Source of the DNA: an uncultured Gammaproteobacteria bacterium | Lineage (GTDB): Bacteria; Patescibacteriota; Microgenomatia; Daviesbacterales; UBA10151 | DNA length: 64,000 nt | Assembly: GCA_964392925.1 (NCBI GenBank) | Contig: CAYMRP010000004.1 | Location: 71,184-135,183, forward strand | Direction: 5' to 3' | In this document: in pieces, positions 1 through 64,000 of the stretch | Layout: each line of letters begins with the position of its first letter | Position numbering within the stretch: position 1 is the first letter of the stretch | Position numbers and translations under genes: made by a program | Notes under the pieces: generated by a model | The model's input: the letters and a program-made list of their open reading frames with translations, nothing else | What the model was told of the DNA's origin: nothing | The model's database searches: none

Positions 1-211
1 AGAAGAGCATAAAGTCTATAAAATCGTCGATTCCCCGGAGGAAGTGTTAGAAGCCATCAACGCTTTTGAAAAAGAAATTGAAAAAGGCGACCACGGCGAT
101 CACCTCAAAGCCTCAACCGAAGGCTTCTCTATTTAAACAACCTAAGTATAAACTCTATTTTGTGCCTCCTGGTACTTGTGGTACTTTTGATACTCGTGGT
201 ACCCTTAAACT

Positions 212-1096
212 ATGCAACTTTCCCCTCATGATGTTAAAGATTTAGAACTAAAAGCCAACGAAATCCGTACAGATATTATAAAAATGTTAGTTGAAGCTAA
301 ATCCGGCCATTCAGGCGGTCCATTAGGCTTAGCCGATATTTTTACAGCCCTATTCTTTAAAGAATTAAATATAAATCCTGAAAAGCCTGAGTGGGAAGAA
401 AGAGATAGGTTCGTTTTATCCTGCGGCCATACCTGTCCTGTCATGTATGCTACCATGGCCCATCGCGGATTCTTTCCTATTTCCGAACTAAAAACCCTCC
501 GAAAACTTGGCAGCAGACTCCAAGGCCATCCGCATAGAGAAGCACTTCCCGGATTAGAAACAACCTCAGGCCCCTTAGGCTCAGGTTTATCTCAAGCTGC
601 CGGCATGGCTTTGGTTGGAAAAATGGATAATAAGTCTTGGCGGGTATATTGTGTAACCTCAGACGGCGAACACCAGGAGGGAAATACCTGGGAAGCAGTC
701 ATGTTTGCAGCCGGCCAAAAACTTGGAAATTTAACAGCCATAATGGATAGAAATAATATGCAAATCGACGGCCATACCGAAGATGTTTTGCCTCTTGATC
801 CGGTAGCCGATAAATATCGCGCCTTCAATTGGAATGTAATCGAAGTAAACGGCCATAATTTTGAGGAAATACTCGAAGCCTGCGAATCGGCTAAAAAAAT
901 TACTGATAAACCAACTATGATTATCGCCAACACTGTCCCTGGCAAAGGCGTAAGCTATATGGAAAACCGCTACGAATGGCACGGCGCACCTCCAGATGGA
1001 ATGGATATTGAAGGAGCTCCTAAAAAAGGCGAGCAGGCAAGCGAGGCACTACAACAATTGGAAAAAATTGAAAGAAGTCTTAAAGACTCAAGTTAA
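212..1096 (+). CDS. Transketolase, N-terminal (TPP-binding) subunit of a split transketolase
   Basis: Contains the TPP-binding motif GHSGGPLGLADIFTALFF, and its 294-aa length fits a split tkt N half. The next ORF encodes the C-terminal half. Confidence 0.85.
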   Translation: MQLSPHDVKDLELKANEIRTDIIKMLVEAKSGHSGGPLGLADIFTALFFKELNINPEKPEWEERDRFVLSCGHTCPVMYATMAHRGFFPISELKTLRKLGSRLQGHPHREALPGLETTSGPLGSGLSQAAGMALVGKMDNKSWRVYCVTSDGEHQEGNTWEAVMFAAGQKLGNLTAIMDRNNMQIDGHTEDVLPLDPVADKYRAFNWNVIEVNGHNFEEILEACESAKKITDKPTMIIANTVPGKGVSYMENRYEWHGAPPDGMDIEGAPKKGEQASEALQQLEKIERSLKDSS

Positions 1097-1103
1097 AAGT
1101 CAT

Positions 1104-2078
1104 ATGCAAAATAACCTAAATCCAAAATTATTTGATGATGATATCGAGCAAGTTCCGTCCCGGAACGGTTTTGGCGAAGGCTTAGTTATAGCTGGTGAAG
1201 AAAATCCAAACGTCGTTGCTCTCTGCGCAGATCTCACAGAATCGACTAGGATGGAAGGATTTAAAAAGAAATTCCCTGAACGCTTCGTTGAAGTTGGAGT
1301 TGCCGAGCAAAACCTGGTAACTGTCGCCTCCGGCATGGCGCATGAAGGCAAAATCCCATTCACCTCCTCATACGCCACATTCTCCCCAGGTAGAAACTGG
1401 GAGCAAATAAGAACCACAATTTGCTACAACAATCAGCCAGTTAAAATAATCGGCAACCACACCGGAGTCTCAGTCGGTCCCGATGGCGCAACTCATCAAG
1501 CGTTGGAAGATATCGCTCTGATGCGTGTTCTCCCCAATATGATCGTCGTTGTTCCGGCAGACTCAATCGAAGCTAAAAAAGCCACTATCGCTATCGCCAA
1601 AAATGGCAAACCAAGCTACCTTAGACTTTCCAGAGACAAGACCCCGGTTATTACTACTGAAGACTCATCGTTTGAGATAGGCAAAGCCGAAGTTCTAAAT
1701 AATGGTAATGACGTGACTATTATTGCTTGTGGCCAAATGGTGTACCTCGCTTTAAAAGTTGCTAAAACCCTTGAAGAGGATAAGATTAGTGTTCGGGTAA
1801 TAAATTGCCACACAATTAAACCTTTAGACACAAAAACAATCCTAAATGCCGCAGAAGAAACTGGTGCCATAGTTACAGTCGAAGAACACCAAATAGCTGG
1901 TGGTTTAGGCAGCGCAGTCGCAGAAGTCGTTTCAGAATCATATCCTGTGCCCATTAAACGAATCGGCATTGAAGACAGTTTTGGCGAAAGTGGTTCGACT
2001 GCAGAGCTGATGACAAAATATGGCCTAACTGAAGAGCATATAAAGAAAGCTGTTCTCGAAGTAATTAGGCGAAAGTAA
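1104..2078 (+). CDS. Transketolase, C-terminal (pyrimidine-binding/transketolase C) subunit
   Basis: Similar to the Pyr-binding and C-terminal domains of transketolase/DXS-like enzymes (VEVGVAEQNLVTVASGMA, GATHQALEDIALMR). The ATG at 1104 lies just after the stop of the N-subunit gene. The tracked start at 996 would overlap the upstream gene. Confidence 0.85.
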   Translation: MQNNLNPKLFDDDIEQVPSRNGFGEGLVIAGEENPNVVALCADLTESTRMEGFKKKFPERFVEVGVAEQNLVTVASGMAHEGKIPFTSSYATFSPGRNWEQIRTTICYNNQPVKIIGNHTGVSVGPDGATHQALEDIALMRVLPNMIVVVPADSIEAKKATIAIAKNGKPSYLRLSRDKTPVITTEDSSFEIGKAEVLNNGNDVTIIACGQMVYLALKVAKTLEEDKISVRVINCHTIKPLDTKTILNAAEETGAIVTVEEHQIAGGLGSAVAEVVSESYPVPIKRIGIEDSFGESGSTAELMTKYGLTEEHIKKAVLEVIRRK

Positions 2079-2342
2079 TCTATGTGTAATCTCTGCGGTG
2101 TAGTCACCATACCTCTCGATTTCCTACTCTCACTCTTAATGCTCGCCCTATCATACTTAATAATGATTTCTCAAATGGCCGTTATGTTTATATCCCGTTT
2201 TCTTGAATACAACCTCCGCAAATTCACCCAAAAATAATCTCCACTTTTCGAACATAGTGAGAAAATGCCTTAAGGAAGCAAATCCGGGAAACTGCGGGGT
2301 TTACACGCCAATACTCTTTGTGTAGAATCTTTTAACTAACGC

Positions 2343-3113
2343 ATGGACAAGACTGAGACTACTTCTTTCATTACCACACCAACAGCAATCTTAATCGGAT
2401 CGATCTTAATCTCTATTTCCTTATTAATCTCTGGCGGTGCTGTTCAAATAAAAGGTTTTAATTCTGGCGCGGCTGGTGTACCTACAGCCCCAGGAGCTCC
2501 TGCAGCTCCAGGCGCACCCACAGCTGCAGCCCCAGCTGAGCCAACATCTGCCACAGTCTCTATAGACGATGATCCCATCTTAGGAAATGCGGACGCTCCT
2601 GTCACCATAGTTGAATTCTCCGACTATGAATGCCCATTCTGCAAAAGACATTTTGAACAGACTTATGCTCAACTAAAAACTAACTACATAGAAACAGGCA
2701 AGGTAAAGTTAGTTTTCCGTGATCTCCCGCTTTCTTTCCATGATCCTCTAGCTACAAAAGAAGCAATCGCTGCCAATTGCGCTAGAGAGCAGGGCAATGA
2801 TCAGACTTATTTCAAGATGCATGAGGCACTTTTTCAAACCACAACATCAAATGGTAGTGGCATGACCATGGATCAGCTTTACGGTTTAGCCGGGAAAGTC
2901 GGTATTGATCAAACTGCTTTCAAAACCTGTATCGATGCCGATAAATATAAAGATGAAGTAGCCAAAGACTTAGCAGATGCCGGTGCAGCCGGAGCAACTG
3001 GAACTCCTAGTTTTGTGATTGGTAAATCAGGCAAAGAAGTCTCAGGTAAGTTAATAGTTGGAGCTCAGCCGTACGCAGCATTCCAAGCCGAAATCGATGC
3101 TTTGTTAAAGTAA
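2343..3113 (+). CDS. DsbA-like thiol:disulfide oxidoreductase, membrane-anchored with a Pro/Ala-rich linker
   Basis: N-terminal TM helix, then an (AP/GAP)n linker. The CPFC active site sits in the DsbA/BdbD-like context YECPFCKRHF. Confidence 0.7.
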   Translation: MDKTETTSFITTPTAILIGSILISISLLISGGAVQIKGFNSGAAGVPTAPGAPAAPGAPTAAAPAEPTSATVSIDDDPILGNADAPVTIVEFSDYECPFCKRHFEQTYAQLKTNYIETGKVKLVFRDLPLSFHDPLATKEAIAANCAREQGNDQTYFKMHEALFQTTTSNGSGMTMDQLYGLAGKVGIDQTAFKTCIDADKYKDEVAKDLADAGAAGATGTPSFVIGKSGKEVSGKLIVGAQPYAAFQAEIDALLK

Positions 3114-3180
3114 CAATTTAACCATTTAACAATTCAGCAATTTAACCATTTAACAATTCAGCAATTTAACAATTAATTTA
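3114..3180. repeat. Intergenic tandem direct repeat (24-bp unit caatttaaccatttaacaattcag x2 plus a partial copy)
   Basis: Seen directly between the DsbA-like stop and the kinase start. Confidence 0.8.
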
Positions 3181-3202
3181 TGCTATATTGTTACTACCTG
3201 CT

Positions 3203-4423
3203 ATGAATTTTGATCTTGAAAATGATTTTCAAATTTTTGATGAACTCCTAAAAAAACGGCCCGAAATCTCGACTGATTCTTTCAAAAAAGATCTTCAAAA
3301 CTTTTTCCTCCCTTATGCCGAGAAGCTTCTAAAGCTTAAGGAATCAGCAGATAAAGCTATAGTTATCGGAGTCTCTGCCATTCAGGGTGCTGGCAAAACC
3401 ACGCAGGGTGAAATCCTAGAGATCCTCCTCCGGCATTTTAATAAAACATCAGTTAGTCTTTCGATTGACGATCATTACATTACTCATAAAGAGCTCTGTG
3501 AATTAAGACAACAGGATTCAAGGTTTATCAGGCGTGGAGTGACCCACGATATTGGTCTTGCGATAAGAAATATTAATGATTTAGTAGATTTTAAATCCCC
3601 AATAATCATTGCTCAATATGATAAAGGTGCACAAATGGGGGACGGAGATAGGTTTGCCTTTATAACACCTGTTGAAAATTTAACTCTTAAAGCCAAAGTT
3701 TTTGAAGAGGATCTGATTATTAATAAACTTCCTCAAACTGAAAAAGCTCTTAAGTTGTTGTCCTCTCAGTACGGCTCTGAAGATTTGAAATTGCCCGAAA
3801 ATATGGGTTCGGATATCCCAATAACTGAGGAATTTCTTCCTCAACCGCTTTGCGACTTTCTTTCCAGAATTGATAATCAGGTTGTTACAATTACCCGAGT
3901 CCAGGATAAGGTCTATTTTAGAGGTGGGGAAGATTTAGAAGTAAATATTAGTGATCTGCCAAAAGGCTGGAGACTAGTTCCTCAAAAACCCGATTTTATT
4001 TTCTATGACGGCTGGATGTTAGGTGCTAGAAAAGTTCAGGATGAGTCTGCATTTAGTCCTGAACTGCCTGCGCTGGAAGGCCCTAACTCTAGGGACTTCG
4101 CAATTTTTATTAATAATAAGCTCACTCATTACAATCCTTTATGGGACTTAATAGACTTTACCTGTGTTTTATATGTGCCTAATTATCAAATGTCTCTCAA
4201 ATGGAGAGATCAGGCAGAAGAATCCTTACGCACTCAGGGAAAAGGCATGACCCCGGATCAAATCCGTGAATTCGTTTACTATTTCTGGCGCTCAGTCCAT
4301 CCGGCCATTCAAATTAAAAATCTAGCCCAAGATCCCGAAACAGACCAGGTAATTATTATTAACGACGATCACACAATAAAAGAAGTATTGAAGCCGGAAG
4401 AAGTAGCAGTTAGGTATCAGTAA
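3203..4423 (+). CDS. P-loop kinase of the PRK/glycerate-3-kinase (GLYK-like) family
   Basis: The Walker A block GVSAIQGAGKTT, then IDDHYIT and RGVTHDIGL, resemble plant-type D-glycerate 3-kinase (ISAPQGCGKTT...IDDFYLT...RGNAGSHDL). The tracked start at 3188 is a TTG; the ATG at 3203 is more plausible. Confidence 0.5.
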   Translation: MNFDLENDFQIFDELLKKRPEISTDSFKKDLQNFFLPYAEKLLKLKESADKAIVIGVSAIQGAGKTTQGEILEILLRHFNKTSVSLSIDDHYITHKELCELRQQDSRFIRRGVTHDIGLAIRNINDLVDFKSPIIIAQYDKGAQMGDGDRFAFITPVENLTLKAKVFEEDLIINKLPQTEKALKLLSSQYGSEDLKLPENMGSDIPITEEFLPQPLCDFLSRIDNQVVTITRVQDKVYFRGGEDLEVNISDLPKGWRLVPQKPDFIFYDGWMLGARKVQDESAFSPELPALEGPNSRDFAIFINNKLTHYNPLWDLIDFTCVLYVPNYQMSLKWRDQAEESLRTQGKGMTPDQIREFVYYFWRSVHPAIQIKNLAQDPETDQVIIINDDHTIKEVLKPEEVAVRYQ

Positions 4424-4533
4424 AATTTCTAATTTCTAAGTGCTCTAATTACTAAACAAATCCCAATACTCAAAATTGGGACTTTGGTTATTTCTTAGGT
4501 TAATTAGAAATTAGGTTAATTAGAAATTAAACC
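4424..4533. repeat. Intergenic repeated element, copy A (~110 bp)
   Basis: aatttctaatttctaagtgctctaatt...aaatcccaata...ttaggttaattagaaattaggttaattag has a near-identical counterpart at 41434-41565. It begins immediately after a stop codon. Internal hairpin tcccaat-N7-attggga. Confidence 0.75.
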
Positions 4534-5520
4534 ATGTACGATCTTATAACTATCGGAGACACAGTCATTGATACCTATCTGCCGATTGATGATGCCCAAG
4601 TTCTTGATAAAAAAGGCGTTAAATATCTTGGTTTAAAGTATGGTTATAAAATCCCCGTTTCTGACGGAGTTTCTGTGGTTGCCGGCAATGCCGCCAATAA
4701 CTCTATCGGAGCCTCCCGGCTGAAGCTAAAAACCGCAATCTATACTAATGTCGGGAATAAAGACGACGAGCAAAATGATGATCGTATCAAAGCTAAATTG
4801 AAGCAGGAAGGTGTGGATGTTCGCTATATAAAAGAAACTGACGATCTTCCTTCAAATCACAATATCGTCCTGACTTATAAAGGTGAGCGAACAATACTAG
4901 TCCATCACCAGCCATTCAAATTCGAGCTTCCAGACTTGGATAAATCTAAATGGGTTTATTTAACTTCAATGGCCCCAAATTATATTGAAACTCCCCTTGT
5001 AAATCAGCTTATCAATTACCTAGAGAGATCAAACGCTAAGCTTGCTTACCAGCCAGGCACTTTTCAGGTCAAACTGCGAGCAAAAAAACAGCACCGAATA
5101 TTATCTTTAGTTAATTTCTTGATTATGAACGCAGAAGAAGCAATTCATTTTCTGGAGCAGGAAGCCAATGAGCCCGTTCCAATTAAAAAACTTCTTAATA
5201 TGCTTTATCAATTAGGTCCTCGGTTAGTTGTTATCACTGATGGTAAAAAAGGCTCATTTGGTTTTGATGGAAAAAAGTATTTCTCGCTTGATGTCTTCCC
5301 TGCCAAGCTTGTCGAAATGACTGGTGCAGGGGATTCATTCGCAACCGGCACTCTGGCCGGCCTCTTTTACGGACATTCACTTGAAGAATCAATGCGCTGG
5401 GGCGGAGTTAATTCAGCCTCAGTCGTCGAACACATGGGATCAACCCCCGGATTATTAACACTAAACAAAATGGAAGAAAAACTAAAGGAACACAAAAAAA
5501 TTACTGCAAATGAATTATGA
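4534..5520 (+). CDS. PfkB-family carbohydrate kinase (ribokinase/phosphofructokinase-B fold)
   Basis: C-terminal VVITDGKKGS...TGAGDSFATG matches the PfkB signature-2 region (GAGD anion hole). Confidence 0.7.
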   Translation: MYDLITIGDTVIDTYLPIDDAQVLDKKGVKYLGLKYGYKIPVSDGVSVVAGNAANNSIGASRLKLKTAIYTNVGNKDDEQNDDRIKAKLKQEGVDVRYIKETDDLPSNHNIVLTYKGERTILVHHQPFKFELPDLDKSKWVYLTSMAPNYIETPLVNQLINYLERSNAKLAYQPGTFQVKLRAKKQHRILSLVNFLIMNAEEAIHFLEQEANEPVPIKKLLNMLYQLGPRLVVITDGKKGSFGFDGKKYFSLDVFPAKLVEMTGAGDSFATGTLAGLFYGHSLEESMRWGGVNSASVVEHMGSTPGLLTLNKMEEKLKEHKKITANEL

Positions 5521-6217
5521 TGTTATTATGTCCATAAACCAAAAAGGCCTGACTGCAATATTTATTATTGTAAGCCTGCTGGTTTTTAGTAGTGCTATAG
5601 GCGGAGCCTATTTTTTTGGCACACAATCTAAAGCACCTGTCCCTTCCCCAAGCTTAGGCCCCTCATCAACGCCCTCTGTTGCACCAATTCTAAGTCCTCT
5701 TCCTTCCCAAACAGCAGCCACTCCGAGCCCAAGTGCTCAGGCTTCAGTTGTCACCACTCCTGTAACCGCTGTCAAAACCGAGCTAAAAATTACTTCAACT
5801 GTCCTTAATAACTCTCTCCCCTCAGGTTGGAAAACCATAAACAGCGCTAACAATAGCTTTCAGGTAGGCTATGATCCAAATCTGTATGAGGGAGAACAAA
5901 CAGCTTCATTTGCTGATAGTATTAACATTGAGAGAAGTAAAGAATGCTGTTTTAACTTTAACATTAATATAAAACCTTACAATGGTGGTTCAAGACATTC
6001 ATTCATAGGTAATTATGATAAAACTCCTCAGACTTATGAAAAAGATTATTACATAAAAGGTCGAAATGGCTTAGTGATATACAACATAATCTCCTCCTCA
6101 GCCTCAGCAATTGGCATGGTCAATATAGACGGTAAAAGAGCTTTTTATCTTACTTTCTATGGAAGCGACCAAGCATATATAGAGAAAGTATTGGCAAGCC
6201 TGAGAGTCCTACCCTAG
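5510..6217 (+). CDS. Hypothetical membrane-anchored protein with a Pro/Ser-rich linker
   Basis: One N-terminal TM helix, then a low-complexity PS-rich stretch and a globular C-terminal region with no recognisable motif. Confidence 0.4.
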   Translation: MNYDVIMSINQKGLTAIFIIVSLLVFSSAIGGAYFFGTQSKAPVPSPSLGPSSTPSVAPILSPLPSQTAATPSPSAQASVVTTPVTAVKTELKITSTVLNNSLPSGWKTINSANNSFQVGYDPNLYEGEQTASFADSINIERSKECCFNFNINIKPYNGGSRHSFIGNYDKTPQTYEKDYYIKGRNGLVIYNIISSSASAIGMVNIDGKRAFYLTFYGSDQAYIEKVLASLRVLP

Positions 6218-6793
6218 GAGCATCAGGTTGAATTCTTTCATTTTCTCGGAATCAAGTTTAGCCTCCAAAACTTTAACTTTCAAAGCTAAGTTAGGAAAAC
6301 TCTCCTCTGAAACTTTTTCTATAAATTCATCAAAACTAAATAAAATGGGTGTAATTCTTTCCCCTCCCTCTAAATTTTGCGGTCCAACTTTACGGCATCC
6401 CCGCGCCACATACGTATAAACAGTCCAATCAATCTTATAAATTGGATTTTCTAAATACCAAAGTTCAATTTCTTTACATTCATAACCAGTCTCCTCCAAA
6501 AGCTCGCGTTTGGCGGTATCTTCTGGTTTTTCCCCAGGATCCACTTTCCCGGCGACATTCTTTAAATGAAGTGGAATATGAGGCTGTTCTTCCTCAATCA
6601 GCATAATCTTCCCGTCCTCAGTAACGGGAATAACAGTCACAGTCTCACTTCTTTTTAATGACTCAAAAATAGCTTTTGAATCATCAAACAACACCTGTTC
6701 CCATTGATATACGTCAAAGATCTTACCTTTAAAAACTTTCTTTGCTGCATCTGGAATCTTCTTCATCTCGACTCTAAGTTTAATATATGTCAA
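6209..6793 (-). CDS. NUDIX hydrolase
   Basis: Nudix box GKVDPGEKPEDTAKRELLEETGY fits GX5EX7REUXEEXGU. Confidence 0.7.
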   Translation of the reverse strand: MTYIKLRVEMKKIPDAAKKVFKGKIFDVYQWEQVLFDDSKAIFESLKRSETVTVIPVTEDGKIMLIEEEQPHIPLHLKNVAGKVDPGEKPEDTAKRELLEETGYECKEIELWYLENPIYKIDWTVYTYVARGCRKVGPQNLEGGERITPILFSFDEFIEKVSEESFPNLALKVKVLEAKLDSEKMKEFNLMLLG

Positions 6794-6803
6794 ACTAAAT
6801 TCA

Positions 6804-7169
6804 ATGCCTAATATAAATCAAAATGGTCTCGCACCTCTAATATTAATCGGGGTTTTGTTATCTATTGGGGTAATTGCTGCCTCCGGAACATACTACGCTT
6901 TGAATTTAACCCAACCTGTAAAGCAGGAATCTATCATCCCGGCGCAAAATCCAATTCCTTCGCCAAATGTAAATGTCACCATAGAAGAAGTTAAACAAAC
7001 AAACGAAGATGCTTTATTAAATATGGAAGGTGTGGAAAAAGTCGAAGTGGGGGAGAAGGATGGTAAACCCTGTGTAGTTGTCTTCAGCTTCAAAGAAACA
7101 GACGAACTTCAAAATCTGGAGAATAATGGTTTAAGTGGCTATGAGGTAGTTGTCCAAAATACTAAATAA
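6804..7169 (+). CDS. Hypothetical small secreted/membrane-anchored protein
   Basis: N-terminal hydrophobic signal/anchor; no known motif. Confidence 0.35.
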   Translation: MPNINQNGLAPLILIGVLLSIGVIAASGTYYALNLTQPVKQESIIPAQNPIPSPNVNVTIEEVKQTNEDALLNMEGVEKVEVGEKDGKPCVVVFSFKETDELQNLENNGLSGYEVVVQNTK

Positions 7170-7217
7170 TTAGTAATATCTCGACAATCCCAAAGCGATA
7201 TGCCAAACTAAATATTA

Positions 7218-8102
7218 ATGCCCAATCTTTCTAAATTCCAAAAAGACGGAAAATTCTTAATGCTGGCTTTTGATCACCGCGGCAGCTTCAAAAAACTAAT
7301 GAATCCTGAAAATCCTGATTCAGTAACTGACGAAGAAGCAATTTCTTTAAAAAAAGAAATTATTGACTCACTTAGAGGCCAGTTCACAAGTCTTCTGATT
7401 GATCAGGAAATCGGCTTAAAAGCTTATGAACCCAGAGATGTGCCTTATCTTCTTCCAATCGAAAAAACTGGTTATGAAGTAACGGGTGAAGAACGTTTAA
7501 CTGAACTTGAGAATTCCGTAGAATCACTCAAAGCAGCCGGAGCCTCAGGCGTAAAAATCTTAGTTTGGTTTAATCCCTACGTTGAATCGGCTCAAAAACA
7601 ATTGGAAATCAGTAAAAAAGTTATGGAGGAATGCCAAGCTGCAGATATGCCTTATTTTCTCGAGATCAGAACTTATGACGGTAAACGTGAAGCCGATAAA
7701 ATGGACGATGATGAAAGAGAGAAGATAATCCTCGAATCAATAAAAATGTTCTTAAGACATGATATATTCCCTGATGTCTACAAGCTAGAATACCCAGCCT
7801 CAGCCCTAGCCTGCCAAACAATCTCCGCCGCACTCCAGCTATCAGAACGGGAAATCCCATGGATCCTCCTCACAATGGGCTCCTCATTCGACGACTTCGT
7901 CGCCCAGCTAAAAGAAGCAAGCATCAGAGGCTGTAAAGGATTCTTAGCCGGCCGTGCAGTTTGGCAGGAAGTCTGCGCTATGAAAGGCGAAGAAAAACAG
8001 AAATTCCTAAAAGAAACTCTACCCGAAAGATTCAAAATAATCTCAGAAATAATGGTTGGTAATGCGGAAAATGTCATTGCGAGCGAAGCGTCGCAATCTT
8101 AA
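7218..8102 (+). CDS. Class I aldolase of the LacD/tagatose-bisphosphate aldolase-like family (possible FBP aldolase)
   Basis: N-terminal LMLAFDHRGSFKKLMN resembles the LacD ALAFDQRGALKRMM region. Its ~290-aa TIM-barrel size fits. It sits among sugar-phosphate genes. Confidence 0.5.
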   Translation: MPNLSKFQKDGKFLMLAFDHRGSFKKLMNPENPDSVTDEEAISLKKEIIDSLRGQFTSLLIDQEIGLKAYEPRDVPYLLPIEKTGYEVTGEERLTELENSVESLKAAGASGVKILVWFNPYVESAQKQLEISKKVMEECQAADMPYFLEIRTYDGKREADKMDDDEREKIILESIKMFLRHDIFPDVYKLEYPASALACQTISAALQLSEREIPWILLTMGSSFDDFVAQLKEASIRGCKGFLAGRAVWQEVCAMKGEEKQKFLKETLPERFKIISEIMVGNAENVIASEASQS

Positions 8103-8151
8103 CTAAACCAGCTTGGAGTATAAATCTTTTAACAGCACTCACAGTGACTTT

Positions 8152-9834
8152 TTACTTCTTAACACCTTTATAATCTGCAACAGTTATCCCTGCCCCACTT
8201 AAATGAGCCTGAGAGTATTCGTGCGTCGCATCCATCTTCTTATGCGGATTAAAAATTCCCCGGGGATCAAATATCTTCTTCACAGCCTTAAACAGCTTCA
8301 GCATCTCCGGTCCATACATCTTTTCTAAATATGGTCCCCGGACCAATCCATCATTATGCTCGGCCGCCATAGATCCCCCAAATTCAAAAACCAAATCAAA
8401 AACTTTCCTTGATATCTCCGGAATCAAATCACGGATCTCTTTTTTATGCATATCCATCAAAGGGATAATATGAAAATTCCCATTTCCAATATGCCCGGCA
8501 ATTGTATAAATAATCTTCTTACGATATGGACTTAATACTTTTTGCAGTCTCGGCAGAAAAGCTGGCAATTTCTCAACCCGCACTACAATATCATCAATAA
8601 ACGGCGCAGTCCTTAAAGTCTTTCCTGAATGATTTCTTAAAATATTAAAGCTATCTCGTCTTAAAATCCAGTACTTATCAGAATCGCCATAAGGCACTAC
8701 CCGGCTTATAACTTTAGGATATTTCTTTAGAGAGCTGTGCACACTCTCAGCCTGGCTCATGACTTCTTCTTGGGAATCCCCTGTAAACTCCGCAATCAAA
8801 ACAATCTTCGGTAATTTTCTAAACAAATCCCGCATAAACCCAGGCAATAATTTTAGTTGAATCGGGTCAGAATTATGCTTTTTGAAATCCTTCTTAAAAT
8901 CTGGAATAAATCTATACGAAAATTTGATAGTTTGATCATCAAAACACTCAAAACTCTCCGGCTTAAACTTCAACACCTCCAAAACTACTTTATCCAATTG
9001 GTCCAAAGACGCAAGCTCAATCTCCACCATCGCTTTTTTAGTTTTAGGCTTAATAAGTCCAAATTTAATCTGCGTTATGATCCCGAGAGTTCCTTGTGAG
9101 CCTACAATTAACTTATTTAAATCAAATATCGCCCGGTTTTTATCCCAAACATTCCATAAATAGAGTCCAGTCGAATTTTTTGATGTCTGTGGTTTATGCT
9201 TTTTAATTAAGTCTTCATTTCTCTCTATTAAATTAAAAATCTGTTTATATAAATTTCCCTCGAAAGTTTTCTCTTTCATTTTCGCATCAAGCTCTCTTTT
9301 AGTCAGAGGCTCAATAACATACTCCTGGCCATCAGCCAAAACCACTTTGAGCTCACGAACCCATCTTTCTGTTTGACCATAGCTTAATGTTTTTTCACCT
9401 GCTGAGTTATTGCCCACCATTCCACCAACAGTATTTAATTCTCGGGAAGAGGTATAACAGGGGAGCAGCAAATTCTTCTTAAGAGTTTCTTTTTCAAAAT
9501 TTCTATAATAAACTCCAGGCTGAGTTACAGCATAGTCGTTTCCAACCTGAATCACCCGGTCAAAGTGCTTTGTCATATCAAGAACCAACGACTCGGATAA
9601 TGATCCTCCTGACATACAGGTACCTGCGGCTCTTGGGGTCAGGGATATATCAACCTCTGGATGATCATTAACAAACTGAACCAGCTTTTGGATATCCTCT
9701 GAGTCCTTTGGCGCTATTACCAGTTCTGGTTTCACTACAAATATTGATGCGTCTTTTGAAAAAGTTTCTAAAACTTCTGGTGTATCGATAACCTCTCCTT
9801 TAATAACTTTTGACAACTGATCTTTAAGCTTCAT
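8152..9834 (-). CDS. FAD-linked oxidase (GlcD / D-lactate dehydrogenase family)
   Basis: FAD_binding_4-type N-terminus (PRAAGTCMSGGSLS) and GlcD-type C-terminus (FGGSMAAEHNDGLVRGPYL). Confidence 0.7.
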   Translation of the reverse strand: MKLKDQLSKVIKGEVIDTPEVLETFSKDASIFVVKPELVIAPKDSEDIQKLVQFVNDHPEVDISLTPRAAGTCMSGGSLSESLVLDMTKHFDRVIQVGNDYAVTQPGVYYRNFEKETLKKNLLLPCYTSSRELNTVGGMVGNNSAGEKTLSYGQTERWVRELKVVLADGQEYVIEPLTKRELDAKMKEKTFEGNLYKQIFNLIERNEDLIKKHKPQTSKNSTGLYLWNVWDKNRAIFDLNKLIVGSQGTLGIITQIKFGLIKPKTKKAMVEIELASLDQLDKVVLEVLKFKPESFECFDDQTIKFSYRFIPDFKKDFKKHNSDPIQLKLLPGFMRDLFRKLPKIVLIAEFTGDSQEEVMSQAESVHSSLKKYPKVISRVVPYGDSDKYWILRRDSFNILRNHSGKTLRTAPFIDDIVVRVEKLPAFLPRLQKVLSPYRKKIIYTIAGHIGNGNFHIIPLMDMHKKEIRDLIPEISRKVFDLVFEFGGSMAAEHNDGLVRGPYLEKMYGPEMLKLFKAVKKIFDPRGIFNPHKKMDATHEYSQAHLSGAGITVADYKGVKK

Positions 9835-9964
9835 TAATTAATAATAGAGGCTTTTAGTATCTCAAAACACCCCCTAAAAATAGACCTATAGATTTGATTA
9901 TTGACCCATAGTATGGTATTATATTCACTTCAGTTAAAGCTATTTAGGCTCAAAACTGACAAAT

Positions 9965-10639
9965 ATGATACAAACTGCCCTAATTTCAGTAATGCTTCTT
10001 TCAAACGTCGCCTTTACCCAGGCTGAATTTCCTACCACAGCCTCCGCCCAGTTGAAAACTGAGGCTAGCCAGGCTCAAACTATCCTAGGCTCAAGATCGA
10101 TGTCTTTAAACATGAGATATGGCTACGACGTGCCTGAGAACGTTTATAAAGACAATATTTTACTTAATTTAGCCTATCTCTCAGGCACAGTTAAATCTAA
10201 AAACGACATCAATTGGGACGTTTTAAAACAGCCTTCATCTACGAAATTCACTTTAAAACCAGGTGAAAGATTTGCTTATCACGATTTAATCGATCCTCAA
10301 TATCAAGATAATGTTGTTGTAACTGCCCATACTAACTTTGGAGCTGGCGATGGTTATAAATTCGAAGGTGGACTATATGGAATGGGTGTTTGTCACTTAG
10401 CTTCTTTAATCCATTGGGCTGCGCTTGATGCTGGACTAGAATCAATTGCTCCAAGCAACCATGACTTTTATGCTATACCTGAAATCCCTAAACAATATGG
10501 AGTAGCAATTTACGCAAGCCCTGATGCAGTTTCTTCATCTGTAAGACAAAATCTTTATATTAAAAACACTCTGGATTCAGAAATAACAATTAAATTTGAT
10601 TTCGACGGAGTAAATCTAATAGTTAGCGTTATTAAGTAA
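9965..10639 (+). CDS. Secreted protein, possibly VanW-like
   Basis: Signal peptide present. GMGVCHLASLIHWAA resembles the VanW GGGVCQVSTTLYNA motif. Confidence 0.35.
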   Translation: MIQTALISVMLLSNVAFTQAEFPTTASAQLKTEASQAQTILGSRSMSLNMRYGYDVPENVYKDNILLNLAYLSGTVKSKNDINWDVLKQPSSTKFTLKPGERFAYHDLIDPQYQDNVVVTAHTNFGAGDGYKFEGGLYGMGVCHLASLIHWAALDAGLESIAPSNHDFYAIPEIPKQYGVAIYASPDAVSSSVRQNLYIKNTLDSEITIKFDFDGVNLIVSVIK

Positions 10640-10641
10640 GT

Positions 10642-11343
10642 TTAGTGAACTCTTACCCTTGTCCCAGGATTATCTACAGATGCTCTTAAAGCATTAACCC
10701 CAGGCGGTAAAACAGGTCCAGTCCAATCGAATAACTCAGCAACTTCAGCCAATGGTGAATTAACACATCCATGACTCATTGGGTTTCCAAAATTACTGTG
10801 CCAATACGCCCCATGTATCGCATAACCCTGATAAAAGAACATATTATGAGGCACATTCGGTAAGTAATAATAAGTTCCTAATTCTTTTGAGCCCCCTTTC
10901 ATCGCCTGAGAACGGGTCTTATACCAAATTCTAAATTCCCCCTTTGGTGTTGCAGCCCATTTACCAGAAGATATTAAAAACTCTTTAACAATTGTATCGC
11001 CTTCATAAGCCCTTAACTTCTGCTCATCAAGCGAAACATCAATCCATTTTTCCTCACCTGCTGCATTTGTTATTCCGAGTACACTCACATCTTGAATTTG
11101 ATTATTGGATAAAATTTGAGCCAGAGATGTCTTTGGGTAATCTATGATCTCATTATTGTAAATTGCCAAATTAGCACCCTCATCAAAACCTCCATCAGAT
11201 AAATTATTTACATCACAGCACGACAATGTTGTATCTCCTGAAATTCCAAGTCTATAAGCAGCCTCACGGCGAATTGGTGTGTAATTAAAAGCGCCCACAA
11301 TCAGGGCTATAAAGACTAGTATGGGCAGAAAACGTATCATCAC
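10642..11343 (-). CDS. L,D-transpeptidase (YkuD domain), membrane-anchored
   Basis: N-terminal TM helix. Catalytic motif SHGCVNSPL (His/Cys of L,D-TPases). Confidence 0.7.
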   Translation of the reverse strand: MMIRFLPILVFIALIVGAFNYTPIRREAAYRLGISGDTTLSCCDVNNLSDGGFDEGANLAIYNNEIIDYPKTSLAQILSNNQIQDVSVLGITNAAGEEKWIDVSLDEQKLRAYEGDTIVKEFLISSGKWAATPKGEFRIWYKTRSQAMKGGSKELGTYYYLPNVPHNMFFYQGYAIHGAYWHSNFGNPMSHGCVNSPLAEVAELFDWTGPVLPPGVNALRASVDNPGTRVRVH

Positions 11344-11417
11344 TTCAGCGAAGAAAATAAAGCCTCAACGCTTAATATATTGTCCGGTTTGCTAGTATAA
11401 TAAGTCAAGACTTCAAT

Positions 11418-12503
11418 ATGAGAATCCACTGGTTTTTTAAAGTTACAGGTTTTTTTGCGGCGATTTTTATAATCTGGCTGCTGTTTTATTATGCTCTCCC
11501 GGAAATATTACCTGCGCAAAGAGTCGAGTCATCAGAAGTCTATGGACTAATCTTCTCTGATCAAATTTGGGGAGGAAATATTAAAATTGTTGGAGATGTT
11601 TATACTCTCACAAATAGTAAGGTAACGATTCTTCCGGGAACTAAAATAAAAGTTGCCATTAATAGTGATAAATCAAATATGGATCTTCTTCCTTGGCATA
11701 GAAAGGAAGGAGTTAACACCGGAGATTTTTATAAAGGTGTTAAAACTGGTGAGCCTTTCTGGAATGAAAGCCGGAAAATTCAAATCCATCTCAATACAGT
11801 CGAAATGATTGGAGAGCCCAGCAATACTATCGAAATAACCTCAGAATCAGAAGACCCTAGTCCATATGACTATAATATTTTAAGTATAAGATCAGGTAAG
11901 ATTACGCACGCTTTATTTTCTAACTACCGCCGTTTTGAAACTAATGGCGATTTAGAAGTAATGAACTCTACCTTTCGTAATACAGGTGAATGCGCACTCT
12001 GTATAACTGGTGGAACACCCAGAGTCTACAACAATACTTTTGAAAATAGCTTACGTGAGTCAATTTGGATTAAAAAAGCCAGCCCCATAATCGATAATAA
12101 TTTATTCATTAACCTAACCGGAGATGGAATAAAAATAGATCCTCAAAAAATTGCCGCACCTCATATCGTAAATAATGTTTTTGAAATGCCTCAACGAGGA
12201 GCAATTGATATAATAGCAGGAAGTCAACTTGGGGAAATATTAATTGCCAGAAATATTTTCTCCGGAAATTCGCAGATTAAAATCGCTTGTGATGCACAAG
12301 TCAAAATAAGAGATAATGCTATCTTTGGGCTGATTAGTTTTACCAATGGTTGTACTGGTGGATTCACCTTTGGGTCCAATTTTTGGGGAACTATTGACCC
12401 GCGAATTATCCTCAGTGAAAAAATTCTCAGTAAATATGAAAGATTCCGCATTGAAATACCTAACGTTCTATTTATGGCTCCTAAAGGAGCGGGGAGGAAA
12501 TAG
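11418..12503 (+). CDS. Right-handed beta-helix repeat protein (pectate-lyase fold), membrane-anchored
   Basis: N-terminal TM helix. Repeated NNxF/DNNLF/RDNAIF motifs typical of parallel beta-helix repeats. Confidence 0.5.
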   Translation: MRIHWFFKVTGFFAAIFIIWLLFYYALPEILPAQRVESSEVYGLIFSDQIWGGNIKIVGDVYTLTNSKVTILPGTKIKVAINSDKSNMDLLPWHRKEGVNTGDFYKGVKTGEPFWNESRKIQIHLNTVEMIGEPSNTIEITSESEDPSPYDYNILSIRSGKITHALFSNYRRFETNGDLEVMNSTFRNTGECALCITGGTPRVYNNTFENSLRESIWIKKASPIIDNNLFINLTGDGIKIDPQKIAAPHIVNNVFEMPQRGAIDIIAGSQLGEILIARNIFSGNSQIKIACDAQVKIRDNAIFGLISFTNGCTGGFTFGSNFWGTIDPRIILSEKILSKYERFRIEIPNVLFMAPKGAGRK

Positions 12504-12557
12504 TAACTGAAAAATTTATTAGCATTCTTAGGAATATTACTTCTTAGTAGCTTTGTT

Positions 12558-13439
12558 TTGTTTAAATCTGGTGAATTCTTTACTAAATCCAGCTTAACGT
12601 CACCCGTGCTTGGAGTAGCGAAGGAAAGAGTTTCTGAAAACGTCTGGGCTCCTCATATAGAGGATATCACTTTAAATCAGTTTATTGATGCCCCAGAAAT
12701 AACCGCCATCTCAGCATTATTTGTTGACACTACAACCGGTCAGGTTTTATATGAGAAAAATTCTCAGCAGGAATTGTCTATTGCTTCGTTGACTAAAATA
12801 ATGACAACTATAATTGCTCTGGAGAATAAAACCCCCGAAGATCTTTTTACAGTGTCTGAACATGCCTCCAGCATGGAGCCCGATAAAATGTATTTGATAG
12901 CTGGAGAAAAAATCAGCCTAAGCAACTTACTAGATGGAATATTCCTGGTCTCTGCCAACGATGCAGCGGAAGTTATCGCTGAGAACACCTCTGGGAGAAG
13001 AGAGGAGTTTATTAATTTAATGAATTCTAAAGCCAGGCAACTAGGTATGAATAATACTTTTTTCCTCAATCCCTCCGGTCTTGAAGAAGATTTTGCTAAA
13101 CAGTATTCAACAGCCCTTGATGTCGCTGTTATGTCTAGATATTTAATTACCAGGTGGCCTAATGTTGTTAATATTTCCTCGCAACCCCATGTTTATATCG
13201 AACGGACAGACTATCACCAAGATTATGATATGTATAGCGGTATTAATTTACTCACTACTTATCCGGGAGTTTTAGGATTAAAAACTGGCTATACTCCTGT
13301 TGCCGGCTTAACTCTAGTAACTTTAGCTAGGCGTGGCGATAAAGAAGTCTTAGGCGTTTTACTTGGTGCTGTTAACCGTCGGGACGATGCTAAGGCCTTA
13401 CTAGACTATTCCTTCAAAAAACTCGGTTTAGAGATATAA
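12558..13439 (+). CDS. D-alanyl-D-alanine carboxypeptidase (S11, PBP5/DacA family)
   Basis: SxxK (SIASLTKIMT), SxN (VSANDAA) and KTG (LKTGYT) motifs are present. The tracked TTG start is uncertain; an in-frame signal-peptide-like segment lies upstream. Confidence 0.75.
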   Translation: MFKSGEFFTKSSLTSPVLGVAKERVSENVWAPHIEDITLNQFIDAPEITAISALFVDTTTGQVLYEKNSQQELSIASLTKIMTTIIALENKTPEDLFTVSEHASSMEPDKMYLIAGEKISLSNLLDGIFLVSANDAAEVIAENTSGRREEFINLMNSKARQLGMNNTFFLNPSGLEEDFAKQYSTALDVAVMSRYLITRWPNVVNISSQPHVYIERTDYHQDYDMYSGINLLTTYPGVLGLKTGYTPVAGLTLVTLARRGDKEVLGVLLGAVNRRDDAKALLDYSFKKLGLEI

Positions 13440-13528
13440 ATCTTACCCCACTTCTTCATACCCAAAATAAACTATGAGCTAGCTTTCAGGATTAGAGTAT
13501 GTTATTATAGGCCCTCATAATTTTCCCA

Positions 13529-16500
13529 ATGAATCTGGGAATAGATGTTATGGGTTTAAACATGAGCAATTTAGATATCATCATCCCGGTTAAAAACGAA
13601 GAAGGCAATATTCTTGCCTTAGTCCAGAGAATCAGTCAAGCAATGAAGCTTGGAAATCTTTCCTATAAAATGATTTTCATCGATGATAATTCAAGCGATA
13701 AAACTGTCTCCTCTCTAGAAATACTAAAAAAAATCTATCCAATTGAAATACATCCAAAAAAGGGCAAGCCAGGCAAAGCTTATTCAATAATTGAGGGAGT
13801 CGATTACGCAACCAGCGATAACATCGCCATGATCGATGCCGATCTTCAATACCCCCCAGAAGTTTTGCCTCAAATGCTCAAACAATTAGCAGATTCAGGG
13901 GTAGTAATCGCCCGCCGGAAAACAGCCCAGGGCTCAAAGTTGCGAAGATTCGTCAGTAAAGCTTTTACCAATGTATTTGGCGGCCTTCTTCACAACCTAA
14001 ACGTTGATGTTCAATCAGGACTCAAAGTCTTCAAAAAAGAAGTAATTGAAAAAATAGACCCCAAGAAAATAACACCTTGGACTTTAGACCTCTCACTGGT
14101 TTTAGTTGCCCGGGATTTAGGATTAGGCATTTCAGAAGTTGATATTGAATTTGATAAAAGAAAAAATGGTAATTCAAAAGTAAGTTTAGTCAGAACTTCA
14201 ATTGAAATCGGCAAAAACGCTTTAAAGCTTAAGTTCTTTAGAAAAAGACAATTCACTATTAAACCAACTAAAGAAAACTCCATGATCGGTGGAGGCATAA
14301 TACTTAAGGGTAAAAAATATATTACTCACACCACCTTAGAAGATAAGCATCTCGCTCTCAAAACATTTAGCACCACCCAAAAGTTCATTATTGGCTCACT
14401 AGTTACCGCTGCCATAGTTGGTTTAATCACAAATCCTCTTGCTGCAATTTTAACTATAGTCGCGATTCTCAGCGTAATTTATTTTATTGACGTTGTTTTT
14501 AATATTAGTGTTGTTCTGAAGAGTCTTCATTTTCCGCCAGAAATTAAAATACCCTCGGAAGACATCGAGGCTGTAGATGATAGTAAATTACCAACCTATA
14601 CAATTCTCTGTCCTCTCTATCGAGAAGCGGATGTATTGCCGCAGTTTTTGGAGTCTATCGAAAAACTTGATTGGCCTAAAAGTAAGCTTGATGTCATACT
14701 TTTACTTGAGGAAGATGATAAAGAGACTGTCGCTGAAATTAGTAAAAAAAGACTTCCATATTACGTCAGGGCTTTAATTACTCCCGACTCTCAGCCTAAA
14801 ACAAAGCCCAAGGCCTGTAACTACGGTTTAGCCCATGCTAACGGTGAATACCTAGTTATTTATGATGCCGAAGATCGACCTGATCCAGACCAATTAAAAA
14901 AGGCCTATCTCGGCTTTAAAAATTCCGGATCTAAAATTGTCTGCTTGCAGGCAAAATTGAACTATTTTAATCCTCACCAAAATTTACTCACCCGTTTCTT
15001 TACCGCTGAATATTCACTCTGGTTCGATGTTATGCTACCGGGACTCCAGTCTATTAATACTGTGATCCCTCTGGGCGGTACCTCAAATCACTTCAGAACC
15101 GCCACCTTAAGAGATCTCGAAGGATGGGATCCATTCAACGTCACAGAGGATTGTGACTTAGGAGTGAGAATCTTTAAAAAAGGCTGGTCAACAGCAATTA
15201 TCGATTCAATAACTCTAGAAGAAGCCAATTCAAATTGGGCTAATTGGATCAGGCAGCGTTCAAGATGGCTCAAAGGTTATATGCAAACCTACCTGGTTCA
15301 TATGCGTAATCCTTTCAGTTTTATTGCTCAAAACGGCTGGCACGCTTTTGTTTTTCAACTAATTATTGGTGCCCGTATCTCGTTCATGCTTATTAACCCG
15401 ATTCTTTGGTTAACGACTCTTTCCTATTTTGCTCTCTACGCCTATGTTGGTCCGGCAATTGAAGAGATTTTTCCTTCAGCAATATTCTATATGGCGGTCT
15501 TTTCTCTTTTAGTCGGTAACTTCTCATATATCTATAACTACATGATAGGTGCCTTAAAGCGCGAGCACTATTCGCTTATTAAGTTCATTTTCTTGATCCC
15601 AATCTATTGGCTGGTGGCATCCTACGCAGCTGGAGTGGCTGCTTATCAATTAATTGTTAAACCTCACTATTGGGAAAAAACTGTCCACGGTCTCCATATC
15701 AAAAAAATGACTATAGAGAGTATAAAAGAAGAAATACTGCCCACGCTTACTGCCGATTTAATTAAGCCCTCTGACGGAAGAATGTCATTCTACAAGAAGC
15801 TATCCTTACCAAAAGCTTTAATACCAAGTGCAATTTACACCTTAGCTACTTTTATCTCAGGGATTCTTAACCTAGGATTTAATGTCTTCTTAGGTAGAGT
15901 AATCAGCTTTGAGAACTTAGCGACCTTAAGTTTAGTAAGCAGTTTTTTGTATTTTTCTTCAGTGCCTCAGAACTCCTTACTAAGCACTATCACCCATAAA
16001 GTTGGTTATCTAGAAGGTAAAGGTAAGTTAACATCAGCACTTCATTTTTTTAAACAGGCAACAAATAGATCGCTTTTAATATCTTTTATTGCCTCGGCTG
16101 CATGGCTTTTTTCAATTCCCTTTCTAATGGATTATTTCCAATCAGATGATATATTTCCTTTTCTTCTCTTTACCCCTGTTTGGACACTTGGTACGGTTTT
16201 CGCTCTGATGAAGGGGTTTTTAGTAGGGAGATTAATGCTTGCCAGAGTAGGGTTTATTCTTTTTGCTGAAACTGTATTTAAATTTAGCATAGCGCTCATT
16301 TTTATATATTTTAATCTTTCCCACTGGGCATTTGTTGCTCTACCAGGATCGATTGTGCTCAGCGCAATTCTGATAATTCTTATCTCGGGAAAACTACTTA
16401 AAGTGCCAGAGAATGCTCCACAGTTAAAAAATGAATTTAGCTTTCCTCTTAAGTTCTATTCTGCTTCTGCCCTATCAATACTTGCACCCATTGCCTTTTT

Positions 16501-18274
16501 AAGTATGGATGTCCTCTTGGCTAAGCACTACTTAGCTCCCGTTGAAGCGGGTAAGTACGCCTTGCTTTCTGTCATTGGAAAAATCATTTTCTTTATGGGT
16601 GCATTAGCTAATCAGCTAGTGCTGCCTCTGGTTAGTCGAAATGAGGGCGCGGGTCGAAGTTCAGAAAAGTTTCTTGGCTGGGTATTTATTGGAACATTCT
16701 TAGTCACAAGTCTGGGCTTCATTTTCTGGGGTTTACTTGGAGGCTATACAGTACCTCTAGTTTTCGGAGAAAAAGCCAATGAAATAACACAATTCTTAGA
16801 AATATTCACTTTTACAATGATATGTTTCTCACTCTCAAGAGTATTAGTGTCTTATTTTCTGGCCAAAAAAGTTTACACCTTCCCTATTGTTTCATCTCTA
16901 ATTGTTATTCTCCAATTCGCTTTAATTTATTTTAATCATTCCGACTTAGGGTCAATAGTTTTTGATATGTTCTTGGTCGGAGTAATTGATTTACTTGCTA
17001 TGGCTATTCTTTATTTATTCTTGCCGTATGTAAAAATATTTGAAAATAATGTTAGCGATTTATTTGGATTATTTACCCGATCACTTCCTTTTAGTAAAGC
17101 TGAAGCTAACAAAAAAGTCCGAATTCTCATATTCAATTGGAGAGATATCAGCCATGTCTGGTCTGGTGGAGCAGAGAACTATATTCATGAATTAGCAAAA
17201 CTTTGGGTGGAACAGGGTTATCAGGTAACTATTTTTTCAGGTAACGATAACTTAAGTAAACGGTATGAAGTTTTAGACGGTGTACAAATAGTTAGAAGGG
17301 GTGGGTTCTATACAGTCTACTTCTGGGCAGTTTTATATTATATTTTCCGTTTCCGCGGTCTATATGATTTAGTTATAGATTCTGAAAACGGCATCCCTTT
17401 CTTTACGCCTCTATACGTTGGAAAAGCAAAGCTTTTATTAATTCATCATATCCACCAAGAAGTTTTCAGAAATCACCTTTCTTTGCCACTGGCAATTTTT
17501 GCATCATTCCTTGAAGGCAAACTTATGCCATTTATTTATAAAAATCAAAAAGTTATAACAGTTTCTGAATCTTCAAAGCAGGAAATCTTAAAACTGGGCA
17601 AGGATGTATTTGGTGCAATTGAAATTGTTAATCCTGGAATTCACACTCATAAATTCCTCACCCTAAAGAAAACAACAAATCCATCATTCTTATATCTCGG
17701 CCGACTGCAGCCTTACAAGAATATTGAAGTAGCAATTAAAGCATTCGCACAAGTTATTTCTAAATACCCTGATGCCACTTTAACAATTGCCGGTTTTGGT
17801 GAAAGTCTGATATCTCTTAAAAAACTAGCCGGCCAATTATCAATAGAAAAATCAGTTATTTTTACTGGCCGTGTCACTGATGAGAGGAAGTACGAGCTGT
17901 TATCAGAAAGCTGGGTTATGCTTCAGCCCTCAATGATTGAAGGCTGGGGGATCACTGTTATAGAAGCAAATGCGTCCGGAACTCCTGTAATCGCCTCAAA
18001 TGTTAACGGTCTTCGTGATTCAGTTGTCGATGGTAGAACCGGCATGTTAGTTAGACCAAAAGATGTTCAGATGTTTGCCCGGGTCATGACAGATCTTATT
18101 GAAAATAAAGAATTTAGAGATTACTTATCAGCTCAGGGAATTAAGTGGTCACAAAATTTTTCTTGGAAAAAACAGGCTGAAAAATATACTCACATTATAG
18201 AAGAGACCCTCTCTGATCATACCAAGAAAGGTATAAATTTAACAAAATCATGGAGTTTAAATTTTAGAAAGTAA
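13529..18274 (+). CDS. Giant multidomain glycosyltransferase: GT2 (polyprenyl-P sugar transferase-like) + processive GT2 synthase (QxxRW) + polytopic flippase-like TM block + C-terminal GT4
   Basis: aa 13-230: IIPVKNEE...FIDDNSSD...IDAD. aa 350-600: ILCPLYREADVL, YDAEDRPD, QRSRWLKG. aa 600-1090: at least 12 TM helices. aa 1100-1560: the GT4 EX7E block EGWGITVIEANASGTPVIAS. Confidence 0.7.
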   Translation: MNLGIDVMGLNMSNLDIIIPVKNEEGNILALVQRISQAMKLGNLSYKMIFIDDNSSDKTVSSLEILKKIYPIEIHPKKGKPGKAYSIIEGVDYATSDNIAMIDADLQYPPEVLPQMLKQLADSGVVIARRKTAQGSKLRRFVSKAFTNVFGGLLHNLNVDVQSGLKVFKKEVIEKIDPKKITPWTLDLSLVLVARDLGLGISEVDIEFDKRKNGNSKVSLVRTSIEIGKNALKLKFFRKRQFTIKPTKENSMIGGGIILKGKKYITHTTLEDKHLALKTFSTTQKFIIGSLVTAAIVGLITNPLAAILTIVAILSVIYFIDVVFNISVVLKSLHFPPEIKIPSEDIEAVDDSKLPTYTILCPLYREADVLPQFLESIEKLDWPKSKLDVILLLEEDDKETVAEISKKRLPYYVRALITPDSQPKTKPKACNYGLAHANGEYLVIYDAEDRPDPDQLKKAYLGFKNSGSKIVCLQAKLNYFNPHQNLLTRFFTAEYSLWFDVMLPGLQSINTVIPLGGTSNHFRTATLRDLEGWDPFNVTEDCDLGVRIFKKGWSTAIIDSITLEEANSNWANWIRQRSRWLKGYMQTYLVHMRNPFSFIAQNGWHAFVFQLIIGARISFMLINPILWLTTLSYFALYAYVGPAIEEIFPSAIFYMAVFSLLVGNFSYIYNYMIGALKREHYSLIKFIFLIPIYWLVASYAAGVAAYQLIVKPHYWEKTVHGLHIKKMTIESIKEEILPTLTADLIKPSDGRMSFYKKLSLPKALIPSAIYTLATFISGILNLGFNVFLGRVISFENLATLSLVSSFLYFSSVPQNSLLSTITHKVGYLEGKGKLTSALHFFKQATNRSLLISFIASAAWLFSIPFLMDYFQSDDIFPFLLFTPVWTLGTVFALMKGFLVGRLMLARVGFILFAETVFKFSIALIFIYFNLSHWAFVALPGSIVLSAILIILISGKLLKVPENAPQLKNEFSFPLKFYSASALSILAPIAFLSMDVLLAKHYLAPVEAGKYALLSVIGKIIFFMGALANQLVLPLVSRNEGAGRSSEKFLGWVFIGTFLVTSLGFIFWGLLGGYTVPLVFGEKANEITQFLEIFTFTMICFSLSRVLVSYFLAKKVYTFPIVSSLIVILQFALIYFNHSDLGSIVFDMFLVGVIDLLAMAILYLFLPYVKIFENNVSDLFGLFTRSLPFSKAEANKKVRILIFNWRDISHVWSGGAENYIHELAKLWVEQGYQVTIFSGNDNLSKRYEVLDGVQIVRRGGFYTVYFWAVLYYIFRFRGLYDLVIDSENGIPFFTPLYVGKAKLLLIHHIHQEVFRNHLSLPLAIFASFLEGKLMPFIYKNQKVITVSESSKQEILKLGKDVFGAIEIVNPGIHTHKFLTLKKTTNPSFLYLGRLQPYKNIEVAIKAFAQVISKYPDATLTIAGFGESLISLKKLAGQLSIEKSVIFTGRVTDERKYELLSESWVMLQPSMIEGWGITVIEANASGTPVIASNVNGLRDSVVDGRTGMLVRPKDVQMFARVMTDLIENKEFRDYLSAQGIKWSQNFSWKKQAEKYTHIIEETLSDHTKKGINLTKSWSLNFRK

Positions 18275-18276
18275 TT

Positions 18277-18840
18277 ATGGGAAAAACGATATCAATCATC
18301 TTACGAGTCTTTAAAAAAACACAAGCCAAAATATATACCAGATTTTGGAAACTATTTCTAAAATCCTTAGGGAAATACAGTGTTCTATATCCTGGGAGCA
18401 CCTTTGCCGGGGCATGTAATATCCAAATAGGTCATCACGTATTTATTCATCAGGGAGCACATTTATATACTGGCGGCAGCAAAATTACCATTGGGAACTA
18501 CGTACTCATTGGTAGAAACTGCTCAATTATCGCCGCCAACAGAGACTATGCGAATTGGACTCGGCCTATTTATTTTGGTACAGAATATGTGAAAAAACCT
18601 GTAGTTATAAAAGATGATGTTTGGATTGGTGAACGGGTAATTATTACCGCTGGTGTGACCGTTGGGCGAGGAGTTGTAATAGGTGCGGGTTCAATCGTAA
18701 CAAAAGATGTACCTGATTTCGCTATTGTTGCTGGTGTTCCTGCCAAGTTAATTAAATATCGATTTGATAAAAAAACTATTCAGCGAGCGATGCGGATAGA
18801 CTTGTCCAAATTCAAAGATATCAAAAAGGAGAAAAAATAA
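18277..18840 (+). CDS. Hexapeptide-repeat sugar O-acetyltransferase (left-handed beta-helix)
   Basis: IGERVIITAGVTVGRGVVIGAGSIVTKDVPDFAIVAGVPAKLI, as in the WbbJ/Mac-type family. Confidence 0.7.
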   Translation: MGKTISIILRVFKKTQAKIYTRFWKLFLKSLGKYSVLYPGSTFAGACNIQIGHHVFIHQGAHLYTGGSKITIGNYVLIGRNCSIIAANRDYANWTRPIYFGTEYVKKPVVIKDDVWIGERVIITAGVTVGRGVVIGAGSIVTKDVPDFAIVAGVPAKLIKYRFDKKTIQRAMRIDLSKFKDIKKEKK

Positions 18841-20198
18841 TGTCCGGAATAATTACTAGAATTTCTACTTTGGCTTCCAAAAACAAACTTATAACTACAG
18901 CTGGATTATTTGTGGCAGCCTCGATGTTGGCAAATATATTCAATTGGCTTTTAAGTATCCTAGCCGGCCGGGTTTTAGATACAGATGAATTTGCAGTCTA
19001 CGCTGTTTTTGTAAGCATATTAGGCATTCTGTCTGTTCCCTCAAACGCTTTAGCAACAACAATCAGCAGATACTATGCTTATTATTCGGGAAAAGAGAGC
19101 AGTTCAGATATTAAAGCTTTGATTAACTATTATAAAAAAGTAGCGCTGATTTTAGGAGTTCTTGGTGTCCTTATAGTCTATTTCACAAACGACTATATCA
19201 GAGCTTTTTTAAAGCTACCATCAGATAGCATGGTCGTTGGGTTTGCACCCGTTGCTTTCTTTCTTTTTACGGCGGCTTACTTCAGAGGAATTTTAAAAGG
19301 AAAACTAAAATTCGGCATAGTTGGACTGATGATGATAGTAGAAACATTTACTAAGCTGATACTTTTATTCTCCGGATACATGTTAAACCTTCCTGTTCTC
19401 GTAATAGCCATCATTTCCTTACCACTTTCTTGGTCGCTTGCATCTCTGATCGGGTTTTTAGCTACTTTTGAAAACGATGATAAGACTAGAATCACAAAGA
19501 AAACAGGAACCTTAGAATTTTCAAAATTAGATAGTCATTTTTTTATGACAAACGCTTTTTTTGCTAGTGTTGGTATGATGCTAATGAATAGTGTCGATAT
19601 TTTGCTAGTAAAACATTATTTTTCCGATTTTGAAGCTGGAACTTATGCTCTATTAAGCCTTTTCGGGAAAATTCTTTACTTTGGAGGTGGAAGCTTCATA
19701 GAATTATTTGTTCCACTCACCGCTAAGTCACATGCGAAAAATTCTAACAGTAGAAATCAATTTTTTAAACTTCTCGTATTGGTATCATCAGTAGCGATCC
19801 CCACACTAATTCTATTTCTTTCATTCCCAAACTTCACAACATACCTATTCTTAAAGGATAAAGGCTACCTAGTAATTCCGTATTTGGCACCTTATCTTAT
19901 TGCAACAACATTCCTGCTTTATACCAATTGTTTTAATGCATATAACACGGCTAAAAAACATTTCATCTCGACATACCTGATAACTGCGATGGCATTAGTC
20001 CAGGGAGCTTTGATTATGATATGGCACAAATCGCTTACTGATATTGTAAACATTGTTCTTTTCACTCAAGTTGTACTTTTTGTACTAGTTCTGTTTTATG
20101 AATTTTTTATATCTCCAAAACACTCTGAAGAAAAATCAACTTCGTCACTATGGACAAAATGGTCTCCAATTTGGGAAAGGACTAACAACAATGTCTAA
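18840..20198 (+). CDS. Polysaccharide biosynthesis protein / Wzx-like MOP flippase
   Basis: About 12 predicted TM helices, ~450 aa, located in the glycan locus. Start is coupled to the upstream stop. Confidence 0.55.
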   Translation: MSGIITRISTLASKNKLITTAGLFVAASMLANIFNWLLSILAGRVLDTDEFAVYAVFVSILGILSVPSNALATTISRYYAYYSGKESSSDIKALINYYKKVALILGVLGVLIVYFTNDYIRAFLKLPSDSMVVGFAPVAFFLFTAAYFRGILKGKLKFGIVGLMMIVETFTKLILLFSGYMLNLPVLVIAIISLPLSWSLASLIGFLATFENDDKTRITKKTGTLEFSKLDSHFFMTNAFFASVGMMLMNSVDILLVKHYFSDFEAGTYALLSLFGKILYFGGGSFIELFVPLTAKSHAKNSNSRNQFFKLLVLVSSVAIPTLILFLSFPNFTTYLFLKDKGYLVIPYLAPYLIATTFLLYTNCFNAYNTAKKHFISTYLITAMALVQGALIMIWHKSLTDIVNIVLFTQVVLFVLVLFYEFFISPKHSEEKSTSSLWTKWSPIWERTNNNV

Positions 20199-21195
20199 AA
20201 CTTTATTAGTACAACAGCAACAGCTCCACTTTTTCTTGGTGATGCTTATGTCGTTATTCAGAAAAAAACAAACAGCCATCTCGCCTCTCCCAGCTTTAGT
20301 AAATGGCTTCGCTCTAGAGAGGGAGCTAAATTCAGGTGAGTTAATAAAGCCTCACAGAATAGGAATATACAAAAATGATCGCGGACAAAAAGGTGTAGTT
20401 AAATGGTGGAGTGGAAACAAAAAAACATTTGCAGCTATATCATTAGAGAATGAACTTTCAATGGCCAAATTATTAGAGAAATTAAACCATCGGACAATTA
20501 AAAATCAAAAACCAAATTTGACTCAAATTGGAAGTGCACATGTTATCACAAGTAGAGTAAATGAAAAAACAGTTTTTATAATGTCTGAATTTCATGAGGG
20601 AAAACTTCTTAGAGAAGTAGCAAAGGCGATCCAGATTAAAGAGTATAAACGGGCACTAAACTATTTAAGTAGTCTATCTGGCAATTTAACCCAAATTGAA
20701 ATTGACGCGCTTCCCAAGAGAACATATATTGATTACCTATTGCTTTACCCAGCTTTGTTAAGTGTCTCTATTCTAAGACAACCGAGATATTTTTGGACAT
20801 TTATAAAAGGCCTGCCCCCAGTACTTTTCTCACTTACAAAAATTAGAAAACATCCTTTAACCATAGTGCATCGAGATCTTCACACAATGAATATTATCTA
20901 TTCTCCATCTCGCACAACCATCATCGATCTACAGCGTGCTGTTCTAACTTACGGGTTATATGAGCTGGTAACAACTTTAGCAGTTGAATGGGACAACAAG
21001 GAATTACGTCAGGCGATTCTAGATTATATTTACTCATCATATTCGAATTCTTTAACTATCTTTAGAGGACTAATGATTTATTTTGCAACTCATGCTCTGA
21101 CTGCCAATAACTTGCCGGAGTATTATCTTAGCCGCTACAAAGCAATGCTTAACTTCGCGGTCTATAAATATTCCAACTATTATTTAAAAACATGA
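20191..21195 (+). CDS. Kinase-like phosphotransferase (APH/choline-kinase fold)
   Basis: Catalytic-loop-like HRDLHTMNII followed by IIDLQ (compare HGDLHxxN...IDxE of APH/ChoK). The ATG at 20191 overlaps the upstream stop by 8 nt. Confidence 0.45.
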   Translation: MSKTLLVQQQQLHFFLVMLMSLFRKKQTAISPLPALVNGFALERELNSGELIKPHRIGIYKNDRGQKGVVKWWSGNKKTFAAISLENELSMAKLLEKLNHRTIKNQKPNLTQIGSAHVITSRVNEKTVFIMSEFHEGKLLREVAKAIQIKEYKRALNYLSSLSGNLTQIEIDALPKRTYIDYLLLYPALLSVSILRQPRYFWTFIKGLPPVLFSLTKIRKHPLTIVHRDLHTMNIIYSPSRTTIIDLQRAVLTYGLYELVTTLAVEWDNKELRQAILDYIYSSYSNSLTIFRGLMIYFATHALTANNLPEYYLSRYKAMLNFAVYKYSNYYLKT

Positions 21196-22097
21196 AAACA
21201 AAAAAAACATTAACTATTTGTATACCCGCATTTAATGAGGCAGAAAATCTAAAAAAACTGCTTCCATCCCTACTCGCTCAAAAAAGGTCAACTTACATTC
21301 TTTCTAAAATAATAGTAGCCTCTGATGCAAGCACTGACACTATATATAATGTGGTAAAGAAAATAGGAAGCAAAAAAATAAATGTTATACATGGAAAGGA
21401 GAGAAAAGGTGTCGCTTATCGTCAAAATCAATTATTAGAAAAATCGACCTCTGATATTGTAGTTCTTCTTAATGCTGACATCGCTGTTATCGATTTCAGA
21501 TATATTGAGAAATTAGTTGCTCCAATTATAAAAAATAAAGCCGATATGACTTCATCAGCTCTCATGGAAACAAGTCCCCGCACTTTTTTCGAAAAAGCCC
21601 TATATACCAGCATGCAAGCAAAAAAATATGCTTTCAATAAATTCAAAGACGGAAATAATGTCTATACCTGTCGCGGACCTGCAAGAGCTTTTAGTAAAAA
21701 TCTCTATAAAATAATTCGTTTCCCTTCTGGTATCGGGGAGGATGCATACTCCTACCTTTTTACAATCAAACGAGGCATGCGATTTATCGCTGTTAAAAAC
21801 GCTACAGTCTACTATTCCTTGCCCACAACCTTTAAAGATCACAAAAGACAAAGCCTGCGTTACCTGAGTTCTAAATCAAATTTTACTTCCAAATTTGGCG
21901 AAAAGTTTGTCAAAGATGAATACAACCTTCCCCTAAAATATATATTGGAAGCAGCTCTGTTCTACTCAATGTCGAATCCTATCTATATGCTTTGCTACTT
22001 CATGATCTTCATGCAAATAAATCTTAGATCTCTATTCAAAAACACCCAGAGTGAAACATGGGAGGTGGCAACAAGTTCAAAGTTGCTAAATGTATAA
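21192..22097 (+). CDS. Family 2 glycosyltransferase
   Basis: LTICIPAFNEAENL...VASDASTD GT-A N-terminus. ATGA overlap with the upstream gene. Confidence 0.65.
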   Translation: MKTKKTLTICIPAFNEAENLKKLLPSLLAQKRSTYILSKIIVASDASTDTIYNVVKKIGSKKINVIHGKERKGVAYRQNQLLEKSTSDIVVLLNADIAVIDFRYIEKLVAPIIKNKADMTSSALMETSPRTFFEKALYTSMQAKKYAFNKFKDGNNVYTCRGPARAFSKNLYKIIRFPSGIGEDAYSYLFTIKRGMRFIAVKNATVYYSLPTTFKDHKRQSLRYLSSKSNFTSKFGEKFVKDEYNLPLKYILEAALFYSMSNPIYMLCYFMIFMQINLRSLFKNTQSETWEVATSSKLLNV

Positions 22098-22905
22098 AAT
22101 GAAAACCAATCCAATATTTATCATTCGCCGTTATATATACAAAACTCTAAATCTGGTCGATCGCCTTTTTGACAACAATACTAAAGCATTTGTTCTTTGC
22201 TATCACGGAATTGACTCCAGTGACTGGAGGTTTAGTATTTCGCTTATCATGTTCAAAAAACAAATTAAGCATCTGAAAAATGAAGGCTACTCTTTCATAA
22301 CAACTAAAGACATATTGGAATATTGCCAAGGTAAAAAAATTCTACCTAAGCCTAGTGTTGCAATAACTTTCGATGATGGATACAAAAGCATGAAAATAGT
22401 CGCTAAATTTCTCAAAGAAGAAAAAATTGAACCAACCCTATTCCTCCTCTCTCAAACAGTAAAACCTAACTGGAAAGAAATTGGTAAAAAGGACAGTTTC
22501 TTAAATTTCTCTGAGATAAAATCCTTGGAAAGAAATGGCTGGTTAATGGGAAGTCACAGCAGCACACATGCTAACCTTTCAGAGCTATCAAAAGAAGAGT
22601 TGGTAAATGAAATCTCAAATTCTAAAAAAGTGTTAGAACAAAAGCTTAAGAAATCTATTTCAGATTTTGCATACCCAAGAGGTAAATACAATGATTCCGT
22701 ACTAAAGCAAGTAAAAAAAGCTGGATTTAAAGCGGGTTGGACTATGGACGATGGATTTTTGGGTCCACAAACAAACTTACTTCAAATACCCAGAATAGGA
22801 GTTGACAGAACCCATTCCTTAGAAGAGTTTAAAACGCTATTCAGCCCATCGGCAATATTAATGCGAAAACTTATAAAACAATCTCCCATAGGAGGATTAC
22901 TATGA
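22090..22905 (+). CDS. Polysaccharide deacetylase (CE4 / NodB homology domain)
   Basis: TFDDGYKS (motif 1), GSHSSTHANL (motif 2) and AYPRGKYN (motif 3). Confidence 0.7.
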   Translation: MYKMKTNPIFIIRRYIYKTLNLVDRLFDNNTKAFVLCYHGIDSSDWRFSISLIMFKKQIKHLKNEGYSFITTKDILEYCQGKKILPKPSVAITFDDGYKSMKIVAKFLKEEKIEPTLFLLSQTVKPNWKEIGKKDSFLNFSEIKSLERNGWLMGSHSSTHANLSELSKEELVNEISNSKKVLEQKLKKSISDFAYPRGKYNDSVLKQVKKAGFKAGWTMDDGFLGPQTNLLQIPRIGVDRTHSLEEFKTLFSPSAILMRKLIKQSPIGGLL

Positions 22906-24074
22906 AAAGTAAACAAATTGATGTTGTAGTGAAATATTTTCACCCTGTTGCGGCGGGTATAGAAACTAACATACTTAATACATATAGTGTGCTTGCCCAA
23001 ATGGGTTGGGATGTTCGTATTCACACATCTACAAACACTCACACGGGTAAGGACATACTTCCAAAATTCGAAATAATCAGAGGCTTAAAAGTATATCGCT
23101 ATAAACATCATTGGTATGGAATACAGCCTAATATAGACTATACGAAAACTTCTTTAGTTTGTATCCATAATTTTAATATCTTTCCTCATATTCAAATAAT
23201 GACTAAAGCGATACTGGGTAACCTAACGAAAACAAAGAAGTACGGGCTGGTCTTGACCCCTCACGGGGGTTACACTCCTGATTGGAACGTTTTTGGACCA
23301 ATATCAAAACAAATTAAGAAAATCTATCACAGAACCCTAGGTAAAATTCTTATTAATTTATCTTGTGATGCAATAAGAGCAGTCTCAGTATGGGAGAAAG
23401 ACCAAATAATTAGCCAGGGAGTTAATAAAGATATTATTCAAGTTATAACAAATGGGGTAGAGAATGAAGCATTTGTAGATTTAAATAAAGAAGCAAGTAA
23501 ACAGGTCAAGAATCTCGCTCACTCATTAGGCGACTATATAATCCAGGTTGGAAGAATATACCCAATTAAAAACTACGAAACGACAATTCGAGCTCTTAGT
23601 CTGATCCCAGGTAACCTAAAATATGCTATTACTGGAGCAGATTCAGAGAAATCCGGTTATTTTAATTCCCTCAAAAAATTAATTAAATCGTTGGGGCTTG
23701 AAGAAAGAGTTGTCTTCACGGGAGTCATTTCCGGGGTCGATAAATTCTATCTCATGAATAAAGCCCAGATGATGGTCCATATGGCACATTGGGAGAGTTT
23801 TTGTAATGTGGTTCACGAAGGAATGAGCCAAGGATTAGTCTGTATCGTGGCCAACAATACTGCACTTCCATATCTAATAAAAAATAATGTGAACGGATAC
23901 TGTGTTGAAACTTTTGACTATAAATCTTTAGCAAGCAAGATTGAATATGTCATAAAAAACAAAAACAAGAAAGAAATTATTCAAATCGAAAAGAATAATA
24001 AAAATATTGGTTCTCAGGAAACTTGGGGTGCAGTTGCTGAAAAAATGAATAACTTGTATCTAAAGCTAATATGA
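22902..24074 (+). CDS. Family 4 (GT-B) glycosyltransferase
   Basis: The C-terminal ESFCNVVHEGMSQGLVCIVANNTALPYLI block resembles the GT4 EX7E region. Confidence 0.6.
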   Translation: MKSKQIDVVVKYFHPVAAGIETNILNTYSVLAQMGWDVRIHTSTNTHTGKDILPKFEIIRGLKVYRYKHHWYGIQPNIDYTKTSLVCIHNFNIFPHIQIMTKAILGNLTKTKKYGLVLTPHGGYTPDWNVFGPISKQIKKIYHRTLGKILINLSCDAIRAVSVWEKDQIISQGVNKDIIQVITNGVENEAFVDLNKEASKQVKNLAHSLGDYIIQVGRIYPIKNYETTIRALSLIPGNLKYAITGADSEKSGYFNSLKKLIKSLGLEERVVFTGVISGVDKFYLMNKAQMMVHMAHWESFCNVVHEGMSQGLVCIVANNTALPYLIKNNVNGYCVETFDYKSLASKIEYVIKNKNKKEIIQIEKNNKNIGSQETWGAVAEKMNNLYLKLI

Positions 24075-24964
24075 AAAAGAAATTAAAAATATCAATCGCT
24101 ATACCTACTTACGAAGCCGGAGAAAGTCTTGTTGTCACACTCCGCTCTATCTACAATCAAACTTTTTATTCGGAAATAGATAAAATTTATGTGGCTATAG
24201 ATGGTAATAAGATAAAAAGCAAAATCATGAATAAAATAAAAAATCCAAAGCTGAGTCTACTTCACTATAAAAGAAGAGAAGGCCAAGCCCAAAGAATTAA
24301 TAATTTATTCAAAAAATCGAGTTCTGACATTTTGGTATTAACCAACGATGATATCTACTTAACCAATACCTTAGTCGAGGAAATTGTCCGCACTTATAAT
24401 GGTGACCTGATATTAGGAAATGTCCTAGGTATCAAGCCTCAGACATTCATTGAGAGACTCGTCTTGGTAGGAGCAAATATTAATAAAAGAGTCGCAGAAT
24501 CCTGGAATTCAGGCGACAATTATCTTTCCTGCAACGGCAGACTGATCATACTTTCTAAAAAATTATATAAAAGAATAGAGCTGCCGAAAACAATTTGGAA
24601 TAGTGATGCTTATATTTATTTCTATGCAAAAAAACTTAAATCTGAAGTTAATATCGGCAAAGAACTAAAAGCATATTTCAGAGCTCCTAGCAATCTTGAA
24701 GAGCATATTAAGCAGAGTGATAAGTTTCAAATGTCTCGGGAGGAAAATATGTCTTATTTTAAAGAGGATATATCTAAACAATACGACATACCTAAAGCTC
24801 TAAAATTTAAATCCCTCATTCTTGAATTCCTATTAAACCCAGTGATTACTTTTTGCTACGTACTTATTTATATCTATACAAGAACCCATAGAAAATACTA
24901 TAATATACAACATAAGGATTTTTGGGAAACTGATAAAACAACTAAGCAATTGAAAATATCATGA
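24071..24964 (+). CDS. Family 2 glycosyltransferase
   Basis: ISIAIPTYEAGESL...VAIDGNK GT-A N-terminus with a C-terminal TM helix. ATGA-coupled. Confidence 0.6.
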   Translation: MKKKLKISIAIPTYEAGESLVVTLRSIYNQTFYSEIDKIYVAIDGNKIKSKIMNKIKNPKLSLLHYKRREGQAQRINNLFKKSSSDILVLTNDDIYLTNTLVEEIVRTYNGDLILGNVLGIKPQTFIERLVLVGANINKRVAESWNSGDNYLSCNGRLIILSKKLYKRIELPKTIWNSDAYIYFYAKKLKSEVNIGKELKAYFRAPSNLEEHIKQSDKFQMSREENMSYFKEDISKQYDIPKALKFKSLILEFLLNPVITFCYVLIYIYTRTHRKYYNIQHKDFWETDKTTKQLKIS

Positions 24965-26511
24965 AAAAAATAATTACTTCAATACTATTAATAATCTTCA
25001 GTTTCGTAATTCTAACTCTTTCTATAAGGGGCATAGCTGGTAATCCTAGTGATGCTACCATTAACGAACCGTACTGGAAAGATAATGGTCCTTTAGAGCT
25101 CTCACCTGAAAGAGGTAAATTTGCTCTGACATATTCCTTCGTTGAGGATAATTCTGTTCATTTCTCGGTTCCAATAGCAAAATTCTCGACACCCGACTTA
25201 GGTTATAGTAAAGGTAATTATGTCTCACTTTTTGCACCAGGCGTAGCCTATATAACAATACCAGGATATATTATAGGTAAGGAATTTGGCTCTTCGCAAG
25301 TTGGCACTTATGCTGTAATAGCATTATTCGCGATAATGAACGCAGCCTTAATAAATTTAATCCTCCTAAGGCTTGGTGTAAGGAGTATTTTATCTGCTAT
25401 AAGTAGTATCATTTTTCTATTCGCGACACCGGCTTTCGCATATGCCGTATCTCTATATCAGCATCATATATCCACATTTATAATACTTCTAAGTGTATAT
25501 CTGCTGCAAAGATTTAAAGGAATTTGGCCACTGGTAATTATATGGTTTATCTTAGCCATATCTTTAGCAGTAGATAATCCAAATCTTTTTATGGTTTTCC
25601 CGATCGGGATATATGCATTAGGGCGAGTAGTTTACGCAAAAATTGATCAGAACAAGGTTAAGGTAGGAGTGAAGACATTAGCAGTTCTGACTTTAGTCAC
25701 TGCTTTAGTCCCTCTTTTACTTTTCGGGTGGTTCAACAAAATATCTTATGGCGACGCTATGAGACTTGGAGGTACTGTGGCATCGGTTAAAGAAATAGAT
25801 GAACAAGGTAAGCCAGCTGCTCCAAAAAATACAGGAACAACTAATGTTGCCCAGTTTATCAATCCTGATCAGCAAAAAAAGTCAGCTCTCAGATTCTTTA
25901 AGACCAGAAATATATTAAACGGCTTTTATATTCATTTTATTAGTCCTGACAGAGGCATTATATATTTTACACCGGTCATACTATTGGGTTTCATTGGAAT
26001 GTTTTATTTTTACAGGAAAGATTCGGGATTAACGTCTCTTCTTATTGCAATCATGGGAACAAATATCCTGCTGTATTCTATGTGGGGTGATGCATGGGGA
26101 GGATGGGCGTTTGGTTCGAGATATTTAGTACCTTCTTATGCAATACTCGCCATTTTCCTTGGTGTCGCCCTAAACAGGTTCCATCGGAATATTATATTTA
26201 TACTTGTGTTCTTATCTCTTTTTGTATATTCGGCAGCTATAAATACCGTAGGTGCTATTACTTCCAATAGAAATCCTCCTCAGGTTGAAGTTTTGGGTCT
26301 GGAGCAGCTAACAGGCAAACAAGAAAAATACACTTATGAAAGAAATTTTGACATGCTAGGCATTAATCAATCTAAATCTTTTGTATTTAATACTACAGTT
26401 AACAAATATTTCACTGCATGGGAATACTACTATTTCCTGACGGGGCTAATTATTCTCTCAGTGGCATTGCCATTAATTACACTTAACGCACTAGACTGGA
26501 GAAGAAAATGA
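24961..26511 (+). CDS. Polytopic membrane protein, putative GT-C fold glycosyltransferase (PMT/ArnT-like)
   Basis: About 11 TM helices and ~516 aa, inside the glycan locus. No soluble catalytic domain. ATGA-coupled. Confidence 0.4.
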   Translation: MKKIITSILLIIFSFVILTLSIRGIAGNPSDATINEPYWKDNGPLELSPERGKFALTYSFVEDNSVHFSVPIAKFSTPDLGYSKGNYVSLFAPGVAYITIPGYIIGKEFGSSQVGTYAVIALFAIMNAALINLILLRLGVRSILSAISSIIFLFATPAFAYAVSLYQHHISTFIILLSVYLLQRFKGIWPLVIIWFILAISLAVDNPNLFMVFPIGIYALGRVVYAKIDQNKVKVGVKTLAVLTLVTALVPLLLFGWFNKISYGDAMRLGGTVASVKEIDEQGKPAAPKNTGTTNVAQFINPDQQKKSALRFFKTRNILNGFYIHFISPDRGIIYFTPVILLGFIGMFYFYRKDSGLTSLLIAIMGTNILLYSMWGDAWGGWAFGSRYLVPSYAILAIFLGVALNRFHRNIIFILVFLSLFVYSAAINTVGAITSNRNPPQVEVLGLEQLTGKQEKYTYERNFDMLGINQSKSFVFNTTVNKYFTAWEYYYFLTGLIILSVALPLITLNALDWRRK

Positions 26512-28166
26512 TAAAAATAAATAAGTTAGCTGAAATAGAAATAGAGCTTAATGTCTCTTTACTAGACAAAATTAAAGATTTTTTCTCTAAGTATGGACTC
26601 TACTTCATAATTTTAATACTTTCAGGCATTTCCGTAGGCGGATTTCTATACTTTCTTGAAAACGGATTAGGGCTCGCATACAACGATGCCAGATCCCATT
26701 TAAATATTGGCCGAAGAGTAGTAGAAGGGTTAAAGCCAGGTTTCGCCCAAATTGGTAGTGTCTGGTTACCTCTACCTCACGTTCTAATGATTCCTACAAT
26801 CTGGAATGATTTTATGTGGCACACAGGTTTATCCGGTGCAATTGTCTCGATGTCCTCCTTTATTGGAACAGGTGTATTAGTCTATAAGTTCCTTCAAAAA
26901 CTAGGAGCAGGATTAATGGGTAGATGGATGGGAGTTCTTGTGCTGGTAGCAAACATTAATATTCTATATTTGCAATCTACCGCAATGACTGAACTATTAT
27001 TACTTTTCACAATGACCGCCGCAGCCTACGACCTAATGATCTGGCACCAATCAAGCAGAATTATTAATCTGGTTAAAGCCGCATTTTGGATAATGTTATC
27101 AACTCTCGTCAGATATGATGGTTGGTTCCTATTTTTCGTATCAGTTATTCTTATAGTCATTAATCTTATGCGGGTGGGTAGTTTTAAAATAAAGGATCTC
27201 CCTGCTAAATATTTCAAAATAGAGGGAGTCGTCATTGCTTTCTGTACGTTAGCAGGTCTTGGAGTTTTTCTATGGTTACTATGGAACCTATTAATTTTTA
27301 AAGATCCGTTTTTCTTTGCCTTTGGCCCATACTCAGCTCATGCCCAGCAACAGCAATTAGAAAGTGCGGGGGAGTTAATTACCAAACATGATTGGTTTCT
27401 TTCAGCTAAGTTTTATACATATGCTCTAGCCTATAATTCCGGAGCTTTCTCAGCACTTCTTGGGATATTTGGGTTAGTAGCTATTTGGTTCGATAAGAAG
27501 CTATTAACACCGGTAAAATTTGCAGTGTTTGCTTTAGTTGCACCACTTTTATTCAATATATTAGCATTATACCTTGGGCATTCAGTTCTATTTATCCAAG
27601 GACTTTCTGGTGATGTCTGGTTCAATGTCCGATACGGCATTATGATGATGCCATCAATAGCAATCTTTATTGGTTTTCTTATCGATAGGGTTAAGAATCT
27701 TAGAGCAGTCCTTATCGGGCTTTTACTACTTACGATTTTCTTCCAGTTCCAAAACTTTGATGCAGTTACTATTGATGATGCCAGAGTTGGATCTTCTCAG
27801 AAAAATGTCAGCGAAGTATCAGATTGGCTATCTCAAAATGCTAAAGATAGGGATGGGTTCATTTTAATCTCAGCAGCCTCACACGACGCTATTATTTTTT
27901 CATCTGGATTACCAATGAAAAAATTTATCCATGAAGGTACCGGCAGATATTGGGAATCCGCAACAACAAATCCTGAAAGATGGGCAAGATGGATTATTGC
28001 CAGAACTCATGACAATAACGATTCTACGTGGAGAGCTGTATCGCAAACTCCAGATATTAATAACTATATTCTTGTTAAGTCTTACCCGTTTGCAGATATC
28101 TACGAACTAAAGCCAGAGTTCCTCCCTAACCTCAATACAAAACCTATCTTAGGCAAGCAAAAGTAG
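26508..28166 (+). CDS. Polytopic membrane protein with a C-terminal extracytoplasmic domain, putative GT-C fold glycosyltransferase
   Basis: About 11 TM helices. YNDARSH in the first loop is a candidate DE/DD-type motif. C-terminal ~150-aa soluble domain. ATGA-coupled. Confidence 0.4.
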   Translation: MIKINKLAEIEIELNVSLLDKIKDFFSKYGLYFIILILSGISVGGFLYFLENGLGLAYNDARSHLNIGRRVVEGLKPGFAQIGSVWLPLPHVLMIPTIWNDFMWHTGLSGAIVSMSSFIGTGVLVYKFLQKLGAGLMGRWMGVLVLVANINILYLQSTAMTELLLLFTMTAAAYDLMIWHQSSRIINLVKAAFWIMLSTLVRYDGWFLFFVSVILIVINLMRVGSFKIKDLPAKYFKIEGVVIAFCTLAGLGVFLWLLWNLLIFKDPFFFAFGPYSAHAQQQQLESAGELITKHDWFLSAKFYTYALAYNSGAFSALLGIFGLVAIWFDKKLLTPVKFAVFALVAPLLFNILALYLGHSVLFIQGLSGDVWFNVRYGIMMMPSIAIFIGFLIDRVKNLRAVLIGLLLLTIFFQFQNFDAVTIDDARVGSSQKNVSEVSDWLSQNAKDRDGFILISAASHDAIIFSSGLPMKKFIHEGTGRYWESATTNPERWARWIIARTHDNNDSTWRAVSQTPDINNYILVKSYPFADIYELKPEFLPNLNTKPILGKQK

Positions 28167-28175
28167 TATTCTAAT

Positions 28176-29186
28176 ATGATCAAAAAAGTATTAATAGTCT
28201 CAGCTATAACAATAGTCATATTCTTGTTATTCTCCTACTTCAACTCAAAAATTGAAGAATATCATAAAGAATCTGCTCTAAAAAGAATTCATCTGTGGGA
28301 TTTTCGTTCGGTTGATACTGTAAAATATTCAAGAGATCTCGCACGCGAAATGATGGAGGATCAAGAATTCGATACCATTATTAGTAAACAAGTTAGTGAC
28401 ATAGCATTGCTAGGAGCTTCACATATTGCCATAAGTACTCCATACGATGCCGAATTCCTACCTTTCCTGAAAAGATGGGTTACCGTTGCAAGAGAGAAGA
28501 ATCTTAAAGTCTGGTTTAGAGGTAATTTTTCAGGCTGGGAAAATTGGTTTGGCTACGAAAGAATGACCAGAGAAGAACATAAAATATTACTCAAAGAGTT
28601 TATTGAAAATAATCCTGGTCTATTTGAAGATGGAGACATTTTTACCTCATGTCCTGAATGCGAGAACGGTGGACCAGGGGACCCGAGGCATAATGGTGAT
28701 GTAATAGGACATCGTAAATTCCTAATTGATGAATACAATATTTCTAAAGAATCATTTGCCAATATTGATAAGCAAGTTCAGCCTGGTTTTTATTCTATGA
28801 ATTATGATGTCGCAACTCTAGTTATGGATGAGGATACAACAAATAAGCTCGGAAACTTAGTAGTTATTGATCATTACATCAAAGATCCTGAAAAACTTGC
28901 CAAAGACGCAAGAAAGATAGCTGAGAAATCAAAAGGTGAAGTTGTTCTGGGTGAATTTGGTGCACCGATTCCTGACATACATGGAGCAATGACAGATAAG
29001 GCACAGGCTGACTGGATTAACCAAGCTTTGCAAGAAGTGAGTCTTGTTGAAGAAGTAACTGGTGTAAATTACTGGACTAATGTTGGAGGTTCTACCGAAT
29101 TGTGGAATTCAGGAGGTACTCCCAAAGCAGCTGTAGATATGATAAGAGAATATTATAAAAAAACAAAACTAATATCTCCACGTTGA
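28176..29186 (+). CDS. Membrane-anchored putative glycoside hydrolase (TIM-barrel, GH5/GH26-like)
   Basis: N-terminal TM helix. VLGEFGAPI carries a GEFG nucleophile-type motif. Aromatic-rich WFRGNFSGWENWFGYE strand. Confidence 0.3.
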   Translation: MIKKVLIVSAITIVIFLLFSYFNSKIEEYHKESALKRIHLWDFRSVDTVKYSRDLAREMMEDQEFDTIISKQVSDIALLGASHIAISTPYDAEFLPFLKRWVTVAREKNLKVWFRGNFSGWENWFGYERMTREEHKILLKEFIENNPGLFEDGDIFTSCPECENGGPGDPRHNGDVIGHRKFLIDEYNISKESFANIDKQVQPGFYSMNYDVATLVMDEDTTNKLGNLVVIDHYIKDPEKLAKDARKIAEKSKGEVVLGEFGAPIPDIHGAMTDKAQADWINQALQEVSLVEEVTGVNYWTNVGGSTELWNSGGTPKAAVDMIREYYKKTKLISPR

Positions 29187-29266
29187 TTTAAACCCATAGT
29201 CGTGATACAATAACCCATAATGTTTTTTATTATGATAAAAAACATGCGAAATTTTTAATAAAACTT

Positions 29267-29905
29267 ATGAAGATAGTGTTCGTTATTTTTCTCGTTATTT
29301 TCAGCCTATTAATTAATTCAGGTCAAGCTCTCGCGTACGAAATACCTACCTTTACCTCCTGTGTTAACCCTCAAGGAGATCTCAAAGCTAACTATGAAAC
29401 TGGTACTCACGGAATTGCTGGCCGTCCAGGATTATTTGAAGGAAAAGACACCGTCTATGCAGTCGCGAGTAACGCCATTACTCAATGCTTTTGCCCAACC
29501 GATGGTAATGGTGTTCAGACAAATTTCTGGAAAATACCCGCTTTGACTCAATCTAAAATTAGTGTTCTTGAGGCTCAGGGTTGGATTTATATTCCCAACG
29601 GAGCATTGTGGGGATTAGAAAACGCTCCGTACCTAGCAAAAAATTCAGACTATAGCTGTAAATCATCAGGTGGAAGTAACGATAGTTCAGGTAGTTCTGG
29701 AGGTAGTAATGGATCTGGATCATCAGGCAGTAATTCTGGAGCTGGGGGCTCCTCATCTCTTTCAGTATCGGGCGGAGTAGGGCAGGTTTTAGGTCTCGCC
29801 TCAACCGGAAATACAATTTTTGTCTTAGGCACTGCTCTAACTTCAGGAATATCCCTGCTTCTGGGCCTTATTCTAAAAAGAAGAACAACAAATTTATCCA
29901 AGTAA
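29267..29905 (+). CDS. Secreted Gly/Ser-rich surface protein with a C-terminal LAXTG-type cell-wall sorting signal (putative sortase substrate)
   Basis: Signal peptide MKIVFVIFLVIFSLLINSGQALA. C-terminus ...LASTGN + hydrophobic TIFVLGTALTSGISLLLGLIL + KRRTT tail. Confidence 0.55.
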   Translation: MKIVFVIFLVIFSLLINSGQALAYEIPTFTSCVNPQGDLKANYETGTHGIAGRPGLFEGKDTVYAVASNAITQCFCPTDGNGVQTNFWKIPALTQSKISVLEAQGWIYIPNGALWGLENAPYLAKNSDYSCKSSGGSNDSSGSSGGSNGSGSSGSNSGAGGSSSLSVSGGVGQVLGLASTGNTIFVLGTALTSGISLLLGLILKRRTTNLSK

Positions 29906-29906
29906 A

Positions 29907-30485
29907 ATGGCAAAATATAATGAGGGTACAAAACTAACTCAGTCTGTTTTTTTAGGTAACCTATTACTTATTTTTGGTCTAATAAGTTTTATAGCCTTCA
30001 GCTACCTGATATTCCAAAGATATAATCCTCAAAACTTAGCTTTTGATTTACCTGAAGCAATCGCCGTCTCTGATAATGAAAATTCTGAACTTCAGCCTAT
30101 TGGTTTAAGAATAAATTCTATAGATTTAGCTCTCTCAATTACTCCTGCGGAAATTAAAAATAATAATTGGCAGGCTTTTCCTAACGCAATTTCCTATCTT
30201 AAAACTACGGTTGTTCCAGGAGCCAAAGGTAATAGCGTTCTGTATGGTCATAACTGGCCAAATCTATTAGGTGATCTAAAAAAAGTAAAACCCGGCGACA
30301 ATATTAATATAATTTACTCAGACAACTCATCAAAAGATTTTGAAATCGAATTTATAACAAAAGTACTTCCTTCCGAAACCTCTATCCTTAAAGATTCACC
30401 AGACAATAGGGTAACTCTTTACACCTGTACCGGATTTCTCGACTCAGAAAGACTAGTGGTTATCGCAAAACTTCTTAATTCTTAA
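29907..30485 (+). CDS. Sortase (transpeptidase), membrane-anchored
   Basis: N-terminal TM helix. His in SVLYGHNWPNLLG, catalytic Cys in RVTLYTCTGF (TLxTC), and the conserved Arg in RLVVIA. Confidence 0.8.
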   Translation: MAKYNEGTKLTQSVFLGNLLLIFGLISFIAFSYLIFQRYNPQNLAFDLPEAIAVSDNENSELQPIGLRINSIDLALSITPAEIKNNNWQAFPNAISYLKTTVVPGAKGNSVLYGHNWPNLLGDLKKVKPGDNINIIYSDNSSKDFEIEFITKVLPSETSILKDSPDNRVTLYTCTGFLDSERLVVIAKLLNS

Positions 30486-30732
30486 TTAGTCCTGTTAGAA
30501 TAGCTCTGTGGCCAAAGCAATAATTAGATTTATCAAAAATGACACAGTTTTTTGGCTATTCTTTATAGTCCTTTGTTTTATTATGCTGACATTTATTATG
30601 AAGAAAGAGGATATAAAAGTAACTATAACTTTGAGTGAGCCTTACGATAATAAAGTGATCACATTATTTGGTCGTTGACTGTGACTGGTCCGCTTGCCAA
30701 AAAAGAATGATAGTGGTATAAAACCTGTTGGG

Positions 30733-31389
30733 ATGAGTGAGAAGTCGTTTACAGTAATTTTCATAGCTATAACAATTGTTGCCGTTATTGGAATAATTGC
30801 GACCCGGTTAATAAGTTCTACTTCACCGGCTCCTTCTCCGTCTGCGGCTTCAGAACCGCAGCCAACCCAGCCAGTGCAGGAAGAAGCTACTCAAGCCGCC
30901 AATGTTATGAATGATAAAAAATCTTACACCCAAGCCCCAACCCCAATGCCTGCAGCTCAGTTAAAAAATAAAAAAGCTGTCATTGAAACCACCAAAGGCA
31001 ATATTGAGTTTGAAATTTATCCTGAAGCCTCTCAGGCCGCGACTAACTTCATCTTCCTTGCTAATGAAGGATTCTATGACAATTTAACTTTCCATCGTGT
31101 CGTTCCCGGCTTTGTTATTCAAGGCGGAGATCCTCTAGGTAATGGGACAGGCGGTCCAGGCTACCGATTTAATGACGAACCCGTTAAGCGCAAATATGAT
31201 AAAGGTATAGTCGCTATGGCTAATTCAGGTCCGAACACAAATGGTTCTCAGTTCTTCATCATGCTTGATAATAATCCTGATTTACCTGCTAAATATACTA
31301 TTTTTGGCAAAGTTACTAAAGGTCAGGACATAGTAGATGAAATAGCTGTCGGGGATGTCATGACTAAAGTTACAATTTCTCCAAAATAA
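30733..31389 (+). CDS. Peptidyl-prolyl cis-trans isomerase, cyclophilin type, membrane-anchored
   Basis: FHRVVPGFVIQGGDPLGNGTGGPGY and MANSGPNTNGSQFF cyclophilin signatures. The tracked start at 30694 is a TTG; the ATG at 30733 is more likely. Confidence 0.8.
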   Translation: MSEKSFTVIFIAITIVAVIGIIATRLISSTSPAPSPSAASEPQPTQPVQEEATQAANVMNDKKSYTQAPTPMPAAQLKNKKAVIETTKGNIEFEIYPEASQAATNFIFLANEGFYDNLTFHRVVPGFVIQGGDPLGNGTGGPGYRFNDEPVKRKYDKGIVAMANSGPNTNGSQFFIMLDNNPDLPAKYTIFGKVTKGQDIVDEIAVGDVMTKVTISPK

Positions 31390-31615
31390 TTTCTCTCTTT
31401 CTTAAATCCAGTTTATGTAAATGAAGATTAATTAAGTGTGGCTGGGGTATTTAGTGCGCTGATACTGAAGCTGCAATCGAAAAAACAAAAAAAGTAAAAA
31501 CAATTGCTATTAATATAAGTGCTTGAATCCGCATCTATCTTTAAAACTACCACACACGCTCATTAGAGTCAAAGCTTTATAGATCTTAACTCCTGATTCT
31601 TGATACACTAATCAA

Positions 31616-32194
31616 ATGACCGGCAGAACTCACGACCTAGCAGCCTTTACCGCTTTATCATATGTGATCGCCACTCAGCCTCTTCCAGAGCACATCTCTT
31701 TGGCCACCGGTATTGTTGCTATCTCCGCCAATTTTATCGGCGGACTGGCACCTGATATTGACCAATCAACAGCTACTCTTTGGGGCAGGCTTAGAGGTGG
31801 TTCGGTATGGGGTAGAATATTCGCTCCTCTTTTTGGAGGCCATCGGTTCATCTCTCACTCCTTAATAGGTATCGCTTTATTTGGTATTGGCTCAAAGTTA
31901 ATTCTTCAGGCAATGAGCTCTGTTTTGATAGTTGATATGGATATAGTTTGGTGGGCTTTTATGATTGGTTTTGTCTCGCACCTCTTAATGGATACTATCA
32001 CCCGTGACGGCGTTCCTTGGCTTTTTCCAATCCCAATTCGCTTCGGCGTACCTCCACTCAGATTTCTTAGATTAAAAACCGGTGGTCTATTAGAAAAATC
32101 ATTTATTTTCCCCTCACTTATCCTGATAAATATCTGGATTTACTATCGTTACTACGATCGTTTCTTAGAAATTCTCCGGAATTACATAAAATAA
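31616..32194 (+). CDS. Membrane-bound metal-dependent hydrolase-like protein (YdjM/DUF457-like)
   Basis: MTGRTHDLAAF N-terminus, 4-5 TM helices, conserved His/Asp residues, ~190 aa. Confidence 0.4.
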   Translation: MTGRTHDLAAFTALSYVIATQPLPEHISLATGIVAISANFIGGLAPDIDQSTATLWGRLRGGSVWGRIFAPLFGGHRFISHSLIGIALFGIGSKLILQAMSSVLIVDMDIVWWAFMIGFVSHLLMDTITRDGVPWLFPIPIRFGVPPLRFLRLKTGGLLEKSFIFPSLILINIWIYYRYYDRFLEILRNYIK

Positions 32195-32339
32195 AGTCCT
32201 AGCTGAGCTTGCAAGTTATATTTTAGGCTAGTCTAATACAACATCTAGTGTATTGACAGTTACCTAAGACAATATGTTAATCTTATTTTTACATTAATAC
32301 ATGTTGAGTCTTCAAGACCAATGAGGTACAATATGTTGT

Positions 32340-32792
32340 ATGTATTGCCCATTTTGCAGATCCTTACAGAGCAGTGTTATCGATAAAAGATCGGTAAAAG
32401 GCACTGGTGAAATTAGACGTAGAAGAGAGTGCCTGAAATGTAAAAGACGCTACACTACCTACGAACGGGCAAGCGCAGTCGAGTTATTAGTTATCAAGCG
32501 GGACGGTAGAAGACAGCCTTTTGATATTGAAAAACTCAGAATGGGACTTGAAAGATGTCTGGAAAAGCGTCCGGCTTATCAGAATCTAGATGTCATCCTG
32601 GCTAAACTTGAGCGTAAAATCCGCTCTAAGGAAGTAGCTGAGATTGACAGCAAGGTTATCGGTCGGGAAGTACTCGGAGAACTTAAAAAGCTGGACCAAA
32701 TAGCTTATTTAAGATTTGTTTCCGTTTACAGACAATTTAAGCAGGCCAGCGATTTTACAAAAGAACTCGCAAACCTGAAGCTAGAAGAGTAG
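32340..32792 (+). CDS. nrdR: Transcriptional repressor NrdR
   Basis: MYCPFC...CLKCKRRYTTYER zinc ribbon plus an ATP-cone, 150 aa. Sits directly upstream of the RNR gene. Confidence 0.85.
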   Translation: MYCPFCRSLQSSVIDKRSVKGTGEIRRRRECLKCKRRYTTYERASAVELLVIKRDGRRQPFDIEKLRMGLERCLEKRPAYQNLDVILAKLERKIRSKEVAEIDSKVIGREVLGELKKLDQIAYLRFVSVYRQFKQASDFTKELANLKLEE

Positions 32793-32859
32793 AGTTCGTT
32801 GAAAGCTTCGCTTCCAAAAGAACTTGCCAACTTAAAATTAGAAGAATACTAAAAATAAA

Positions 32860-35379
32860 ATGAAAAAACAAAATCAAAACAAAGCAGTCGCTCTACAAAT
32901 TCAAATCCCAGCAGATAACGCCAAAAAAGCCGAAATCAAAGATGTAAACAGAGCCTTTGATGAAGGAATACTTCCAAAAATCCGGACCAAAACTGAATTA
33001 GATGGTATCCGTCAAAAAGTCTTTATGGATCGCTACTCGCTTAAAGACGTTAACGGTGAACCAACCGAATTTATTCCAGAAGAAATGTGGCAAAGAGTCG
33101 CCGCTGGAATTGCTCAAATGGAAAAAACCCATCCTTTAAGAAAACATTGGGCAAAAGAGTTTTATTCTGCCATGGAAGGATTTAAATTCGTTCCAGCCGG
33201 CCGTATTCTCTCCGGTGCCGGCACGGGCTACGAAGTCACGTTCTTCAATTGCTATGTTATCCCTTCTCCCAAAGATTCAAGACAGGGCATCATGGAAAAC
33301 ATCACTCACACCGTAGAGATTCAGGCAAGAGGTGGAGGAGTTGGAATCAATCTTTCATCTTTAAGACCTCACGGTGCTCGTGTTAAAAAAGTTAACGGCA
33401 CATCCTCAGGACCAGTCTCTTGGGCAAAATTATATTCAGCCGCCAATCACGACGTTATTCAGCAGGGTGGTTCAAGACGCGGCGCTCTAATGCTCATGCT
33501 TCACGACTGGCATCCAGATGTTATTGAATTCATTCACGCCAAAGAAGATGGGGTTTCAATTCCCGGAGCTAATCTCTCAGTCTGTGTTTCTGATAAATTT
33601 ATGGAAGCCGTTCAAAAAGATGAAGAATGGGTAACTGTTTTTCCCGATGTTTCTGACCCTGAATATGATGAAAAATGGGATGGTGTTTTAGAAAATTGGA
33701 CAGAAATGGGTAAGCCAGTTATTGAATACACCAGAATGCCAGCTCGGGAAATTTGGGATCAAATCTGCACTTCAGCCTGGAAGTCCGCTGAGCCAGGTCT
33801 TCACTTCCTTGAGCGAAGCAATAAATGGGGAAATACTTGGTATTTTGAAAAATTACTCTCCACCAATCCTTGCGGTGAACAGCCTTTAGGTGAATGGGCA
33901 GTTTGTAACTTAGGCGCTATGAATCTCTCGGCTTTTGTTAATGATGAAGGGGTGTTCGATTATGACGATCTCGATGCTAAAGTCAGAGTCGCTATGAGAT
34001 TTATGGATAACGTTGTTGATGCCAACTATTATTTCTGGGAAGAGAACGAGAAAAAAGCTAAAGATATTAGAAGAACCGGCATCGGCACAATGGGCTTAGG
34101 TGATGCCTTAATCAAGATGAAACTTGCCTACGGTTCCGAAGATGCTCAACCAGTCATCGAAAAAATATATAAAACAATTAGAGATGCCTCTTATGACACA
34201 TCTTCTGACTTAGCCGCTGAAAAAGGCTCCTTCCCGATGTTTGACTCGGAAAAATATTTACAGGGCCATTTTATTAAACAGCTGCCTCAGCCAATCAGAA
34301 GCAAAATCCAAAATCAGGGCATTAGAAACGCTGTTATTTTAACTCAGGCTCCAACCGGAACTACCTCACTTCTAGCCGGTGTTTCCTCAGGAATCGAACC
34401 AGTTTTTGATTTCAAATTCACCAGAAAAGATCGAATAGGCGAGCACGTTATTTATCATCCGCTATACGAAGCCTGGATGAAGCAAAATCCTGGAGCTGAT
34501 CGCCCTCACTATTTCGTCGGCGCAAATGACATGAGTCCTATGGATCACGTTAAAGTCCAGGCTTTAATCCAGGGATACACTGATTCCTCGATTTCCAAAA
34601 CAGCCAACGCTCCTTTTGAATTCACAGTCGACCAGGTTAAAGAGCTTTATATGGAAGCATATAAATTAGGCTGCAAAGGGGTAACTTTCTTCAGAGACGG
34701 CTCAAGAACTGCCGTCTTAACTCATGGTGATGATAAAAAAACTGAGGTAGCCAAAGTAGAAATGAATTCTGCGACCACACAAGATACTGTCGTTTCTCGC
34801 CCAATGATCTTAAGAGGACGCACCTATAAAATGCAGACTCCAGTTGGAGAAGGTTTTATTACTATCAATCGTGATGAGCAAGATAATCCTTTTGAAGTCT
34901 TCATTACTGTTGGTAAAGGCGGAATGCACACAATGGCTGATGCTGAAGCAATGGGCCGTTTAGTTTCTCTATCCTTAAGACTCGCCAGAAGTGCTTCAAA
35001 CGCTGATCCTAAAACAGTTGCCCAAAAAATCTCGGCCCAACTCCGGGGAATTGGCGGCGCTTCCCACGTTGGATTCGGCAAAGATCGTGTTATGTCCTTA
35101 GCTGACGCTATTGCTAAAGCTTTAGCTGAAGATTTAGCAATAACCGCTGAAAATCCATCAGAAAAAATTGAAACTGTCCCTCTTAATTTAACAATGGAAA
35201 CAGAAACCGCTTCCCCAGTCGAAAATACTGGTGCAGATGATGTTATCACTTCTCAAATGCCGTTAATAACGGAATCTACTCAAAAAACCGCCGATCTTTG
35301 TCCGGAATGCGGACAGGCGAGTTTTGTATTCGAAGAGGGGTGCAAAAAATGCTACTCCTGCGGATACTCAATGTGTTAG
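32860..35379 (+). CDS. nrdJ: Ribonucleotide reductase, class II (adenosylcobalamin-dependent)
   Basis: NPCGEQPL thiyl-radical motif, ~840 aa, no adjacent NrdB. C-terminal CPECG...CKKCYSCGYSMC Cys cluster. cobO lies downstream. Confidence 0.75.
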   Translation: MKKQNQNKAVALQIQIPADNAKKAEIKDVNRAFDEGILPKIRTKTELDGIRQKVFMDRYSLKDVNGEPTEFIPEEMWQRVAAGIAQMEKTHPLRKHWAKEFYSAMEGFKFVPAGRILSGAGTGYEVTFFNCYVIPSPKDSRQGIMENITHTVEIQARGGGVGINLSSLRPHGARVKKVNGTSSGPVSWAKLYSAANHDVIQQGGSRRGALMLMLHDWHPDVIEFIHAKEDGVSIPGANLSVCVSDKFMEAVQKDEEWVTVFPDVSDPEYDEKWDGVLENWTEMGKPVIEYTRMPAREIWDQICTSAWKSAEPGLHFLERSNKWGNTWYFEKLLSTNPCGEQPLGEWAVCNLGAMNLSAFVNDEGVFDYDDLDAKVRVAMRFMDNVVDANYYFWEENEKKAKDIRRTGIGTMGLGDALIKMKLAYGSEDAQPVIEKIYKTIRDASYDTSSDLAAEKGSFPMFDSEKYLQGHFIKQLPQPIRSKIQNQGIRNAVILTQAPTGTTSLLAGVSSGIEPVFDFKFTRKDRIGEHVIYHPLYEAWMKQNPGADRPHYFVGANDMSPMDHVKVQALIQGYTDSSISKTANAPFEFTVDQVKELYMEAYKLGCKGVTFFRDGSRTAVLTHGDDKKTEVAKVEMNSATTQDTVVSRPMILRGRTYKMQTPVGEGFITINRDEQDNPFEVFITVGKGGMHTMADAEAMGRLVSLSLRLARSASNADPKTVAQKISAQLRGIGGASHVGFGKDRVMSLADAIAKALAEDLAITAENPSEKIETVPLNLTMETETASPVENTGADDVITSQMPLITESTQKTADLCPECGQASFVFEEGCKKCYSCGYSMC

Positions 35380-35508
35380 TATCGAAAAAATAAAGAAACT
35401 CCGAAGTTTGTGAAACTCAAACACTGTGCCGCAACCGTAATAGCCGGGTCGAAGGTTTCTTTGAAAGTGAATAAGTCTCACGAGCAATGAGGGTGATATT
35501 GAAAGTTA

Positions 35509-35540
35509 CCTTCTCCAAAAGAGAAGGTTTTTTTATTTTC
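35509..35540 (+). terminator. Rho-independent terminator downstream of nrdJ
   Basis: ccttctc-caaaa-gagaagg followed by ttttttt atttt. Confidence 0.7.
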
Positions 35541-35600
35541 AAGCGAAAGCGAGAAAACAAAGTTTCTTTAACCCCAATTCTCCAAAGACTCCAAAATAAT

Positions 35601-36776
35601 ATGATTCAAGATTTAGAACAATATAGAAATAGGCGTGAAGTAACGAAGGCACCAATAATTAGCGGTGCGAATGCTTTAAAGTTGCAACCGCTTGTTGAAA
35701 TGACACCTCAGCTTAGGGTTGTTACTGAGCTTCCTGCTCCGATTCAAATAGACTCGTTCTTGAAAAGAAAAGTAGAGCCTCTTGCTGAAATCCCTAAAAC
35801 TCCAGAAGTCTTGGCAAGGCAACAGATAATAAATAATACAGCTGAAGCAGAGCCAGAGCGATTTATAGAAAGAGAAATTGACCCAGATAAGCCCTGGAGC
35901 GCCTTTGGACAAGTCATGTTTATAAAAGAGCATATTATTGATGGAAAATCAGTAAAGAAAATCGCTGCGATAAGTATGGCTTATCCAGGTGGGGTAGGAA
36001 CTAGAATGGCAGGGGAAGTGTTGAGTGAAACCGTCGGAATTAACCAATCTGAATTTGTAAGCTGGAAAGGTCAATCTGAAGGGGGGATTATAGCCGCAAG
36101 CAAAGAAGTTCAAAATATTACTGATCAATTTGGACTTATGGACGACTTTATTCAAAACTCCGGTTCAGTAATTAAAAACCGTCATGCTCAAGGTGAGCAC
36201 GAGGTGGTCCAGCACTTCTTCGGCCTGCAAGACACAAGGAAAGAATTTCTAGATACTGTTAAAGAAGATGCAGCTGCAATTTTAGAAAACCCTAATTTCA
36301 CGAGTAGGTCAGCGTTTGATGAGCGTTACAAGGACAAAGGTATTTACTTAATTGAAGGTATAGTGGTCGATGGAGTATGGGAAGGTGGAGATCCTCAGGG
36401 AAAAAGAATGCGTCTTGTTGATATGGCCGCAGATGAAGCACATCTAAAATGGTTGCAATGGGCTGAAAAAACAGCAAGCGAGATGAAAGGTGACGGAGTA
36501 ATTGTTGATGCAGAAGATACTGAGACAGTAACAGACTGCGGTGGAAATAAAGGATGCTCTGAATTCTTTGAAAAAATGGAAGGCAGCACATCTGAACCAA
36601 CCATCGATCTGAGCCGCTACTCTGTATCCACTGGAATAGCAGGCTCTATTGCTGCATCCGCATATTCAAAATCTCAGATTTCTGGAGGCGGAGCTCCAGC
36701 TTATGATAGTGAAAATTGCTCATCCTGCGGCAAAGACCGCTATAAAGAAGATGGCTGCAAATGCTCTACTAATTAA
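35601..36776 (+). CDS. Hypothetical protein with a Cys-rich C-terminus
   Basis: No family recognised. CGGNKGCSEFF and CSSCGKDRYKEDGCKC clusters. The tracked start at 35487 would span the nrdJ terminator hairpin, so the ATG at 35601 is preferred. Confidence 0.4.
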   Translation: MIQDLEQYRNRREVTKAPIISGANALKLQPLVEMTPQLRVVTELPAPIQIDSFLKRKVEPLAEIPKTPEVLARQQIINNTAEAEPERFIEREIDPDKPWSAFGQVMFIKEHIIDGKSVKKIAAISMAYPGGVGTRMAGEVLSETVGINQSEFVSWKGQSEGGIIAASKEVQNITDQFGLMDDFIQNSGSVIKNRHAQGEHEVVQHFFGLQDTRKEFLDTVKEDAAAILENPNFTSRSAFDERYKDKGIYLIEGIVVDGVWEGGDPQGKRMRLVDMAADEAHLKWLQWAEKTASEMKGDGVIVDAEDTETVTDCGGNKGCSEFFEKMEGSTSEPTIDLSRYSVSTGIAGSIAASAYSKSQISGGGAPAYDSENCSSCGKDRYKEDGCKCSTN

Positions 36777-36778
36777 TA

Positions 36779-37333
36779 ATGAAACCCAGCAAAAAATTTA
36801 AAGAAACAAAGCACGGTTTAACAATTATCTACACCGGTGAAGGCAAAGGTAAAACTACTGCCGCCTTAGGTTTGGCTTTACGTGCCGCAGGCTACAAAAG
36901 AAAAGTCTTAATTATCCAATTTGGCAAAACCTGGTTTTCAGGTGAGCTGGAAGGCATCAAAATGTTAAAGCCTTACGTCAAAATTATTCAGGGCGGTTTA
37001 GGTTTCGTTAAAATCTTTGATGACCAATCCGATATAAAAGACCACAAAAAAATGGCTCAGCAAACTTATGACCTATTATATAAGGAAGTTGTATCCGGAA
37101 ATTATGATGTAGTTATAGCAGATGAAATAGTTGGAGCAATTGCTGGAAAAATGGTCACCCAAAAACAAGTTATTCAACTAATAAAAGACAAACCTAAAAC
37201 CCTCGACTTGGTTTTAACCGGCCACCACGGCAAGCCTTCACTATTCAAACACGCCGATTTAGTAACCGAAATGATGCCAATAAAACACCCCTTCGAAAAA
37301 GGCTTCCTAGCTAAACCAGGAGTAGACTACTAA
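36779..37333 (+). CDS. cobO: Cob(I)alamin/corrinoid adenosyltransferase (CobO/BtuR family)
   Basis: IYTGEGKGKTTAALGLALRAAGYKRKVLIIQFGK matches the CobA/CobO P-loop signature. 184 aa. Confidence 0.7.
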   Translation: MKPSKKFKETKHGLTIIYTGEGKGKTTAALGLALRAAGYKRKVLIIQFGKTWFSGELEGIKMLKPYVKIIQGGLGFVKIFDDQSDIKDHKKMAQQTYDLLYKEVVSGNYDVVIADEIVGAIAGKMVTQKQVIQLIKDKPKTLDLVLTGHHGKPSLFKHADLVTEMMPIKHPFEKGFLAKPGVDY

Positions 37334-37376
37334 TTTTTAGTTTGCACAATAAATAACTATAAGATATAATATCATA

Positions 37377-37772
37377 ATGTTAAGAGATATTGGTGATATC
37401 GGAGCTGAGTTAAAAATTCAATACCTGCAAAGCGATAAAAAAAGTCGCCAATTTACGCGCATACGCTTAGGAACAAAGGGTATACTGGTTGCAAATAATA
37501 GTCACATTTGGACAAAGTCTTTTTCTTTAGAGCACGACAATTCTATAAGAGATCTAAATGAATGGGCCGACTTATTAAGTTGGGATCCACCTTCTAATTT
37601 TAACAGATCTTATAATTGGCTAAAAATCTCAAAGCCTAAAAAAGTGTACAGATTACGGTTAAGTGAGGGCTTGAAAAGTACAGTCTGTTCTACGGGTACA
37701 ATTGAATGGGCACCTGATGGGGTTCGTCATTTGATAACGCAACTTGAAGCATATGCAGAAAAGAAGAAGTAA
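37377..37772 (+). CDS. Hypothetical protein
   Basis: Isolated 131-aa ORF with no recognisable motif. Confidence 0.3.
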   Translation: MLRDIGDIGAELKIQYLQSDKKSRQFTRIRLGTKGILVANNSHIWTKSFSLEHDNSIRDLNEWADLLSWDPPSNFNRSYNWLKISKPKKVYRLRLSEGLKSTVCSTGTIEWAPDGVRHLITQLEAYAEKKK

Positions 37773-37807
37773 TTCCCTCTAACCTTCGTTTACCGGGTTG
37801 ACACTCT

Positions 37808-37834
37808 TTAGCACTCATGATATATTACTGCTAA
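37808..37834 (+). promoter_or_regulatory. CIRCE-like inverted repeat (HrcA operator-like) upstream of lon
   Basis: TTAGCACTC-N9-TACTGCTAA against the consensus TTAGCACTC-N9-GAGTGCTAA (16 of 18 positions), 85 bp upstream of the lon ATG. Confidence 0.5.
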
Positions 37835-37919
37835 ATCCAGTTGAAGTTATCTCTTGAACAGATGTGGTAAAATAAGCTCCACTGTCCAATAACCTCTAAC
37901 TTGGACTCCCAATTTTTTT

Positions 37920-40322
37920 ATGGATCCAATCTCTAACCCTATTAAACTAAGTAAAACTTTACCAGTAGGTCCTTTACGCGGCACTGTTATTTTCCCTGGC
38001 AACACAGTCCCAATCGTCTCCGCCCGTCCAAAATCACGCGCGGCCCTTGATGCTGCTTGGGCTACTAATCGTTTAGTAGTTTTCGTTGCCCAAAAGAATG
38101 AGCGCATCGATGATCCCAAAAAAGATGATTTATTCCAGGTAGGCACAGTTTGTTTAATCAAAAGAATTTTAAAAGTCGATAATGAATACCAACTTAGTGC
38201 CGAAGGCTTAACCCGTGTATTTATTAAAGGCTTCACCCAGACTGATAATTATTTAGAAGCTGAAATTGAAGAAATTCCTGAGCTATATGAGAGAAATGAA
38301 GAAACAGAAGCTTTAATTAGAACAGTTCGTGAGCAATTACGAAAATATCTGGAACTCAACGGAAATCCGTTATTTGATATGTCCTCACTTACAAACTGGC
38401 CGCTAATTTCCTCAAGCGATGATCCAAATCAGCTAGTTAATACAATTTGCCAAATGATCGAATTTAAAACAATCGATAAGCAGCAAATTTTAGAAATGGT
38501 TGCAGCCTCAGAAAGACTTCAAAGAGTCTCCGAATTACTCGCCAAAGAAATCAGAATTCTGGAAATTTCTCAAAAAATCTCTTCCCATACTCAGGAGAGA
38601 GTTTCCCGGATGACTAAAGAAGCTATTTTAAGAGAACAAATGCGCTCAATTGAAGAAGAGTTAGGTGAAGCTTCTGAAAATTCCGAAGTCCGCGAGTTTG
38701 AACTTAAGATCCGCAAAGCCAGCATGCCTAAAGAAGTTCGTGATAAAGCTAATAAAGAGCTTGGTCGTTTGGCAAAAATGTCCTCGTATAATCCTGAAGC
38801 TGCCTATATTAGAAATTACATTGAATGGTTAACTGATTTGCCTTGGAAAGGTGCACCCAAAACAAAAATCGATATGAAAAAAGCTGAAAAAGTTTTGGAT
38901 GCCGAGCATTACGGACTAAAAAAAGTTAAAGAGCGAATTATGGAATACCTAGCCGTTTATAAATTATCAGGCAAACTCCACGGCCCAATCTTATGTTTCG
39001 CTGGACCTCCGGGTACTGGAAAAACCTCAATCGGAAAATCAATCGCCAAAGCCTTAGGCCGAAAGTTTGTTAAAGTTTCTCTCGGTGGTATCAGAGACGA
39101 AGCTGAAATCAGAGGTCACAGAAGAACCTACGTTGGTTCTATGCCAGGACGCATGATCCAATCAGTCAAACAAGCTGGAACCTCAAATCCGGTCTTTATG
39201 TTAGACGAAATTGATAAAATCGGAGCCGATTACCGAGGTGATCCTTCAGCAGCCTTGCTTGAAGCGCTTGATCCTGAACAAAATCATTCCTTCTCAGATC
39301 ATTATTTAGAAGTGCCTTACGATTTGTCTAATGTTATGTTTATAACCACAGCAAACATGCTCGATACCATTCCTCCGGCACTGCGTGATCGTCTCGAAGT
39401 CATTACTTATCCAGGCTATACCAGAGATGAAAAATTTAATATCGCTAAGAACCATCTATTACCAAAAGTAATCGAGTCTCACGGACTAAAAAATTCTAAA
39501 ATCAAACTCGATTTTGATGAAAGCGCTATTTATCAGGTTATCGATGGCTACACTCGTGAAGCCGGAGTCAGAAGTTTAGAGCGGGAGCTCTCCGCAGTAA
39601 TTAGAAAAATCGCCAGAAAAATCGCTGAAGGCGAAATTAAATCTAGCTATCCGGTCACTGAAGAAGTTGTCAGAAAATTATTAGGTCCTGTTAAATTCTT
39701 GCCAGAGCTCGCTGAAATTGAAGATATGATCGGCGCTTCGACTGGCCTCGCTTGGAGTGAAGTTGGCGGATCAATTATGTTTATCGAGGTTACTTTAATG
39801 CCTGGTAAAGGTGCAATTCAATTAACAGGTCAATTAGGAGACGTTATGAAAGAATCAGCTCAAGCTGCAATGTCATATGTCCGTTCAAGTTGGGCAGCTC
39901 TAGGCTTAAATGAAAAATTCTTCCATAAAGTCGATGTTCACGTCCACGTTCCTGAAGGCGCAGTTCCTAAAGACGGTCCCTCTGCTGGAATCGCTTTAAC
40001 TACCGCTATTGTTTCAGCTTTTACTAAAATCCCTGTTAAAAAAGACATCGCCATGACCGGAGAAGTTACTTTAAGAGGTCGGGTTCTAGAAATCGGCGGC
40101 TTAAAAGAAAAAGTCCTCGCTGCCCACAGGGCTGGTGTTAAAGATATTATTATTCCTGAAAACAATAAAAAGGATTTGGAAGATATTCCAGAACATATTG
40201 TTGCTGATCTAAAATTCCACACAGTCAAGCATATGGACCAGGTACTGGAAATCGCTCTAATCAGAAATCCTTTTCCTAAAGCCAAGAAAATTCATTCAAC
40301 CCTTCCTCCAGCTTTTGCTTAA
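37920..40322 (+). CDS. lon: ATP-dependent Lon protease
   Basis: Walker [14 protein letters not shown], catalytic Ser in [10 protein letters not shown], Lys in [20 protein letters not shown]. 800 aa. Confidence 0.9.
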
Positions 40323-40362
40323 CCATCTAGACCTATAGATCTTTTTAGATTATAATTCGCAG

Positions 40363-40833
40363 ATGAGAATTGAATCAGTCCAAGCTCCTATAGAGAGGCT
40401 AAAGTTTCTGCGTAATTTTAAGACTGAATCTTTAAGTGTCTTAGCCGGTGTTGGGATAGGGATATATGCCGCTCTGTCAGGTTCTATAAATAATGACCCA
40501 GCCTTCAAAATATCTTACTCCTGCGAAGAAAATAAAATGACGAATAATCGTGCAGAGGGAAAACACATAGAAATTGAAGTGGTCAGTAATTATCGGACCC
40601 GCGACGATTCTCTTCTCATTTTCTGGACTCCTCAACGACTAAGTCGGTTTAATCCCGAGCGACCATTTAATGGCTCTGCCAAGGAATCATTTGAGATGCC
40701 TAACGGCGTGAGTGTGCCTAAAGGTACGGTTGCCAGATTGAGAATCGTCCACTCTGACAGTCCCGATTTGAAACACTCTCTAAGCAGTGGCCGAGAGGTA
40801 GCTGCCCAAGCAGTACCAATAACTTGTGAATAG
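40363..40833 (+). CDS. Hypothetical protein (one TM helix)
   Basis: ORF only; no motif recognised. Confidence 0.3.
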   Translation: MRIESVQAPIERLKFLRNFKTESLSVLAGVGIGIYAALSGSINNDPAFKISYSCEENKMTNNRAEGKHIEIEVVSNYRTRDDSLLIFWTPQRLSRFNPERPFNGSAKESFEMPNGVSVPKGTVARLRIVHSDSPDLKHSLSSGREVAAQAVPITCE

Positions 40834-40850
40834 CTTCTTATATTTGACTA

Positions 40851-40880
40851 TAAGTCCTAAAATTTAGTATAATTCCTCAA
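40851..40880 (+). promoter_or_regulatory. Sigma70-like promoter candidate upstream of ppa
   Basis: TTGACT, 18-bp spacer, TATAAT. Caution: such matches arise by chance in AT-rich DNA. Confidence 0.35.
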
Positions 40881-40926
40881 TCAAAATTAATCTCTAGGTA
40901 ACCCCAAAGATTATTGATATACTAAA

Positions 40927-41433
40927 ATGACAGTGCATAATATTGGTGTCGGTAAAAAGTTTCCAAACGAAATATATGTAGTACTAGAGATCCCAAAAGG
41001 ATCTAGAAACAAATACGAATTCAACGAGGAATTCGGACTAATCGAACTAGACCGTGTTAACTACACAGCCATGGCTCATCCATACGACTATGGGTTTATA
41101 CCTGGAACCAGAAGCGAAGATGGCGATCATCTCGATGCTTTTGTTTTACTTGATCATTCCGCATTCCCTGGAGCACTCGTCTCCGCTCGTCCGGTAGGAG
41201 TTTTATTCATGGTTGATGACGGCGAAAAAGACGAAAAAATTATTGCAGTCCCTTCTAAAGATCCTAGATTTAATCATATTAAAGATCTTTCAGATCTATC
41301 TCCTCACATCAAAAAAGAAATCGAGCATTTCTTCCAGCATTACAAAGATCTTCAAAAAGTTACAGTTGAACTAAAAGGCTGGGGCGGAGCAGAAAAAGCT
41401 AAGGAAGTAATAGAGAAAAGTAGAGAAGAATAG
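40927..41433 (+). CDS. ppa: Inorganic pyrophosphatase, family I
   Basis: YEFNEE...DGDHLDAFVL matches the family I PPase metal-binding signature. 168 aa. Confidence 0.85.
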   Translation: MTVHNIGVGKKFPNEIYVVLEIPKGSRNKYEFNEEFGLIELDRVNYTAMAHPYDYGFIPGTRSEDGDHLDAFVLLDHSAFPGALVSARPVGVLFMVDDGEKDEKIIAVPSKDPRFNHIKDLSDLSPHIKKEIEHFFQHYKDLQKVTVELKGWGGAEKAKEVIEKSREE

Positions 41434-41565
41434 AATTTCTAATATCTAAGTGCTCTAATTGACATAAGAAAATCCCAATATCCAAGTCCCAAATTTAAGT
41501 CATTCTAACCTTGGTGCTTGTTTAGATAAATTAGAAATTAGGTTAATTAGGTCAATTAATTCCAC
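41434..41565. repeat. Intergenic repeated element, copy B
   Basis: gaatttctaatatctaagtgctctaatt...aaatcccaata...aattagaaattaggttaattag matches copy A at 4424-4533. It begins right after the ppa stop codon. Confidence 0.75.
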
Positions 41566-41628
41566 ATTCCCTCTTGACCTGTAACCTGTAGTTGTTGTAA
41601 TAATATCCCCACTGCCGCCAAGGTCTAT

Positions 41629-43632
41629 ATGGGTTTTGAATTAACACCACAAATTTTAAATTACTTTATTTGGTCCGGCTCAATCGCCGCCACAGCTTAT
41701 GGACTCATTCTTGCTTGGTTAATCTTAAAACTCCCCACAGGTAACGACAAAATGAGGGAAATCGCCTCAGCAATTCAGGAAGGTGCTACCGCATATTTAA
41801 CCCGACAATACATGGTTATCTCCCTGGTTGCGCTAGTAATAACTGTCCTGATCGGTCTCTTCATCTCCTTAAATAGTGCAATCGGCTTCGTTATCGGTGC
41901 TTTATTCTCAGCTGTTGCCGGTCTCGTCGGTATGGTTGTAGCCGTTAGAGCAAATATCCGATGCGCTGAAGCTGCAAAAAAAGGTTTAGCTCAGGCATTT
42001 GATGTCGCCTTTAAAGGCGGAGCAGTCACAGGTTTTATAGTTGTTGGCTTGGCTTTAGGCGTAACTTATGGCTTTTACCAATATTCTCTCGATATCCCAG
42101 CTTTAGTTTCTTTAGGTTTTGGAGCTTCTTTGATCTCAGTTTTTGCTAGACTCGGTGGGGGAATCTATACTAAAGGCGCAGACGTTGGTGGTGACATGGT
42201 TGGTAAAGTTGAGGCCGGAATTCCGGAAGATGATCCTCGAAATCCTGCTGTTATTGCTGATCTTGTAGGCGATAATGTTGGTGACGATGCTGGAATGGCT
42301 GCTGATATTTTCGAGACTTATGTTGTGACTGCAATTGCCGCAATTCTGCTCGGTGAATTCTTAATCCCTGGCTCTGAAACAGTTATTTATTATCCTCTGG
42401 CATTAATGTCAGGCGGTATTTTTGCTTCAATTATTGGTTCATTCTTTGCCCGTCTCACAGGTGGCCGGATTATGGGTACTTTATATCAGGGTCTTGGCGT
42501 AGCTGTTGTTTTATCTGCAGTTTCTTTTTACTTTATTACTGATGCTATGTGGGCAGGCAACGCAATCTTCTCCTCGACAAACTTATTCCTGGCCAGCCTT
42601 GTTGGTTTAGCAGTTTCAGCCGGCATGATGATAATTACGGAGTATTACACAGGGACAAAGTATAGTCCTGTTCGTTCAATAGCTCAGGCTTCAGCAACTG
42701 GCCATGGCACTAATGTTATTGCAGGCCTCGCAGTTTCTATGAAATCTACCTTTGCTCCAATCATCTTAATCTGCGCCGCTACTCTAATCTCTTTCTTCTT
42801 AGCTGATCTCTATGGAGTCGCTATCGCTGCAGTTGCCATGTTATCTCTGGCTGGAATAGTTGTGGCTATCGATGCCTTTGGTCCGATAACTGATAACGCC
42901 GGAGGAATCGCCGAAATGAGCGGTATGCCTGCTAAAATCCGTGCGAGTGTGACTGATCCTTTGGATGCCGTTGGCAACACCACCAAAGCAGTCACCAAAG
43001 GTTATGCTATTGCCTCAGCCGGCCTCGCAGCACTAGTTCTCTTTGCAGCCTACACACAAGAACTAGGTTCAGGAGTTATATTTGCCCTTAATGATCCTAA
43101 AGTCTTAGTTGGATTATTTATTGGTGGCGCATTGCCTTATGTATTTGCCTCCTTTGCTATGGAAGCAGTGGGTAAAGCTGGACAAGCTGTTGTTGAAGAA
43201 GTCCGCCGTCAATTCAAACTTTACAAAGGCATTATGAAAGGCACTCAAAAACCAGATTACGCTGCCTGTGTTTCAATAGTTACTGCAGCTGCTCAAAAAG
43301 AAATGATTATCCCAACTCTAATCCCTGTCTTAGCTCCAATCATAGTTGGTCTTTTCTTAGGTCCTATCGCCTTAGGCGGAATGCTCGTCGGTATAATTAT
43401 CACTGGTTTATTCGTTGGTTTATCTATGACAACTGGCGGAGCCGCTTGGGATAACGCTAAAAAATATATTGAGCAAGGTAACTTAGGCGGCAAAGGCTCC
43501 TTCGCTCATCAATCAGCAGTCACTGGCGACACAGTCGGCGATCCTTATAAGGATACTGCCGGACCAGCCATCAACCCAATGATTAAAGTTGCAAACATTG
43601 TTGCCCTACTTCTAGTCGCTCTTCTCAAATAA
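41629..43632 (+). CDS. hppA: Membrane-bound H+/Na+-translocating pyrophosphatase
   Basis: [55 protein letters not shown] and about 15 TM helices. Confidence 0.9.
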
Positions 43633-43660
43633 TTATTATTCTCTCAGTTATAATTAGTGA

Positions 43661-44833
43661 ATGTTTCAGCAATCCCGAAGAAATGTTTTAAGAAATATTA
43701 AGCTCTTATATCTCTATGATTTTTTCTCAGACTTTAGATTTTATTATCCTATTGAAATATTATATTTTTCTGAAATAGCCGGTTCTTATGCTTTAGGAAT
43801 GATGGTCTGGGGTGTTATGAGTGTTTCTTCATCTTTATTCGAAGTTCCAACAGGGATTTTTTCTGATTATATTGGCAGGAGAAAAACAATTATTCTGGCA
43901 TCTATAGCCTGTGTTATGTCAGTCTTTTGTTATGCATTAGGTCTTTCATATTGGTTTTTAATTCTCGGGGCAGTACTCCAAGGCCTTTCGAGATCGTTCT
44001 TCAGTGGAAATAATGAAGCTTTACTTCACGATTCTCTAAAAGAAAAAGATATGCAAAATGAATATCACCACTTTCATGGAAAAACTAACAGTATGATGCA
44101 GACAGGAGCCGCAATATCAGCTTTGGCCGGAGGCTTTCTCGCATACTATTTTTCATACAGCTTTGTTTTTTGGCTAAGCCTTATTCCACTGCTTATAAAT
44201 CTAGGACTATCTTTTCTATTCATAGAGCCGAAAGTTAAATCGGAAAAAAGCGGAAATTTATATAACCACTTAGGTGAAGCAATTACCTTATTTATTAAAA
44301 ATCCTAAACTTAGATTATTAAGCTTTGCCAGTATTTGGGCTTATGGTTTAGGTGAAAGCGGTTGGCTTTTTAGATCGGCTTTTGTTGCAACAATTTGGCC
44401 AATTTGGGCTGTCGGAATACCTAAAGCTCTTGGGAATATTGGAGCAGCATTTGGATTTTTTATTGCAGGTAAAGTAATCACAAAATTTAAAGCAATTAAA
44501 GCTCTTTTGTTCGGTAGTATATTCGCCCATACAATAAATATTATTGCTTTTGCTTTTGTAACGATACTTTCTCCAATAATATCTATACTAGGTTCTCCAA
44601 TTTTTGGAATTTCAGAAACTGCAAAATCTACCCTTTTTCAAAAAGAATTTACTGATAAGCAAAGAGCAACAATGGGTTCTTTAAATGCATTGGCTGGATC
44701 TTTATTCTTTGCCCTCGCTTCTTACTCAGTGGGATATATCGCAGATTTACTTGATCCGGCCAAAGGACTCTTGATCTTACAAATACTAATGCTTGTGAAT
44801 ATTTATATTTATTGGCGACTTCTTAAAAGATAA
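43661..44833 (+). CDS. MFS transporter
   Basis: About 12 TM helices and a GRRK-type loop (YIGRRKTI) after TM2. Confidence 0.6.
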   Translation: MFQQSRRNVLRNIKLLYLYDFFSDFRFYYPIEILYFSEIAGSYALGMMVWGVMSVSSSLFEVPTGIFSDYIGRRKTIILASIACVMSVFCYALGLSYWFLILGAVLQGLSRSFFSGNNEALLHDSLKEKDMQNEYHHFHGKTNSMMQTGAAISALAGGFLAYYFSYSFVFWLSLIPLLINLGLSFLFIEPKVKSEKSGNLYNHLGEAITLFIKNPKLRLLSFASIWAYGLGESGWLFRSAFVATIWPIWAVGIPKALGNIGAAFGFFIAGKVITKFKAIKALLFGSIFAHTINIIAFAFVTILSPIISILGSPIFGISETAKSTLFQKEFTDKQRATMGSLNALAGSLFFALASYSVGYIADLLDPAKGLLILQILMLVNIYIYWRLLKR

Positions 44834-44860
44834 TTTGACACCAAGGACTATAATTTAGGT

Positions 44861-45502
44861 ATGAATGAGAGATTCATAGCCGATAAGCTTGCTGAATATC
44901 CCAAAGGCTGGAGTGCAAAAGTAAGACCTATTATTCCTTATGCAAATATTTCTTTAAGTAAAACTGCCTTACACGAAGCAAAGCATTTGGTATTACTGCA
45001 CGCAAATGGAACGGGTGCCAAAAGCGGGACAATTGAACCCGGACCCGGATATTTAGGAATGGTTGAGCCTCATGGCTTTGACGCTGTTGCCGCTTTAGGT
45101 CCAGATGCAGACGGAGATACCGGGACTGATCATGATAAAAGAGTTGCTGCATGGGGCGGCGCAGATATTGATTCATCTAGAAAAGTTGCCAGAACTATGC
45201 TTAATCGTTTAAGAGAAGAGGTCAGATTAGTAGCAGGGCTTCTAGAAGTAGAAAGAACTGTCTCCGGGGGCAGGGTATCAGAAGTTATAAATAAATATCA
45301 GCAAGATCCTGACGAAGAAGTAGAGGTGGTCGATCCAATTGGTAACATAACAACAACTAAGACACCCCGAAGTAAAAGACACGAAATACTTTTCGGGGTA
45401 AATGAAAAGAATAAACACTTAGAAAATAAAGATATAAAAAAAGTCAGGAATTTCAGACCTTTGAATAATAAGTTAAAAATTTCTACTAAAATAGCAGCTT
45501 GA
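44861..45502 (+). CDS. Hypothetical protein with an HExxH motif (GC-richer than its neighbours)
   Basis: ALHEAKHLV contains HExxH. The rest is unrecognised. Local GC is higher than in flanking genes. Confidence 0.3.
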   Translation: MNERFIADKLAEYPKGWSAKVRPIIPYANISLSKTALHEAKHLVLLHANGTGAKSGTIEPGPGYLGMVEPHGFDAVAALGPDADGDTGTDHDKRVAAWGGADIDSSRKVARTMLNRLREEVRLVAGLLEVERTVSGGRVSEVINKYQQDPDEEVEVVDPIGNITTTKTPRSKRHEILFGVNEKNKHLENKDIKKVRNFRPLNNKLKISTKIAA

Positions 45503-45690
45503 CCTATAGTAGAGTATTGCAAAAAATAAAATTTATGATAGTATATTCATACAACTAAATATCAAAAGCGTTTGTACTTGTAGTCGCGCACAAGGAGCTG
45601 GTTCTCAAAATAGAACACGGAGACGAAACCGTAAAAGACAGTAACATGTGTCGGTAACGGAGCATGTCAGGAATAAGTAATTCTTTGACA

Positions 45691-45712
45691 TCTCGCGAAA
45701 GCGGGATTTTTT
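45691..45712 (+). terminator. Small GNRA-tetraloop hairpin plus U-run (terminator-like)
   Basis: ctcgc-gaaa-gcggg followed by attttttt. Confidence 0.45.
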
Positions 45713-45746
45713 TGAATTAGTACAAGGTGGCACCGCCAATTTAAAG

Positions 45747-45796
45747 GCCCTTGTGATTTTCTTAACTAAAGTTAGGGAATTCACAAGGGCTTTTTT
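45747..45796 (+). terminator. Long hairpin plus U-run (terminator/attenuator-like) just upstream of the 45823 gene
   Basis: gcccttgtga ... tcacaagggc followed by tttttt. Confidence 0.45.
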
Positions 45797-45822
45797 AATG
45801 CCCTAAAAAAGGAAAAAAATAT

Positions 45823-46413
45823 ATGAGATCAATATATAAGGAAAAGCTAAGTAATCCAATATCGGAACACATTCCTGGGAAAATTATTATGGGCGGAGAA
45901 ATTGACATCCTCTCTTTAGGGGTGAGGCAGGGGTATGCAAGTTATATTAGTGAGGAGCTAGGTAAGCATCAAGATAAAACTAAACTAAGAAGTTCCATAG
46001 AATTAGAAAGGGATATGCGAGAAGCCAGAGCGATTCTTTGTCTTCACCCCGAGACTGAGCAATTATTAGCATTCGCCAAGCTCGAATATTTTGGAATAAA
46101 TGATGCAAAACAAATTATATATGAGTTTGGTTCTTGGATTGGTAAGAATGGCTATGGAAGAGATGTCTTAGAGGCTGGAAGAGATTTAGCCGCCCAGCAA
46201 TTTCCGTATGCCAGACTGATAGCAATTGTCAGACCCAGCAACCTAAAAGCGCAAAGAATAATTACTGAGAGTGGGGGAATAAAAGTGGGTTATCTTGATC
46301 CTCTCGTGAAACATATTTACGACATAACCAGAAGACAACAACCAACAAGTGTAATCAAGCTAGGTCAGGGTGGAATTTGGATTAATCAACAAAATCAAGG
46401 TCATATTCTATAA
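45823..46413 (+). CDS. Hypothetical protein, possibly a GNAT-fold acetyltransferase
   Basis: IGKNGYGRDVLEAGRDLA resembles GNAT motif A (R/QxxGxG/A). Weak match. Confidence 0.3.
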   Translation: MRSIYKEKLSNPISEHIPGKIIMGGEIDILSLGVRQGYASYISEELGKHQDKTKLRSSIELERDMREARAILCLHPETEQLLAFAKLEYFGINDAKQIIYEFGSWIGKNGYGRDVLEAGRDLAAQQFPYARLIAIVRPSNLKAQRIITESGGIKVGYLDPLVKHIYDITRRQQPTSVIKLGQGGIWINQQNQGHIL

Positions 46414-46424
46414 GGAAAAAAGTT

Positions 46425-47150
46425 ATGAAAAAATCTACAGCAATAAAATACAAGACAATAGGTGTTTTAGGAGGCATGGGCCCCTCTGCCTCAGCATACT
46501 TTTATCAGCTTTTATTGAAAACTCTACAGCAAAAGCATAATGCTGTGCAGGATTATGACTATCCTCAAATAATCATTAATTCATTATCTCTATCGGATTC
46601 CAGCGAGAATGGAATGGAAAGTTCGACTAGAATTATTAATCAGTTAACCAAAGGGATTAATGCATTGGAAAAGGCGGGTGCTAATTTTATTACAATTCCT
46701 TGCAATTCAGTTCATAATTCAATTAAGGTACTGAGGAAGAAAACAAAGTTACCAATAATCAGTATTATTGAGAAAGTAAGCTTGGAGGTTATTAAGGATA
46801 AATCTAAGAAAATTCTTATTCTCTCCTCAAAAACAACTAATAATTACGGTCTTTATGATAGTTTGAAAAATGAGGGAATAATTATAATAAAACCTAACAG
46901 TATTCTTGAGGAGCAAGTCACTAGGTTAATACTTGCTGTAATGGGAAATAAGAATATTCAGAACGTAAAAAAACCTGTTATCAAAACAATTAACAGCATG
47001 TTTAACAGTGGTGATATTGATTCAGTACTTCTAGGTTGTACCGAGTTACCATTAGCAATAACTAAGGGCGATGTAGATTGTAAGATTTATGATTCATTAA
47101 GAATATTATCGGAGGCTTCTGTAAACTACTCACTAATCTCGGCGAAATAA
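46425..47150 (+). CDS. Aspartate/glutamate racemase family protein (Asp racemase-like)
   Basis: IGVLGGMGPSASAYFY N-terminal motif. A C-terminal Cys (LGCTELP) could be the second catalytic residue. Confidence 0.6.
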   Translation: MKKSTAIKYKTIGVLGGMGPSASAYFYQLLLKTLQQKHNAVQDYDYPQIIINSLSLSDSSENGMESSTRIINQLTKGINALEKAGANFITIPCNSVHNSIKVLRKKTKLPIISIIEKVSLEVIKDKSKKILILSSKTTNNYGLYDSLKNEGIIIIKPNSILEEQVTRLILAVMGNKNIQNVKKPVIKTINSMFNSGDIDSVLLGCTELPLAITKGDVDCKIYDSLRILSEASVNYSLISAK

Positions 47151-47256
47151 TTATTGTTTTAATTTTTACACAGTTTAAGCTATAATAGGCACTATAAACG
47201 AAGACTTCATTAAAAACACATTATCTTTAAGAGGCAAGGTTAAGGGTCAAAAATGG

Positions 47257-48102
47257 TTGGACAGTTTGCCAGAACTTGTTAAAAGTTATGAAACTAAATG
47301 GGGTATCAAAACTGGCAGCCCTATCGAAAATCTTTCAATAAATTATGTTCAAAATGCTCAGGCCAGAGAAGGACAAGCTGTTCTAAAAATTGGATTTCCA
47401 GAAGATCAAGTTTTTCTCTATGAAATAAAAGCACTTGAAGTTTTTAATGGTAACGGCGCAGTTAGAATTATCAGAGAAGATTTTGAAAATTCTGTTGTCC
47501 TTCTTGAATCATGCATCCCTGGTAAATCTTTAGATACTATTAATGATGAAGAAAAAGAAAATTTAATTTTTACAAATGTTAGTAAAAGAATTTGGAGAAG
47601 AGTTTTTGAAGATTCAGAATTTCCTAAACTCTCAGATGAAATAAAATACTTCGACTGGTACTTCAGCAATAAAAAAGCTGCAACACTTTTGCCGGTGGAA
47701 TTAGTTACAAAGGCAAAGGAAAAATTTGAGGCATTAATAAAAGCCCAGAAAGATTTATATCTTTTACATGGTGATTTACATCACGGTAATATTCTATCTT
47801 CTGAAAGAGGATGGCTCTCTATTGATCCTAAAGGCATAGTCGGTGAAAGGGAATACGAAATAGCTTCTTTTATTACCAACCCCCGATCCAGATTTGAAAA
47901 CAACAATGATCTAATTGATAAAGATTATTTTGCCAAAAAAATAGAATCAATAGCAACCATCCTCAGATTTGATAAGAAAAAAATCACTCAATGGGCTTTT
48001 GTTAAGCAGGTTCTATCATTAATTTGGACAATCCAAGATCATGGTAAAACCGATAAGCTAGGACTAAGAATTGCTACCGAACTGGAAAAGTTAATATCAT
48101 AA
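47257..48102 (+). CDS. Aminoglycoside phosphotransferase-family kinase (APH fold)
   Basis: LLHGDLHHGNIL catalytic loop and IDPKG downstream. TTG start. Confidence 0.6.
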   Translation: MDSLPELVKSYETKWGIKTGSPIENLSINYVQNAQAREGQAVLKIGFPEDQVFLYEIKALEVFNGNGAVRIIREDFENSVVLLESCIPGKSLDTINDEEKENLIFTNVSKRIWRRVFEDSEFPKLSDEIKYFDWYFSNKKAATLLPVELVTKAKEKFEALIKAQKDLYLLHGDLHHGNILSSERGWLSIDPKGIVGEREYEIASFITNPRSRFENNNDLIDKDYFAKKIESIATILRFDKKKITQWAFVKQVLSLIWTIQDHGKTDKLGLRIATELEKLIS

Positions 48103-48159
48103 ACCTCCTATAAACTCGAAAAAAGAAATCTAAATGGTGAATTTGCTTAGTAAAGTAAA

Positions 48160-48561
48160 ATGTTAAATATAACTGAGCTTTTAACTAAAATAATAAATTG
48201 GGGAAATTCTGAAGAAAGTATTCAAGCCATTGGTTTAGTTGGATCTCACGCCAGAAAAGCAGCAACAGATGATTCAGATGTTGATCTAATGATCATTTGT
48301 AAAAATCCCGAAAATTATATTTCTGACGAAGATTGGATTCACAATTTCGGTCAAGTAAAAGAAATAAAAAATGAAATATGGAGTCAGTTAAAAACCAAAA
48401 GGGTTTTCTACACGAACGGCTTAGAAGTTGAATTTAATTTCGACAAAGCTTCTTGGGCAAATCATGAAGATTCAGGAACTAAAAGAGTTATTACAGATGG
48501 AATAAAGATTCTAGTAGATAAAGAAAAAATTCTGGAAAATTTACAAAAGTTTTTTAAGTAG
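48160..48561 (+). CDS. Minimal nucleotidyltransferase (pol-beta superfamily, MNT/ANT-like)
   Basis: IGLVGSHARKAATDDSDVDLMII carries the GS...DxD motif. 133 aa. Confidence 0.55.
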   Translation: MLNITELLTKIINWGNSEESIQAIGLVGSHARKAATDDSDVDLMIICKNPENYISDEDWIHNFGQVKEIKNEIWSQLKTKRVFYTNGLEVEFNFDKASWANHEDSGTKRVITDGIKILVDKEKILENLQKFFK

Positions 48562-48620
48562 CGCGTACGGGAGTCGAACCCGTTCTGCTAGATTGAGAAT
48601 CTAACGTCCTAACCGGTAGA
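48559..48620 (-). tRNA. tRNA-Glu (anticodon CUC), ~72 nt
   Basis: The reverse complement folds as a cloverleaf: acceptor GGCGCGT/ACGCGCU, D arm GTCT/GGAC, anticodon stem TTAGA/TCTAG with loop TTCTCAA (U33-CUC-A37), T arm ACGGG-TTCGACT-CCCGT. CCA is not encoded. Confidence 0.6.
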
Positions 48621-48724
48621 CGAACGCGCCAAGAAGGTTAATTTTACCAGACTTCAGCCTTCCATGCCAATTGATATGCAAAGTCGATACTTGCCAGGAA
48701 TATTGAAAGTGCTAAACTGATGGA

Positions 48725-48994
48725 ATGTTAACGAAACAAGATATACGACAAATAGGGGAAGTAATAGAAGTTAAATTAATGCCAATCGATGAAAAAGTAA
48801 CTGGACTTGATGAAAAAGTAACTGGACTTGATGAAAAAGTAACGAAGCTCGAGAAATCTCAAAAAGCATTGAAGAAAACACTTAATAGAGTTGCAAGAGA
48901 GCAACAAGCGATTCTAGGCTTCCTGAACAAAGAAGATGTGGAGACTCGCAAGCGGGTTGATAGAATAGAAGATTATCTGGGACTTTCTTCTTAA
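48725..48994 (+). CDS. Small coiled-coil protein with a 7-aa tandem repeat (DEKVTGL x3)
   Basis: A 21-bp unit, gatgaaaaagtaactggactt, repeats about 3x in frame. Confidence 0.35.
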   Translation: MLTKQDIRQIGEVIEVKLMPIDEKVTGLDEKVTGLDEKVTKLEKSQKALKKTLNRVAREQQAILGFLNKEDVETRKRVDRIEDYLGLSS

Positions 48995-49036
48995 TAACTT
49001 CCAATATAGCCTCAAAAAATATATACTTAAGCCTCT

Positions 49037-50599
49037 ATGTATTGGGCAGATAAAGTCGCTAAACAAATTATTGATTCAGGAAAATTTAAGCCATATTTAG
49101 TGGACGATATGTTCACGCCATCCGGTTTTCCTCACATCGGATCCCTTCGCGGTCCTATTGTCCACGATTTAATTTTTAAAGCCCTCAAGAGTCAAAAACA
49201 GGATGTTAAATTTACTTTTGTCATAAACGATTTTGATCCAATCGATGGTTTGCCTCCTTCAATGGAAGAAGAATTTACGAAATATATGGGACTGCCTTTA
49301 AGAAATGCGCCTTCTCCCGTTGAAGGGTTCACTTCATTTGCCGCTTACTTTGCAGATGATTATAAAAAATCTATGAAGTCTCTTGGTGTAGAACCAGAGT
49401 TTTTATCCTCCTGGGATATGTACCACGAAGGTAAATTTGATCCAGCCATAAAACTTGCTTTAGATAATGCCGGTAAAATTCAGGACATTTATGAAGAAGT
49501 TTCCGGTAGTAAAAAAAGACAGGCTGGTTGGTTGCCTCTCCAAGTTATTTGTCAAAACTGCGGCAAAGTCGGAACCACCAGAGTTTTTGATTGGGATGGA
49601 GAAACTGTTGCCTATAAATGTGAACCTGATTTAGTTAAATGGGCTAAAGGCTGCGATAACGAAGGCCGCATCTCTCCATTCGGCGGAAATGGTAAATTAC
49701 CCTGGAAAGTCGATTGGCCATCTCATTGGCTGGTGATTGGTGTAACCATTGAGGGTGCCGGAAAAGATCACTCTTCTGCCGGCGGCTCACGTGATATCGC
49801 CCGAGAACTTTTAAAACAAATCTTCAAAATAGAAGAGCCGTTTAATTTGCCGTATGAATTCTTCTTAATCGGTGGTAAAAAAATGGCCTCCTCAAAAGGC
49901 TTGGGTTTAAAAGCCCGGGATTTAACTGAATTATTACCCTTAGAACTCGGCCGGTTTTTATTTTGTCGGGCCGACTATCGGCAGCAAGTTAATTTCGATC
50001 CTATTAACACCATGGCCATTCCGGATTTATTTGATGAATATGATCGTTGTTTCCAGGCTTTTGTTAGCAGTACAGATCCAGATTTTGCCCGGGCTTTTGA
50101 AATGAGTCATATAGGGGAGCTTCCGGAAAAAGCAAAAATATTTCTGCCCCGTTTTCGGGACGTAGCCAATTTTATTCAACAACCCACAGTCAAATTGGAA
50201 GAAAAATTCGCCGAAATTAAAGGCTCAGACTTAAATCCAATAGAAATAGAAATACTAAATGAAAGAGTTAAATATGCAAAAATCTGGCTGGATAAATTTG
50301 CCCCAGAGGATTTAAAACTTAGCCTCTCGGAAGATACTAAAAATAATTTCCAACTTTCTGCAGAGCAAAAACAATATCTTAAAGAAGTCATCAATTTAAT
50401 TGAAGAAGATTCTGATGCCGAGGAACTTCAAGCTAAACTCTACGAACTAACAAAATCCCAAGGCATAAATGCTAAACTTGGTTTTCAGGCAATCTATCAA
50501 ACATTGATCGGCAAAGATTTTGGTCCTAAAGCCGGAGCATTCATTAGGCAATATGAAAAACAGGAAGTTATTGGTAAAATAAACCAGGTTTTGAATTAA
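49037..50599 (+). CDS. lysK: Lysine--tRNA ligase, class I (archaeal type)
   Basis: MYWADKVAKQII...TPSGFPHIGSLRG (HIGH-like), DWPSHWLVIGVTIEGAGKDH, KMASSKG (KMSKS). Collinear with Pyrococcus-type LysRS-I. Confidence 0.85.
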   Translation: MYWADKVAKQIIDSGKFKPYLVDDMFTPSGFPHIGSLRGPIVHDLIFKALKSQKQDVKFTFVINDFDPIDGLPPSMEEEFTKYMGLPLRNAPSPVEGFTSFAAYFADDYKKSMKSLGVEPEFLSSWDMYHEGKFDPAIKLALDNAGKIQDIYEEVSGSKKRQAGWLPLQVICQNCGKVGTTRVFDWDGETVAYKCEPDLVKWAKGCDNEGRISPFGGNGKLPWKVDWPSHWLVIGVTIEGAGKDHSSAGGSRDIARELLKQIFKIEEPFNLPYEFFLIGGKKMASSKGLGLKARDLTELLPLELGRFLFCRADYRQQVNFDPINTMAIPDLFDEYDRCFQAFVSSTDPDFARAFEMSHIGELPEKAKIFLPRFRDVANFIQQPTVKLEEKFAEIKGSDLNPIEIEILNERVKYAKIWLDKFAPEDLKLSLSEDTKNNFQLSAEQKQYLKEVINLIEEDSDAEELQAKLYELTKSQGINAKLGFQAIYQTLIGKDFGPKAGAFIRQYEKQEVIGKINQVLN

Positions 50600-50600
50600 T

Positions 50601-51833
50601 ATGATCGATATTAAATTAATTAGAGAGCAAACAGATTTAGTTAAAGAAGGAGTTCTTAAAAAGAACTTCGATGTCTCCAAAGTTGATGCAGTTCTTGAGC
50701 TTGATAAAAAAAAGCTTGAAATGCTTCATAAAATAGAAACCCTGCGTCAGGAACGCAATACTTTAAGCCGTGATGCCATAGACAGGGGCAGAGAAATAAA
50801 AGAAGAGCTAAAACAACTTGAGCCGGATCTCGAAGTTGTTGAAAAAGAATTTAAACATTTGCTACATGAAATTCCTAATCTCCCATCTGATGAATCTCCT
50901 GTAGGTAAAGGTGAAGCCGAAAATAAAGAAGTCAGACTGGTTGGTGAAAAACCAAACTTCGACTTTGAAGCCAAAGATCATGTTGAAATTGGAAAAAATC
51001 TTGATATCTTGGACTTTGAAAACGGTGCCAAAGTTGCCGGTTCCGGCTTCTACTATTTGAAAAACGCTGGTGCAATGCTTGAAGTTGCCTTAGTAAATTA
51101 TGGTTTACTCTTTTTGTCTAAGAGGGGTTTCTCTCCAGTCATAACTCCAGACTTAGCCCGCGAAAAATTCTACTTAGGTACTGGCTACAATCCTAAAGGT
51201 GATGAAGCTCAAACATATAAAATTGAAGACTCCGATCTAGGTCTAATAGCCACCTCAGAAGTTACAATCGCTGGGTATCATGCAGATGAAATAATCCAGA
51301 ACTTAGATAACCCCAAGCTGTATGGCGGGTATTCTCATTGTTTCCGGATGGAGTCAGGGGCTTACGGTAAATACTCAAAAGGTCTATATCGGGTTCATCA
51401 GTTCACAAAAGTTGAAATGTTTGCTTACACCAAAAAAGAAGAGTCTAAAAAAATGCACGAAAGATTTCTTGAACTGGAAGAGGAATTCTGGAAGAGTTTG
51501 GGTATTCCTTACCGGGTCCTTGAAATGTGTACTGGAGATCTCGGTTCGCAAGCTGTTCGCAAATTCGATCTGGAAGCCTGGATGCCTGGCCGCGGAGATT
51601 GGGGAGAGGTTACCTCAACCTCAAATACTACCGACTACCAAGCCCGCAACTTAAATATTAAATATAAAGATGGCGGCTCGACCGAATACGCTCATATGTT
51701 AAACGGCACATTAGTCGCCACTTCAAGAGCAATCATTGCCATACTAGAAAATTTCCAGCAGGCTGATGGTTCTGTTAAAGTTCCTGAAGTTCTGGTGCCG
51801 TTTGTTGGAGTCTCCGAAATTAAATCCTCTTAA
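50601..51833 (+). CDS. serS: Serine--tRNA ligase
   Basis: MIDIKLIRE N-terminal coiled-coil arm. Class II motifs FRMESGAYG and GSTEYAHMLNGTLVATSR. 410 aa. Confidence 0.9.
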   Translation: MIDIKLIREQTDLVKEGVLKKNFDVSKVDAVLELDKKKLEMLHKIETLRQERNTLSRDAIDRGREIKEELKQLEPDLEVVEKEFKHLLHEIPNLPSDESPVGKGEAENKEVRLVGEKPNFDFEAKDHVEIGKNLDILDFENGAKVAGSGFYYLKNAGAMLEVALVNYGLLFLSKRGFSPVITPDLAREKFYLGTGYNPKGDEAQTYKIEDSDLGLIATSEVTIAGYHADEIIQNLDNPKLYGGYSHCFRMESGAYGKYSKGLYRVHQFTKVEMFAYTKKEESKKMHERFLELEEEFWKSLGIPYRVLEMCTGDLGSQAVRKFDLEAWMPGRGDWGEVTSTSNTTDYQARNLNIKYKDGGSTEYAHMLNGTLVATSRAIIAILENFQQADGSVKVPEVLVPFVGVSEIKSS

Positions 51834-51849
51834 GTCAAAATCCCTTATC

Positions 51850-53358
51850 TTAATTTACCGGTAAGCTTGATGAAGTGCCTGCCGAAGCAGCTGGACTGCC
51901 GCTAGGTGTTGGTGAAGCTTTTTGCTGAGCAGCTCTCATCGCCGGGCTAAGCGATGCTGCTGGACTTGAAGCAGGGTCTGGTGATCCGCCTACTGTAGGT
52001 GCTGGTAATGCAGTGTCTGTTGTTGGTTCCATGACTGGAACTGGAGATGGGGCAACTATTTGTGCCGGAGGATTAGTTAATGGAGCTTGTGTCTGTTGTG
52101 TTTCTTCAACAGGTAAAGAAGTTTCATCTGTAGGTGTTGGATTAGCTTGCCCCACTCCTAATATTAAATAAGCACTTAAAGCTGCAACTATCAGGATAAT
52201 TGGAATACCCGCAACTAAAAGTACTTTTGTTAAATTTAAATGCTTACCAGGAGGTGGAGCATCGCCTTCTGCTGATTGTGGTGTTGCAGAAGCCGGAGCC
52301 ATATTCAAGTTCTGATCAGCTGCAACTGGTGGGGTATAAACTCCATTCGTCTGCGAAGGTGCTGTCTCGTCACCTGCAATTAAATGCGATAAATCAGTTG
52401 GGGCATTCTCAACAGGTCCCATGTCCGGAAGAGGGGAGGCTGTAGGTGCGGCTGCAGCCTGATCAGGTTGTATTGGTGCTTGCATAGCAGCTGGATCTGC
52501 AGGCGGAGTAGTTGTAGCCCCGAGTCCCGATTGAAGTCCTGATAAATCCATCGATCCGGGTTGCGGCTGTGAGGACATAGTTTGATCCTGAATTTGGGCA
52601 GTTTCTTGTGGTGGGTTTCCAGGCTGGACATTTAGATCAATAGTAGGTGTCGCCATTGGGTCAGACATCGAAGCTGCTACTGGCGCTGCGGTTGGCGCTG
52701 AGAACTGTGACTCTGCCGGAGCCGGTTGATCCCAAGGATTAACAGTTGGTGCAGCAGGCTGAGTAGGATCACTAGGTAGCGCCGTAGCTCCTTCAAACGG
52801 ACTCTGCGGAGGAGTCGGAGTGAATGCTGTATTCAAAGGATCAGGTGGAGTAGTTGTCTGAGCACCGTATGGTGCGGCTGGTTGTTCAGGCAAAGGCGTA
52901 GGTGCTGCAGGCTGTTCAAAGGGAGGTGATGTATTAAAAGTCCCTGCTTGAGGCTGTAAAAAAGGATTAGCGGCTGCCGGATTTTCACTTGGCACTGCTG
53001 GTTCTGGAGGTGCCATCGGAGCTGTTGGTACATCTGTCGGAACAGTCGCTTGTGGGGTAGGCGGCCACGCCGCTCCTGAACTTGCGGTCGGTGTACTTGG
53101 CAATGGTGAAGAAAATCCAGGTTCTGGTGCAACAGTTTCAACCGGTACCGGGCTCCAAGGATTAGGAGCAGCTGTTGGGTTTGATTGGGCTGGATCTGAC
53201 ACAGGCATACTGGAAGAAAGGGGAGCTGATGTTGCCGATTGGTCAGGACTGCTGGACCATCCTGGAGTTTGTTGTGGAGGGGTTAATGGATCAACAGGGG
53301 CTGCGCCAAAAGGTAAACTAGGATTGTTATTTGGATTATTAGGGTCATTACTATCCAT
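51850..53358 (-). CDS. Pro/Ala/Thr-rich low-complexity protein with a single central TM helix
   Basis: A 502-aa ORF on the minus strand in an AT-rich genome. TM helix KVLLVAGIPIILIVAALSAYLILGV. The rest is P/A/T/Q-rich. Confidence 0.45.
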   Translation of the reverse strand: MDSNDPNNPNNNPSLPFGAAPVDPLTPPQQTPGWSSSPDQSATSAPLSSSMPVSDPAQSNPTAAPNPWSPVPVETVAPEPGFSSPLPSTPTASSGAAWPPTPQATVPTDVPTAPMAPPEPAVPSENPAAANPFLQPQAGTFNTSPPFEQPAAPTPLPEQPAAPYGAQTTTPPDPLNTAFTPTPPQSPFEGATALPSDPTQPAAPTVNPWDQPAPAESQFSAPTAAPVAASMSDPMATPTIDLNVQPGNPPQETAQIQDQTMSSQPQPGSMDLSGLQSGLGATTTPPADPAAMQAPIQPDQAAAAPTASPLPDMGPVENAPTDLSHLIAGDETAPSQTNGVYTPPVAADQNLNMAPASATPQSAEGDAPPPGKHLNLTKVLLVAGIPIILIVAALSAYLILGVGQANPTPTDETSLPVEETQQTQAPLTNPPAQIVAPSPVPVMEPTTDTALPAPTVGGSPDPASSPAASLSPAMRAAQQKASPTPSGSPAASAGTSSSLPVN

Positions 53359-53490
53359 GGCAGTTACTCTATAAGTTTATGCGAAGATAGCCTTAATAAT
53401 CAAGTAGTCGCATAAATTACGGTAGTGCTTTTTGCTCATTTCAGGTATAATCCCTCACACAGGGGAATTCCCAAAGTAAGAGTCAGTAAT

Positions 53491-56292
53491 ATGCTTAATT
53501 TTTTTTCTTCATTAATCGATGCCAATAAACGGGAAATTAATCGCCTCTCAAAAATCGTTGAAACCATTAATAGTTATGAAGCTAAAATCAAAAAGTTTGA
53601 CGATAAAAAGTTTAAAGAAAAAGCTCTAGATCTACGTAAAAGACATGAAAAAGGTGAAACCTTAGAGTCTCTTTTACCTGAAGCTTTTGCTTTCGCCCGC
53701 GAAGCCGCTAGCCGCAGCCTAGGCATGCGTCACTATGATGTTCAGCTAATGGCAGCCATCGCTTTGCACAGCGGTAAGATCGCCGAACAACGAACCGGTG
53801 AAGGAAAAACTATGTCTGGTGTTCCGGCCATTTTTCTAAATGCTCTTTCCGGTAAAGGTGTCCATGTAGTTACGGTAAATGATTATTTAGCTCGCCGCGA
53901 TGCAGGTTGGAATGGACCTATCTTTCATACTCTAGGTGTTTCAGTCTCAGTTATTATTCATGAAAAGGCTTTTCTTTTTGATCCAAAATATAAAGATCCA
54001 GACACAACAGATAAACGGCTTAAGAATTTAAGACCAGTCACTCGCAAAGAAGCTTATGCTGCTGATATAACTTACGGCACTAATAATGAGTTTGGTTTTG
54101 ATTATCTAAGGGACAACATGGCCAACAGCTTGGATAATATGGTTCAGCGAGGTCACAATTTCGCCATCGTTGATGAAGTAGATTCAATTTTAATTGACGA
54201 GGCCCGTACTCCATTAATTATTTCAGCCCCCGATACTGAGCCCACAGGTAAATATATTGAGTTCACCAAAATCGTCAGTCAGCTTGATGGTAAAACAGAT
54301 TATGTAGTTAACGAAAAAGAACGTGCAGCCCACATGACAGAGGAAGGTATTCTTCATATCGAAAAAATTATGGGTGTCGATAATCTTTATGAAAAAGATT
54401 TTTCTGCTCTTCACCATATAGAAGAAGCCTTAAAAGCCAGAACCCTTTTTCTTAAAGACCGCGACTATGTTGTTAAAGATGGCGAAGTAATTATTGTTGA
54501 TGAATTCACTGGCCGTTTAATGCCGGGCCGCCGTTACTCCGGAGGTCTACATCAATCAATCGAAGCCAAAGAAGGCGTTAAAATCCAACAAGAGTCAAAA
54601 ACTTTAGCCACAATTTCTTTCCAGAATTACTTCAGAATGTATAAAAAGCTTTCTGGTATGACTGGAACTGCAGCCACCGAAGCAGAAGAATTCTTTAAAA
54701 TCTATAAGCTGGAAGTAGTTATTATCCCAACTCATCAACCTATGATCAGAAAAGATAATCCTGATGCTATCTTTAAAACCCAAACCGGTAAATTGATGGC
54801 CGTCGCCTCAGAAGTTGAAAAAATTCATGCATCTGGCCAGCCTGTTTTAGTAGGTACAACTTCGATTGATAAAAACGAATTCTTATCTGAACTCTTAAAG
54901 AAAAAGCGGATCTCCCACGCACTTTTAAATGCTAAAAACCACGAACGCGAGGCCGAAATTATTGCTGATGCCGGTCAAAAAGGTTCAGTAACTGTAGCCA
55001 CTAACTTAGCCGGTCGTGGTGTCGATATTAAGCTTGGTAAAAATGTTGAAAAATTAGGCGGACTTTATGTTATCGGTACCGAACGTCACGAATCAAGGAG
55101 AATCGATAATCAATTAAGAGGCCGCTCAGGTCGTCAGGGTGACCCGGGTGCTTCCAAATTCTTTGTTTCTCTTGAAGATGATTTAATGAGAATCTTTGGC
55201 GGCGAGCAAGTCGCAAGAGTCATGGGCTTTTTAAAAATGCCGGAAGATACTCCTATCGAAAACGGTATGGTTTCCAAAGCAATTGAAGGCGCACAGAAAA
55301 AAGTTGAAGGTCATAATTTTGATATCCGTAAACATACAGTTGAATACGACGACGTTATGAATCAGCAGCGCCAGATTATTTATGGTGTCAGAAGGAATGT
55401 CCTGGATGTCTTAGCTGGAAAATCCAAAGATGGTAAATCTCTTAAGGATGAAATCATCGAAAAAATCGGCATTGAAGTCGAAGCCATCATTGATGACTAT
55501 GCGATTGAAGGGGAGATAGAATATGAAAAAATTATCGAAGATTTCTCAACCATAATTAATTTTGATCAAGCCAGCCGTAAACAGCTATTAGGCCAAATCT
55601 CAGATATCAAAGATGAAGCTAAATTAAAAGAATTTTTAGTCCGTCTCGCCGAAGATCTCTACGGTGAAAAAGAAAAAACCGTCGGTGCCGATCTGATGCG
55701 CCAAATGGAAAGCTTTGTTTACTTAAACACAATTGATACTTTTTGGATGGAACATCTCGATACAATGGATGATCTTCGCTCAGGTATCGGATTGCGCGGA
55801 TATGCCCAAAGAGATCCTCTAATCGAATATAAAAAAGAAGGCTTTGAGTTATTCGAAAAAATGATTGCTGAAATTGATTCAGAAATTGCCAGACGTATCT
55901 ATAAAGTCTCAATGCATAATCATGGGCCAGTCCAGGTTGTTTCTCCAATCGATATGTCAAAAGCCGTCGCAACCCACGATGAGGCGCTCGATGAAAAAAC
56001 CTTACTTGAAGAAGTCGGCCAGCTTATGCCGTCAGTTCCTGAAGTTCGCCACAGCGGAACCAAAATCAAAGTTGAAGGCTCAAGTAATGATGAGGCATAC
56101 TCTCAGACTCCGACTGTAGTCGAAGAACCAGTTGCTGCCGGCACCCGAGTTACTGTTGAAAGAGCCGGTCAGGTTGTCTCACAAGATGTCTATAACGATA
56201 CAGGTTCGCTCCAAAGGAAAAAGCCTGGCAGAAATGACCCCTGCCACTGCGGTTCAGGCAAAAAATATAAAAAATGCCATTATCCTAATTAG
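53491..56292 (+). CDS. secA: Preprotein translocase ATPase SecA
   Basis: MLNFFSSLIDANKREI start. DEAD-like motor motifs (GEGKT, DEVDSILIDEARTPLIIS). C-terminal zinc finger CHCGSGKKYKKCH. Confidence 0.9.
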   Translation: MLNFFSSLIDANKREINRLSKIVETINSYEAKIKKFDDKKFKEKALDLRKRHEKGETLESLLPEAFAFAREAASRSLGMRHYDVQLMAAIALHSGKIAEQRTGEGKTMSGVPAIFLNALSGKGVHVVTVNDYLARRDAGWNGPIFHTLGVSVSVIIHEKAFLFDPKYKDPDTTDKRLKNLRPVTRKEAYAADITYGTNNEFGFDYLRDNMANSLDNMVQRGHNFAIVDEVDSILIDEARTPLIISAPDTEPTGKYIEFTKIVSQLDGKTDYVVNEKERAAHMTEEGILHIEKIMGVDNLYEKDFSALHHIEEALKARTLFLKDRDYVVKDGEVIIVDEFTGRLMPGRRYSGGLHQSIEAKEGVKIQQESKTLATISFQNYFRMYKKLSGMTGTAATEAEEFFKIYKLEVVIIPTHQPMIRKDNPDAIFKTQTGKLMAVASEVEKIHASGQPVLVGTTSIDKNEFLSELLKKKRISHALLNAKNHEREAEIIADAGQKGSVTVATNLAGRGVDIKLGKNVEKLGGLYVIGTERHESRRIDNQLRGRSGRQGDPGASKFFVSLEDDLMRIFGGEQVARVMGFLKMPEDTPIENGMVSKAIEGAQKKVEGHNFDIRKHTVEYDDVMNQQRQIIYGVRRNVLDVLAGKSKDGKSLKDEIIEKIGIEVEAIIDDYAIEGEIEYEKIIEDFSTIINFDQASRKQLLGQISDIKDEAKLKEFLVRLAEDLYGEKEKTVGADLMRQMESFVYLNTIDTFWMEHLDTMDDLRSGIGLRGYAQRDPLIEYKKEGFELFEKMIAEIDSEIARRIYKVSMHNHGPVQVVSPIDMSKAVATHDEALDEKTLLEEVGQLMPSVPEVRHSGTKIKVEGSSNDEAYSQTPTVVEEPVAAGTRVTVERAGQVVSQDVYNDTGSLQRKKPGRNDPCHCGSGKKYKKCHYPN

Positions 56293-56300
56293 GTTTTTCT

Positions 56301-56723
56301 ATGATAAAAACAGCCAGCGAAATAGTTGACCAACTTAGAACCGAAGGTCACCGTATCACCCCGATTAGAAATCGGATTCTCGATATTCTCTCCAAGAGCA
56401 CAGAGCCTATTTCGGCATTAGATTTAATAGCAGACTTTAAATCCTCAAATCTTAACGTTAACAAAACCACCATCTACCGGGAAATAGAATTTTTATTAGG
56501 CAAAAATCTTATTAATGAAGTTGAATTTGGAGATGGCAAAAAAAGATACGAGATGGATAATGGGCATCACCATCACTTAGTTTGCTTAAAGTGTGGCAAA
56601 GTTGAAGATGTTAGTTTGGAGACGGATTTATCATCGGAAGAAAAAAAGATAGAAAAAGAAACAGGTTTTAAAGTTGAATCTCATTCATTAGAATTTTTTG
56701 GAATTTGTAAAACCTGCCAATAG
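56301..56723 (+). CDS. Fur-family metal-responsive transcriptional regulator (Fur/Zur/PerR)
   Basis: Winged-helix N-terminus. HHHHLVCLKCGKV...CKTCQ metal sites. 140 aa. Confidence 0.75.
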   Translation: MIKTASEIVDQLRTEGHRITPIRNRILDILSKSTEPISALDLIADFKSSNLNVNKTTIYREIEFLLGKNLINEVEFGDGKKRYEMDNGHHHHLVCLKCGKVEDVSLETDLSSEEKKIEKETGFKVESHSLEFFGICKTCQ

Positions 56724-56808
56724 AACTTTACTAAAGGTAAGTTGTTTACTAACAGCGATTTTCGTGCTAACTTAATCAAGTCAAATTCAAAACGAAAGGG
56801 GGTGTTTT

Positions 56809-57291
56809 ATGGAAGAACAAGTAAATACACAAGGCAGTTTGCCGAAGTTTGTAATGCCCACTGTTGTTGCAGCTCTAATAGTGTTCGCAGTTATCGGTTA
56901 TTATTTTTATAATTCCGGCTCAAATAACTCGTCTCAGCCAGCATCCACTATGGAAGGCCAAGGTTCTCCTGCAGCGGTTTCAGAAAGTAATTCGAATTAT
57001 AAAAATGGTACTTACACCATTAACGGGGAATACGTTAGCCCAGGAGGGCCCAGAGAAATTGGGGTAACTTTAACTTTGACTGATGGTTTAGTAACCGCAG
57101 CAGAGAGTCAGGTGCTCGCCGAGGATGCCACCTCTAAAAGATTCCAAACCGAGTTCGTTGAAGGTTTTAAACCAATGGTTATTGGTAAAAGTCTAAACGA
57201 AGTCGTTCTATCAAAAGTTTCGGGCTCATCTTTAACTCCTAAAGGATTTAATGATGCTGTCGAAAAGATTAAAGTTGAGGCTCAGTCTTAA
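56809..57291 (+). CDS. Membrane-anchored FMN-binding domain protein (NqrC/RnfG-like)
   Basis: N-terminal TM helix. GTYTINGEYVSPGGPREIGVTLTLTDGLVTAAE resembles FMN_bind domains. A candidate flavinylation site sits at the C-terminus (VSGSSLT, compare S/TGAT). Confidence 0.5.
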   Translation: MEEQVNTQGSLPKFVMPTVVAALIVFAVIGYYFYNSGSNNSSQPASTMEGQGSPAAVSESNSNYKNGTYTINGEYVSPGGPREIGVTLTLTDGLVTAAESQVLAEDATSKRFQTEFVEGFKPMVIGKSLNEVVLSKVSGSSLTPKGFNDAVEKIKVEAQS

Positions 57292-58170
57292 ATGATTTGG
57301 GATCAAAAGTTTAATTTTGAAGAAATAGGAACCTCATGGACTATTGAATATTCAGGAGTCTCAAAACTTTCACCTGAATTACTTATAGAAAAGATCCGCG
57401 CAGAAATTAATAAATTCTCGCGGGTTTTTTCTAGGTTTGACAAAAATTCAGCGGTTTTTAAATCAAGTAAAACCGCATCTGAGATTATTATTCCGGAAGC
57501 TTATTTACCGCTTCTAGCTATCTATAAATCTTTATATAAATTAACTGACGGTTTATTCACTCCTCTTGTTGGAAATTTACTTTCTGAATCAGGCTACGAC
57601 GAAGATTATTCTCTGGTTCAAAAAAAATTAAATCCTGTTCCGCAGTGGGACCAAGTTATTGAGATTTCCGGAGAAACAATTAAATTTAAAAAGCCCTGGC
57701 TTCTAGATTTTGGCGCGGCCGGCAAAGGATTTATTGTTGATCTGATAGGGGAGTTGCTGGAAGATCAAAATATTAAGTCCTATTGTATAGATGCCGGCGG
57801 AGACATTCGCTATAAATCTGATAACAATGAAAAACTAAAAATCGGCCTTGAGCACCCCGATAATTTAGATCAGGTTCTTGGAGTTGCAGATCTAGAAACA
57901 GGTAGTATTTGCGGCTCATCTGGAAATCGCCGCAAATGGGCAAATCTTCACCATATTTTCAACCCTAAAAAACTTGATTCTGTTAGAGAAGTCCTGGCAG
58001 TTTGGGTAATTTCAGATACTACTTTAATAGCAGATGCTCTCTCGACAGCTTTATTCTTTGTAAACCCGGAAAAGCTTTTAGGAGATTTTAAGTTTCAATT
58101 TCTAATAATTTACCCGGATTTCACTTTTAAAAAATCCCCAAACTTCCCCGGTGAAGTATATGTGGCATGA
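57292..58170 (+). CDS. apbE: FAD:protein FMN transferase (ApbE family)
   Basis: GAAGKGFIVD and IDAGGDI, compare the ApbE GxxAKGYAVD and NLGGD motifs. About 290 aa. Confidence 0.7.
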   Translation: MIWDQKFNFEEIGTSWTIEYSGVSKLSPELLIEKIRAEINKFSRVFSRFDKNSAVFKSSKTASEIIIPEAYLPLLAIYKSLYKLTDGLFTPLVGNLLSESGYDEDYSLVQKKLNPVPQWDQVIEISGETIKFKKPWLLDFGAAGKGFIVDLIGELLEDQNIKSYCIDAGGDIRYKSDNNEKLKIGLEHPDNLDQVLGVADLETGSICGSSGNRRKWANLHHIFNPKKLDSVREVLAVWVISDTTLIADALSTALFFVNPEKLLGDFKFQFLIIYPDFTFKKSPNFPGEVYVA

Positions 58171-58197
58171 GATGTCCAAGTCGGGTAAACTAGAATA

Positions 58198-59718
58198 ATG
58201 TACTTACTTAATAAAATTGATTCTCTTCTAAATTCAATCACCATGTACCGGCTGGTGCTATATGTATTACTAGTCCAATCCGCATTCGCAATAATTCTAG
58301 GTTTTCTAAATCTCCTACCTTATTCCGGAATCCAATTCACACTGACGCTTCTAGTTTTAGTCATAGTTAGTTATATATCCAATTTAATTTTTGCCTGGAC
58401 CGTCAAAGCCGTAGTTAACGTAGAGTCCTGGTTAATAACTGCCTTGATTCTTTTTTTAGTCCTGGCCCCGATAAATAATTTTCAGGATTTTATAGTCACC
58501 ACTGTTATCGCGATAGTGGCTATGGCTTCCAAATACTTTTTAACTTATGACAAAAGACATATCTTTAATCCGGCCGCTTTAGCTATGTTTCTAGCTAGCC
58601 TTTTCGGTTTCGGAAATTCTATTTGGTGGATTGGAAGTTCAATTATGCTGCCTGTCGTTTTAGTAACCGGCTTATTAATTGTTAGAAAAATTAGGAGATT
58701 TAGGTTAGTGATTATGTTCCTTGTCACAGCTGTCCTAACAGTCAGTGTCTTTAATTATTTAAATGGTATTCCTCTTACCCAAGCCTTAATCCAAGTTTTT
58801 ACATCTTGGCCTTTAATCTTTTTTGCAACGATTATGTTAACAGAGCCATTCACAACTCCTCCCAACAGAGAGTTCCGAAATTACTACGGAGTTTTTACTG
58901 GAGCATTATTTGGCTCTCAATTCTCAATCGGTCCTCTTTACGCTTCTCCAGAGCTCGCCCTAGTTGCCGGTAATTTTGTGTCATTTCTTTTAAGTCCTAA
59001 GGGTAAATTAATCCTTAAGTTTAAACAAAGAAACCAACTCGCTCCAACAATTTTCGAATTTATTTTTTCTCACAATGGGAAATATAATTTTACTCCTGGC
59101 GAATATTTAGAATGGACCCTGCCTCACCCAAATTCAGATTCAAGAGGTGTCAGAAGATATTTCACTATTGCCTCCTCCCCAGAAGAACCAGATTTAAAAC
59201 TTGGGGTTAAAATTATTCCTGATAAATCAAGTAGTTTTAAAAAAGCTCTCTTGGCTTTACAGCCCGGCAGTACACTTGCCGCCGACCAACTCTCGGGTGA
59301 TTTTGTCCTGCCTAAAAATCCCTCTCAAAAATTAGTTTTTATTGCTGGAGGAATCGGGGTAACTCCGTTTCGCAGTATGATTAATAGTCTAATTGTTAGT
59401 GGCGCAAAAAAGGACATAGTCCTTTTTTATAGCGCCGCAGATCCAAAAGAATTCGTCTATAAAGATATTTTCACTCAAGCAGAATCTTCCGGACTTAAAA
59501 CAGTTTATGTTTTTGGCGGTAAAGAAGTACCGCCTGATTGGCAAGGGGAGACAGGATTTCTAAATGAAGCAATGCTCAGAAAATATGTCCCTGATCTGAA
59601 AGAACGGAAATTCTATATGTCAGGTCCTGTCGCGATGGTTAACAATTATAAAGGCCTTCTGAAAACCCTAGGCATCTCCAACTCATCAATCGTTACCGAC
59701 TACTTCCCCGGCTTCTAG
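58198..59718 (+). CDS. Fusion of an NqrB/RnfD-like polytopic membrane domain to a ferredoxin-NADP reductase-like FAD/NAD(P)H-binding domain
   Basis: N-terminal 6-8 TM helices with RHIFNPAALAMFLASLF (compare NqrB RNFLNPALAGRAFLFF). C-terminal RRYFTIASSP (RxYS FAD site) and FIAGGIGVTPF (GGxGxxP NAD(P)H site). Confidence 0.55.
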   Translation: MYLLNKIDSLLNSITMYRLVLYVLLVQSAFAIILGFLNLLPYSGIQFTLTLLVLVIVSYISNLIFAWTVKAVVNVESWLITALILFLVLAPINNFQDFIVTTVIAIVAMASKYFLTYDKRHIFNPAALAMFLASLFGFGNSIWWIGSSIMLPVVLVTGLLIVRKIRRFRLVIMFLVTAVLTVSVFNYLNGIPLTQALIQVFTSWPLIFFATIMLTEPFTTPPNREFRNYYGVFTGALFGSQFSIGPLYASPELALVAGNFVSFLLSPKGKLILKFKQRNQLAPTIFEFIFSHNGKYNFTPGEYLEWTLPHPNSDSRGVRRYFTIASSPEEPDLKLGVKIIPDKSSSFKKALLALQPGSTLAADQLSGDFVLPKNPSQKLVFIAGGIGVTPFRSMINSLIVSGAKKDIVLFYSAADPKEFVYKDIFTQAESSGLKTVYVFGGKEVPPDWQGETGFLNEAMLRKYVPDLKERKFYMSGPVAMVNNYKGLLKTLGISNSSIVTDYFPGF

Positions 59719-59867
59719 TTATATTACGTTTCGAACGCAGTGAGAAAAACATGCTCTTCATATTTTTCGAGCATAGCGAGAAAATACTTTACTGTGTTTC
59801 GCTAACAAGTTAGAATATTGACAAACGCCACAAAGTTGCATATACTTAATGCCACAAGGTTGCAATT

Positions 59868-60857
59868 ATGGAAAGAAGAGAAGCCTCTAACGAACTAAAT
59901 AAATCACTAAACTCTGTTGGCTTAAGACTTGAAGGTGCCCCAAAAGTTATAATCCCTAAAACGCTTAGTGCTGAAATTCTGGCAGCAAAAGCCATCGCTA
60001 TGTCAGAAGACATGCAATATGGTTTTGATTTAGCAAATATAGTCACAGATCTCAGGCAATCTGCAATCAGAACCCTAAAAGACGGAAAGTCCTTTCCATT
60101 AGTACTGGATATACCAAACCTCGCAGATCCGAATTATGAACCTACTCCAGCTGATATTGCGCCTTCTTTGCTCGCCGCAAGTCTTGGAAGTTTTGCAATT
60201 GTCAGGATTGCTATGCCAAACTCAGATCACAGTATATCGCAGCTTTACGGAACAACTACACCCAGAACAAACATTGATGAGGGGGAACTGCAATTTACTT
60301 ACATCGGATTAAGAGTCTCGAGTAAGAGCGGTTATAAATGGGAGTCCCCCGCGCAAATAGATCCTTTAAGACCAGACCTGGTCTCTCCGGCCGATATGGA
60401 AACTTATTTATCAGGTGCAAATCAACTCGGCCTAGTTGGTGATCACGATAACTCAGGAATAAAAGTTTCAGATCCAAGACACTTAATAAATCTCCTCCAC
60501 GGCCTAGCAAATCCTGGACTTAGCGGACATTGGGCAGATGCACTTGAAAGTAATGGTCAAAGAAAACTTTTGACCGAAACATCAGCAAAAAGAATAATTG
60601 CCCCTAACGAGTTTGGCGACAGCTTGTATCAAGACCCCCTAAACACGACCCCTGTATTCACAATAGGTGCAGAGAGAATTCCCATGGCCATAGTTCTGGC
60701 CCCTGAACTTATGGAAGATATAGATTCTCTTGAAACCAGACGCAGTAATAAACCGGGAAGTCTTGAAACTTTGCAAGGAATGGCGCTCGCTGCACGTTTC
60801 GCGCAGAGATTAGGGGATAGCTTAGATCGGGCAATACCTAAAAGCGGAATGATTTAA
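59868..60857 (+). CDS. Hypothetical protein
   Basis: 329-aa ORF with no recognisable motif. Confidence 0.3.
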   Translation: MERREASNELNKSLNSVGLRLEGAPKVIIPKTLSAEILAAKAIAMSEDMQYGFDLANIVTDLRQSAIRTLKDGKSFPLVLDIPNLADPNYEPTPADIAPSLLAASLGSFAIVRIAMPNSDHSISQLYGTTTPRTNIDEGELQFTYIGLRVSSKSGYKWESPAQIDPLRPDLVSPADMETYLSGANQLGLVGDHDNSGIKVSDPRHLINLLHGLANPGLSGHWADALESNGQRKLLTETSAKRIIAPNEFGDSLYQDPLNTTPVFTIGAERIPMAIVLAPELMEDIDSLETRRSNKPGSLETLQGMALAARFAQRLGDSLDRAIPKSGMI

Positions 60858-60859
60858 CT

Positions 60860-61396
60860 ATGCTAGAGACAGCATCACCTAAAAAATTATTTGGAAAGAA
60901 AAAAATAGAATCTCAGGATATATCAACTCATTCTTTGGGAAACCCAATTCTAATAACAGAAACTCTCGACATTTTTAACCAAAGCCTGAGTGCCGAGATT
61001 ATAAAACAGGACCAGCAAATTACAGAGGTCCTTAAAAAAACATCAGATAACTTTATTAACTTCACAGGTCCTAAAGTTTTAGATTGGAATAAAAGTACTG
61101 GAAGAATAGCATTAGCAGAAAGTGTCATCAAAAATTCCGAAACCGAGTTTTTAGCATTCCGGCAAAGAATGACCGCTATGGCAGATGCTGATGGTTGCGG
61201 TGGTAAAAATGAAATTGCAAAATCTTCAGAGTCTGCTCTTTCTTCAAATGCGAATGTTATAGATTTTGGACAGGCGAAATTAAACAAAGCCTTAGGGATA
61301 AATAATAAACATACTCATAAATCAGGGGAACACGATCATTGTTCTCACGGCAATGATTACGGAGAATGCCCTAGCGGTTGTAAAAAAGCAGCCTAA
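60860..61396 (+). CDS. Hypothetical protein with a Cys/His-rich metal-binding-like C-terminus
   Basis: HTHKSGEHDHCSHGNDYGECPSGCKK tail. Confidence 0.3.
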   Translation: MLETASPKKLFGKKKIESQDISTHSLGNPILITETLDIFNQSLSAEIIKQDQQITEVLKKTSDNFINFTGPKVLDWNKSTGRIALAESVIKNSETEFLAFRQRMTAMADADGCGGKNEIAKSSESALSSNANVIDFGQAKLNKALGINNKHTHKSGEHDHCSHGNDYGECPSGCKKAA

Positions 61397-61417
61397 ACTC
61401 TAAAATTAGCTGACTAA

Positions 61418-62497
61418 ATGAAAAAAATCCTAGCAGTACTTCTCCTTTTTCTTGCGTTACAAATATCTCCTGCTTTAGCTCAGGAAAACTTAGATCAGAC
61501 CATAAATTCCTCTGGGTATTCAACCCCGACCGATGAAATAAAACTTGAAGGTGTAGTTTTAGAAGATGGAAAAAAAGTCGAAGTGACCTCTCCTAACCGG
61601 CAGGGCGAAATTCTAAATACTGAGCAATCTTTTAATGCCCCTAATTCTCCGAGTTTTAAAAATGGTGATAAAGTAAAAGTTTCAATCTTTACGAATCCTG
61701 ATAACTCTCAGCAAATTTTCATTACTGATTTTATTAGAACCAGCCCGCTTTATTGGCTGTTCGGGTTATTTGTTTTGCTTGTTTTAATAATAGGAAAAAA
61801 ATCAGGACTCGGCTCGCTCGTCGGTATGGCTATATCTTTTGCAGTTCTATTCCTTTTTATTGTTCCCCAAATAACCGCCGGTCAAAATCCAATCTGGACT
61901 ACTTTAATTGGAGTATTATTTATTCTTCCTATAACTTTTTATCTATCCCACGGCATCAATAAAAAAACTACTATTGCTCTTGTTTCAACTTTTCTTTCTG
62001 TTTGTTTTACCAGTCTATTATCAATCTTCTTTATTAATACCGCCAAAATTTCCGGCTATGCTAGTGAACAGGCCGGCTTTATTCAAACTGCCAGAAGCGG
62101 AAGCTTCGATATTCAGGGATTATTATTTGCCGGAATTGTAATAAGCATAATTGGTATTCTGGATGATGTCACTATTTCTCAGGCCTCCATTGTTAATCAA
62201 CTGAAGATCGAACTACCAAAAGCTAAAGTGCTAGAGCTTTATAAAAAAGCTATGAATATTGGTCGCGATCATATTGGCTCTGTTGTAAATACGTTAATTC
62301 TTGTTTATGCCGGCGCATCCCTGCCGCTTTTAGTTTTATTCACAGACAGCAGTATTGGTTTTAACGAAGCGCTCAACAATGAAATAGTCGCCGAAGAAAT
62401 AGTAAAAACTCTGGTTGCCAGCATCGGACTTGTTCTATCAATTCCTTTGACCACAATTCTGGCTGCTTATTTTCTCAGTAATGACAAAGAAGCTTAA
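61418..62497 (+). CDS. YibE/F-like polytopic membrane protein with an N-terminal extracytoplasmic domain
   Basis: Signal peptide, ~100-aa soluble domain, then 6-7 TM helices. The architecture matches the YibE/F family. Confidence 0.4.
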   Translation: MKKILAVLLLFLALQISPALAQENLDQTINSSGYSTPTDEIKLEGVVLEDGKKVEVTSPNRQGEILNTEQSFNAPNSPSFKNGDKVKVSIFTNPDNSQQIFITDFIRTSPLYWLFGLFVLLVLIIGKKSGLGSLVGMAISFAVLFLFIVPQITAGQNPIWTTLIGVLFILPITFYLSHGINKKTTIALVSTFLSVCFTSLLSIFFINTAKISGYASEQAGFIQTARSGSFDIQGLLFAGIVISIIGILDDVTISQASIVNQLKIELPKAKVLELYKKAMNIGRDHIGSVVNTLILVYAGASLPLLVLFTDSSIGFNEALNNEIVAEEIVKTLVASIGLVLSIPLTTILAAYFLSNDKEA

Positions 62498-62862
62498 GAA
62501 TTAATAATTGCTCTTGTCGCTTCAACATCCCTGGCCATTTGTGCAGTCAAATCTTTCTTATCAGGAAAATTCATAACTGGTCTTAAAAATTTAATAACTT
62601 CAACTTCGAATTCACGGGAATTCGGAATATCCGATTCCTTCGTATCAATTAAAAAGAACTCCAATGTTTTATCATCTTCTAAGAAAACCGGAATCGGCCC
62701 GTAATGCATTGCACCAATAAATTCTTTGTCTTCAATAAAAACTTTAACTGCATAAATTCCGTCATCTAAAATTAAGTCTGTTGGGATTTCTAAATTGATT
62801 GTTGGGAACCCTAAGATCTTCCCCCGGCCCTTCCCTTTAACTTGTGTGCTCTTAAACCTCAT
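62494..62862 (-). CDS. Riboflavin kinase (monofunctional flavokinase domain)
   Basis: GKGRGKILGFPTINL, then GIYAVKV and a PIPVFLED..LEFFLID pattern, matching the RibF C-terminal flavokinase domain. Confidence 0.6.
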   Translation of the reverse strand: MRFKSTQVKGKGRGKILGFPTINLEIPTDLILDDGIYAVKVFIEDKEFIGAMHYGPIPVFLEDDKTLEFFLIDTKESDIPNSREFEVEVIKFLRPVMNFPDKKDLTAQMARDVEATRAIINS

Positions 62863-63784
62863 GCTTTAATTGTAGTGAAGATAATCTCCAAATACTAAAC
62901 ATCAAAACCGCAGCTGCCAATAATTGAGTTGGAGCCAAGAATGTTTTATACAAAACTGCATCAATAATAATAGTTAACACCGGAAACACTAATTCCAAAA
63001 TAGTCGCCACCCTAACTGGAGTCTGTTTAAGACCTTTGTAATAGATAAGCAGTGCCACCATACCAGTCGATAAAGCAATAAATCCAAATTTTAGAAACTG
63101 CGAAAAATCTGGTGTAAACAATTGCGGCATCGCCCCTAGAAAAATAATAAATGGAATAGCCAAAATTGTTGTAAAAATAAATCGTAGTCCGGTAACTGTA
63201 TTAGAGTCATACTTTGTTAAAGCCATTTTAGAGAATGTTGTCGAAGTTCCCCAAGCAAACGCTGCTCCTAACGCAAATAAAGCTGCAGTTGCAGTTCCGC
63301 TGCCAGTCCCAAAATTAACCACCCCACCAGGGAAAGTGACAAAGTATGCAGCCGCAAATGCTAGGAGTGCCCAAGGTAAATAACTCTTTTTAATCGGTTC
63401 TTTAAGAAAAATTATCGCCGAGGAAATTGCAAAAATCGGCTGTAGTTTTTGGAGTAAAAATACGACAGAGAAAGGGATGAAGTTAACTTGCAAAAGTGCA
63501 GTTGTAAACCAAAGTGTACCTAATACACCGCTAAGCAACCCAATCACAATTAAAAGTAAAAATTCTTTCCGGGTTAAACGGACAGTAATTAATTTTTTCC
63601 AGATAAATGGAATTAAAATTAATAGTCCTATTAGATGCTCATAAAATACAATAATAATCGGCGGTAAAGAATAAAGGCTCCGTCTAACAACTCCGTCCAA
63701 AGCCCAAAGCACTGCTGCCGTAATAATTAATACTGGCCCTACTTTTAAAATATGTTTAATGAAGTGATTCATATAGATCCCCAC
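62852..63784 (-). CDS. DMT-superfamily transporter (EamA-like, 10 TM helices)
   Basis: Two EamA-like 5-TM repeats; 310 aa. Confidence 0.6.
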   Translation of the reverse strand: MGIYMNHFIKHILKVGPVLIITAAVLWALDGVVRRSLYSLPPIIIVFYEHLIGLLILIPFIWKKLITVRLTRKEFLLLIVIGLLSGVLGTLWFTTALLQVNFIPFSVVFLLQKLQPIFAISSAIIFLKEPIKKSYLPWALLAFAAAYFVTFPGGVVNFGTGSGTATAALFALGAAFAWGTSTTFSKMALTKYDSNTVTGLRFIFTTILAIPFIIFLGAMPQLFTPDFSQFLKFGFIALSTGMVALLIYYKGLKQTPVRVATILELVFPVLTIIIDAVLYKTFLAPTQLLAAAVLMFSIWRLSSLQLKHEV

Positions 63785-63846
63785 ATCGCTCCGCTCCTCA
63801 GGATGACAAATTGAATTTTAAATTTTATTCCATTTGTCAATTTTCC

Positions 63847-63880
63847 AAAAAAAATCCCCGACAAAATCGGGGGTAAATTT
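63847..63880 (-). terminator. Rho-independent terminator for a minus-strand gene lying beyond the window end
   Basis: On the minus strand: ccccga-ttttg-tcgggg followed by 8 U. On the plus strand it reads aaaaaaaatccccgacaaaatcggggg. Confidence 0.5.
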
Positions 63881-64000
63881 TGCACATCAAATGCGCAGCC
63901 TTCTTTCACTCCACTTGCGCCTAATGGCTTGGTGGAGTGTTCCGCACAGCTTTATTAAAAGCGACGTGGAACATCCGGACTATACCGTCGACTTTGGAAT

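Follow-up and report, generated by a model that had tools for sequence, protein, structure and literature searches.

Organisation of the locus

The plus strand of the 64-kb window, the whole stretch of DNA that was analysed, contains eleven consecutive open reading frames, g1–g11, between positions 13529 and 29186 (Table 1). The original prediction counted thirteen genes here, whereas its own list held eleven items; thirteen is reached only if the fusion gene g1 is counted three times, or if the two genes that follow, g12 and g13, are added. Its coordinates and the tight packing were correct, and reading of the junctions bore out the seven overlaps that it had named. None of the ten junctions exceeds 9 bp. 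ATGA overlaps of four nucleotides are located at 21192, 22902, 24071, 24961, and 26508, and ATG..TAA overlaps of eight nucleotides at 20191 and 22090. The prediction had not listed one more overlap, the eighth (TAATG at 18840), and the remaining two junctions are gaps of 2 bp and 9 bp. The start of the kinase gene g4 at 20191, not 20098, agrees with the public gene call.

The packing of the locus exceeds chance. Elsewhere in the window, 9 of 36 same-strand junctions are 10 bp or shorter, and at this background rate ten such junctions have a probability (p^10) of about 1e-6. In a consensus scan of the locus, promoter-like and terminator-like sites were no more frequent than in shuffled sequences. 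Together with a gene order kept in about 80 related loci, the tight junctions and the lack of an excess of such sites are consistent with transcription of g1–g11 as one operon, which is plausible from the sequence.

Table 1 Features of the locus and its downstream flank
Feature	Length	Position	Strand	Assignment	Basis
g1	1581 aa	13529..18274	+	Four-module protein; frame gene	
g1 module 1	residues ~1–230	13529–14220	+	GT2 polyprenyl-phosphate sugar synthase	Pfam, PDB search
g1 module 2	residues ~300–710	14426–15658	+	Membrane-embedded cellulose-synthase-like GT2	Pfam, BcsA match, motifs
g1 module 3	residues ~750–1170	15776–17038	+	Wzx/MOP flippase	Paralogy to g3
g1 module 4	residues ~1195–1581	17111–18274	+	GT4	Pfam
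g2	187 aa	18277..18840	+	Left-handed beta-helix (hexapeptide) acyltransferase, WcaF/WbbJ-like	Pfam Hexapep 3.2e-13
g3	452 aa	18840..20198	+	Separate Wzx-like (MOP) flippase, ~10 TM	Pfam Polysacc_synt 34.8 bits; TM scan
g4	334 aa	20191..21195	+	APH/protein-kinase-fold kinase	Pfam APH 32.7 bits, cutoff 23.2
g5	301 aa	21192..22097	+	GT2 glycosyltransferase	Pfam Glycos_transf_2 1.6e-23
g6	271 aa	22090..22905	+	CE4 de-N-acetylase	Pfam Polysacc_deac_1 1.3e-25
g7	390 aa	22902..24074	+	GT4 glycosyltransferase, Agl16-like	Pfam; NCBIfam
g8	297 aa	24071..24964	+	GT2 glycosyltransferase	Pfam Glycos_transf_2 1.5e-10
g9	516 aa	24961..26511	+	Probable GT-C-like membrane glycosyltransferase, ~9 TM	Weak profile signals
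g10	552 aa	26508..28166	+	Predicted GT-C fold glycosyltransferase; frame gene	AF2 model, Foldseek
g11	336 aa	28176..29186	+	N-terminal membrane anchor and predicted extracytoplasmic clan GH-A-like domain; frame gene	
Promoter-like site	TTGATT-17-TACAAT with TG extension	29183..29211	+	Possible secondary start	Consensus match only
g12	212 aa	29267..29905	+	Sortase substrate; frame gene	Translation
g13	192 aa	29907..30485	+	Membrane-anchored sortase; frame gene	Pfam Sortase 4.6e-19

Protein g1 combines three glycosyltransferase domains and a flippase

The description of g1 as a fusion of three glycosyltransferases was right as to the three domains, which Pfam confirmed as GT2, GT2, and GT4, but not as to the triple make-up, since a fourth module, the Wzx/MOP flippase, had been overlooked. 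The assignment of the first GT2 domain as a polyprenyl-phosphate sugar synthase had been missed as well. The only PDB matches of this module are DPMS (5mlz, 4e-19), GtrB (5ekp), and ArnC. Module 2 matches BcsA (3e-10), PgaC, and CelA, and the motifs DAED446–449, TED539–541, and QRSRW576–580 can be read from its sequence. The flippase module and g3 are paralogs (BLASTP 9e-21); the match of the module to MatE is weak, and its relatives have PF01943/PF13440 on record. Homology to g1 extends over the full length in all of the best 120 homologs, and a g1-type fusion is present in 36 of 49 related loci.

Enzymes of the central genes

The original calls for g2–g8 (O-acetyltransferase, Wzx, APH, GT2, CE4, GT4, and GT2) agree with Pfam, and hidden Markov models confirmed eight of the predicted domains. 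The acyltransferase g2, which has no transmembrane segment, scores 76 bits against the NCBIfam WcaF family, below the cutoff, and has homologs in 7 of 49 related loci. No separate homolog of the flippase g3 was found in the other 79 loci sampled; among these loci, g3 is a cassette gene specific to the source genome. The sequence of kinase g4 contains the catalytic loop HRDLHTMN (residues 227–234) and D246, and the PDB holds no relative of it. The de-N-acetylase g6 carries the motifs TFDD, HSSTH, and YPRG and is closest to PgaB and IcaB among NCBIfam models, with scores below the cutoffs; a CE4 gene is present in 25 of 49 related loci. Neither a signal peptide nor a transmembrane segment was detected in g6, and the protein is therefore probably cytoplasmic, as is probably also g4. 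In relatives, the cytoplasmic N-terminus of g9-type proteins carries fused domains, namely APH together with CE4, PIG-L together with Acetyltransf_6, or GT2; a CE4 fusion of this kind is present in P0243. The score of g7 against NCBIfam Agl16 is 183.8 bits (cutoff 575), and g8 has a single C-terminal hydrophobic segment.

Two genes had been predicted to encode GT-C membrane glycosyltransferases, which the structural model upholds for g10, whereas g9 gave only weak signals. Protein g9 has no Pfam match even at E=10 and scores 36.6 bits against NCBIfam LA_3751/2. Four of 47 members of its family match PMT_2 weakly, and its alignment to g10 by hhalign has a probability of 27% (E 7e-4). The weak matches of the family fall on GT-C families of PMT_2 and Alg9 type rather than on Wzy, and weakly suggest that g9 is a GT-C-like glycosyltransferase. 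Residues D79, Q167-H168, and D377..G380-G381-W382..R387-Y388 are invariant in this family, whose median pairwise identity is 36%.

Conserved membrane and surface proteins

Protein g10 has no match in Pfam, NCBIfam, or PDB sequences, and the YfhO family matches neither g9 nor g10. More than 1900 homologs of g10, with identities of 57–80%, form a highly conserved, unannotated family. The AlphaFold2 model (pLDDT 77) resembles STT3, AftA, ArnT (TM 0.50), DPY19, ALG9, and PMT in Foldseek searches, and the predicted fold identifies g10 as a GT-C protein. The motif NDAxSH includes an invariant D60 in the first loop, and the C-terminus forms a small soluble domain.

The membrane-anchored, hydrolase-like character proposed for g11 holds, whereas the assignment to GH5 was too specific. 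Protein g11 has no Pfam match even at E=10 and no PDB sequence match. Its model (pLDDT 91) is a (beta/alpha)8 barrel, for which Foldseek returned GH2, GH5_4, GH53, GH164, and GH157 at about 1e-8 with TM scores of 0.5–0.6. Glutamates E161/E163 and E260 are invariant, and the predicted catalytic residues lie outside the canonical NEP context. The model thus places g11 in clan GH-A, outside any known family.

The interval first delimited ended at 29186, and the conserved unit continues through g12 and g13. Protein g12, which has no Pfam or PDB match, consists of a signal peptide, a domain of about 110 residues with four invariant cysteines, a Ser/Gly-rich linker, the sorting motif LASTG, a transmembrane segment, and a KRR tail. 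LAxTG is present in 45 of 47 relatives, and no protein of the window besides g12 has an L[AP]xTG tail. Its linker contains 45% Ser+Thr; the linker is Ser/Thr-rich in 18 of 45 relatives and acidic or nearly absent in the others. Protein g12 is a candidate glycan acceptor. The sortase g13 contains the H (VLYGHN), C (TLYTC), and R residues. The 80-bp gap between g11 and g12 holds the promoter-like site, possibly a secondary start for g12–g13.

A conserved frame encloses an exchangeable cassette

The window belongs to the genome of an uncultivated, ultra-small, Daviesbacteria-like bacterium of the candidate phyla radiation (CPR), recovered from a wastewater metagenome. The locus is conserved across Microgenomates. 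Gene g10 was found in 402 species genomes, and homologs are named Daviesbacteria, Levybacteria, Gottesmanbacteria, Woesebacteria, and Microgenomates. Gene g9 lies directly upstream of g10 in 70 of 70 loci, g11 downstream of it in 65 of 68, g12 is present in 44 of 61, and the sortase gene in 38 of 58. About 30% of the loci with room for g12 and the sortase gene lack them, and some retain g9–g11 without either gene adjoining.

The frame is formed by g1 and g10–g13, and the cassette by g2–g9. Neither this structure nor the Microgenomates-wide conservation had been noticed in the original prediction. The nearest relative (L087), whose g10 is 80% identical and which shares the downstream housekeeping genes (about 82%), carries Rml-like sugar-nucleotide genes and other glycosyltransferases in place of g2–g8. 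Two further loci, L017 and L030, have g10 and g11 that are 93% and 85% identical, whereas their g9 proteins share only 38% identity; the similarity of their DNA ends at the end of g1 and returns at the start of g10. Between near-identical frames, the cassette is thus replaced as a unit, with breakpoints at these two positions, and g9 is exchanged along with it. The GC3 of the cassette genes does not differ from that of the rest of the window, so composition provides no independent sign of transfer.

Proposed function of the locus and alternative explanations

The enzyme set, membrane topology, and neighbouring genes fit the original proposal that the products work together in a surface-glycan or protein-glycosylation pathway. 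The explanation that we favour, with a probability of about 0.6, is that this is a lineage-wide Microgenomates locus for the assembly of envelope glycoconjugates, in which the conserved frame is combined with a cassette specific for the glycan type. On the cytoplasmic face, module 1 of g1 would load a sugar onto polyprenyl phosphate, and the soluble GT2 and GT4 enzymes would assemble a lipid-linked oligosaccharide, which may be de-N-acetylated by g6, acylated by g2, and possibly phosphorylated by g4. The lipids would be flipped by the MOP modules, module 3 of g1 and g3. Outside, the conserved g10 presumably moves a conserved sugar onto an envelope acceptor, and the cassette-matched g9 would transfer or polymerise the variable glycan onto an acceptor in the envelope. 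The hydrolase g11 may trim or release the product. The leading candidate for the acceptor is the co-conserved, sortase-anchored g12, or else the cell wall. No priming phosphoglycosyltransferase, Wzy, Wzz, or LCP ligase was found in the locus or in the whole window; priming and final attachment are therefore unaccounted for in this mechanism.

A tentative alternative is dedicated protein O-glycosylation resembling the Pgf system, in which a sugar lipid made by module 1 is flipped, g10 and/or g9 glycosylate the linker of g12, the sortase anchors g12 to the wall, and the cassette diversifies the glycan. The position of g12 and the sortase gene directly after g9–g11 in most loci, the serine and threonine content of the linker, the presence of a single LAxTG/LPxTG protein in the window, and the resemblance of module 1 to PgfS, GtrB, and DPMS argue for it, and the Pgf cluster of Streptococcus mutans, too, brings a GT-A enzyme and two GT-C enzymes together with Ser/Thr-rich substrates anchored in the wall (10.1101/2024.05.05.592596). 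However, most relatives of g12 lack a Ser/Thr-rich linker, g9–g11 can occur without g12 or the sortase gene beside them, the gap with its promoter-like site sets g11 and g12 apart, at least six glycosyltransferase domains plus the cellulose-synthase-like module are many for simple O-glycosylation, and neither GT-C protein belongs to YfhO. It is less probable still that the locus serves a classical Wzx/Wzy-dependent pathway for a capsule or O-antigen-type heteropolysaccharide. Repeats would then be assembled on undecaprenyl diphosphate and flipped by Wzx, after which g9 would act as a Wzy-like polymerase and the polymer would be ligated to the wall. Wzx-like modules, conserved flanks around a variable centre with a type-specific polytopic membrane protein, and Rml-like genes in the cassettes of relatives would fit such a layout, but a WbaP/WecA-type primer, Wzy of the O-antigen polymerase family, Wzz/PCP, and LCP ligase are missing from the locus and window, the conserved GT2 resembles synthases of monophosphate-linked sugars rather than diphosphate primers, and the weak matches of g9 are to GT-C families.

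Equally unlikely is a synthase-dependent exopolysaccharide like PNAG, chitin, or cellulose. Module 2 of g1 would then polymerise and export a beta-glycan, to be partly de-N-acetylated by CE4 and trimmed by the GH-A enzyme in the manner of Pga/Ica, Bcs (BcsZ), or Psl (PslG). D,D,D,QxxRW-type motifs, flanking transmembrane segments, and the BcsA, PgaC, and CelA matches of module 2 are in line with this function, as are the kinship of g6 to PgaB and IcaB and the membrane-anchored hydrolase that accompanies the locus. Nevertheless, such motifs are also found in non-processive lipid glycosyltransferases, for example of family GT21, and Pfam Glyco_transf_21 also matches module 2. Furthermore, the CE4 enzyme, without signal peptide or transmembrane segment and fused in relatives to the cytoplasmic N-terminus of g9-type proteins, is a cassette gene found in only about half of the loci, and two MOP modules, the polyprenyl-phosphate sugar synthase, and two GT-C proteins would be left unaccounted for. 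Finally, the packing could reflect general compaction of a small CPR genome, with functionally independent glycosyltransferases that form neither a pathway nor an operon. Of the remaining same-strand junctions in the window, a quarter are comparably short, and CPR genomes are rich in scattered glycosyltransferases (PMC5220378). We consider this highly improbable given the chance of about one in a million for the ten junctions, and it is already contradicted by the order and adjacency kept in about 80 loci from several groups at the level of candidate phyla, and by the fusions in relatives of cassette enzymes to g9 and of four modules in g1.

Comparison with known systems

Like the Pga/Ica systems for PNAG and Bcs for cellulose, the locus encodes a membrane GT2 with DxD, TED, and QxxRW motifs, a PgaB/IcaB-like CE4 enzyme, and an accompanying glycoside hydrolase. 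In contrast to these systems, its CE4 is seemingly cytoplasmic and dispensable across relatives, counterparts of PgaA, PgaD, BcsB, and BcsC were not seen, and the synthase-like module forms part of a protein with four modules. Archaeal Agl pathways comprise the DPM-like GT2s AglJ and AglD, the Wzx-like flippase AglR, the GT-C enzymes AglB/STT3 and AglS, and the GT4 Agl16. They share with the locus DPMS-like GT2 enzymes that charge monophosphate lipid carriers, extension by soluble GT2 and GT4 enzymes (g7 is Agl16-like with 184 bits, and g5 weakly resembles AglG), and a Wzx-like flippase alongside two GT-C enzymes, with STT3 chains among the top Foldseek matches of g10. However, no NCBIfam score comes near its equivalog cutoff, g10 lacks the large C-terminal domain and WWDYG motif of STT3 and has its best TM-score with ArnT, and the host is a bacterium with peptidoglycan enzymes and a sortase. 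O-antigen and cps serotype loci have the same conserved flanks around a block of glycosyltransferase, modifier, sugar-nucleotide, and polytopic protein genes that is swapped between close relatives, and a Wzx-type flippase. They differ in possessing a priming phosphoglycosyltransferase, Wzy, Wzz/PCP, and ligase of known families, whereas here the type-specific membrane protein is GT-C-like and the frame contains a GT-C protein and a GH-A hydrolase together with a sortase and its substrate.

In the S. mutans Pgf cluster, PgfS, PgfM1, PgfE, and PgfM2 occur with Cnm, CnaB, CbpA, and WapA. The locus resembles it in having a GT-A/GT2 enzyme akin to the synthases of polyprenyl-phosphate sugars, two polytopic GT-C enzymes whose catalytic residues face outward, and sortase-anchored proteins with Ser/Thr-rich disordered regions encoded in the same cluster (10.1101/2024.05.05.592596; PMC5856776). 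Unlike in Pgf, the GT-C proteins lie outside the YfhO family and g9 and g10 have no Pfam match, the synthase is fused to a synthase-like GT2, a MOP flippase, and a GT4, at least four further glycosyltransferases are present with a CE4 enzyme, a kinase, an acyltransferase, and a GH-A hydrolase, the middle of the locus is strain-variable, and g12 is a putative substrate for glycosylation. The three-component systems GtrA/GtrB/GtrC, CsbB-GtcA-YfhO, ArnC-ArnE/F-ArnT, and Ppm1-Pmt likewise combine a polyprenyl-phosphate sugar synthase of GT2 type, a flippase, and a GT-C transferase, a place that g10, with ArnT among its best structural matches, would take. Here, however, a MOP/Wzx module stands in for the small flippase of GtrA or EmrE type, synthase and flippase are within a single polypeptide of 1581 residues, and a second, variable GT-C-like protein is accompanied by a full set of cytoplasmic glycosyltransferases.

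Conserved frame and exchangeable cassette

The locus is composed of a conserved frame, which includes the large four-module protein g1 and genes g10-g13, and a cassette, g2-g9, which is swapped between relatives. In 79 related loci, with counts taken relative to the loci with room for the feature, a g9-type gene is located directly upstream of g10 in 70 of 70 cases, and g11 lies downstream of g10 in 65 of 68. A large g1-type protein is encoded within 10 kb upstream in 36 of 49 loci. A g12-like protein is present in 44 of 61 loci and a sortase in 38 of 58. Therefore, the conserved unit reaches position 30485, past the end of the operon in the original prediction.

The gene content of the interval between g1 and g10 differs from locus to locus, and includes GT2s, GT4s, CE4, APH, hexapeptide and GNAT acyltransferases, methyltransferases, PIG-L, and Rml-like sugar-nucleotide genes. 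Locus L087 is the closest relative: its g10 has 80% identity, its downstream PPIase, YdjM, NrdR and RNR have about 82%, and the place of g2-g8 is taken by a GT2, an RmlA-like protein, a dehydratase, an RmlC-like protein, an NAD-binding enzyme, and a GT4. The DNA similarity of the window to L087 ends at 18171, is patchy inside g9, and is full again from 26649. Pairwise identity has a median of 36% in g9, 64% in g10, and 56% in g11. The same pattern is found in pairs of close relatives: loci L017 and L030 share 93% identity in g10 and 85% in g11, but 38% in g9, and their DNA similarity stops at the end of g1 and returns at the start of g10; the values for L040 and L067 are 95%, 98%, and 51%, respectively. 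Judged by these sequence comparisons, g9 is one of the exchanged genes. GC content is slightly reduced in the cassette and GC3 is normal, which provides no clear sign of horizontal transfer, and a search for flanking repeats, a possible mark of mobile elements, found none.

Homologs carry the names Daviesbacteria, Levybacteria, Gottesmanbacteria, Woesebacteria, Curtissbacteria, Amesbacteria, WWE3, and Patescibacteria. A relative of g10 is encoded in 402 species-level genomes, and an identical g10 protein was found on a 542-kb contig in the wastewater metagenome ERR977425. Many public MAG records containing the locus are named "uncultured Gammaproteobacteria", "Bdellovibrionales" or "Bathyarchaeia"; in view of gene content of the Microgenomates type, such names appear to be placeholders or the result of mis-binning.

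Features of the window and domain assignments within the locus
Feature	Position	Strand	Assignment or remark
VanW-like protein	9965-10639		upstream of locus
YkuD L,D-transpeptidase	10642-11343	-	upstream of locus
Membrane-anchored protein	11418-12503		beta-helix-like repeats, weak DUF1565 match; upstream of locus
S11 D,D-carboxypeptidase	12558-13439		upstream of locus
g1-g11	13529-29186	+	
g1, GT2 domain	residues 17-145		Pfam
g1, second GT2 domain	residues about 355-636		Pfam
g1, GT4 domain	residues 1213-1540		Pfam; module ~1195-1581
g2			hexapeptide acyltransferase, Pfam
g3			Polysacc_synt, Pfam, 34.8 bits (cutoff 28.2)
g4			APH, Pfam, 32.7 bits
g5			GT2, Pfam
g6			CE4, Pfam
g7			GT4, Pfam
g8			GT2, Pfam
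g12	29267-29905		LAxTG protein
g13	29907-30485		sortase
Membrane H+-pyrophosphatase	41629-43632		827 bits; downstream, unrelated to locus
APH(6)-like aminoglycoside/hydroxyurea kinase	47257-48102		downstream, unrelated to locus
Low-complexity protein	51850-53358	-	502 aa; no Pfam match

Gene packing and transcription

The locus contains eleven consecutive open reading frames rather than the thirteen genes of the original prediction, the own list of which has eleven items. The seven overlaps it had named are present, as ATGA at 21192, 22902, 24071, 24961, and 26508, and as an 8-nt ATG..TAA at 20191 and 22090; the reading of the junctions added an eighth, TAATG at 18840. At the two remaining junctions the genes are separated by 2 bp and 9 bp, within the predicted limit of 10 bp. 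A start of the g4 kinase at 20098, which would create a 101-bp overlap, was dropped in favor of 20191, the public gene call. Among 36 same-strand junctions elsewhere in the window, 9 do not exceed 10 bp, and at this background rate ten such junctions in a row have a chance of ~1e-6. Therefore, the tight packing of g1-g11 is real and unusual for this genome.

Neither promoter-like sites (50, compared to 63.6 +/- 8.5 in shuffled sequences) nor terminator-like sites (17, compared to 13.5 +/- 3.5) are enriched. The 89-bp gap 5' of g1 holds a TGnTATTAT element, and the 80-bp gap 3' of g11 holds a promoter-like, TG-extended TTGATT-17-TACAAT. Together with the junctions and the conserved gene order, the lack of promoter or terminator excess makes co-transcription of g1-g11 plausible. 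The only match of an Rfam scan was one tRNA-Glu, distant from the locus. Apart from the gene count, what the original prediction had observed was essentially right, and its interpretation as a surface-glycan locus was right in outline and incomplete.

The four-module protein g1

The three glycosyltransferase domains of the proposed tri-glycosyltransferase fusion were recovered by Pfam, and a fourth module, a Wzx/MOP flippase, had been missed. All seven PDB matches of residues 1-330 are dolichol-phosphate mannose synthases (DPMS), GtrB or ArnC (4e-19 to 4e-11), including the dolichol-phosphate mannose synthase 5mlz (4e-19) and GtrB 5ekp (7.5e-16). In NCBIfam, the first module scored 57 bits to ArnC and 69 bits to PgfS, both below the equivalog cutoffs, which no gene of the locus reached for any family. 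The module is predicted to be a polyprenyl-phosphate sugar synthase GT2. Residues about 300-710 match BcsA (3e-10); this second module contains DAED, TED, and QRSRW motifs with hydrophobic segments on either side, and scored 81.6 bits to PgaC_IcaA, the cutoff of which is 422.

The third module, from about residue 760 to 1145, has a paralog in the Wzx-like g3, with 24% identity across 408 columns (E 9e-21). The module has a weak MatE match, and PF01943 or PF13440 is recorded for several g1 relatives. Thus, g3 and its paralogous module in g1 are predicted flippases of the MOP-family Wzx type. None of the other 79 loci contains a separate Wzx gene, and g3 is specific to this genome among them. 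The best 120 homologs of g1 are all full length (1535-1607 aa) and at least 48% identical; those with names are from Microgenomates lineages and are called just "glycosyltransferase". A few relatives have a divided g1, with the break lying between the second and third modules. Joining a polyprenyl-phosphate sugar synthase to a synthase-like GT2, a flippase, and a GT4, g1 is a rare fusion.

Cassette enzymes and g9

The domains originally read from the sequence of g2-g8 were all confirmed by Pfam. The kinase g4 contains the catalytic loop HRDLHTMN and D246, and the deacetylase g6 has the CE4 motifs TFDD, HSSTH, and YPRG and no signal peptide or transmembrane segment. These motifs support the two proteins being active enzymes. 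For g4, the PDB yielded only an insignificant match by sequence or profile.

The g9 protein has 1584 representative homologs at E<1e-3. It has no significant Pfam match even at E=10 and no match in the PDB by sequence or profile, and its score to NCBIfam LA_3751/2 is 36.6 bits, below the cutoff of 200. Among 47 family members, PMT_2 was matched by four (best 2.6e-7), Mannosyl_trans4 by two, and Alg9-like by one, and the hhalign probability for g9 and g10 is 27%. Of the two GT-C genes predicted originally, g10 is upheld by its predicted fold, and the signals for g9 are weak. Some g9-type proteins, among them P0243, P0246, and P0244, carry N-terminal fusions of APH and CE4, PIG-L and the FemAB-like Acetyltransf_6, or GT2, which ties g9 functionally to the cassette enzymes. 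The topology of these fusions suggests that the cassette enzymes lie on the cytoplasmic side of the membrane. The sets of PIG-L and Acetyltransf_6 in relatives hint that an amino sugar is first de-N-acetylated and then re-acylated. One Daviesbacteria locus (L003, 5546-8438) has a PIG-L and two Acetyltransf_6 genes in its cassette.

Conserved membrane proteins g10 and g11

More than 1900 homologs of g10, with 57-80% identity, are all annotated as hypothetical. The protein has at least seven hydrophobic segments and over 100 invariant columns, including an NDAxSH motif right after the first transmembrane segment (Y58-N59-D60-A61..S63-H64 in 42 sequences). D60 is a conserved acidic residue in what is predicted to be the first extracytoplasmic loop. 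The AF2 model (pLDDT 77) matched STT3, AftA, ArnT (TM 0.50), DPY19, ALG9, and PMT in Foldseek with probability 1.0; its PDB matches are GT-C enzymes only, and non-GT-C membrane proteins reached a TM of at most 0.15. The model indicates that g10 is a GT-C fold glycosyltransferase. Searches of Pfam (E<=10), NCBIfam, and the PDB (sequence and profile) placed it in none of the described GT-C families, such as PMT, PMT_2, YfhO, STT3, and ArnT. Oligosaccharyltransferase chains top the Foldseek list, but an STT3-type enzyme was not adopted as the reading, since ArnT gives the highest TM, WWDYG is absent, and g10 has a small C-terminal domain. The co-conserved DPMS/GtrB-like module of g1 suggests that the sugar donor of g10 may be polyprenyl-phosphate-linked.

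The g11 protein has more than 2300 homologs and is modeled by AF2 as an N-terminally anchored (beta/alpha)8 barrel (pLDDT 91). Foldseek matched GH2, GH5_4, GH53, GH164, and GH157 about equally (E about 1e-8, TM 0.5-0.6), and no family match was found in Pfam at E<=10, nor anything meaningful in the PDB by sequence or profile. The model justifies assigning the predicted "GH5-like" protein to clan GH-A; GH5 itself is too specific, because GH2, GH53, GH164, and GH157 score equally well. Clan GH-A enzymes have their two catalytic Glu where strands 4 and 7 end. In g11, the invariant E260 is at the end of strand 255-261. The invariant E161 and E163 are a few residues past the short strand 155-156, in the context CPECENGG and not NEP. 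About a quarter of the g11 relatives listed are 410-427 aa long and have an additional CarboxypepD_reg-like domain (PF13715/PF13620), for example P0177, P0184, P0209, and P0212.

Sortase substrate g12 and cell-wall neighborhood

In 45 of 47 g12-family sequences, VLGLAxTG(N/D) at the C-terminus is followed by a transmembrane segment and then a basic tail, with LAxTG in place of LPxTG as the sorting motif. Four cysteines of the N-terminal domain (about 110 aa), C32, C74, C76, and C131, are invariant in the family alignment; the domain also has the motifs GTHGI, QCFC, and WGL..PYLAxN, and it has no Pfam or PDB match. Three relatives have an additional fn3 domain. Ser/Thr make up 45% of the linker that precedes the sorting motif here, and the linker is Ser/Thr-rich in only 18 of 45 relatives. 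Among relatives such as L017, L030, L045, and L048, several have a linker made of SDGR/SDGK repeats, and others have a strongly acidic (D/E/K-rich) one rather than a Ser/Gly-rich one. The SDGR/SDGK repeats are reminiscent of the SD-repeat regions of staphylococci, which are glycosylated by SdgA and SdgB.

The neighborhood directly 5' of the locus (9965-13439) is cell-wall related. Farther downstream, the low-complexity protein is rich in Pro, Thr, Ser, and Ala, with a single transmembrane segment near residue 390, and is encoded in a stretch of raised GC (0.467 compared to about 0.39). The protein is possibly disordered and surface-located, which would make it a further candidate for O-glycosylation.

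Proposed glycosylation pathway

Because they provide a synthase, a flippase, and a GT-C transferase, the conserved parts would follow a three-component logic of extracytoplasmic glycosylation, in which g1 would be the fused synthase and flippase and g10 the conserved transferase. The cytoplasmic glycosyltransferases and modifying enzymes of the cassette may build and decorate a lipid-linked oligosaccharide, which the MOP modules would export. The cassette-matched g9 could transfer or polymerize the exported glycan, and g11 might act like BcsZ or PslG in trimming the product or releasing it. The most specific candidate acceptor is the co-conserved sortase substrate g12. We speculate, with a probability of about one in four, that Microgenomates, and perhaps other CPR, have a universal serotype-like locus, in which a conserved machine (g1, g10, g11, the four-Cys LAxTG protein, and sortase) displays a surface glycan, possibly on a sortase-anchored protein, and the glycan structure is set by a freely recombining cassette with its matched GT-C g9.

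How the CPR cell envelope is structured and made is still called unclear (PMC5220378). Cultivated CPR members are described as living attached to host cells (PMC11623550), and therefore surface molecules are central to their biology. As the basis of the main variable surface glycan of Microgenomates, the locus is a concrete candidate that spans the lineage, and the borders of frame and cassette could be used for typing glycan diversity in metagenomes. It includes four large unannotated families with testable roles, g9, g10, g11, and the g12 domain. If the locus is universal and serotype-like, these would become four new families with defined roles, and the hypervariable glycan would be a leading candidate for the factor behind host-cell or phage recognition in presumed episymbionts. 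All enzyme classes at the locus are known, and the sequence is public but unannotated. The lineage-wide frame-plus-cassette organization, the four-module g1, the highly conserved, family-less GT-C g10, the swapped GT-C-like g9, the GH-A g11, and the LAxTG/sortase link appear to be undescribed. We found no earlier description of the locus in CPR, Patescibacteria or Microgenomates, which is weak evidence of novelty, as the literature coverage was incomplete.

Comparison with known systems

The MOP-type flippases could be part of a classical Wzx/Wzy pathway, but Pfam searches of the locus genes and 40 other genes of the window gave no WecA-, MraY- or WbaP-type primer, Wzy, Wzz or LCP ligase, and we consider this pathway unlikely. 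A synthase-dependent polymer resembling PNAG or cellulose is similarly improbable: the second module of g1 shares the D,D,D,QxxRW-type GT2 motifs with Pga/Ica systems, but g6 has no signal peptide or transmembrane segment, and CE4 fusions in relatives are predicted to be on the cytoplasmic side. Both explanations are less well supported than protein O-glycosylation of the kind performed by the Pgf cluster of Streptococcus mutans, with g12 as the acceptor, which we regard as a tentative possibility. It is weakened by the variable composition of the g12 linker and by the loci lacking g12, and neither g9 nor g10 matches the YfhO family to which the Pgf GT-C enzymes belong.

The locus has in common with Gtr-type three-component systems a predicted GT2 polyprenyl-phosphate sugar synthase, the first module of g1. 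There is no match to the small GtrA-type flippase at the locus; its flippase candidates are of the MOP/Wzx type. In the S. mutans Pgf cluster, one GT-A and two GT-C enzymes are encoded together with wall-anchored adhesins rich in Ser/Thr (10.1101/2024.05.05.592596). The linker of the neighboring LAxTG protein g12 is Ser/Gly-rich at this locus, and with g12 as the candidate acceptor, the Pgf cluster is the closest functional analogue. If the glycan sits on the sortase substrate, Pgf-type extracytoplasmic protein O-glycosylation would also extend to CPR.

Follow-up and report, generated by a model that had tools for sequence, protein, structure and literature searches.

Among described sortases, the signal LAxTG has been reported for class E, whose members, compared with class A, carry a long insertion of about 21 residues in the β6/β7 loop and share a conserved Tyr in the β3/β4 loop, Tyr 229 of SrtE1, at the position of Phe 92 in CpSrtD and of Ala 104 in SaSrtA (PMC5148588). 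Sortases are also frequent among CPR bacteria, and in Microgenomates they are nearly ubiquitous (PMC6744442). Our literature search found no paper that names substrates of the CPR or Microgenomates enzymes, and a preprint on a CPR 'Pam pilus', which was followed as a lead, proved unrelated to sortases. Outside the classical Gram-positive phyla, a dedicated arrangement is found in the class GN ('marine') sortases defined by TIGR03784, which act on a single adjacent target.

The locus described here is contained in a window of 64,000 nucleotides, the whole stretch of DNA that was analysed, and it encodes a candidate surface protein with an alanine-containing sorting signal followed directly by a sortase. 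In our judgement, the two genes quite probably form a dedicated unit of sortase and cargo in a Microgenomates (CPR) bacterium, expressed from a promoter of their own and positioned at the 3' end of an envelope-glycan cassette that is itself conserved.

Organisation of the locus

The features on which the following description is based are all encoded on the forward strand:

13529–24964, + strand: envelope-polysaccharide gene cluster (Pfam)
24961–26511, + strand: A516, multi-pass membrane protein, putative GT-C-type glycosyltransferase, first gene of a conserved five-gene cassette
26508–28166, + strand: B552, multi-pass membrane protein, second GT-C-like putative glycosyltransferase
28176–29186, + strand: C336, N-terminally membrane-anchored, weakly glycosyl-hydrolase-core-like protein, third cassette gene
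29183–29211, + strand: promoter-like element for the cargo-sortase unit (TTGATT, 17 nt, TACAAT, upstream TG; consensus scan)
29220–29245, + strand: AT-only hairpin (perfect 11-nt arms, 4-nt loop), located where the transcript is predicted to begin
29267–29905, + strand: SUB, the sortase cargo, 212 aa
29795–29809, + strand: LASTG pentapeptide, cargo residues 177–181 (codons read directly)
29907–30485, + strand: sortase, 192 aa (Pfam Sortase PF04203)
30508–30678, + strand: small open reading frame, 56 aa, single TM segment, directly 3' of the sortase

Both central reading frames are found where the first-pass annotation had located them, with the correction that the gap between the stop codon of the cargo and the ATG of the sortase, given there as 2 bp, consists of a single nucleotide (29906). 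The cargo also has the architecture that had been ascribed to it, with a signal peptide, a Gly/Ser-rich stalk, LASTG, a hydrophobic segment and a KRRTT tail. Its N-terminus (residues 1–23, MKIVFVIFLVIFSLLINSGQALA, with YE following the predicted cleavage site) resembles a signal peptide as judged by hydropathy and an A-x-A site. It is followed by a globular segment with four cysteines (residues ~24–131), which constitutes a conserved 4-Cys α/β domain, by the stalk (residues 132–173) and by the extended signal VLGLASTGN (residues 174–182), a hydrophobic TM segment (residues 183–203) and the basic tail KRRTTNLSK (residues 204–212). In an AlphaFold model, the domain is predicted with a pLDDT above 95, compared to values below 55 for the stalk, which is predicted to be disordered. 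The cargo matches no Pfam or NCBIfam family (for NCBIfam none at E values up to 0.1), the best E value of a Foldseek search of its domain against the PDB was 0.25, and no PDB sequence was matched when searched with a profile. The domain is without a known fold match. Its four invariant cysteines suggest the presence of two disulfides.

As a member of the sortase superfamily (MEROPS C60), the enzyme matches PF04203 over nearly the entire length of the model (positions 1–124 of 125, E = 4.6e-19, 68.8 bits at a cut-off of 26.6), and it remains below the cut-off of the narrower TIGR01076 (28.5 bits against 39.35). The catalytic triad of His, the Cys of TLxTC and Arg, which was noted on first reading, holds on alignment, as His 115 (nucleotides 30249–30251), Cys 174 in TLYTC (30426–30428) and Arg 182 (30450–30452) are invariant in 50 homologues. 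His 115 and Cys 174 align with His 120 and Cys 184 of S. aureus SrtA, for which the numbering was checked. Only about nine residues precede the N-terminal TM anchor (residues 10–38), which leads into a conserved juxtamembrane motif (R38/P41/F46), a segment of low confidence extending to about residue 63 and a catalytic β-barrel of about 126 residues. The AlphaFold model (pLDDT 85), with a helix comprising residues 9–39, and its comparison by Foldseek show the eight-stranded β-barrel fold of sortases attached to a membrane anchor, with sortases of the PDB matched at E values of about 1e-11 and a probability of 1.00. The best match among sequences of solved structures is Bacillus anthracis SrtA (PDB 2KW8), with E = 1.6e-8 for the single sequence and 3.3e-12 for the profile.

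The promoter-like element upstream of the pair overlaps with its -35 hexamer the stop codon of C336. It is kept in four relatives (L163, L164, L001 and L002), where the rest of the spacer diverges, and in 114 of 134 loci the 150 nt or so preceding the cargo gene contain a comparable element, which occurs in 8 of 102 coding windows used as controls. The cargo-sortase pair is thus predicted to have its own conserved promoter. The adjacent hairpin had been described as a perfect 26-bp palindrome, a description that has to be revised to two complementary 11-nt arms (ATGTTTTTTAT and ATAAAAAACAT) flanking the non-palindromic centre TATG. It is unique in the window, where 0.1 copies would be expected from first-order Markov simulations, and with P ~0.001 relative to the shuffled 80-nt spacer it is more than a product of chance. 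However, the hairpin is weak (-7.5 kcal/mol, z = -2.3). It is absent from relatives with a 76% identical cargo and therefore probably no essential part of the system; for the same reason, its assignment as a conserved regulatory element was rejected.

At the other end of the unit, intact counterparts of the 56-residue reading frame, with 56–89% amino acid identity, were found by tblastn at the same position in eight relatives (L161, L162, L164, L002, L081, L082, L001 and L083), and none was seen in the more distant loci searched. The source annotation of L161 does not call this frame as a gene. It is a possible accessory gene of the cargo-sortase system, with uncertain membership.

Sorting signal and cargo-sortase pairing

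The cargo combines an N-terminal signal peptide with the conserved pentapeptide, the hydrophobic segment and the basic tail, as in LPXTG-type tripartite cell-wall sorting signals, which lie about 30 residues from the C-terminus. No second signal of this kind occurs in the window. In 50 aligned homologues, Leu 177, Ala 178, Thr 180 and Gly 181 are invariant, whereas the intervening position varies between S, A, T, F, N, D, V, P and G, as expected for a conserved motif and not for part of an ordinary TM anchor. LAxTG is carried by 238 of 249 distinct family members, and in 243 of the 245 members with a recognisable motif its second position is occupied by Ala. Conservation extends to the flanking V-L-G and N, resulting in the family logo [VI]-L-G-L-A-x-T-G-[N>D,G,S], with a median of 28 residues between the motif and the C-terminus. 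The curated NCBIfam LPXTG-anchor HMM does not match the cargo tail, as expected for a motif without Pro. The bond between Thr 180 and Gly 181 is predicted to be the scissile one.

The cargo family is found in the genomes of at least 147 GTDB species, and its association with the sortase is near-obligate when approached from either side. Starting from the cargo (80 loci), a sortase on the same strand follows directly downstream in 73 cases, with one additional case of an in-frame cargo-sortase fusion; three loci end too early to tell, and in another three (L057, L059 and L066) no sortase of the LAxTG-type family is located within 6 kb of the cargo, although L057 contains a sortase of another type and the other two none. 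Starting from the sortase (80 metagenome loci), a member of the cargo family is encoded directly upstream in 61 cases, 15 loci leave no room for it, and in two of the remaining three the same signal is found on another cargo. A LAxTG cargo is thus found directly upstream in 63 of 64 loci with room. The pairing of enzyme and substrate, as proposed in the first-pass annotation, is therefore genuine and strongly supported.

A further line of evidence originates from exceptions within the family. In L057 and L058, the motif of the cargo is S-LPKTG-A, and their downstream sortase is of a different, more canonical type, which passes TIGR01076 and scores 72–78 bits with the class C model. At the position equivalent to Ala 104 of SaSrtA and Tyr 229 of SrtE1, these enzymes contain an Ala, in contrast to the invariant Leu of the LAxTG-type enzymes. 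Motif and enzyme type thus covary (LPKTG with Ala, LAxTG with Leu), which indirectly supports a role of the enzyme as a putative transpeptidase acting on the sorting signal. Collectively, these comparative data refute a coincidental arrangement, where LASTG would be part of an ordinary membrane anchor and the sortase would act on other proteins. Such an arrangement, which we regard as virtually inconceivable, is incompatible with invariant motif positions next to a variable one, with the covariation, with the adjacency in informative loci and with the existence of the fusion.

The same distribution bears on the description of the enzyme as housekeeping-type, which is not upheld, since the enzyme gene almost always follows directly that of one cargo, and the signal is seldom encountered otherwise. 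Outside the cargo family, the locus DNA (about 0.86 Mb) contained a single additional LAxTG signal, located beside its own second sortase. Among 1.84 billion representative proteins, a profile of the tail alone found 65 matches, of which about 50 carry the cargo domain, a count that could miss cargos with divergent TM segments or tails, as the profile was trained on the cargo family.

Relationship of the enzyme to described sortase classes

[quoted passage not shown] Besides the signal itself, this proposal finds support in a published Microgenomates genome with a single sortase (PMC7143001), so that the enzyme may be the only one of its cell. The properties of the protein speak strongly against it. 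No NCBIfam sortase class model was passed, and class E (NF033747, 26.5 bits at a cut-off of 160) does not even provide the highest score, which is found for class F (39.6 bits), followed by class C (35.0 bits, cut-off 160) and class D (28.1 bits); class GN (TIGR03784) reaches 26.6 bits at a cut-off of 158.25. In a search of PDB sequences, the class E structure 5utt was found only at E = 1.7e-3, compared to 1e-10 to 1e-12 for classes A, C and D, and 5cuw, another structure of class E, is absent among the matches listed. Likewise, no class E structure is contained among the best 50 Foldseek matches. In alignments to CpSrtD and SaSrtA, which are somewhat uncertain in the loops, the position of the class E Tyr holds the invariant Leu 98, with the preceding Tyr 97 being aromatic in most members. 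Finally, in the model of the enzyme, β6 (residues 142–153) and β7 (residues 167–175) are connected by 13 residues and thus do not contain the class E insertion. Together with the near-obligate adjacency to one cargo family and the scarcity of the signal elsewhere, these features leave a class E housekeeping enzyme as a very improbable explanation, and the class E identity, for which the LAxTG substrate is the one fitting feature, was rejected. The enzyme instead is a distinct, minimal and dedicated sortase lineage, whose preference for Ala as the second motif residue seems to have an origin separate from that of the actinobacterial class E sortases.

The presence of many class C pilus sortases among the best Foldseek matches and the location of the enzyme gene beside that of its substrate, as in pilus loci, raise the alternative that a class C-like sortase polymerises the cargo head-to-tail via a lysine into a covalent fibre. 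For such a reaction, a conserved lysine would be required in the cargo, but none of the 22 invariant columns of the family is a lysine, and several members have E, N, Q, F, L or I in place of Lys 89 and Lys 125. In pilins, the motif directly follows the last domain, whereas in the cargo both are separated by a disordered spacer of about 45 residues. The enzyme in turn contains neither the DP[FWY] lid motif nor a C-terminal TM segment, its score with the class C model is far below the cut-off, and there is a single cargo gene and a single sortase per locus. On the basis of the missing invariant Lys and the missing lid, the pilus hypothesis was rejected, and we consider polymerisation to be highly unlikely.

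Envelope-glycan cassette, proposed anchoring and comparison with described systems

The dedicated cargo-sortase unit closes a conserved envelope-glycan cassette at its 3' end. A516, with about 10 hydrophobic segments, shows similarity below the cut-off to the 'LA_3751/LA_3752 family putative glycosyltransferase' NF047440, which is matched by the copy in the window (2.3e-9) and by all 30 homologues (best 1.2e-20), and two of the 30 match Pfam PMT_2. B552, the most conserved gene of the cassette (64% mean column identity), contains the long invariant block YNDARSHL.I.RRVVEGLKPG; NF047440 is matched by 15 of its 30 homologues (best 1.1e-8) and PMT_2 by one of the 30. All NF047440 matches of both proteins are far below the 200-bit cut-off of the model, and their mutual profile-profile similarity is weak (hhalign E = 6e-4, probability 28%). 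C336 contains a single N-terminal hydrophobic segment and invariant CPECENGG and GEFG-type motifs; five of 30 homologues weakly match Pfam Glyco_hydro_cc (best 6.3e-4), and longer variants contain a CarboxypepD_reg insert. No PDB sequence relatives were found for any of the three. Among the 55 loci whose upstream sequence covers 4.8 kb or more, A516 is located upstream of the cargo in 35, B552 in 42 and C336 in 43 cases, with all three being present in 33 and none in 10. Further upstream in the window, the polysaccharide cluster encodes a 1581-residue GT2/GT2/GT4 fusion, a hexapeptide transferase, a Polysacc_synt flippase, a kinase-like protein, a GT2, a polysaccharide deacetylase, a GT4 and another GT2. 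In many other loci, homologues of these genes are neighbours of the pair, and in some of them they follow the sortase and do not precede the pair. Five further loci without cassette genes contain homologues of the other glycan-cluster genes elsewhere in the locus, in several cases directly downstream of the sortase, and the linkage thus survives rearrangement.

The assignment of the host to the CPR by the first-pass annotation is in line with its Microgenomates type, but not its portrayal as wall-minimal, since a PBP5-type DD-carboxypeptidase, a VanW protein and the large envelope-glycan cluster are all encoded in the window, and CPR organisms are reported to contain essentially complete peptidoglycan pathways (PMC7143001). 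In the mechanism we propose, the cargo would be exported by Sec and its signal peptide removed after Ala 23, with the domain of about 108 residues folding outside the membrane while the C-terminal TM segment and the KRRTT tail hold the protein in the bilayer. The sortase, anchored by its N-terminal TM helix with the catalytic domain outside, would recognise VLGLA-x-TG-N, and Cys 174 would cleave between Thr 180 and Gly 181 to form a thioacyl intermediate. In the last step, a peptidoglycan precursor would resolve this intermediate with one of its amines, and the domain would end up in covalent linkage to the wall via its disordered spacer.

With glycosyltransferases so tightly linked to the pair, a more unusual acceptor or some coupled modification may be involved. 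The cargo might be coupled to something other than a plain peptidoglycan stem peptide, either on a GspA-like glycoprotein route, where the cassette glycan is built on the cargo before anchoring, or by transfer to a glycolipid or glycopolymer that the neighbouring GT-C enzymes make, or it might simply be released by proteolysis. Such coupling would be consistent with the collinearity of the pair with two GT-C-like enzymes and a hydrolase-like protein, with the persistence of this linkage upon rearrangement and with the precedent of a glycosylated sortase substrate in the GspA/LcpA/SrtA system of A. oris (PMC6381275). Conversely, the stalk is not consistently rich in Ser/Thr, with some cassette-linked stalks being Asp/Lys-rich, and its S+T fraction is the same with and without the cassette (0.29 versus 0.33). 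Since this content does not track the cassette, O-glycosylation of the stalk by the GT-C neighbours is retained as a minor alternative only. The separate promoter of the pair and the 10 loci without the three genes upstream argue in the same direction, and no sortase is known to have been shown to use a non-peptide acceptor. We thus regard coupling to another acceptor as improbable, if less so than a class E or pilus enzyme, and attachment to peptidoglycan by the dedicated unit as the preferred reading.

A more far-reaching proposal, which we put forward tentatively and would not expect to hold in all parts, is that the pair defines a CPR-specific sortase class, where a bulky Leu at the A104/Y229 position within a minimal catalytic domain confers Ala-specific recognition of VLGLAxTGN, a structural solution that evolved differently from that of class E. 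Its single disulfide-bonded cargo with a new fold might then be the protein end-piece of the Microgenomates envelope-glycan cassette, such as a wall-anchored glycan carrier or organiser or the main attachment protein.

With this work, a target of CPR sortases can be named, which is a single surface protein, conserved but uncharacterised, that at least 147 species-level genomes encode, with a defined signal and an enzyme that is its own lineage. It provides a concrete, abundant-looking surface protein to seek in uncultured, host-dependent ultrasmall bacteria and, for CPR envelopes, a testable connection at the genetic level between the anchoring of proteins and a conserved glycan cassette. It also illustrates an independent natural route to Ala-specific recognition, with a built-in comparison between LPKTG/Ala and LAxTG/Leu systems, which is of practical interest for orthogonal sortase ligation tools.

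Compared with described systems, the locus shares with GspA-LcpA-SrtA of A. oris (PMC6381275) a sortase-anchored surface protein tied to envelope glycan machinery. There, however, an LCP phosphotransferase glycosylates the substrate, and anchoring relies on a class E housekeeping sortase that is not linked to it, whereas the neighbours found here are GT-C-like and glycosylation of the cargo is putative, with no support from stalk composition. Dedicated sortases, such as class B (SrtB/IsdC), class D (Bacillus SrtC) and oral streptococcal SrtB/AbpA (PMC4974636), resemble our system in the co-encoding of one enzyme with one or few cargos carrying a non-canonical signal, but they recognise NPQTN, LPNTA and other motifs, the class B and D HMMs are not passed here, and the catalytic domain is smaller in our enzyme. 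From class GN, with its proteobacterial hosts, the enzyme is distinguished by its score (26.6 bits against 158), its motif and its cargo. Bacillus anthracis SrtA (2KW8) has a catalytic core of comparable size, yet it is a class A housekeeping enzyme specific for LPxTG with an identity of only 28%. The class E enzymes SrtE1 and SrtE2 of Streptomyces coelicolor and SrtA of Actinomyces oris (PMC5148588) share with the present system the LAxTG signal with Ala in place of Pro, the His-Cys-Arg transpeptidase fold and the N-terminal membrane anchor. In contrast to these actinobacterial housekeeping enzymes, the sortase described here is found in CPR bacteria, dedicated and operonic, and with only about nine residues preceding its anchor it does not contain a long cytoplasmic tail. 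It does not reach the cut-off of the class E HMM, has no long β6/β7 insertion, contains a Leu at the equivalent of Tyr 229 and would act on a signal that appears to be longer (VLGLAxTGN).

A conserved pair of cargo and sortase

At the 3' end of a conserved cassette, the window encodes a 212-residue protein carrying a LASTG motif, here termed the cargo, and a sortase separated from it by a single nucleotide, and not by two as initially described. The cargo features are taken from its open reading frame:

29183-29211, + strand: promoter-like element of the cargo-sortase unit (TTGATT, 17 nt, TG-n-TACAAT)
29267-29905, + strand: cargo, 212 aa
N-terminus of the cargo, + strand: signal-peptide-like, ending in A-L-A
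within the cargo, + strand: four-cysteine segment of about 108 residues
aa 132-173 of the cargo, + strand: Gly/Ser/Asn-rich stretch
aa 177-181 of the cargo, + strand: LASTG
following LASTG, + strand: hydrophobic segment of 21 residues, then the tail KRRTTNLSK
29907-30485, + strand: sortase, 192 aa (Pfam Sortase match, E = 4.6e-19)

The proposed relationship between both proteins as enzyme and substrate is supported by the gene pairing from either direction. In a scan covering one genome per GTDB species, the cargo was found in 147 genomes, whose informative titles name Levy-, Roizman-, Davies-, Woese-, Gottesman-, Chisholm- and Amesbacteria and WWE3, all Microgenomates. The sortase is located directly 3' on the same strand in 73 of the 80 retrieved loci; one further locus contains an in-frame fusion, three contigs break off before this could be judged and in three no sortase of the window family was found. 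Conversely, a search of metagenomes based on sortase motifs identified 380 relatives, and in 61 of the 80 loci kept the cargo family is found directly 5' of the enzyme, with 15 leaving no room for it and two of the remaining three displaying ILGLATTGD or VLGLATTGS on an unrelated cargo. A natural experiment is provided by two related loci, L057 (5923-7084) and L058 (449-1611), where motif and enzyme type are exchanged together: the same cargo domain ends in S-LPKTG-A instead of LGLAxTGN and is followed by a different, more canonical sortase (LFSHS...LMTCTPPG...KR), which exceeds the TIGR01076 cut-off and reaches 72-78 bits with the class C model.

The fusion, a single 378-aa open reading frame (L067, 3922-5058, the same protein as record P0296), may be genuine or may reflect a sequencing error; it would retain a workable topology, with the cargo transmembrane segment and basic tail preceding the transmembrane segment of the sortase. 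The cargo-sortase locus, which is typical of Microgenomates, also occurs in many TPA metagenome-assembled genomes with the title 'uncultured Gammaproteobacteria/Pseudomonadales bacterium' (L001, L002, L008 and many others), and these titles look like placeholders or mislabels.

Properties of the cargo and its upstream region

Homologues of the cargo number in the hundreds, with at least 120 listed at identities down to 39%. The suggestion that LASTG constitutes a genuine conserved motif has held up, since all 50 aligned homologues share L177, A178, T180 and G181 and LAxTG is present in 238 of 249 distinct family members, where x is S, A, T, F, N, D, V, P or G. The conserved signal is longer than the pentapeptide and reads [VI]-L-G-L-A-x-T-G-[N>D,G,S], with a median of 28 residues C-terminal of the motif. 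Immediately N-terminal of the true VLGLAxTG, stalks frequently contain one or two degenerate copies of the pre-motif (VLG[AI]ST...), as in L002, L018 and P0264, reminiscent of a duplication of the signal region.

In the predicted structure, residues 25-131 form a very confidently modelled domain (pLDDT >95) consisting of a β-sheet and two short helices, followed by a disordered stalk. The domain has no match in Pfam, NCBIfam or the PDB, by sequence or by fold, and public records name the protein 'hypothetical protein'. Its invariant residues include C32, C74, C76, C131, H48, D61, Q73, Q84 and W115. An invariant lysine was not found in the 50 aligned homologues, which argues against a function as pilin, and we have thus rejected this assignment.

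The promoter-like element is retained in relatives where the remaining spacer diverges, and a comparable element precedes the cargo in 114 of 134 loci vs 8 of 102 control windows. On the basis of this sequence conservation, the cargo-sortase unit is predicted to have its own promoter despite its linkage to the cassette. In many loci, a recurrent CC(C/T)ATAA sequence often lies immediately 3' of a conserved extended -10 element (TGnTAtAAT), the window counterpart of this region being AACCCATAAT (29206-29222). The feature described as a perfect 26-bp palindrome is instead a hairpin whose 11-nt arms (29220-29230 and 29235-29245) pair perfectly around a non-palindromic 4-nt centre. It is unique in the 64-kb window (0.1 expected; P ~0.001 for the spacer), weak (-7.5 kcal/mol) and not conserved in the relatives examined.

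Over at least 10.2 kb (19266-29475), the window is matched at 100% identity by L161, a 542-kb contig from wastewater. From nt 29476, around codon 70 of the cargo gene, identity falls abruptly to ~85-95% and remains low through the sortase and beyond, which reflects either recombination between strains at this breakpoint or a chimeric assembly in one of the two records. The otherwise syntenic contig also aligns poorly at 35200-37700 (35-64% column identity), a region encompassing a 429-aa open reading frame (35487-36776) without Pfam match, in place of which L161 has a 525-aa gene.

Envelope context and range of cargos

The pair concludes a collinear cassette, preceded by the genes A516 (24961-26511), B552 (26508-28166) and C336 (28176-29186). 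In the 55 loci that offer at least 4.8 kb of upstream sequence, C336 is found in 43, B552 in 42, A516 in 35 and all three in 33. Of the ten loci lacking all three, five carry homologues of other glycan genes from the upstream cluster at another position in the locus, in several cases immediately 3' of the sortase. Both A516 and B552 are polytopic membrane proteins that consistently resemble, though below threshold, the LA_3751/LA_3752 putative glycosyltransferase family, with occasional similarity to PMT_2. At 64% mean column identity, B552 greatly exceeds its neighbours in conservation and includes extended invariant stretches, for instance YNDARSHL.I.RRVVEGLKPG; the window copy lacks a Pfam match, and no PDB relative was found. 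C336 is membrane-anchored and weakly resembles a glycosyl-hydrolase core. Farther upstream, a polysaccharide cluster contains GT2, GT4, flippase, deacetylase and acetyltransferase genes. Its head encodes a 1581-aa polypeptide (13529-18274) combining two GT2 domains and one GT4 domain, whose homologue directly follows the sortase in several other loci. Glycosylation of a Ser-rich stalk by the neighbouring GT-C-like enzymes is unsupported, as some cassette-bearing loci have Asp/Lys-rich stalks and the Ser+Thr content is equal with and without cassette.

Genes for a DD-carboxypeptidase, a VanW protein and a DsbA-like oxidoreductase are likewise present in the window, and published CPR genomes have essentially complete peptidoglycan pathways (PMC7143001), so the notion of a wall-minimal cell is unsupported.

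The first-pass annotation had further assigned a housekeeping role to the sortase, which is at odds with the scarcity of potential substrates. The cargo carries the only sorting-signal-like tail in the window, and the only further LAxTG tail in ~0.86 Mb from 80 related loci resides in L012, as part of a second pair (8450-9938) 2 kb 3' of the first, where an unrelated 314-aa cargo ending in LAATG, a transmembrane segment and a basic tail accompanies its own divergent sortase (E = 2e-21 to the window enzyme). A tail-only profile, which is biased to the tails of this family and regains 102 of 140 known members at library-scale E-values, yielded no more than 65 hits from 1.84 billion representative proteins; the cargo domain is present in about 50 of these, and the others are mostly fragments or a few proteins with Pro/Thr linkers. 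These sequence searches point to one main cargo for the sortase.

Directly after the sortase, a 56-aa single-TM open reading frame (30508-30678), conserved at 56-89% on the protein level in eight related loci and uncalled in the source annotation of L161, recalls SafA, a small membrane protein tied to actinobacterial sortases (PMC9282373), although it lacks the FPW motif.

Proposed mechanism and relationship to known sortases

Sortases in CPR bacteria are already known (PMC6744442); our literature search found no description of the cargo or signal of these enzymes or of the present cassette. By analogy to the well-established sortase mechanism, the cargo would most likely be exported by Sec and retained by its transmembrane segment and basic tail, whereupon the membrane-anchored sortase would recognise VLGLAxTGN, cleave after Thr180 by means of Cys174 and transfer the product to a peptidoglycan precursor, leaving the domain on a spacer of ~45 residues. 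In the enzyme, a TM anchor is joined by a low-confidence linker to a catalytic domain of ~126 residues. Immediately after the TM helix, residues 36-46 (30012-30044) carry the motif Q-R-x-N-P-x-x-L-x-F, with R38, P41 and F46 nearly invariant; this segment, modelled at low confidence, could be a lid-like or membrane-interface element.

The LAxTG motif had suggested a class E enzyme, akin to actinobacterial SrtE proteins, an assignment that our data contradict. The sortase passes none of the NCBIfam class models scored (F 39.6, C 35.0, D 28.1, GN 26.6 and E 26.5 bits; cut-offs 158-166). Its best relatives of known structure are B. anthracis SrtA, class C pilus sortases and C. perfringens SrtD (CpSrtD), whereas the class E A. 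oris SrtA (5utt) matches the family profile with merely E = 1.7e-3 and S. coelicolor SrtE1 (5cuw) is absent among the PDB matches listed. The best 50 Foldseek matches of the model (pLDDT 85) are class C, D and A structures, with none of class E. Class E has been defined by a tyrosine in the β3/β4 loop (Y229, equivalent to F92 of CpSrtD and A104 of S. aureus SrtA), a β6/β7 insertion of ~21 residues and a functional cytoplasmic tail (Kattke et al., PMC5148588). In contrast, alignments to CpSrtD and S. aureus SrtA show that an invariant leucine (L98) replaces this tyrosine, β6 and β7 are linked by 13 residues in the model and only ~9 residues precede the TM anchor, which leaves no long cytoplasmic tail. 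Leucine is found in the LAxTG-associated sortases, including the divergent second enzyme of L012, and alanine, as in S. aureus SrtA, in the LPKTG-associated enzymes of L057 and L058. Judged from sequence, this distribution would fit the idea that a bulky residue at this position sterically disfavours proline (PMC5148588), although the residue differs from class E. The simplest reading is thus an independent origin of the specificity for alanine in a separate lineage of minimal sortases.

What the first reader, a model, noticed from the sequence alone, without database searches (positions are those of the whole stretch)
32340..37333. nrdR-nrdJ-(unknown Cys-rich protein)-cobO cluster
The NrdR repressor, a class II B12-dependent RNR, a 391-aa protein of unknown function with two Cys clusters, and the corrinoid adenosyltransferase CobO lie in a row on one strand. 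CobO regenerates AdoCbl for NrdJ. The unknown protein sits between them. It follows a clean nrdJ terminator, and only a 2-bp gap separates its stop from cobO, so it is likely co-transcribed with cobO. It could be a corrinoid-handling or reductase partner, such as a cob(II)alamin reductase or a B12 chaperone.
Basis: partly seen in the sequence, partly recalled or inferred. Interest (0 to 1): 0.55.

Follow-up and report, generated by a model that had tools for sequence, protein, structure and literature searches.

The report
B12-riboswitch salvage operon, new protein
In an ultra-small (Patescibacteria) bacterium, the "terminator" after the B12-dependent ribonucleotide reductase gene belongs to an unannotated vitamin-B12 riboswitch, which controls the adenosyltransferase CobO and an uncharacterised, fast-evolving cysteine-tailed protein that is probably a new B12-handling factor.

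Summary
The gene row is real: nrdR, nrdJ, a 391-aa ORF and cobO lie on the + strand, and NrdR boxes sit upstream of nrdR. The "clean nrdJ terminator" (35508-35535) follows a P13 hairpin and a predicted antiterminator, so I read it as the riboswitch's expression platform. The window aptamer scores just under Rfam's cut-off (34.1 vs 36.5 bits). It recurs at this position in every related locus, and 7 of 8 P1 pairs show compensatory changes.

The unknown protein has no Pfam, NCBIfam, PADLOC or PDB match. Its family has only 42 representatives among 1.84 billion proteins. The core is modelled confidently (pLDDT 93) but has no Foldseek neighbour. In 11 of 12 distinct loci a family member lies behind a cobalamin riboswitch. 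There are five operon designs: next to CobO, next to the unrelated PduO-type adenosyltransferase (with or without DUF4430/DUF6580 genes), or alone behind riboswitches that pass Rfam's cut-off.

Membership of the B12 regulon is well supported. The biochemical role is inferred. My best guess is a cytoplasmic cobalamin processing, reduction or hand-off partner of the adenosyltransferase, working through an invariant Cys and a tethered Cys4 knuckle.

The parts
32236..32251 (+). NrdR box 1 (ATACAACATCTAGTGT), abutting a TTGACA -35 hexamer at 32253-32258
   Evidence: Matches 13/16 of the consensus acaCwAtATaTwGtgt. The same position scores 14-16/16 in related loci L001, L004, L005, L006, L010 and L024.
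32267..32282 (+). NrdR box 2 (AGACAATATGTTAATC), 31 bp after box 1, over the -10 region
   Evidence: Scores 10-11/16. GACAATATG is conserved in six of the relatives (L005 reads CCAATATG). The 31-bp spacing is typical of tandem NrdR boxes (my knowledge of Rodionov & Gelfand 2005).
32294..32341 (+). Second pair of NrdR-like boxes (32294-32309, weak, 10/16; 32326-32341, GTACAATATGTTGTAT, 12/16), the latter overlapping the nrdR start codon
   Evidence: The box at -14 is conserved in L001, L004, L005, L006 and L010.
32340..32792 (+). nrdR (150 aa), dATP/ATP-sensing repressor of RNR genes
   Evidence: Pfam Zn_ribbon_NrdR and ATP-cone.
32860..35379 (+). nrdJ (839 aa), class II AdoCbl-dependent ribonucleotide reductase. 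Its C-terminal Cys-rich domain ends CPECGx10CKKCYSCGYSMC.
   Evidence: Pfam RNR barrel 1.5e-120, lgN and TSCPD. The six-Cys array resembles that of the NrdJd CRD (PMC5704485).
35390..35467 (+). Cobalamin riboswitch aptamer. P1 is 35392-35399 paired with 35455-35462. The L5-type hairpin is 35406-35422. The B12-box region is 35424-35454.
   Evidence: Rfam AdoCbl-II 34.1 bits, E 2.9e-5, against a cut-off of 36.5. Clan hits occur at the same place in 6/6 relatives. P1 has compensatory changes in 7 of 8 pairs; 97% of cells are paired versus 30-47% when slid. My own model R1 gives 98.6 bits, expected because the window sequence was used to build it.
35477..35491 (+). P13-type hairpin CTCA-CGAGCAA-TGAG, with the conserved loop CGAGCA(A)
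   Evidence: Present in all the related riboswitch loci listed. It matches the 3' hairpin of Rfam model RF01482 in L004, L005 and L010.
35489..35513 (+). Predicted antiterminator: GAGGGTGAT (35489-35497) pairs with GTTACCTTC (35505-35513). It shares bases with both P13 and the terminator.
   Evidence: This is the minimum-free-energy structure when the transcript ends at 35519. An equivalent GGGTAAA/TTTACCC pairing can be read in L004, L006 and L009.
35508..35535 (+). Intrinsic terminator (ACCTTCTC-CAAAA-GAGAAGGT plus T7), read as the riboswitch expression platform. It also ends nrdJ transcripts.
   Evidence: A hairpin plus U-run follows the aptamer in nearly every related locus that extends that far, some with different stem sequences.
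35601..36776 (+). Unknown protein (391 aa). N-terminal motif MIQDLEQYRNRR..GANAL, a Cys-free core (about residues 85-310), invariant C313 (36537-36539) in TETVTDCGG, C319, a low-complexity linker, and a C-terminal CxxC-x9-CxC knuckle (36717-36764).
   Evidence: family and conserved residues. (core pLDDT 93.3). (no known family).
36779..37333 (+). cobO/btuR (184 aa), CobA-type ATP:cob(I)alamin adenosyltransferase, 2 bp after the unknown gene
   Evidence: PF02572 3.2e-51. Junction sequence.

Best explanation
The locus holds two regulatory units.

(1) nrdR-nrdJ is controlled by NrdR boxes that overlap the promoter region.

(2) Twelve bases after the nrdJ stop codon, a compact cobalamin riboswitch begins. 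It consists of an aptamer, a P13 hairpin, an antiterminator and a terminator, and it controls the unknown gene plus cobO.
- When cobalamin is bound, the P13 side of the switch is stabilised. The terminator forms, and transcripts (including those arriving from nrdJ) stop at 35535.
- When cobalamin is scarce, the antiterminator forms and the two genes are expressed.

The pair is a B12-salvage module for an organism whose evident B12 client is NrdJ. CobO makes AdoCbl. The unknown protein is a cytoplasmic cobalamin-handling partner of the adenosyltransferase. It most likely prepares or delivers the substrate by removing the upper ligand, reducing cob(III)/cob(II)alamin, or handing off the cofactor. 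It would do so through its invariant Cys313 and a flexible tail ending in a Cys4 metal knuckle that resembles the electron-shuttling tail of NrdJ.

What is shown and what is inferred:
- Shown: the gene identities, the riboswitch, and the family's association with the B12 regulon.
- Inferred: the direction of switching, the transcript origin, and the biochemical role.
For: Riboswitch:
- Searches give cobalamin-clan hits at the nrdJ-X spacer in the window and in 6/6 relatives.
- One search shows P1 covariation.
- One search finds the same aptamer core in 17 Patescibacteria genome loci. Where the upstream sequence is present and recognisable it lies just 3' of nrdJ, in 14 of those 17.
- There it precedes B12 genes: PduO-type adenosyltransferase (PF01923, 9.8e-59), putative transcobalamin-like binders, DUF6580-like membrane proteins and a BtuF-like protein.
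- predicts the antiterminator/terminator alternative.

Family-B12 link, seen in five different operon designs:
- Riboswitch-X-cobO (window, L001, L004, L005, L006, L009, L010).
- nrdJ-riboswitch-DUF4430-DUF6580-PduO-X (L029; riboswitch 58.9 bits with R1). L032 has the same genes, with its riboswitch cut by the contig end.
- nrdJ-riboswitch-PduO-DUF5522-X (L036).
- Riboswitch-X alone: L033 with AdoCbl-II at 56.2 bits against a cut-off of 36.5.
- Riboswitch-X alone: L035 with RF00174 at 39.6 bits against 31.5.
- Pairing with two non-homologous adenosyltransferases argues for a functional link rather than inherited synteny.

Thiol chemistry:
- All six Cys lie in the last 80 residues.
- C313 is invariant across 39-47 sequences, and C376 and C386 are at least 90% conserved.
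- The tail is a disordered linker plus a knuckle, like the NrdJ CRD tail, whose Cys array shuttles electrons (PMC5704485).
Against: - No cofactor-binding or catalytic domain is recognisable.
- No structural neighbour was found.
- One family member (L030/L031) has no riboswitch and no B12 gene nearby.
- The centre of the protein evolves far faster than cobO or nrdJ: 28.5% identity against 99% and 91% in L006. In close relatives the slot is filled by unrelated proteins. That is unusual for a housekeeping enzyme.
- The window aptamer is below Rfam's gathering score.
- Ligand binding and the OFF direction have not been tested.
- Riboswitch loci were collected with a pattern taken from this aptamer, so conservation of its core is partly by construction.
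Confidence: 0.45

Rival explanations
1. NrdJ-directed factor. The protein serves the reductase rather than the adenosyltransferase. It could be a stand-alone electron-relay or repair partner that uses an NrdJ-CRD-like Cys tail, or it could load scarce AdoCbl onto NrdJ.
For: - The gene lies immediately after nrdJ across the lineage.
- Its tail resembles the NrdJ tail. The unrelated slot proteins of L014 and L024 carry CxxC-x9-CxxCxxC, the same spacing as the first five Cys of the S. nassauensis CRD.
- The native reductant of the CRD is unknown (PMC5704485).
- A weak colinear HMM similarity to the TSCPD region and tail of NrdJ was seen.
Against: - hhalign against the NrdJ C-terminal region gives only 31% and 3.6% probability.
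- A reductant for NrdJ should be made when B12 is present, not repressed by it.
- In L033 and L035 the gene stands alone, with no adjacent nrdJ.
Confidence: 0.15
2. B12-sparing or backup function. Like metE or nrdAB in other bacteria, the gene is repressed by B12 because it provides an activity needed only when B12 is lacking, unrelated to handling the cofactor.
For: - The stand-alone riboswitch-X units in L033 and L035 show the classic layout of B12-independent isozymes.
- No corrinoid-binding motif is detectable.
Against: - The gene is repeatedly co-operonic with adenosyltransferases and putative uptake genes.
- It does not resemble any RNR or other enzyme.
- NrdJ is the only evident B12 client, and a 391-aa protein without known radical machinery cannot replace it.
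Confidence: 0.15
3. Hitch-hiking variable gene. This would be a fast-evolving protein of unrelated role (conflict, surface or host interaction, regulated proteolysis substrate) that merely occupies a permissive slot. Its link to B12 would be incidental.
For: - The centre is highly variable while the termini are conserved, and close relatives show slot replacement.
- L030 has no B12 context.
- Many members end in an ssrA-like ...KAA or ...QAA.
Against: - 11 of 12 distinct loci lie behind a cobalamin riboswitch, in five different architectures.
- There are no PADLOC hits, no signal peptide or membrane segment (sequence), and no viral structural match.
Confidence: 0.1

Closest known systems
Cobalamin riboswitches of clan CL00101, especially the short class (Rfam RF01689, AdoCbl-II / 'AdoCbl-variant') with an L5-L13 kissing-loop platform
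   Same: - The B12-box core, the junction hairpins and a P13 hairpin with a conserved loop.
- B12 uptake and adenosylation genes lie downstream.
- Relatives reach the Rfam cut-offs (L033 56.2 bits, L035 39.6 bits).
   Different: - The window copy and its closest relatives score 27-41 bits, below the cut-offs.
- P1 and P2 are merged into one 8-bp helix.
- The platform is an intrinsic terminator coupled through P13, rather than only ribosome-binding-site sequestration.
- It sits directly after the stop codon of nrdJ, so the same hairpin also ends the nrdJ transcript.
Eukaryotic cobalamin-processing proteins MMACHC (CblC) and MMADHC (CblD), which act upstream of the adenosyltransferase MMAB
   Same: - The proposed position in the pathway, between uptake and adenosylation.
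- Reliance on thiol chemistry, or a Cys-cobalt contact, in those proteins (my knowledge).
- Genomic pairing with a PduO/MMAB-type transferase in L029, L032 and L036.
   Different: - No sequence similarity; no Pfam MMACHC hit.
- No structural match.
- No flavin site is evident.
- The function here is untested.
Bacterial cobalamin reductase partners of adenosyltransferases (PduS with PduO; FldA/Fpr with CobA; CobR)
   Same: They are encoded with, or work with, an adenosyltransferase to supply cob(I)alamin (my knowledge).
   Different: Those are flavoproteins or Fe-S flavoproteins. This family shows no such domain. Its only candidate redox elements are cysteines.
C-terminal Cys-rich domain (CRD) of class II RNR NrdJd, and the stand-alone NrdJb
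   Same: A flexible linker that ends in a CxxC...C..C array. In NrdJd this array binds zinc and shuttles electrons (PMC5704485).
   Different: - Four Cys here instead of six.
- Homology of the body to the CRD/TSCPD region is not supported (hhalign 31% and 3.6%).

Membership tests
Cobalamin riboswitch (Rfam clan CL00101) | Score at or above the family gathering threshold | tested here: not met
   The window scores 34.1 bits against 36.5 for RF01689. Relatives L033 (56.2 vs 36.5) and L035 (39.6 vs 31.5 for RF00174) do pass.
Cobalamin riboswitch (Rfam clan CL00101) | Conserved secondary structure supported by covariation | tested here: met
   P1 has compensatory changes in 7 of 8 pairs and the L5 hairpin in 2 of 5. 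97% of cells are paired versus 30-47% in slid controls, and 0/500 shuffles reach the observed score. The inner helices are invariant, partly by ascertainment.
Cobalamin riboswitch (Rfam clan CL00101) | Controls B12-related genes through an expression platform | tested here: met
   - Terminator and predicted antiterminator.
- Downstream genes are cobO, PduO-type transferase, DUF4430, DUF6580 and BtuF-like in 20+ loci.
Cobalamin riboswitch (Rfam clan CL00101) | Binds a cobalamin and switches | not testable with these tools
   Needs in-line probing, ITC or in vitro termination assays.
NrdR regulon | Tandem 16-bp NrdR boxes about 31-32 bp apart in the promoter region | tested here: met
   Boxes lie at -104, -73, -46 and -14 from the nrdR start. 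They score 13/16 and 12/16 in the window and up to 16/16 in relatives. There is none in the nrdR-nrdJ spacer.
CobA/CobO/BtuR adenosyltransferase (PF02572) | Full-length match above the Pfam cut-off | tested here: met
   174.4 bits against 25.7, covering profile positions 2-172 of 172.
Class II RNR (NrdJ) with Cys-rich C-terminal domain | RNR barrel plus TSCPD region plus a terminal six-Cys array | tested here: met
   Pfam. The tail is C-x2-C-x10-C-x2-C-x2-C-x4-C, against C-x2-C-x9-C-x2-C-x2-C-x5-C in S. nassauensis.
Unknown protein as MMACHC/CblC, PduS, CobR or B12-binding-domain protein | Sequence match to the family model | tested here: not met
   - No Pfam family at E <= 0.01 for the window protein.
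- Nothing consistent for 39 members at E <= 1.
- No NCBIfam hit.
- No PDB sequence hit better than E 0.04.
Unknown protein as stand-alone NrdJ CRD/TSCPD paralogue | Profile-profile homology to the NrdJ C-terminal region | tested here: inconclusive
   A weak colinear HMM hit (E 0.01 for the TSCPD stretch). hhalign probability is only 31% (A2) and 3.6% (A3).
Unknown protein as member of any known fold | Structural neighbour of the confident core model | tested here: not met
Anti-phage defence protein (PADLOC) | Match to a defence-system model | tested here: not met
   No hit at E <= 0.1 for five diverse members.

The most novel reading that the evidence does not exclude
The family is a new kind of cobalamin-trafficking protein, a bacterial functional counterpart of CblC/CblD. 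It is built on a previously unseen fold, ligates or processes the cofactor through an invariant cysteine, and is recharged through an RNR-CRD-like tethered Cys knuckle. It would have evolved in ultra-small symbionts that must convert whatever corrinoid they scavenge into AdoCbl for their only B12 enzyme. The unrelated proteins that fill the same slot in sister lineages would be analogous solutions, and the rapid turnover would reflect adaptation to different corrinoid supplies.
Probability: 0.3. Interest if true: 0.8.

Novelty: new variant of a known kind. Interest (0 to 1): 0.62.

Why it matters
How bacteria turn scavenged cobalamins (cyano-, hydroxo-, methyl-) into AdoCbl between uptake and adenosylation is only partly known. 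In Patescibacteria, which lack most cofactor pathways, it is essentially unknown.

- This locus gives a clean, testable candidate: a small soluble protein that B12 riboswitches control in five different operon designs and that pairs with both kinds of adenosyltransferase.
- Rfam thresholds miss a compact riboswitch variant that is widespread in Microgenomates.
- One hairpin serves both as the end of the nrdJ transcript and as a B12-conditional gate. This may tie expression of salvage genes to the reductase that needs the cofactor.
- The tail's similarity to the NrdJ Cys-rich domain, whose physiological electron donor is unknown, offers a second angle on that open question.

Tried and rejected
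- **Longer start codon.** The 429-aa reading (start 35487) is rejected. The extension is not conserved and overlaps the terminator.
- **Sequence libraries.** Pfam, NCBIfam, PADLOC and PDB-sequence searches of the window protein and of up to 39 members found nothing meaningful, only weak zinc-ribbon hits on the tail.
- **Homology to the NrdJ CRD/TSCPD region.** A suggestive HMM hit was not confirmed by hhalign.
- **Homology between the window family and the slot proteins of Levybacteria-type and Daviesbacteria-type loci.** Only the C-terminal knuckle aligns.
- **Protein-based genome scans.** The alignment had no usable conserved stretch, and the single-protein scan gave no hit. The riboswitch DNA pattern worked instead.
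- **Accessory small ORFs flanking family members.** They share no similarity with one another.
- **B12 uptake genes elsewhere in the window.** tblastn with DUF4430, DUF6580 and BtuF-like queries found nothing.
- **A second riboswitch copy in the window.** None was found.
- **The 15/16 NrdR-like box at 21337.** It lies inside a glycosyltransferase ORF and is probably chance.
- **Literature.** Searches found no prior description of this family or arrangement.
- **Read-through from nrdJ as the only transcript source.** This is not established. An extended -10-like TGTTAGTAT overlaps the nrdJ stop codon at 35374-35382. Clearer promoter-like hexamers precede the aptamer in L029 and L033 (read).


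Full report
**1. Observation**

- nrdR, 32340-32792: Zn_ribbon_NrdR and ATP-cone.
- nrdJ, 32860-35379: RNR all-alpha and barrel domains, 1.5e-120, plus TSCPD.
- An ORF with no Pfam match.
- cobO, 36779-37333: PF02572, 3.2e-51.

The unknown protein starts at 35601. Its N-terminus MIQDLEQYRNRR..GANAL is conserved in homologues. The alternative start at 35487 would read through a terminator.

All six cysteines lie in the last 80 residues: C313 and C319 (DCGGNKGC), and C373, C376, C386 and C388 (CSSCGKDRYKEDGCKC). Two bases separate the stop codon from the cobO ATG.

The window comes from a Patescibacteria (Microgenomates, Daviesbacteria-like) genome. The closest named records, with 85-99% identical CobO and Lon, are Daviesbacteria and 'Patescibacteria group' MAGs.

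**2.

A permissive Rfam scan finds an AdoCbl-II (RF01689) match at 35392-35462. It scores 34.1 bits, E 2.9e-5, just under the 36.5-bit cut-off. That explains why the default scan was silent.

Cobalamin-clan matches of 27-41 bits occupy the same spacer in all six related loci tested. An exact-pattern scan with the aptamer core found 17 further loci, all in Patescibacteria MAGs. Some carry a 'Gammaproteobacteria' title that looks wrong.

On 21 distinct sequences:
- The outer helix has compensatory changes in 7 of 8 pairs.
- 97% of cells pair, against 30-47% when the partner is slid.
- No shuffle out of 500 reaches the observed covariation score.
- The inner helices are invariant, but that is partly because I selected loci on that core.

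Downstream of the aptamer come three elements:
- A hairpin with the conserved loop CGAGCA(A), at 35477-35491.
- A predicted antiterminator, 35489-35497 paired with 35505-35513. It is the minimum-energy fold of the nascent transcript before the terminator's 3' arm exists.
- The terminator at 35508-35535.

So I read the 'clean nrdJ terminator' as the riboswitch's expression platform. Because the aptamer starts 12 nt after the nrdJ stop codon, the same hairpin also ends nrdJ transcripts.

Transcription may enter from nrdJ, or from a weak extended -10 element overlapping the stop codon. I cannot tell which. Clearer promoter-like hexamers precede the aptamer in L029 and L033.

**3. NrdR control**

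Four NrdR-like boxes lie upstream of nrdR, at -104, -73, -46 and -14. They form two pairs, 31 and 32 bp apart. The first abuts a TTGACA hexamer.
- The boxes at -104 and -14 score 13/16 and 12/16 in the window.
- The -104 box scores 14-16/16 at the same position in relatives.
- The nrdR-nrdJ spacer has none, and in some relatives the two genes overlap. So nrdJ depends on the nrdR promoter region.

**4. The unknown protein**

The family is rare and unannotated.
- 18 clusters were found among 5.8 billion proteins.
- A profile search found 42 representatives among 1.84 billion.
- No Pfam, NCBIfam, PADLOC or PDB-sequence match exists for the window protein or for diverse members. The only signals are weak zinc-ribbon hits on the tail.

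Across 39-47 members, very few positions are fixed:
- F102 and C313 are invariant.
- G115, R213, A238, G297, V310, C376 and C386 are at least 90% conserved.

**5.

Close homologues all show nrdR-nrdJ-riboswitch-X-(variable small ORF)-cobO-lon. These genomes are syntenic overall, so that alone is weak evidence. The more distant members are the informative ones.

| Locus (member) | Arrangement |
|---|---|
| L029 (P0019) | nrdJ - riboswitch (58.9 bits with my model) - DUF4430 - DUF6580 - PduO-type adenosyltransferase - X |
| L032 (P0036) | DUF4430 - DUF6580 - PduO - X; riboswitch cut by the contig end |
| L036 (P0025) | nrdR - nrdJ - riboswitch - PduO - DUF5522 - X |
| L033 (P0045) | X alone, behind an AdoCbl-II riboswitch of 56.2 bits |
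| L035 (P0047) | X alone, behind a Cobalamin (RF00174) riboswitch of 39.6 bits (cut-off 31.5) |
| L030/L031 (P0040) | No riboswitch and no B12 gene |

So 11 of 12 distinct loci place the family inside a cobalamin-riboswitch unit, in five designs. The family is also paired with two non-homologous adenosyltransferases. I take membership of the B12 regulon as well supported, at about 0.85.

**6. The same riboswitch elsewhere**

In other Microgenomates the element still sits just after nrdJ but drives different cargo.
- Levybacteria-type loci: PduO plus a 360-440-aa Cys-tailed protein.
- Woykebacteria-type loci and a related unnamed locus (L025): a DUF4430-like protein, an alpha-alpha-toroid protein, a DUF6580-like membrane protein and a BtuF-like protein, which look like an uptake set.
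- The Curtissbacteria locus (L028): only the small secreted protein and the DUF6580-like membrane protein.

This confirms that the RNA is a B12 regulator. It also shows that its position after nrdJ is conserved independently of what follows.

**7. A fast-changing slot**

- Between the window and L006, NrdJ, CobO and Lon are 91%, 99% and 97% identical, but X is only 28.5% identical.
- At DNA level only the first 90 or so and last 110 or so bases of the gene still align.
- In Daviesbacteria L014, L019 and L024 (CobO 85-90%, Lon 93-99% identical), the slot holds 452-479-aa proteins with no detectable relation to X, apart from the terminal knuckle.
- All slot proteins share one plan: a body with few or no cysteines, a Cys-Gly motif, a low-complexity linker and a terminal Cys array.
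- In L014 and L024 that array is CxxC-x9-CxxCxxC. This is the spacing of the first five cysteines of the NrdJd Cys-rich domain, which binds zinc and shuttles electrons and whose native reductant is unknown (PMC5704485).
- Flanking synonymous sites are near saturation (about 80% nucleotide identity). I therefore cannot separate rapid divergence from cassette exchange.

**8. Mechanism**

Shown:
- The gene identities.
- The riboswitch and its platform elements.
- The regulon association.

Inferred:
- Cobalamin binding favours the terminator, making this an OFF switch.
- The unit is a salvage module for NrdJ.
- X acts with the adenosyltransferase on the cofactor. My preferred reading is upper-ligand removal, reduction, or hand-off, using C313 and the tethered Cys4 knuckle.

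I put about 0.45 on that full statement. The rivals are:
- An NrdJ-directed relay or loading factor (0.15).
- A B12-sparing function unrelated to the cofactor (0.15).
- A hitch-hiking variable gene (0.10).

**9. Comparison and novelty**

The operon logic is a known kind: a B12 riboswitch repressing salvage genes. The new elements are:
- A sub-threshold compact riboswitch variant fused to the end of nrdJ.
- A Patescibacteria-restricted protein family with no known fold or domain that tracks adenosyltransferases.
- The striking turnover of that slot.

No paper in the searchable library describes them. I rate this as a new variant of a known kind, with interest 0.62. If X proves to be a new class of cobalamin-processing protein, it would deserve about 0.8.

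Noticed in passing
window 32793-32850: The nrdR-nrdJ spacer repeats the last ~36 nt of nrdR (KELANLKLEE* then KELANLKLEEY*). This is a small tandem duplication of the gene's 3' end.
   Followed up: no
window 35571-35600 (also L001, L006, L009, L019, L024): Between the terminator and the start codon of the unknown gene lies a conserved C-rich leader motif (AACCCCAA..CTCC..AGAC.C.AAAAT), with no Shine-Dalgarno sequence. It may be a second regulatory or translation element.
   Followed up: no
window 21337-21352: ACACTATATATAATGT matches the NrdR-box consensus at 15/16, but it lies inside a glycosyltransferase ORF (21192-22097). Probably chance.
   Followed up: partly
L014, L019, L024 (slot between riboswitch and cobO); L013, L015, L022, L026 (after PduO): Proteins unrelated in sequence occupy the same operon position as the unknown protein. 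Each has a Cys-Gly motif, a low-complexity linker and a terminal Cys array. In L014 and L024 the array has the spacing of the NrdJ Cys-rich domain.
   Followed up: partly
C-termini of family members (P0019, P0022, P0023, P0032, P0046, P0012, P0016) and of the L014, L024 and L026 slot proteins: Many end in ...KAA, ...QAA or ...LAA, resembling an ssrA-type degradation tag. lon lies two genes downstream in the window lineage (37920-40322). The window protein itself ends ...CSTN.
   Followed up: no
L035 5543-5643: A 33-aa Cys-rich mini-ORF (MAEKESKECKVCGCECEDCQCMKIQGCIRCGCQ) sits just upstream of the Cobalamin riboswitch that precedes a family member.
   Followed up: no
L036 5817-5999: A 60-aa DUF5522 protein (CCTNGCRHCPY motif) is inserted between the PduO-type adenosyltransferase and the family member.
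   Followed up: no
L017, L023, L025, L028: Behind the same riboswitch, L017, L023 and L025 carry a DUF4430-like small secreted protein and a separate alpha-alpha-toroid protein (which look like the two halves of a transcobalamin-type binder), plus a DUF6580-like membrane protein. L017 and L025 also carry a BtuF-like protein. L028 shows only the small secreted protein and the membrane protein. This looks like a candidate Patescibacteria B12 uptake set.
   Followed up: partly
L016, L019, L020, L025 (record titles): These MAG records are titled 'uncultured Gammaproteobacteria', yet they carry the Patescibacteria-type locus. L019 and L020 encode proteins 88-99% identical to those of this window, which otherwise resembles Daviesbacteria MAGs. 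The taxonomic labels look wrong.
   Followed up: no
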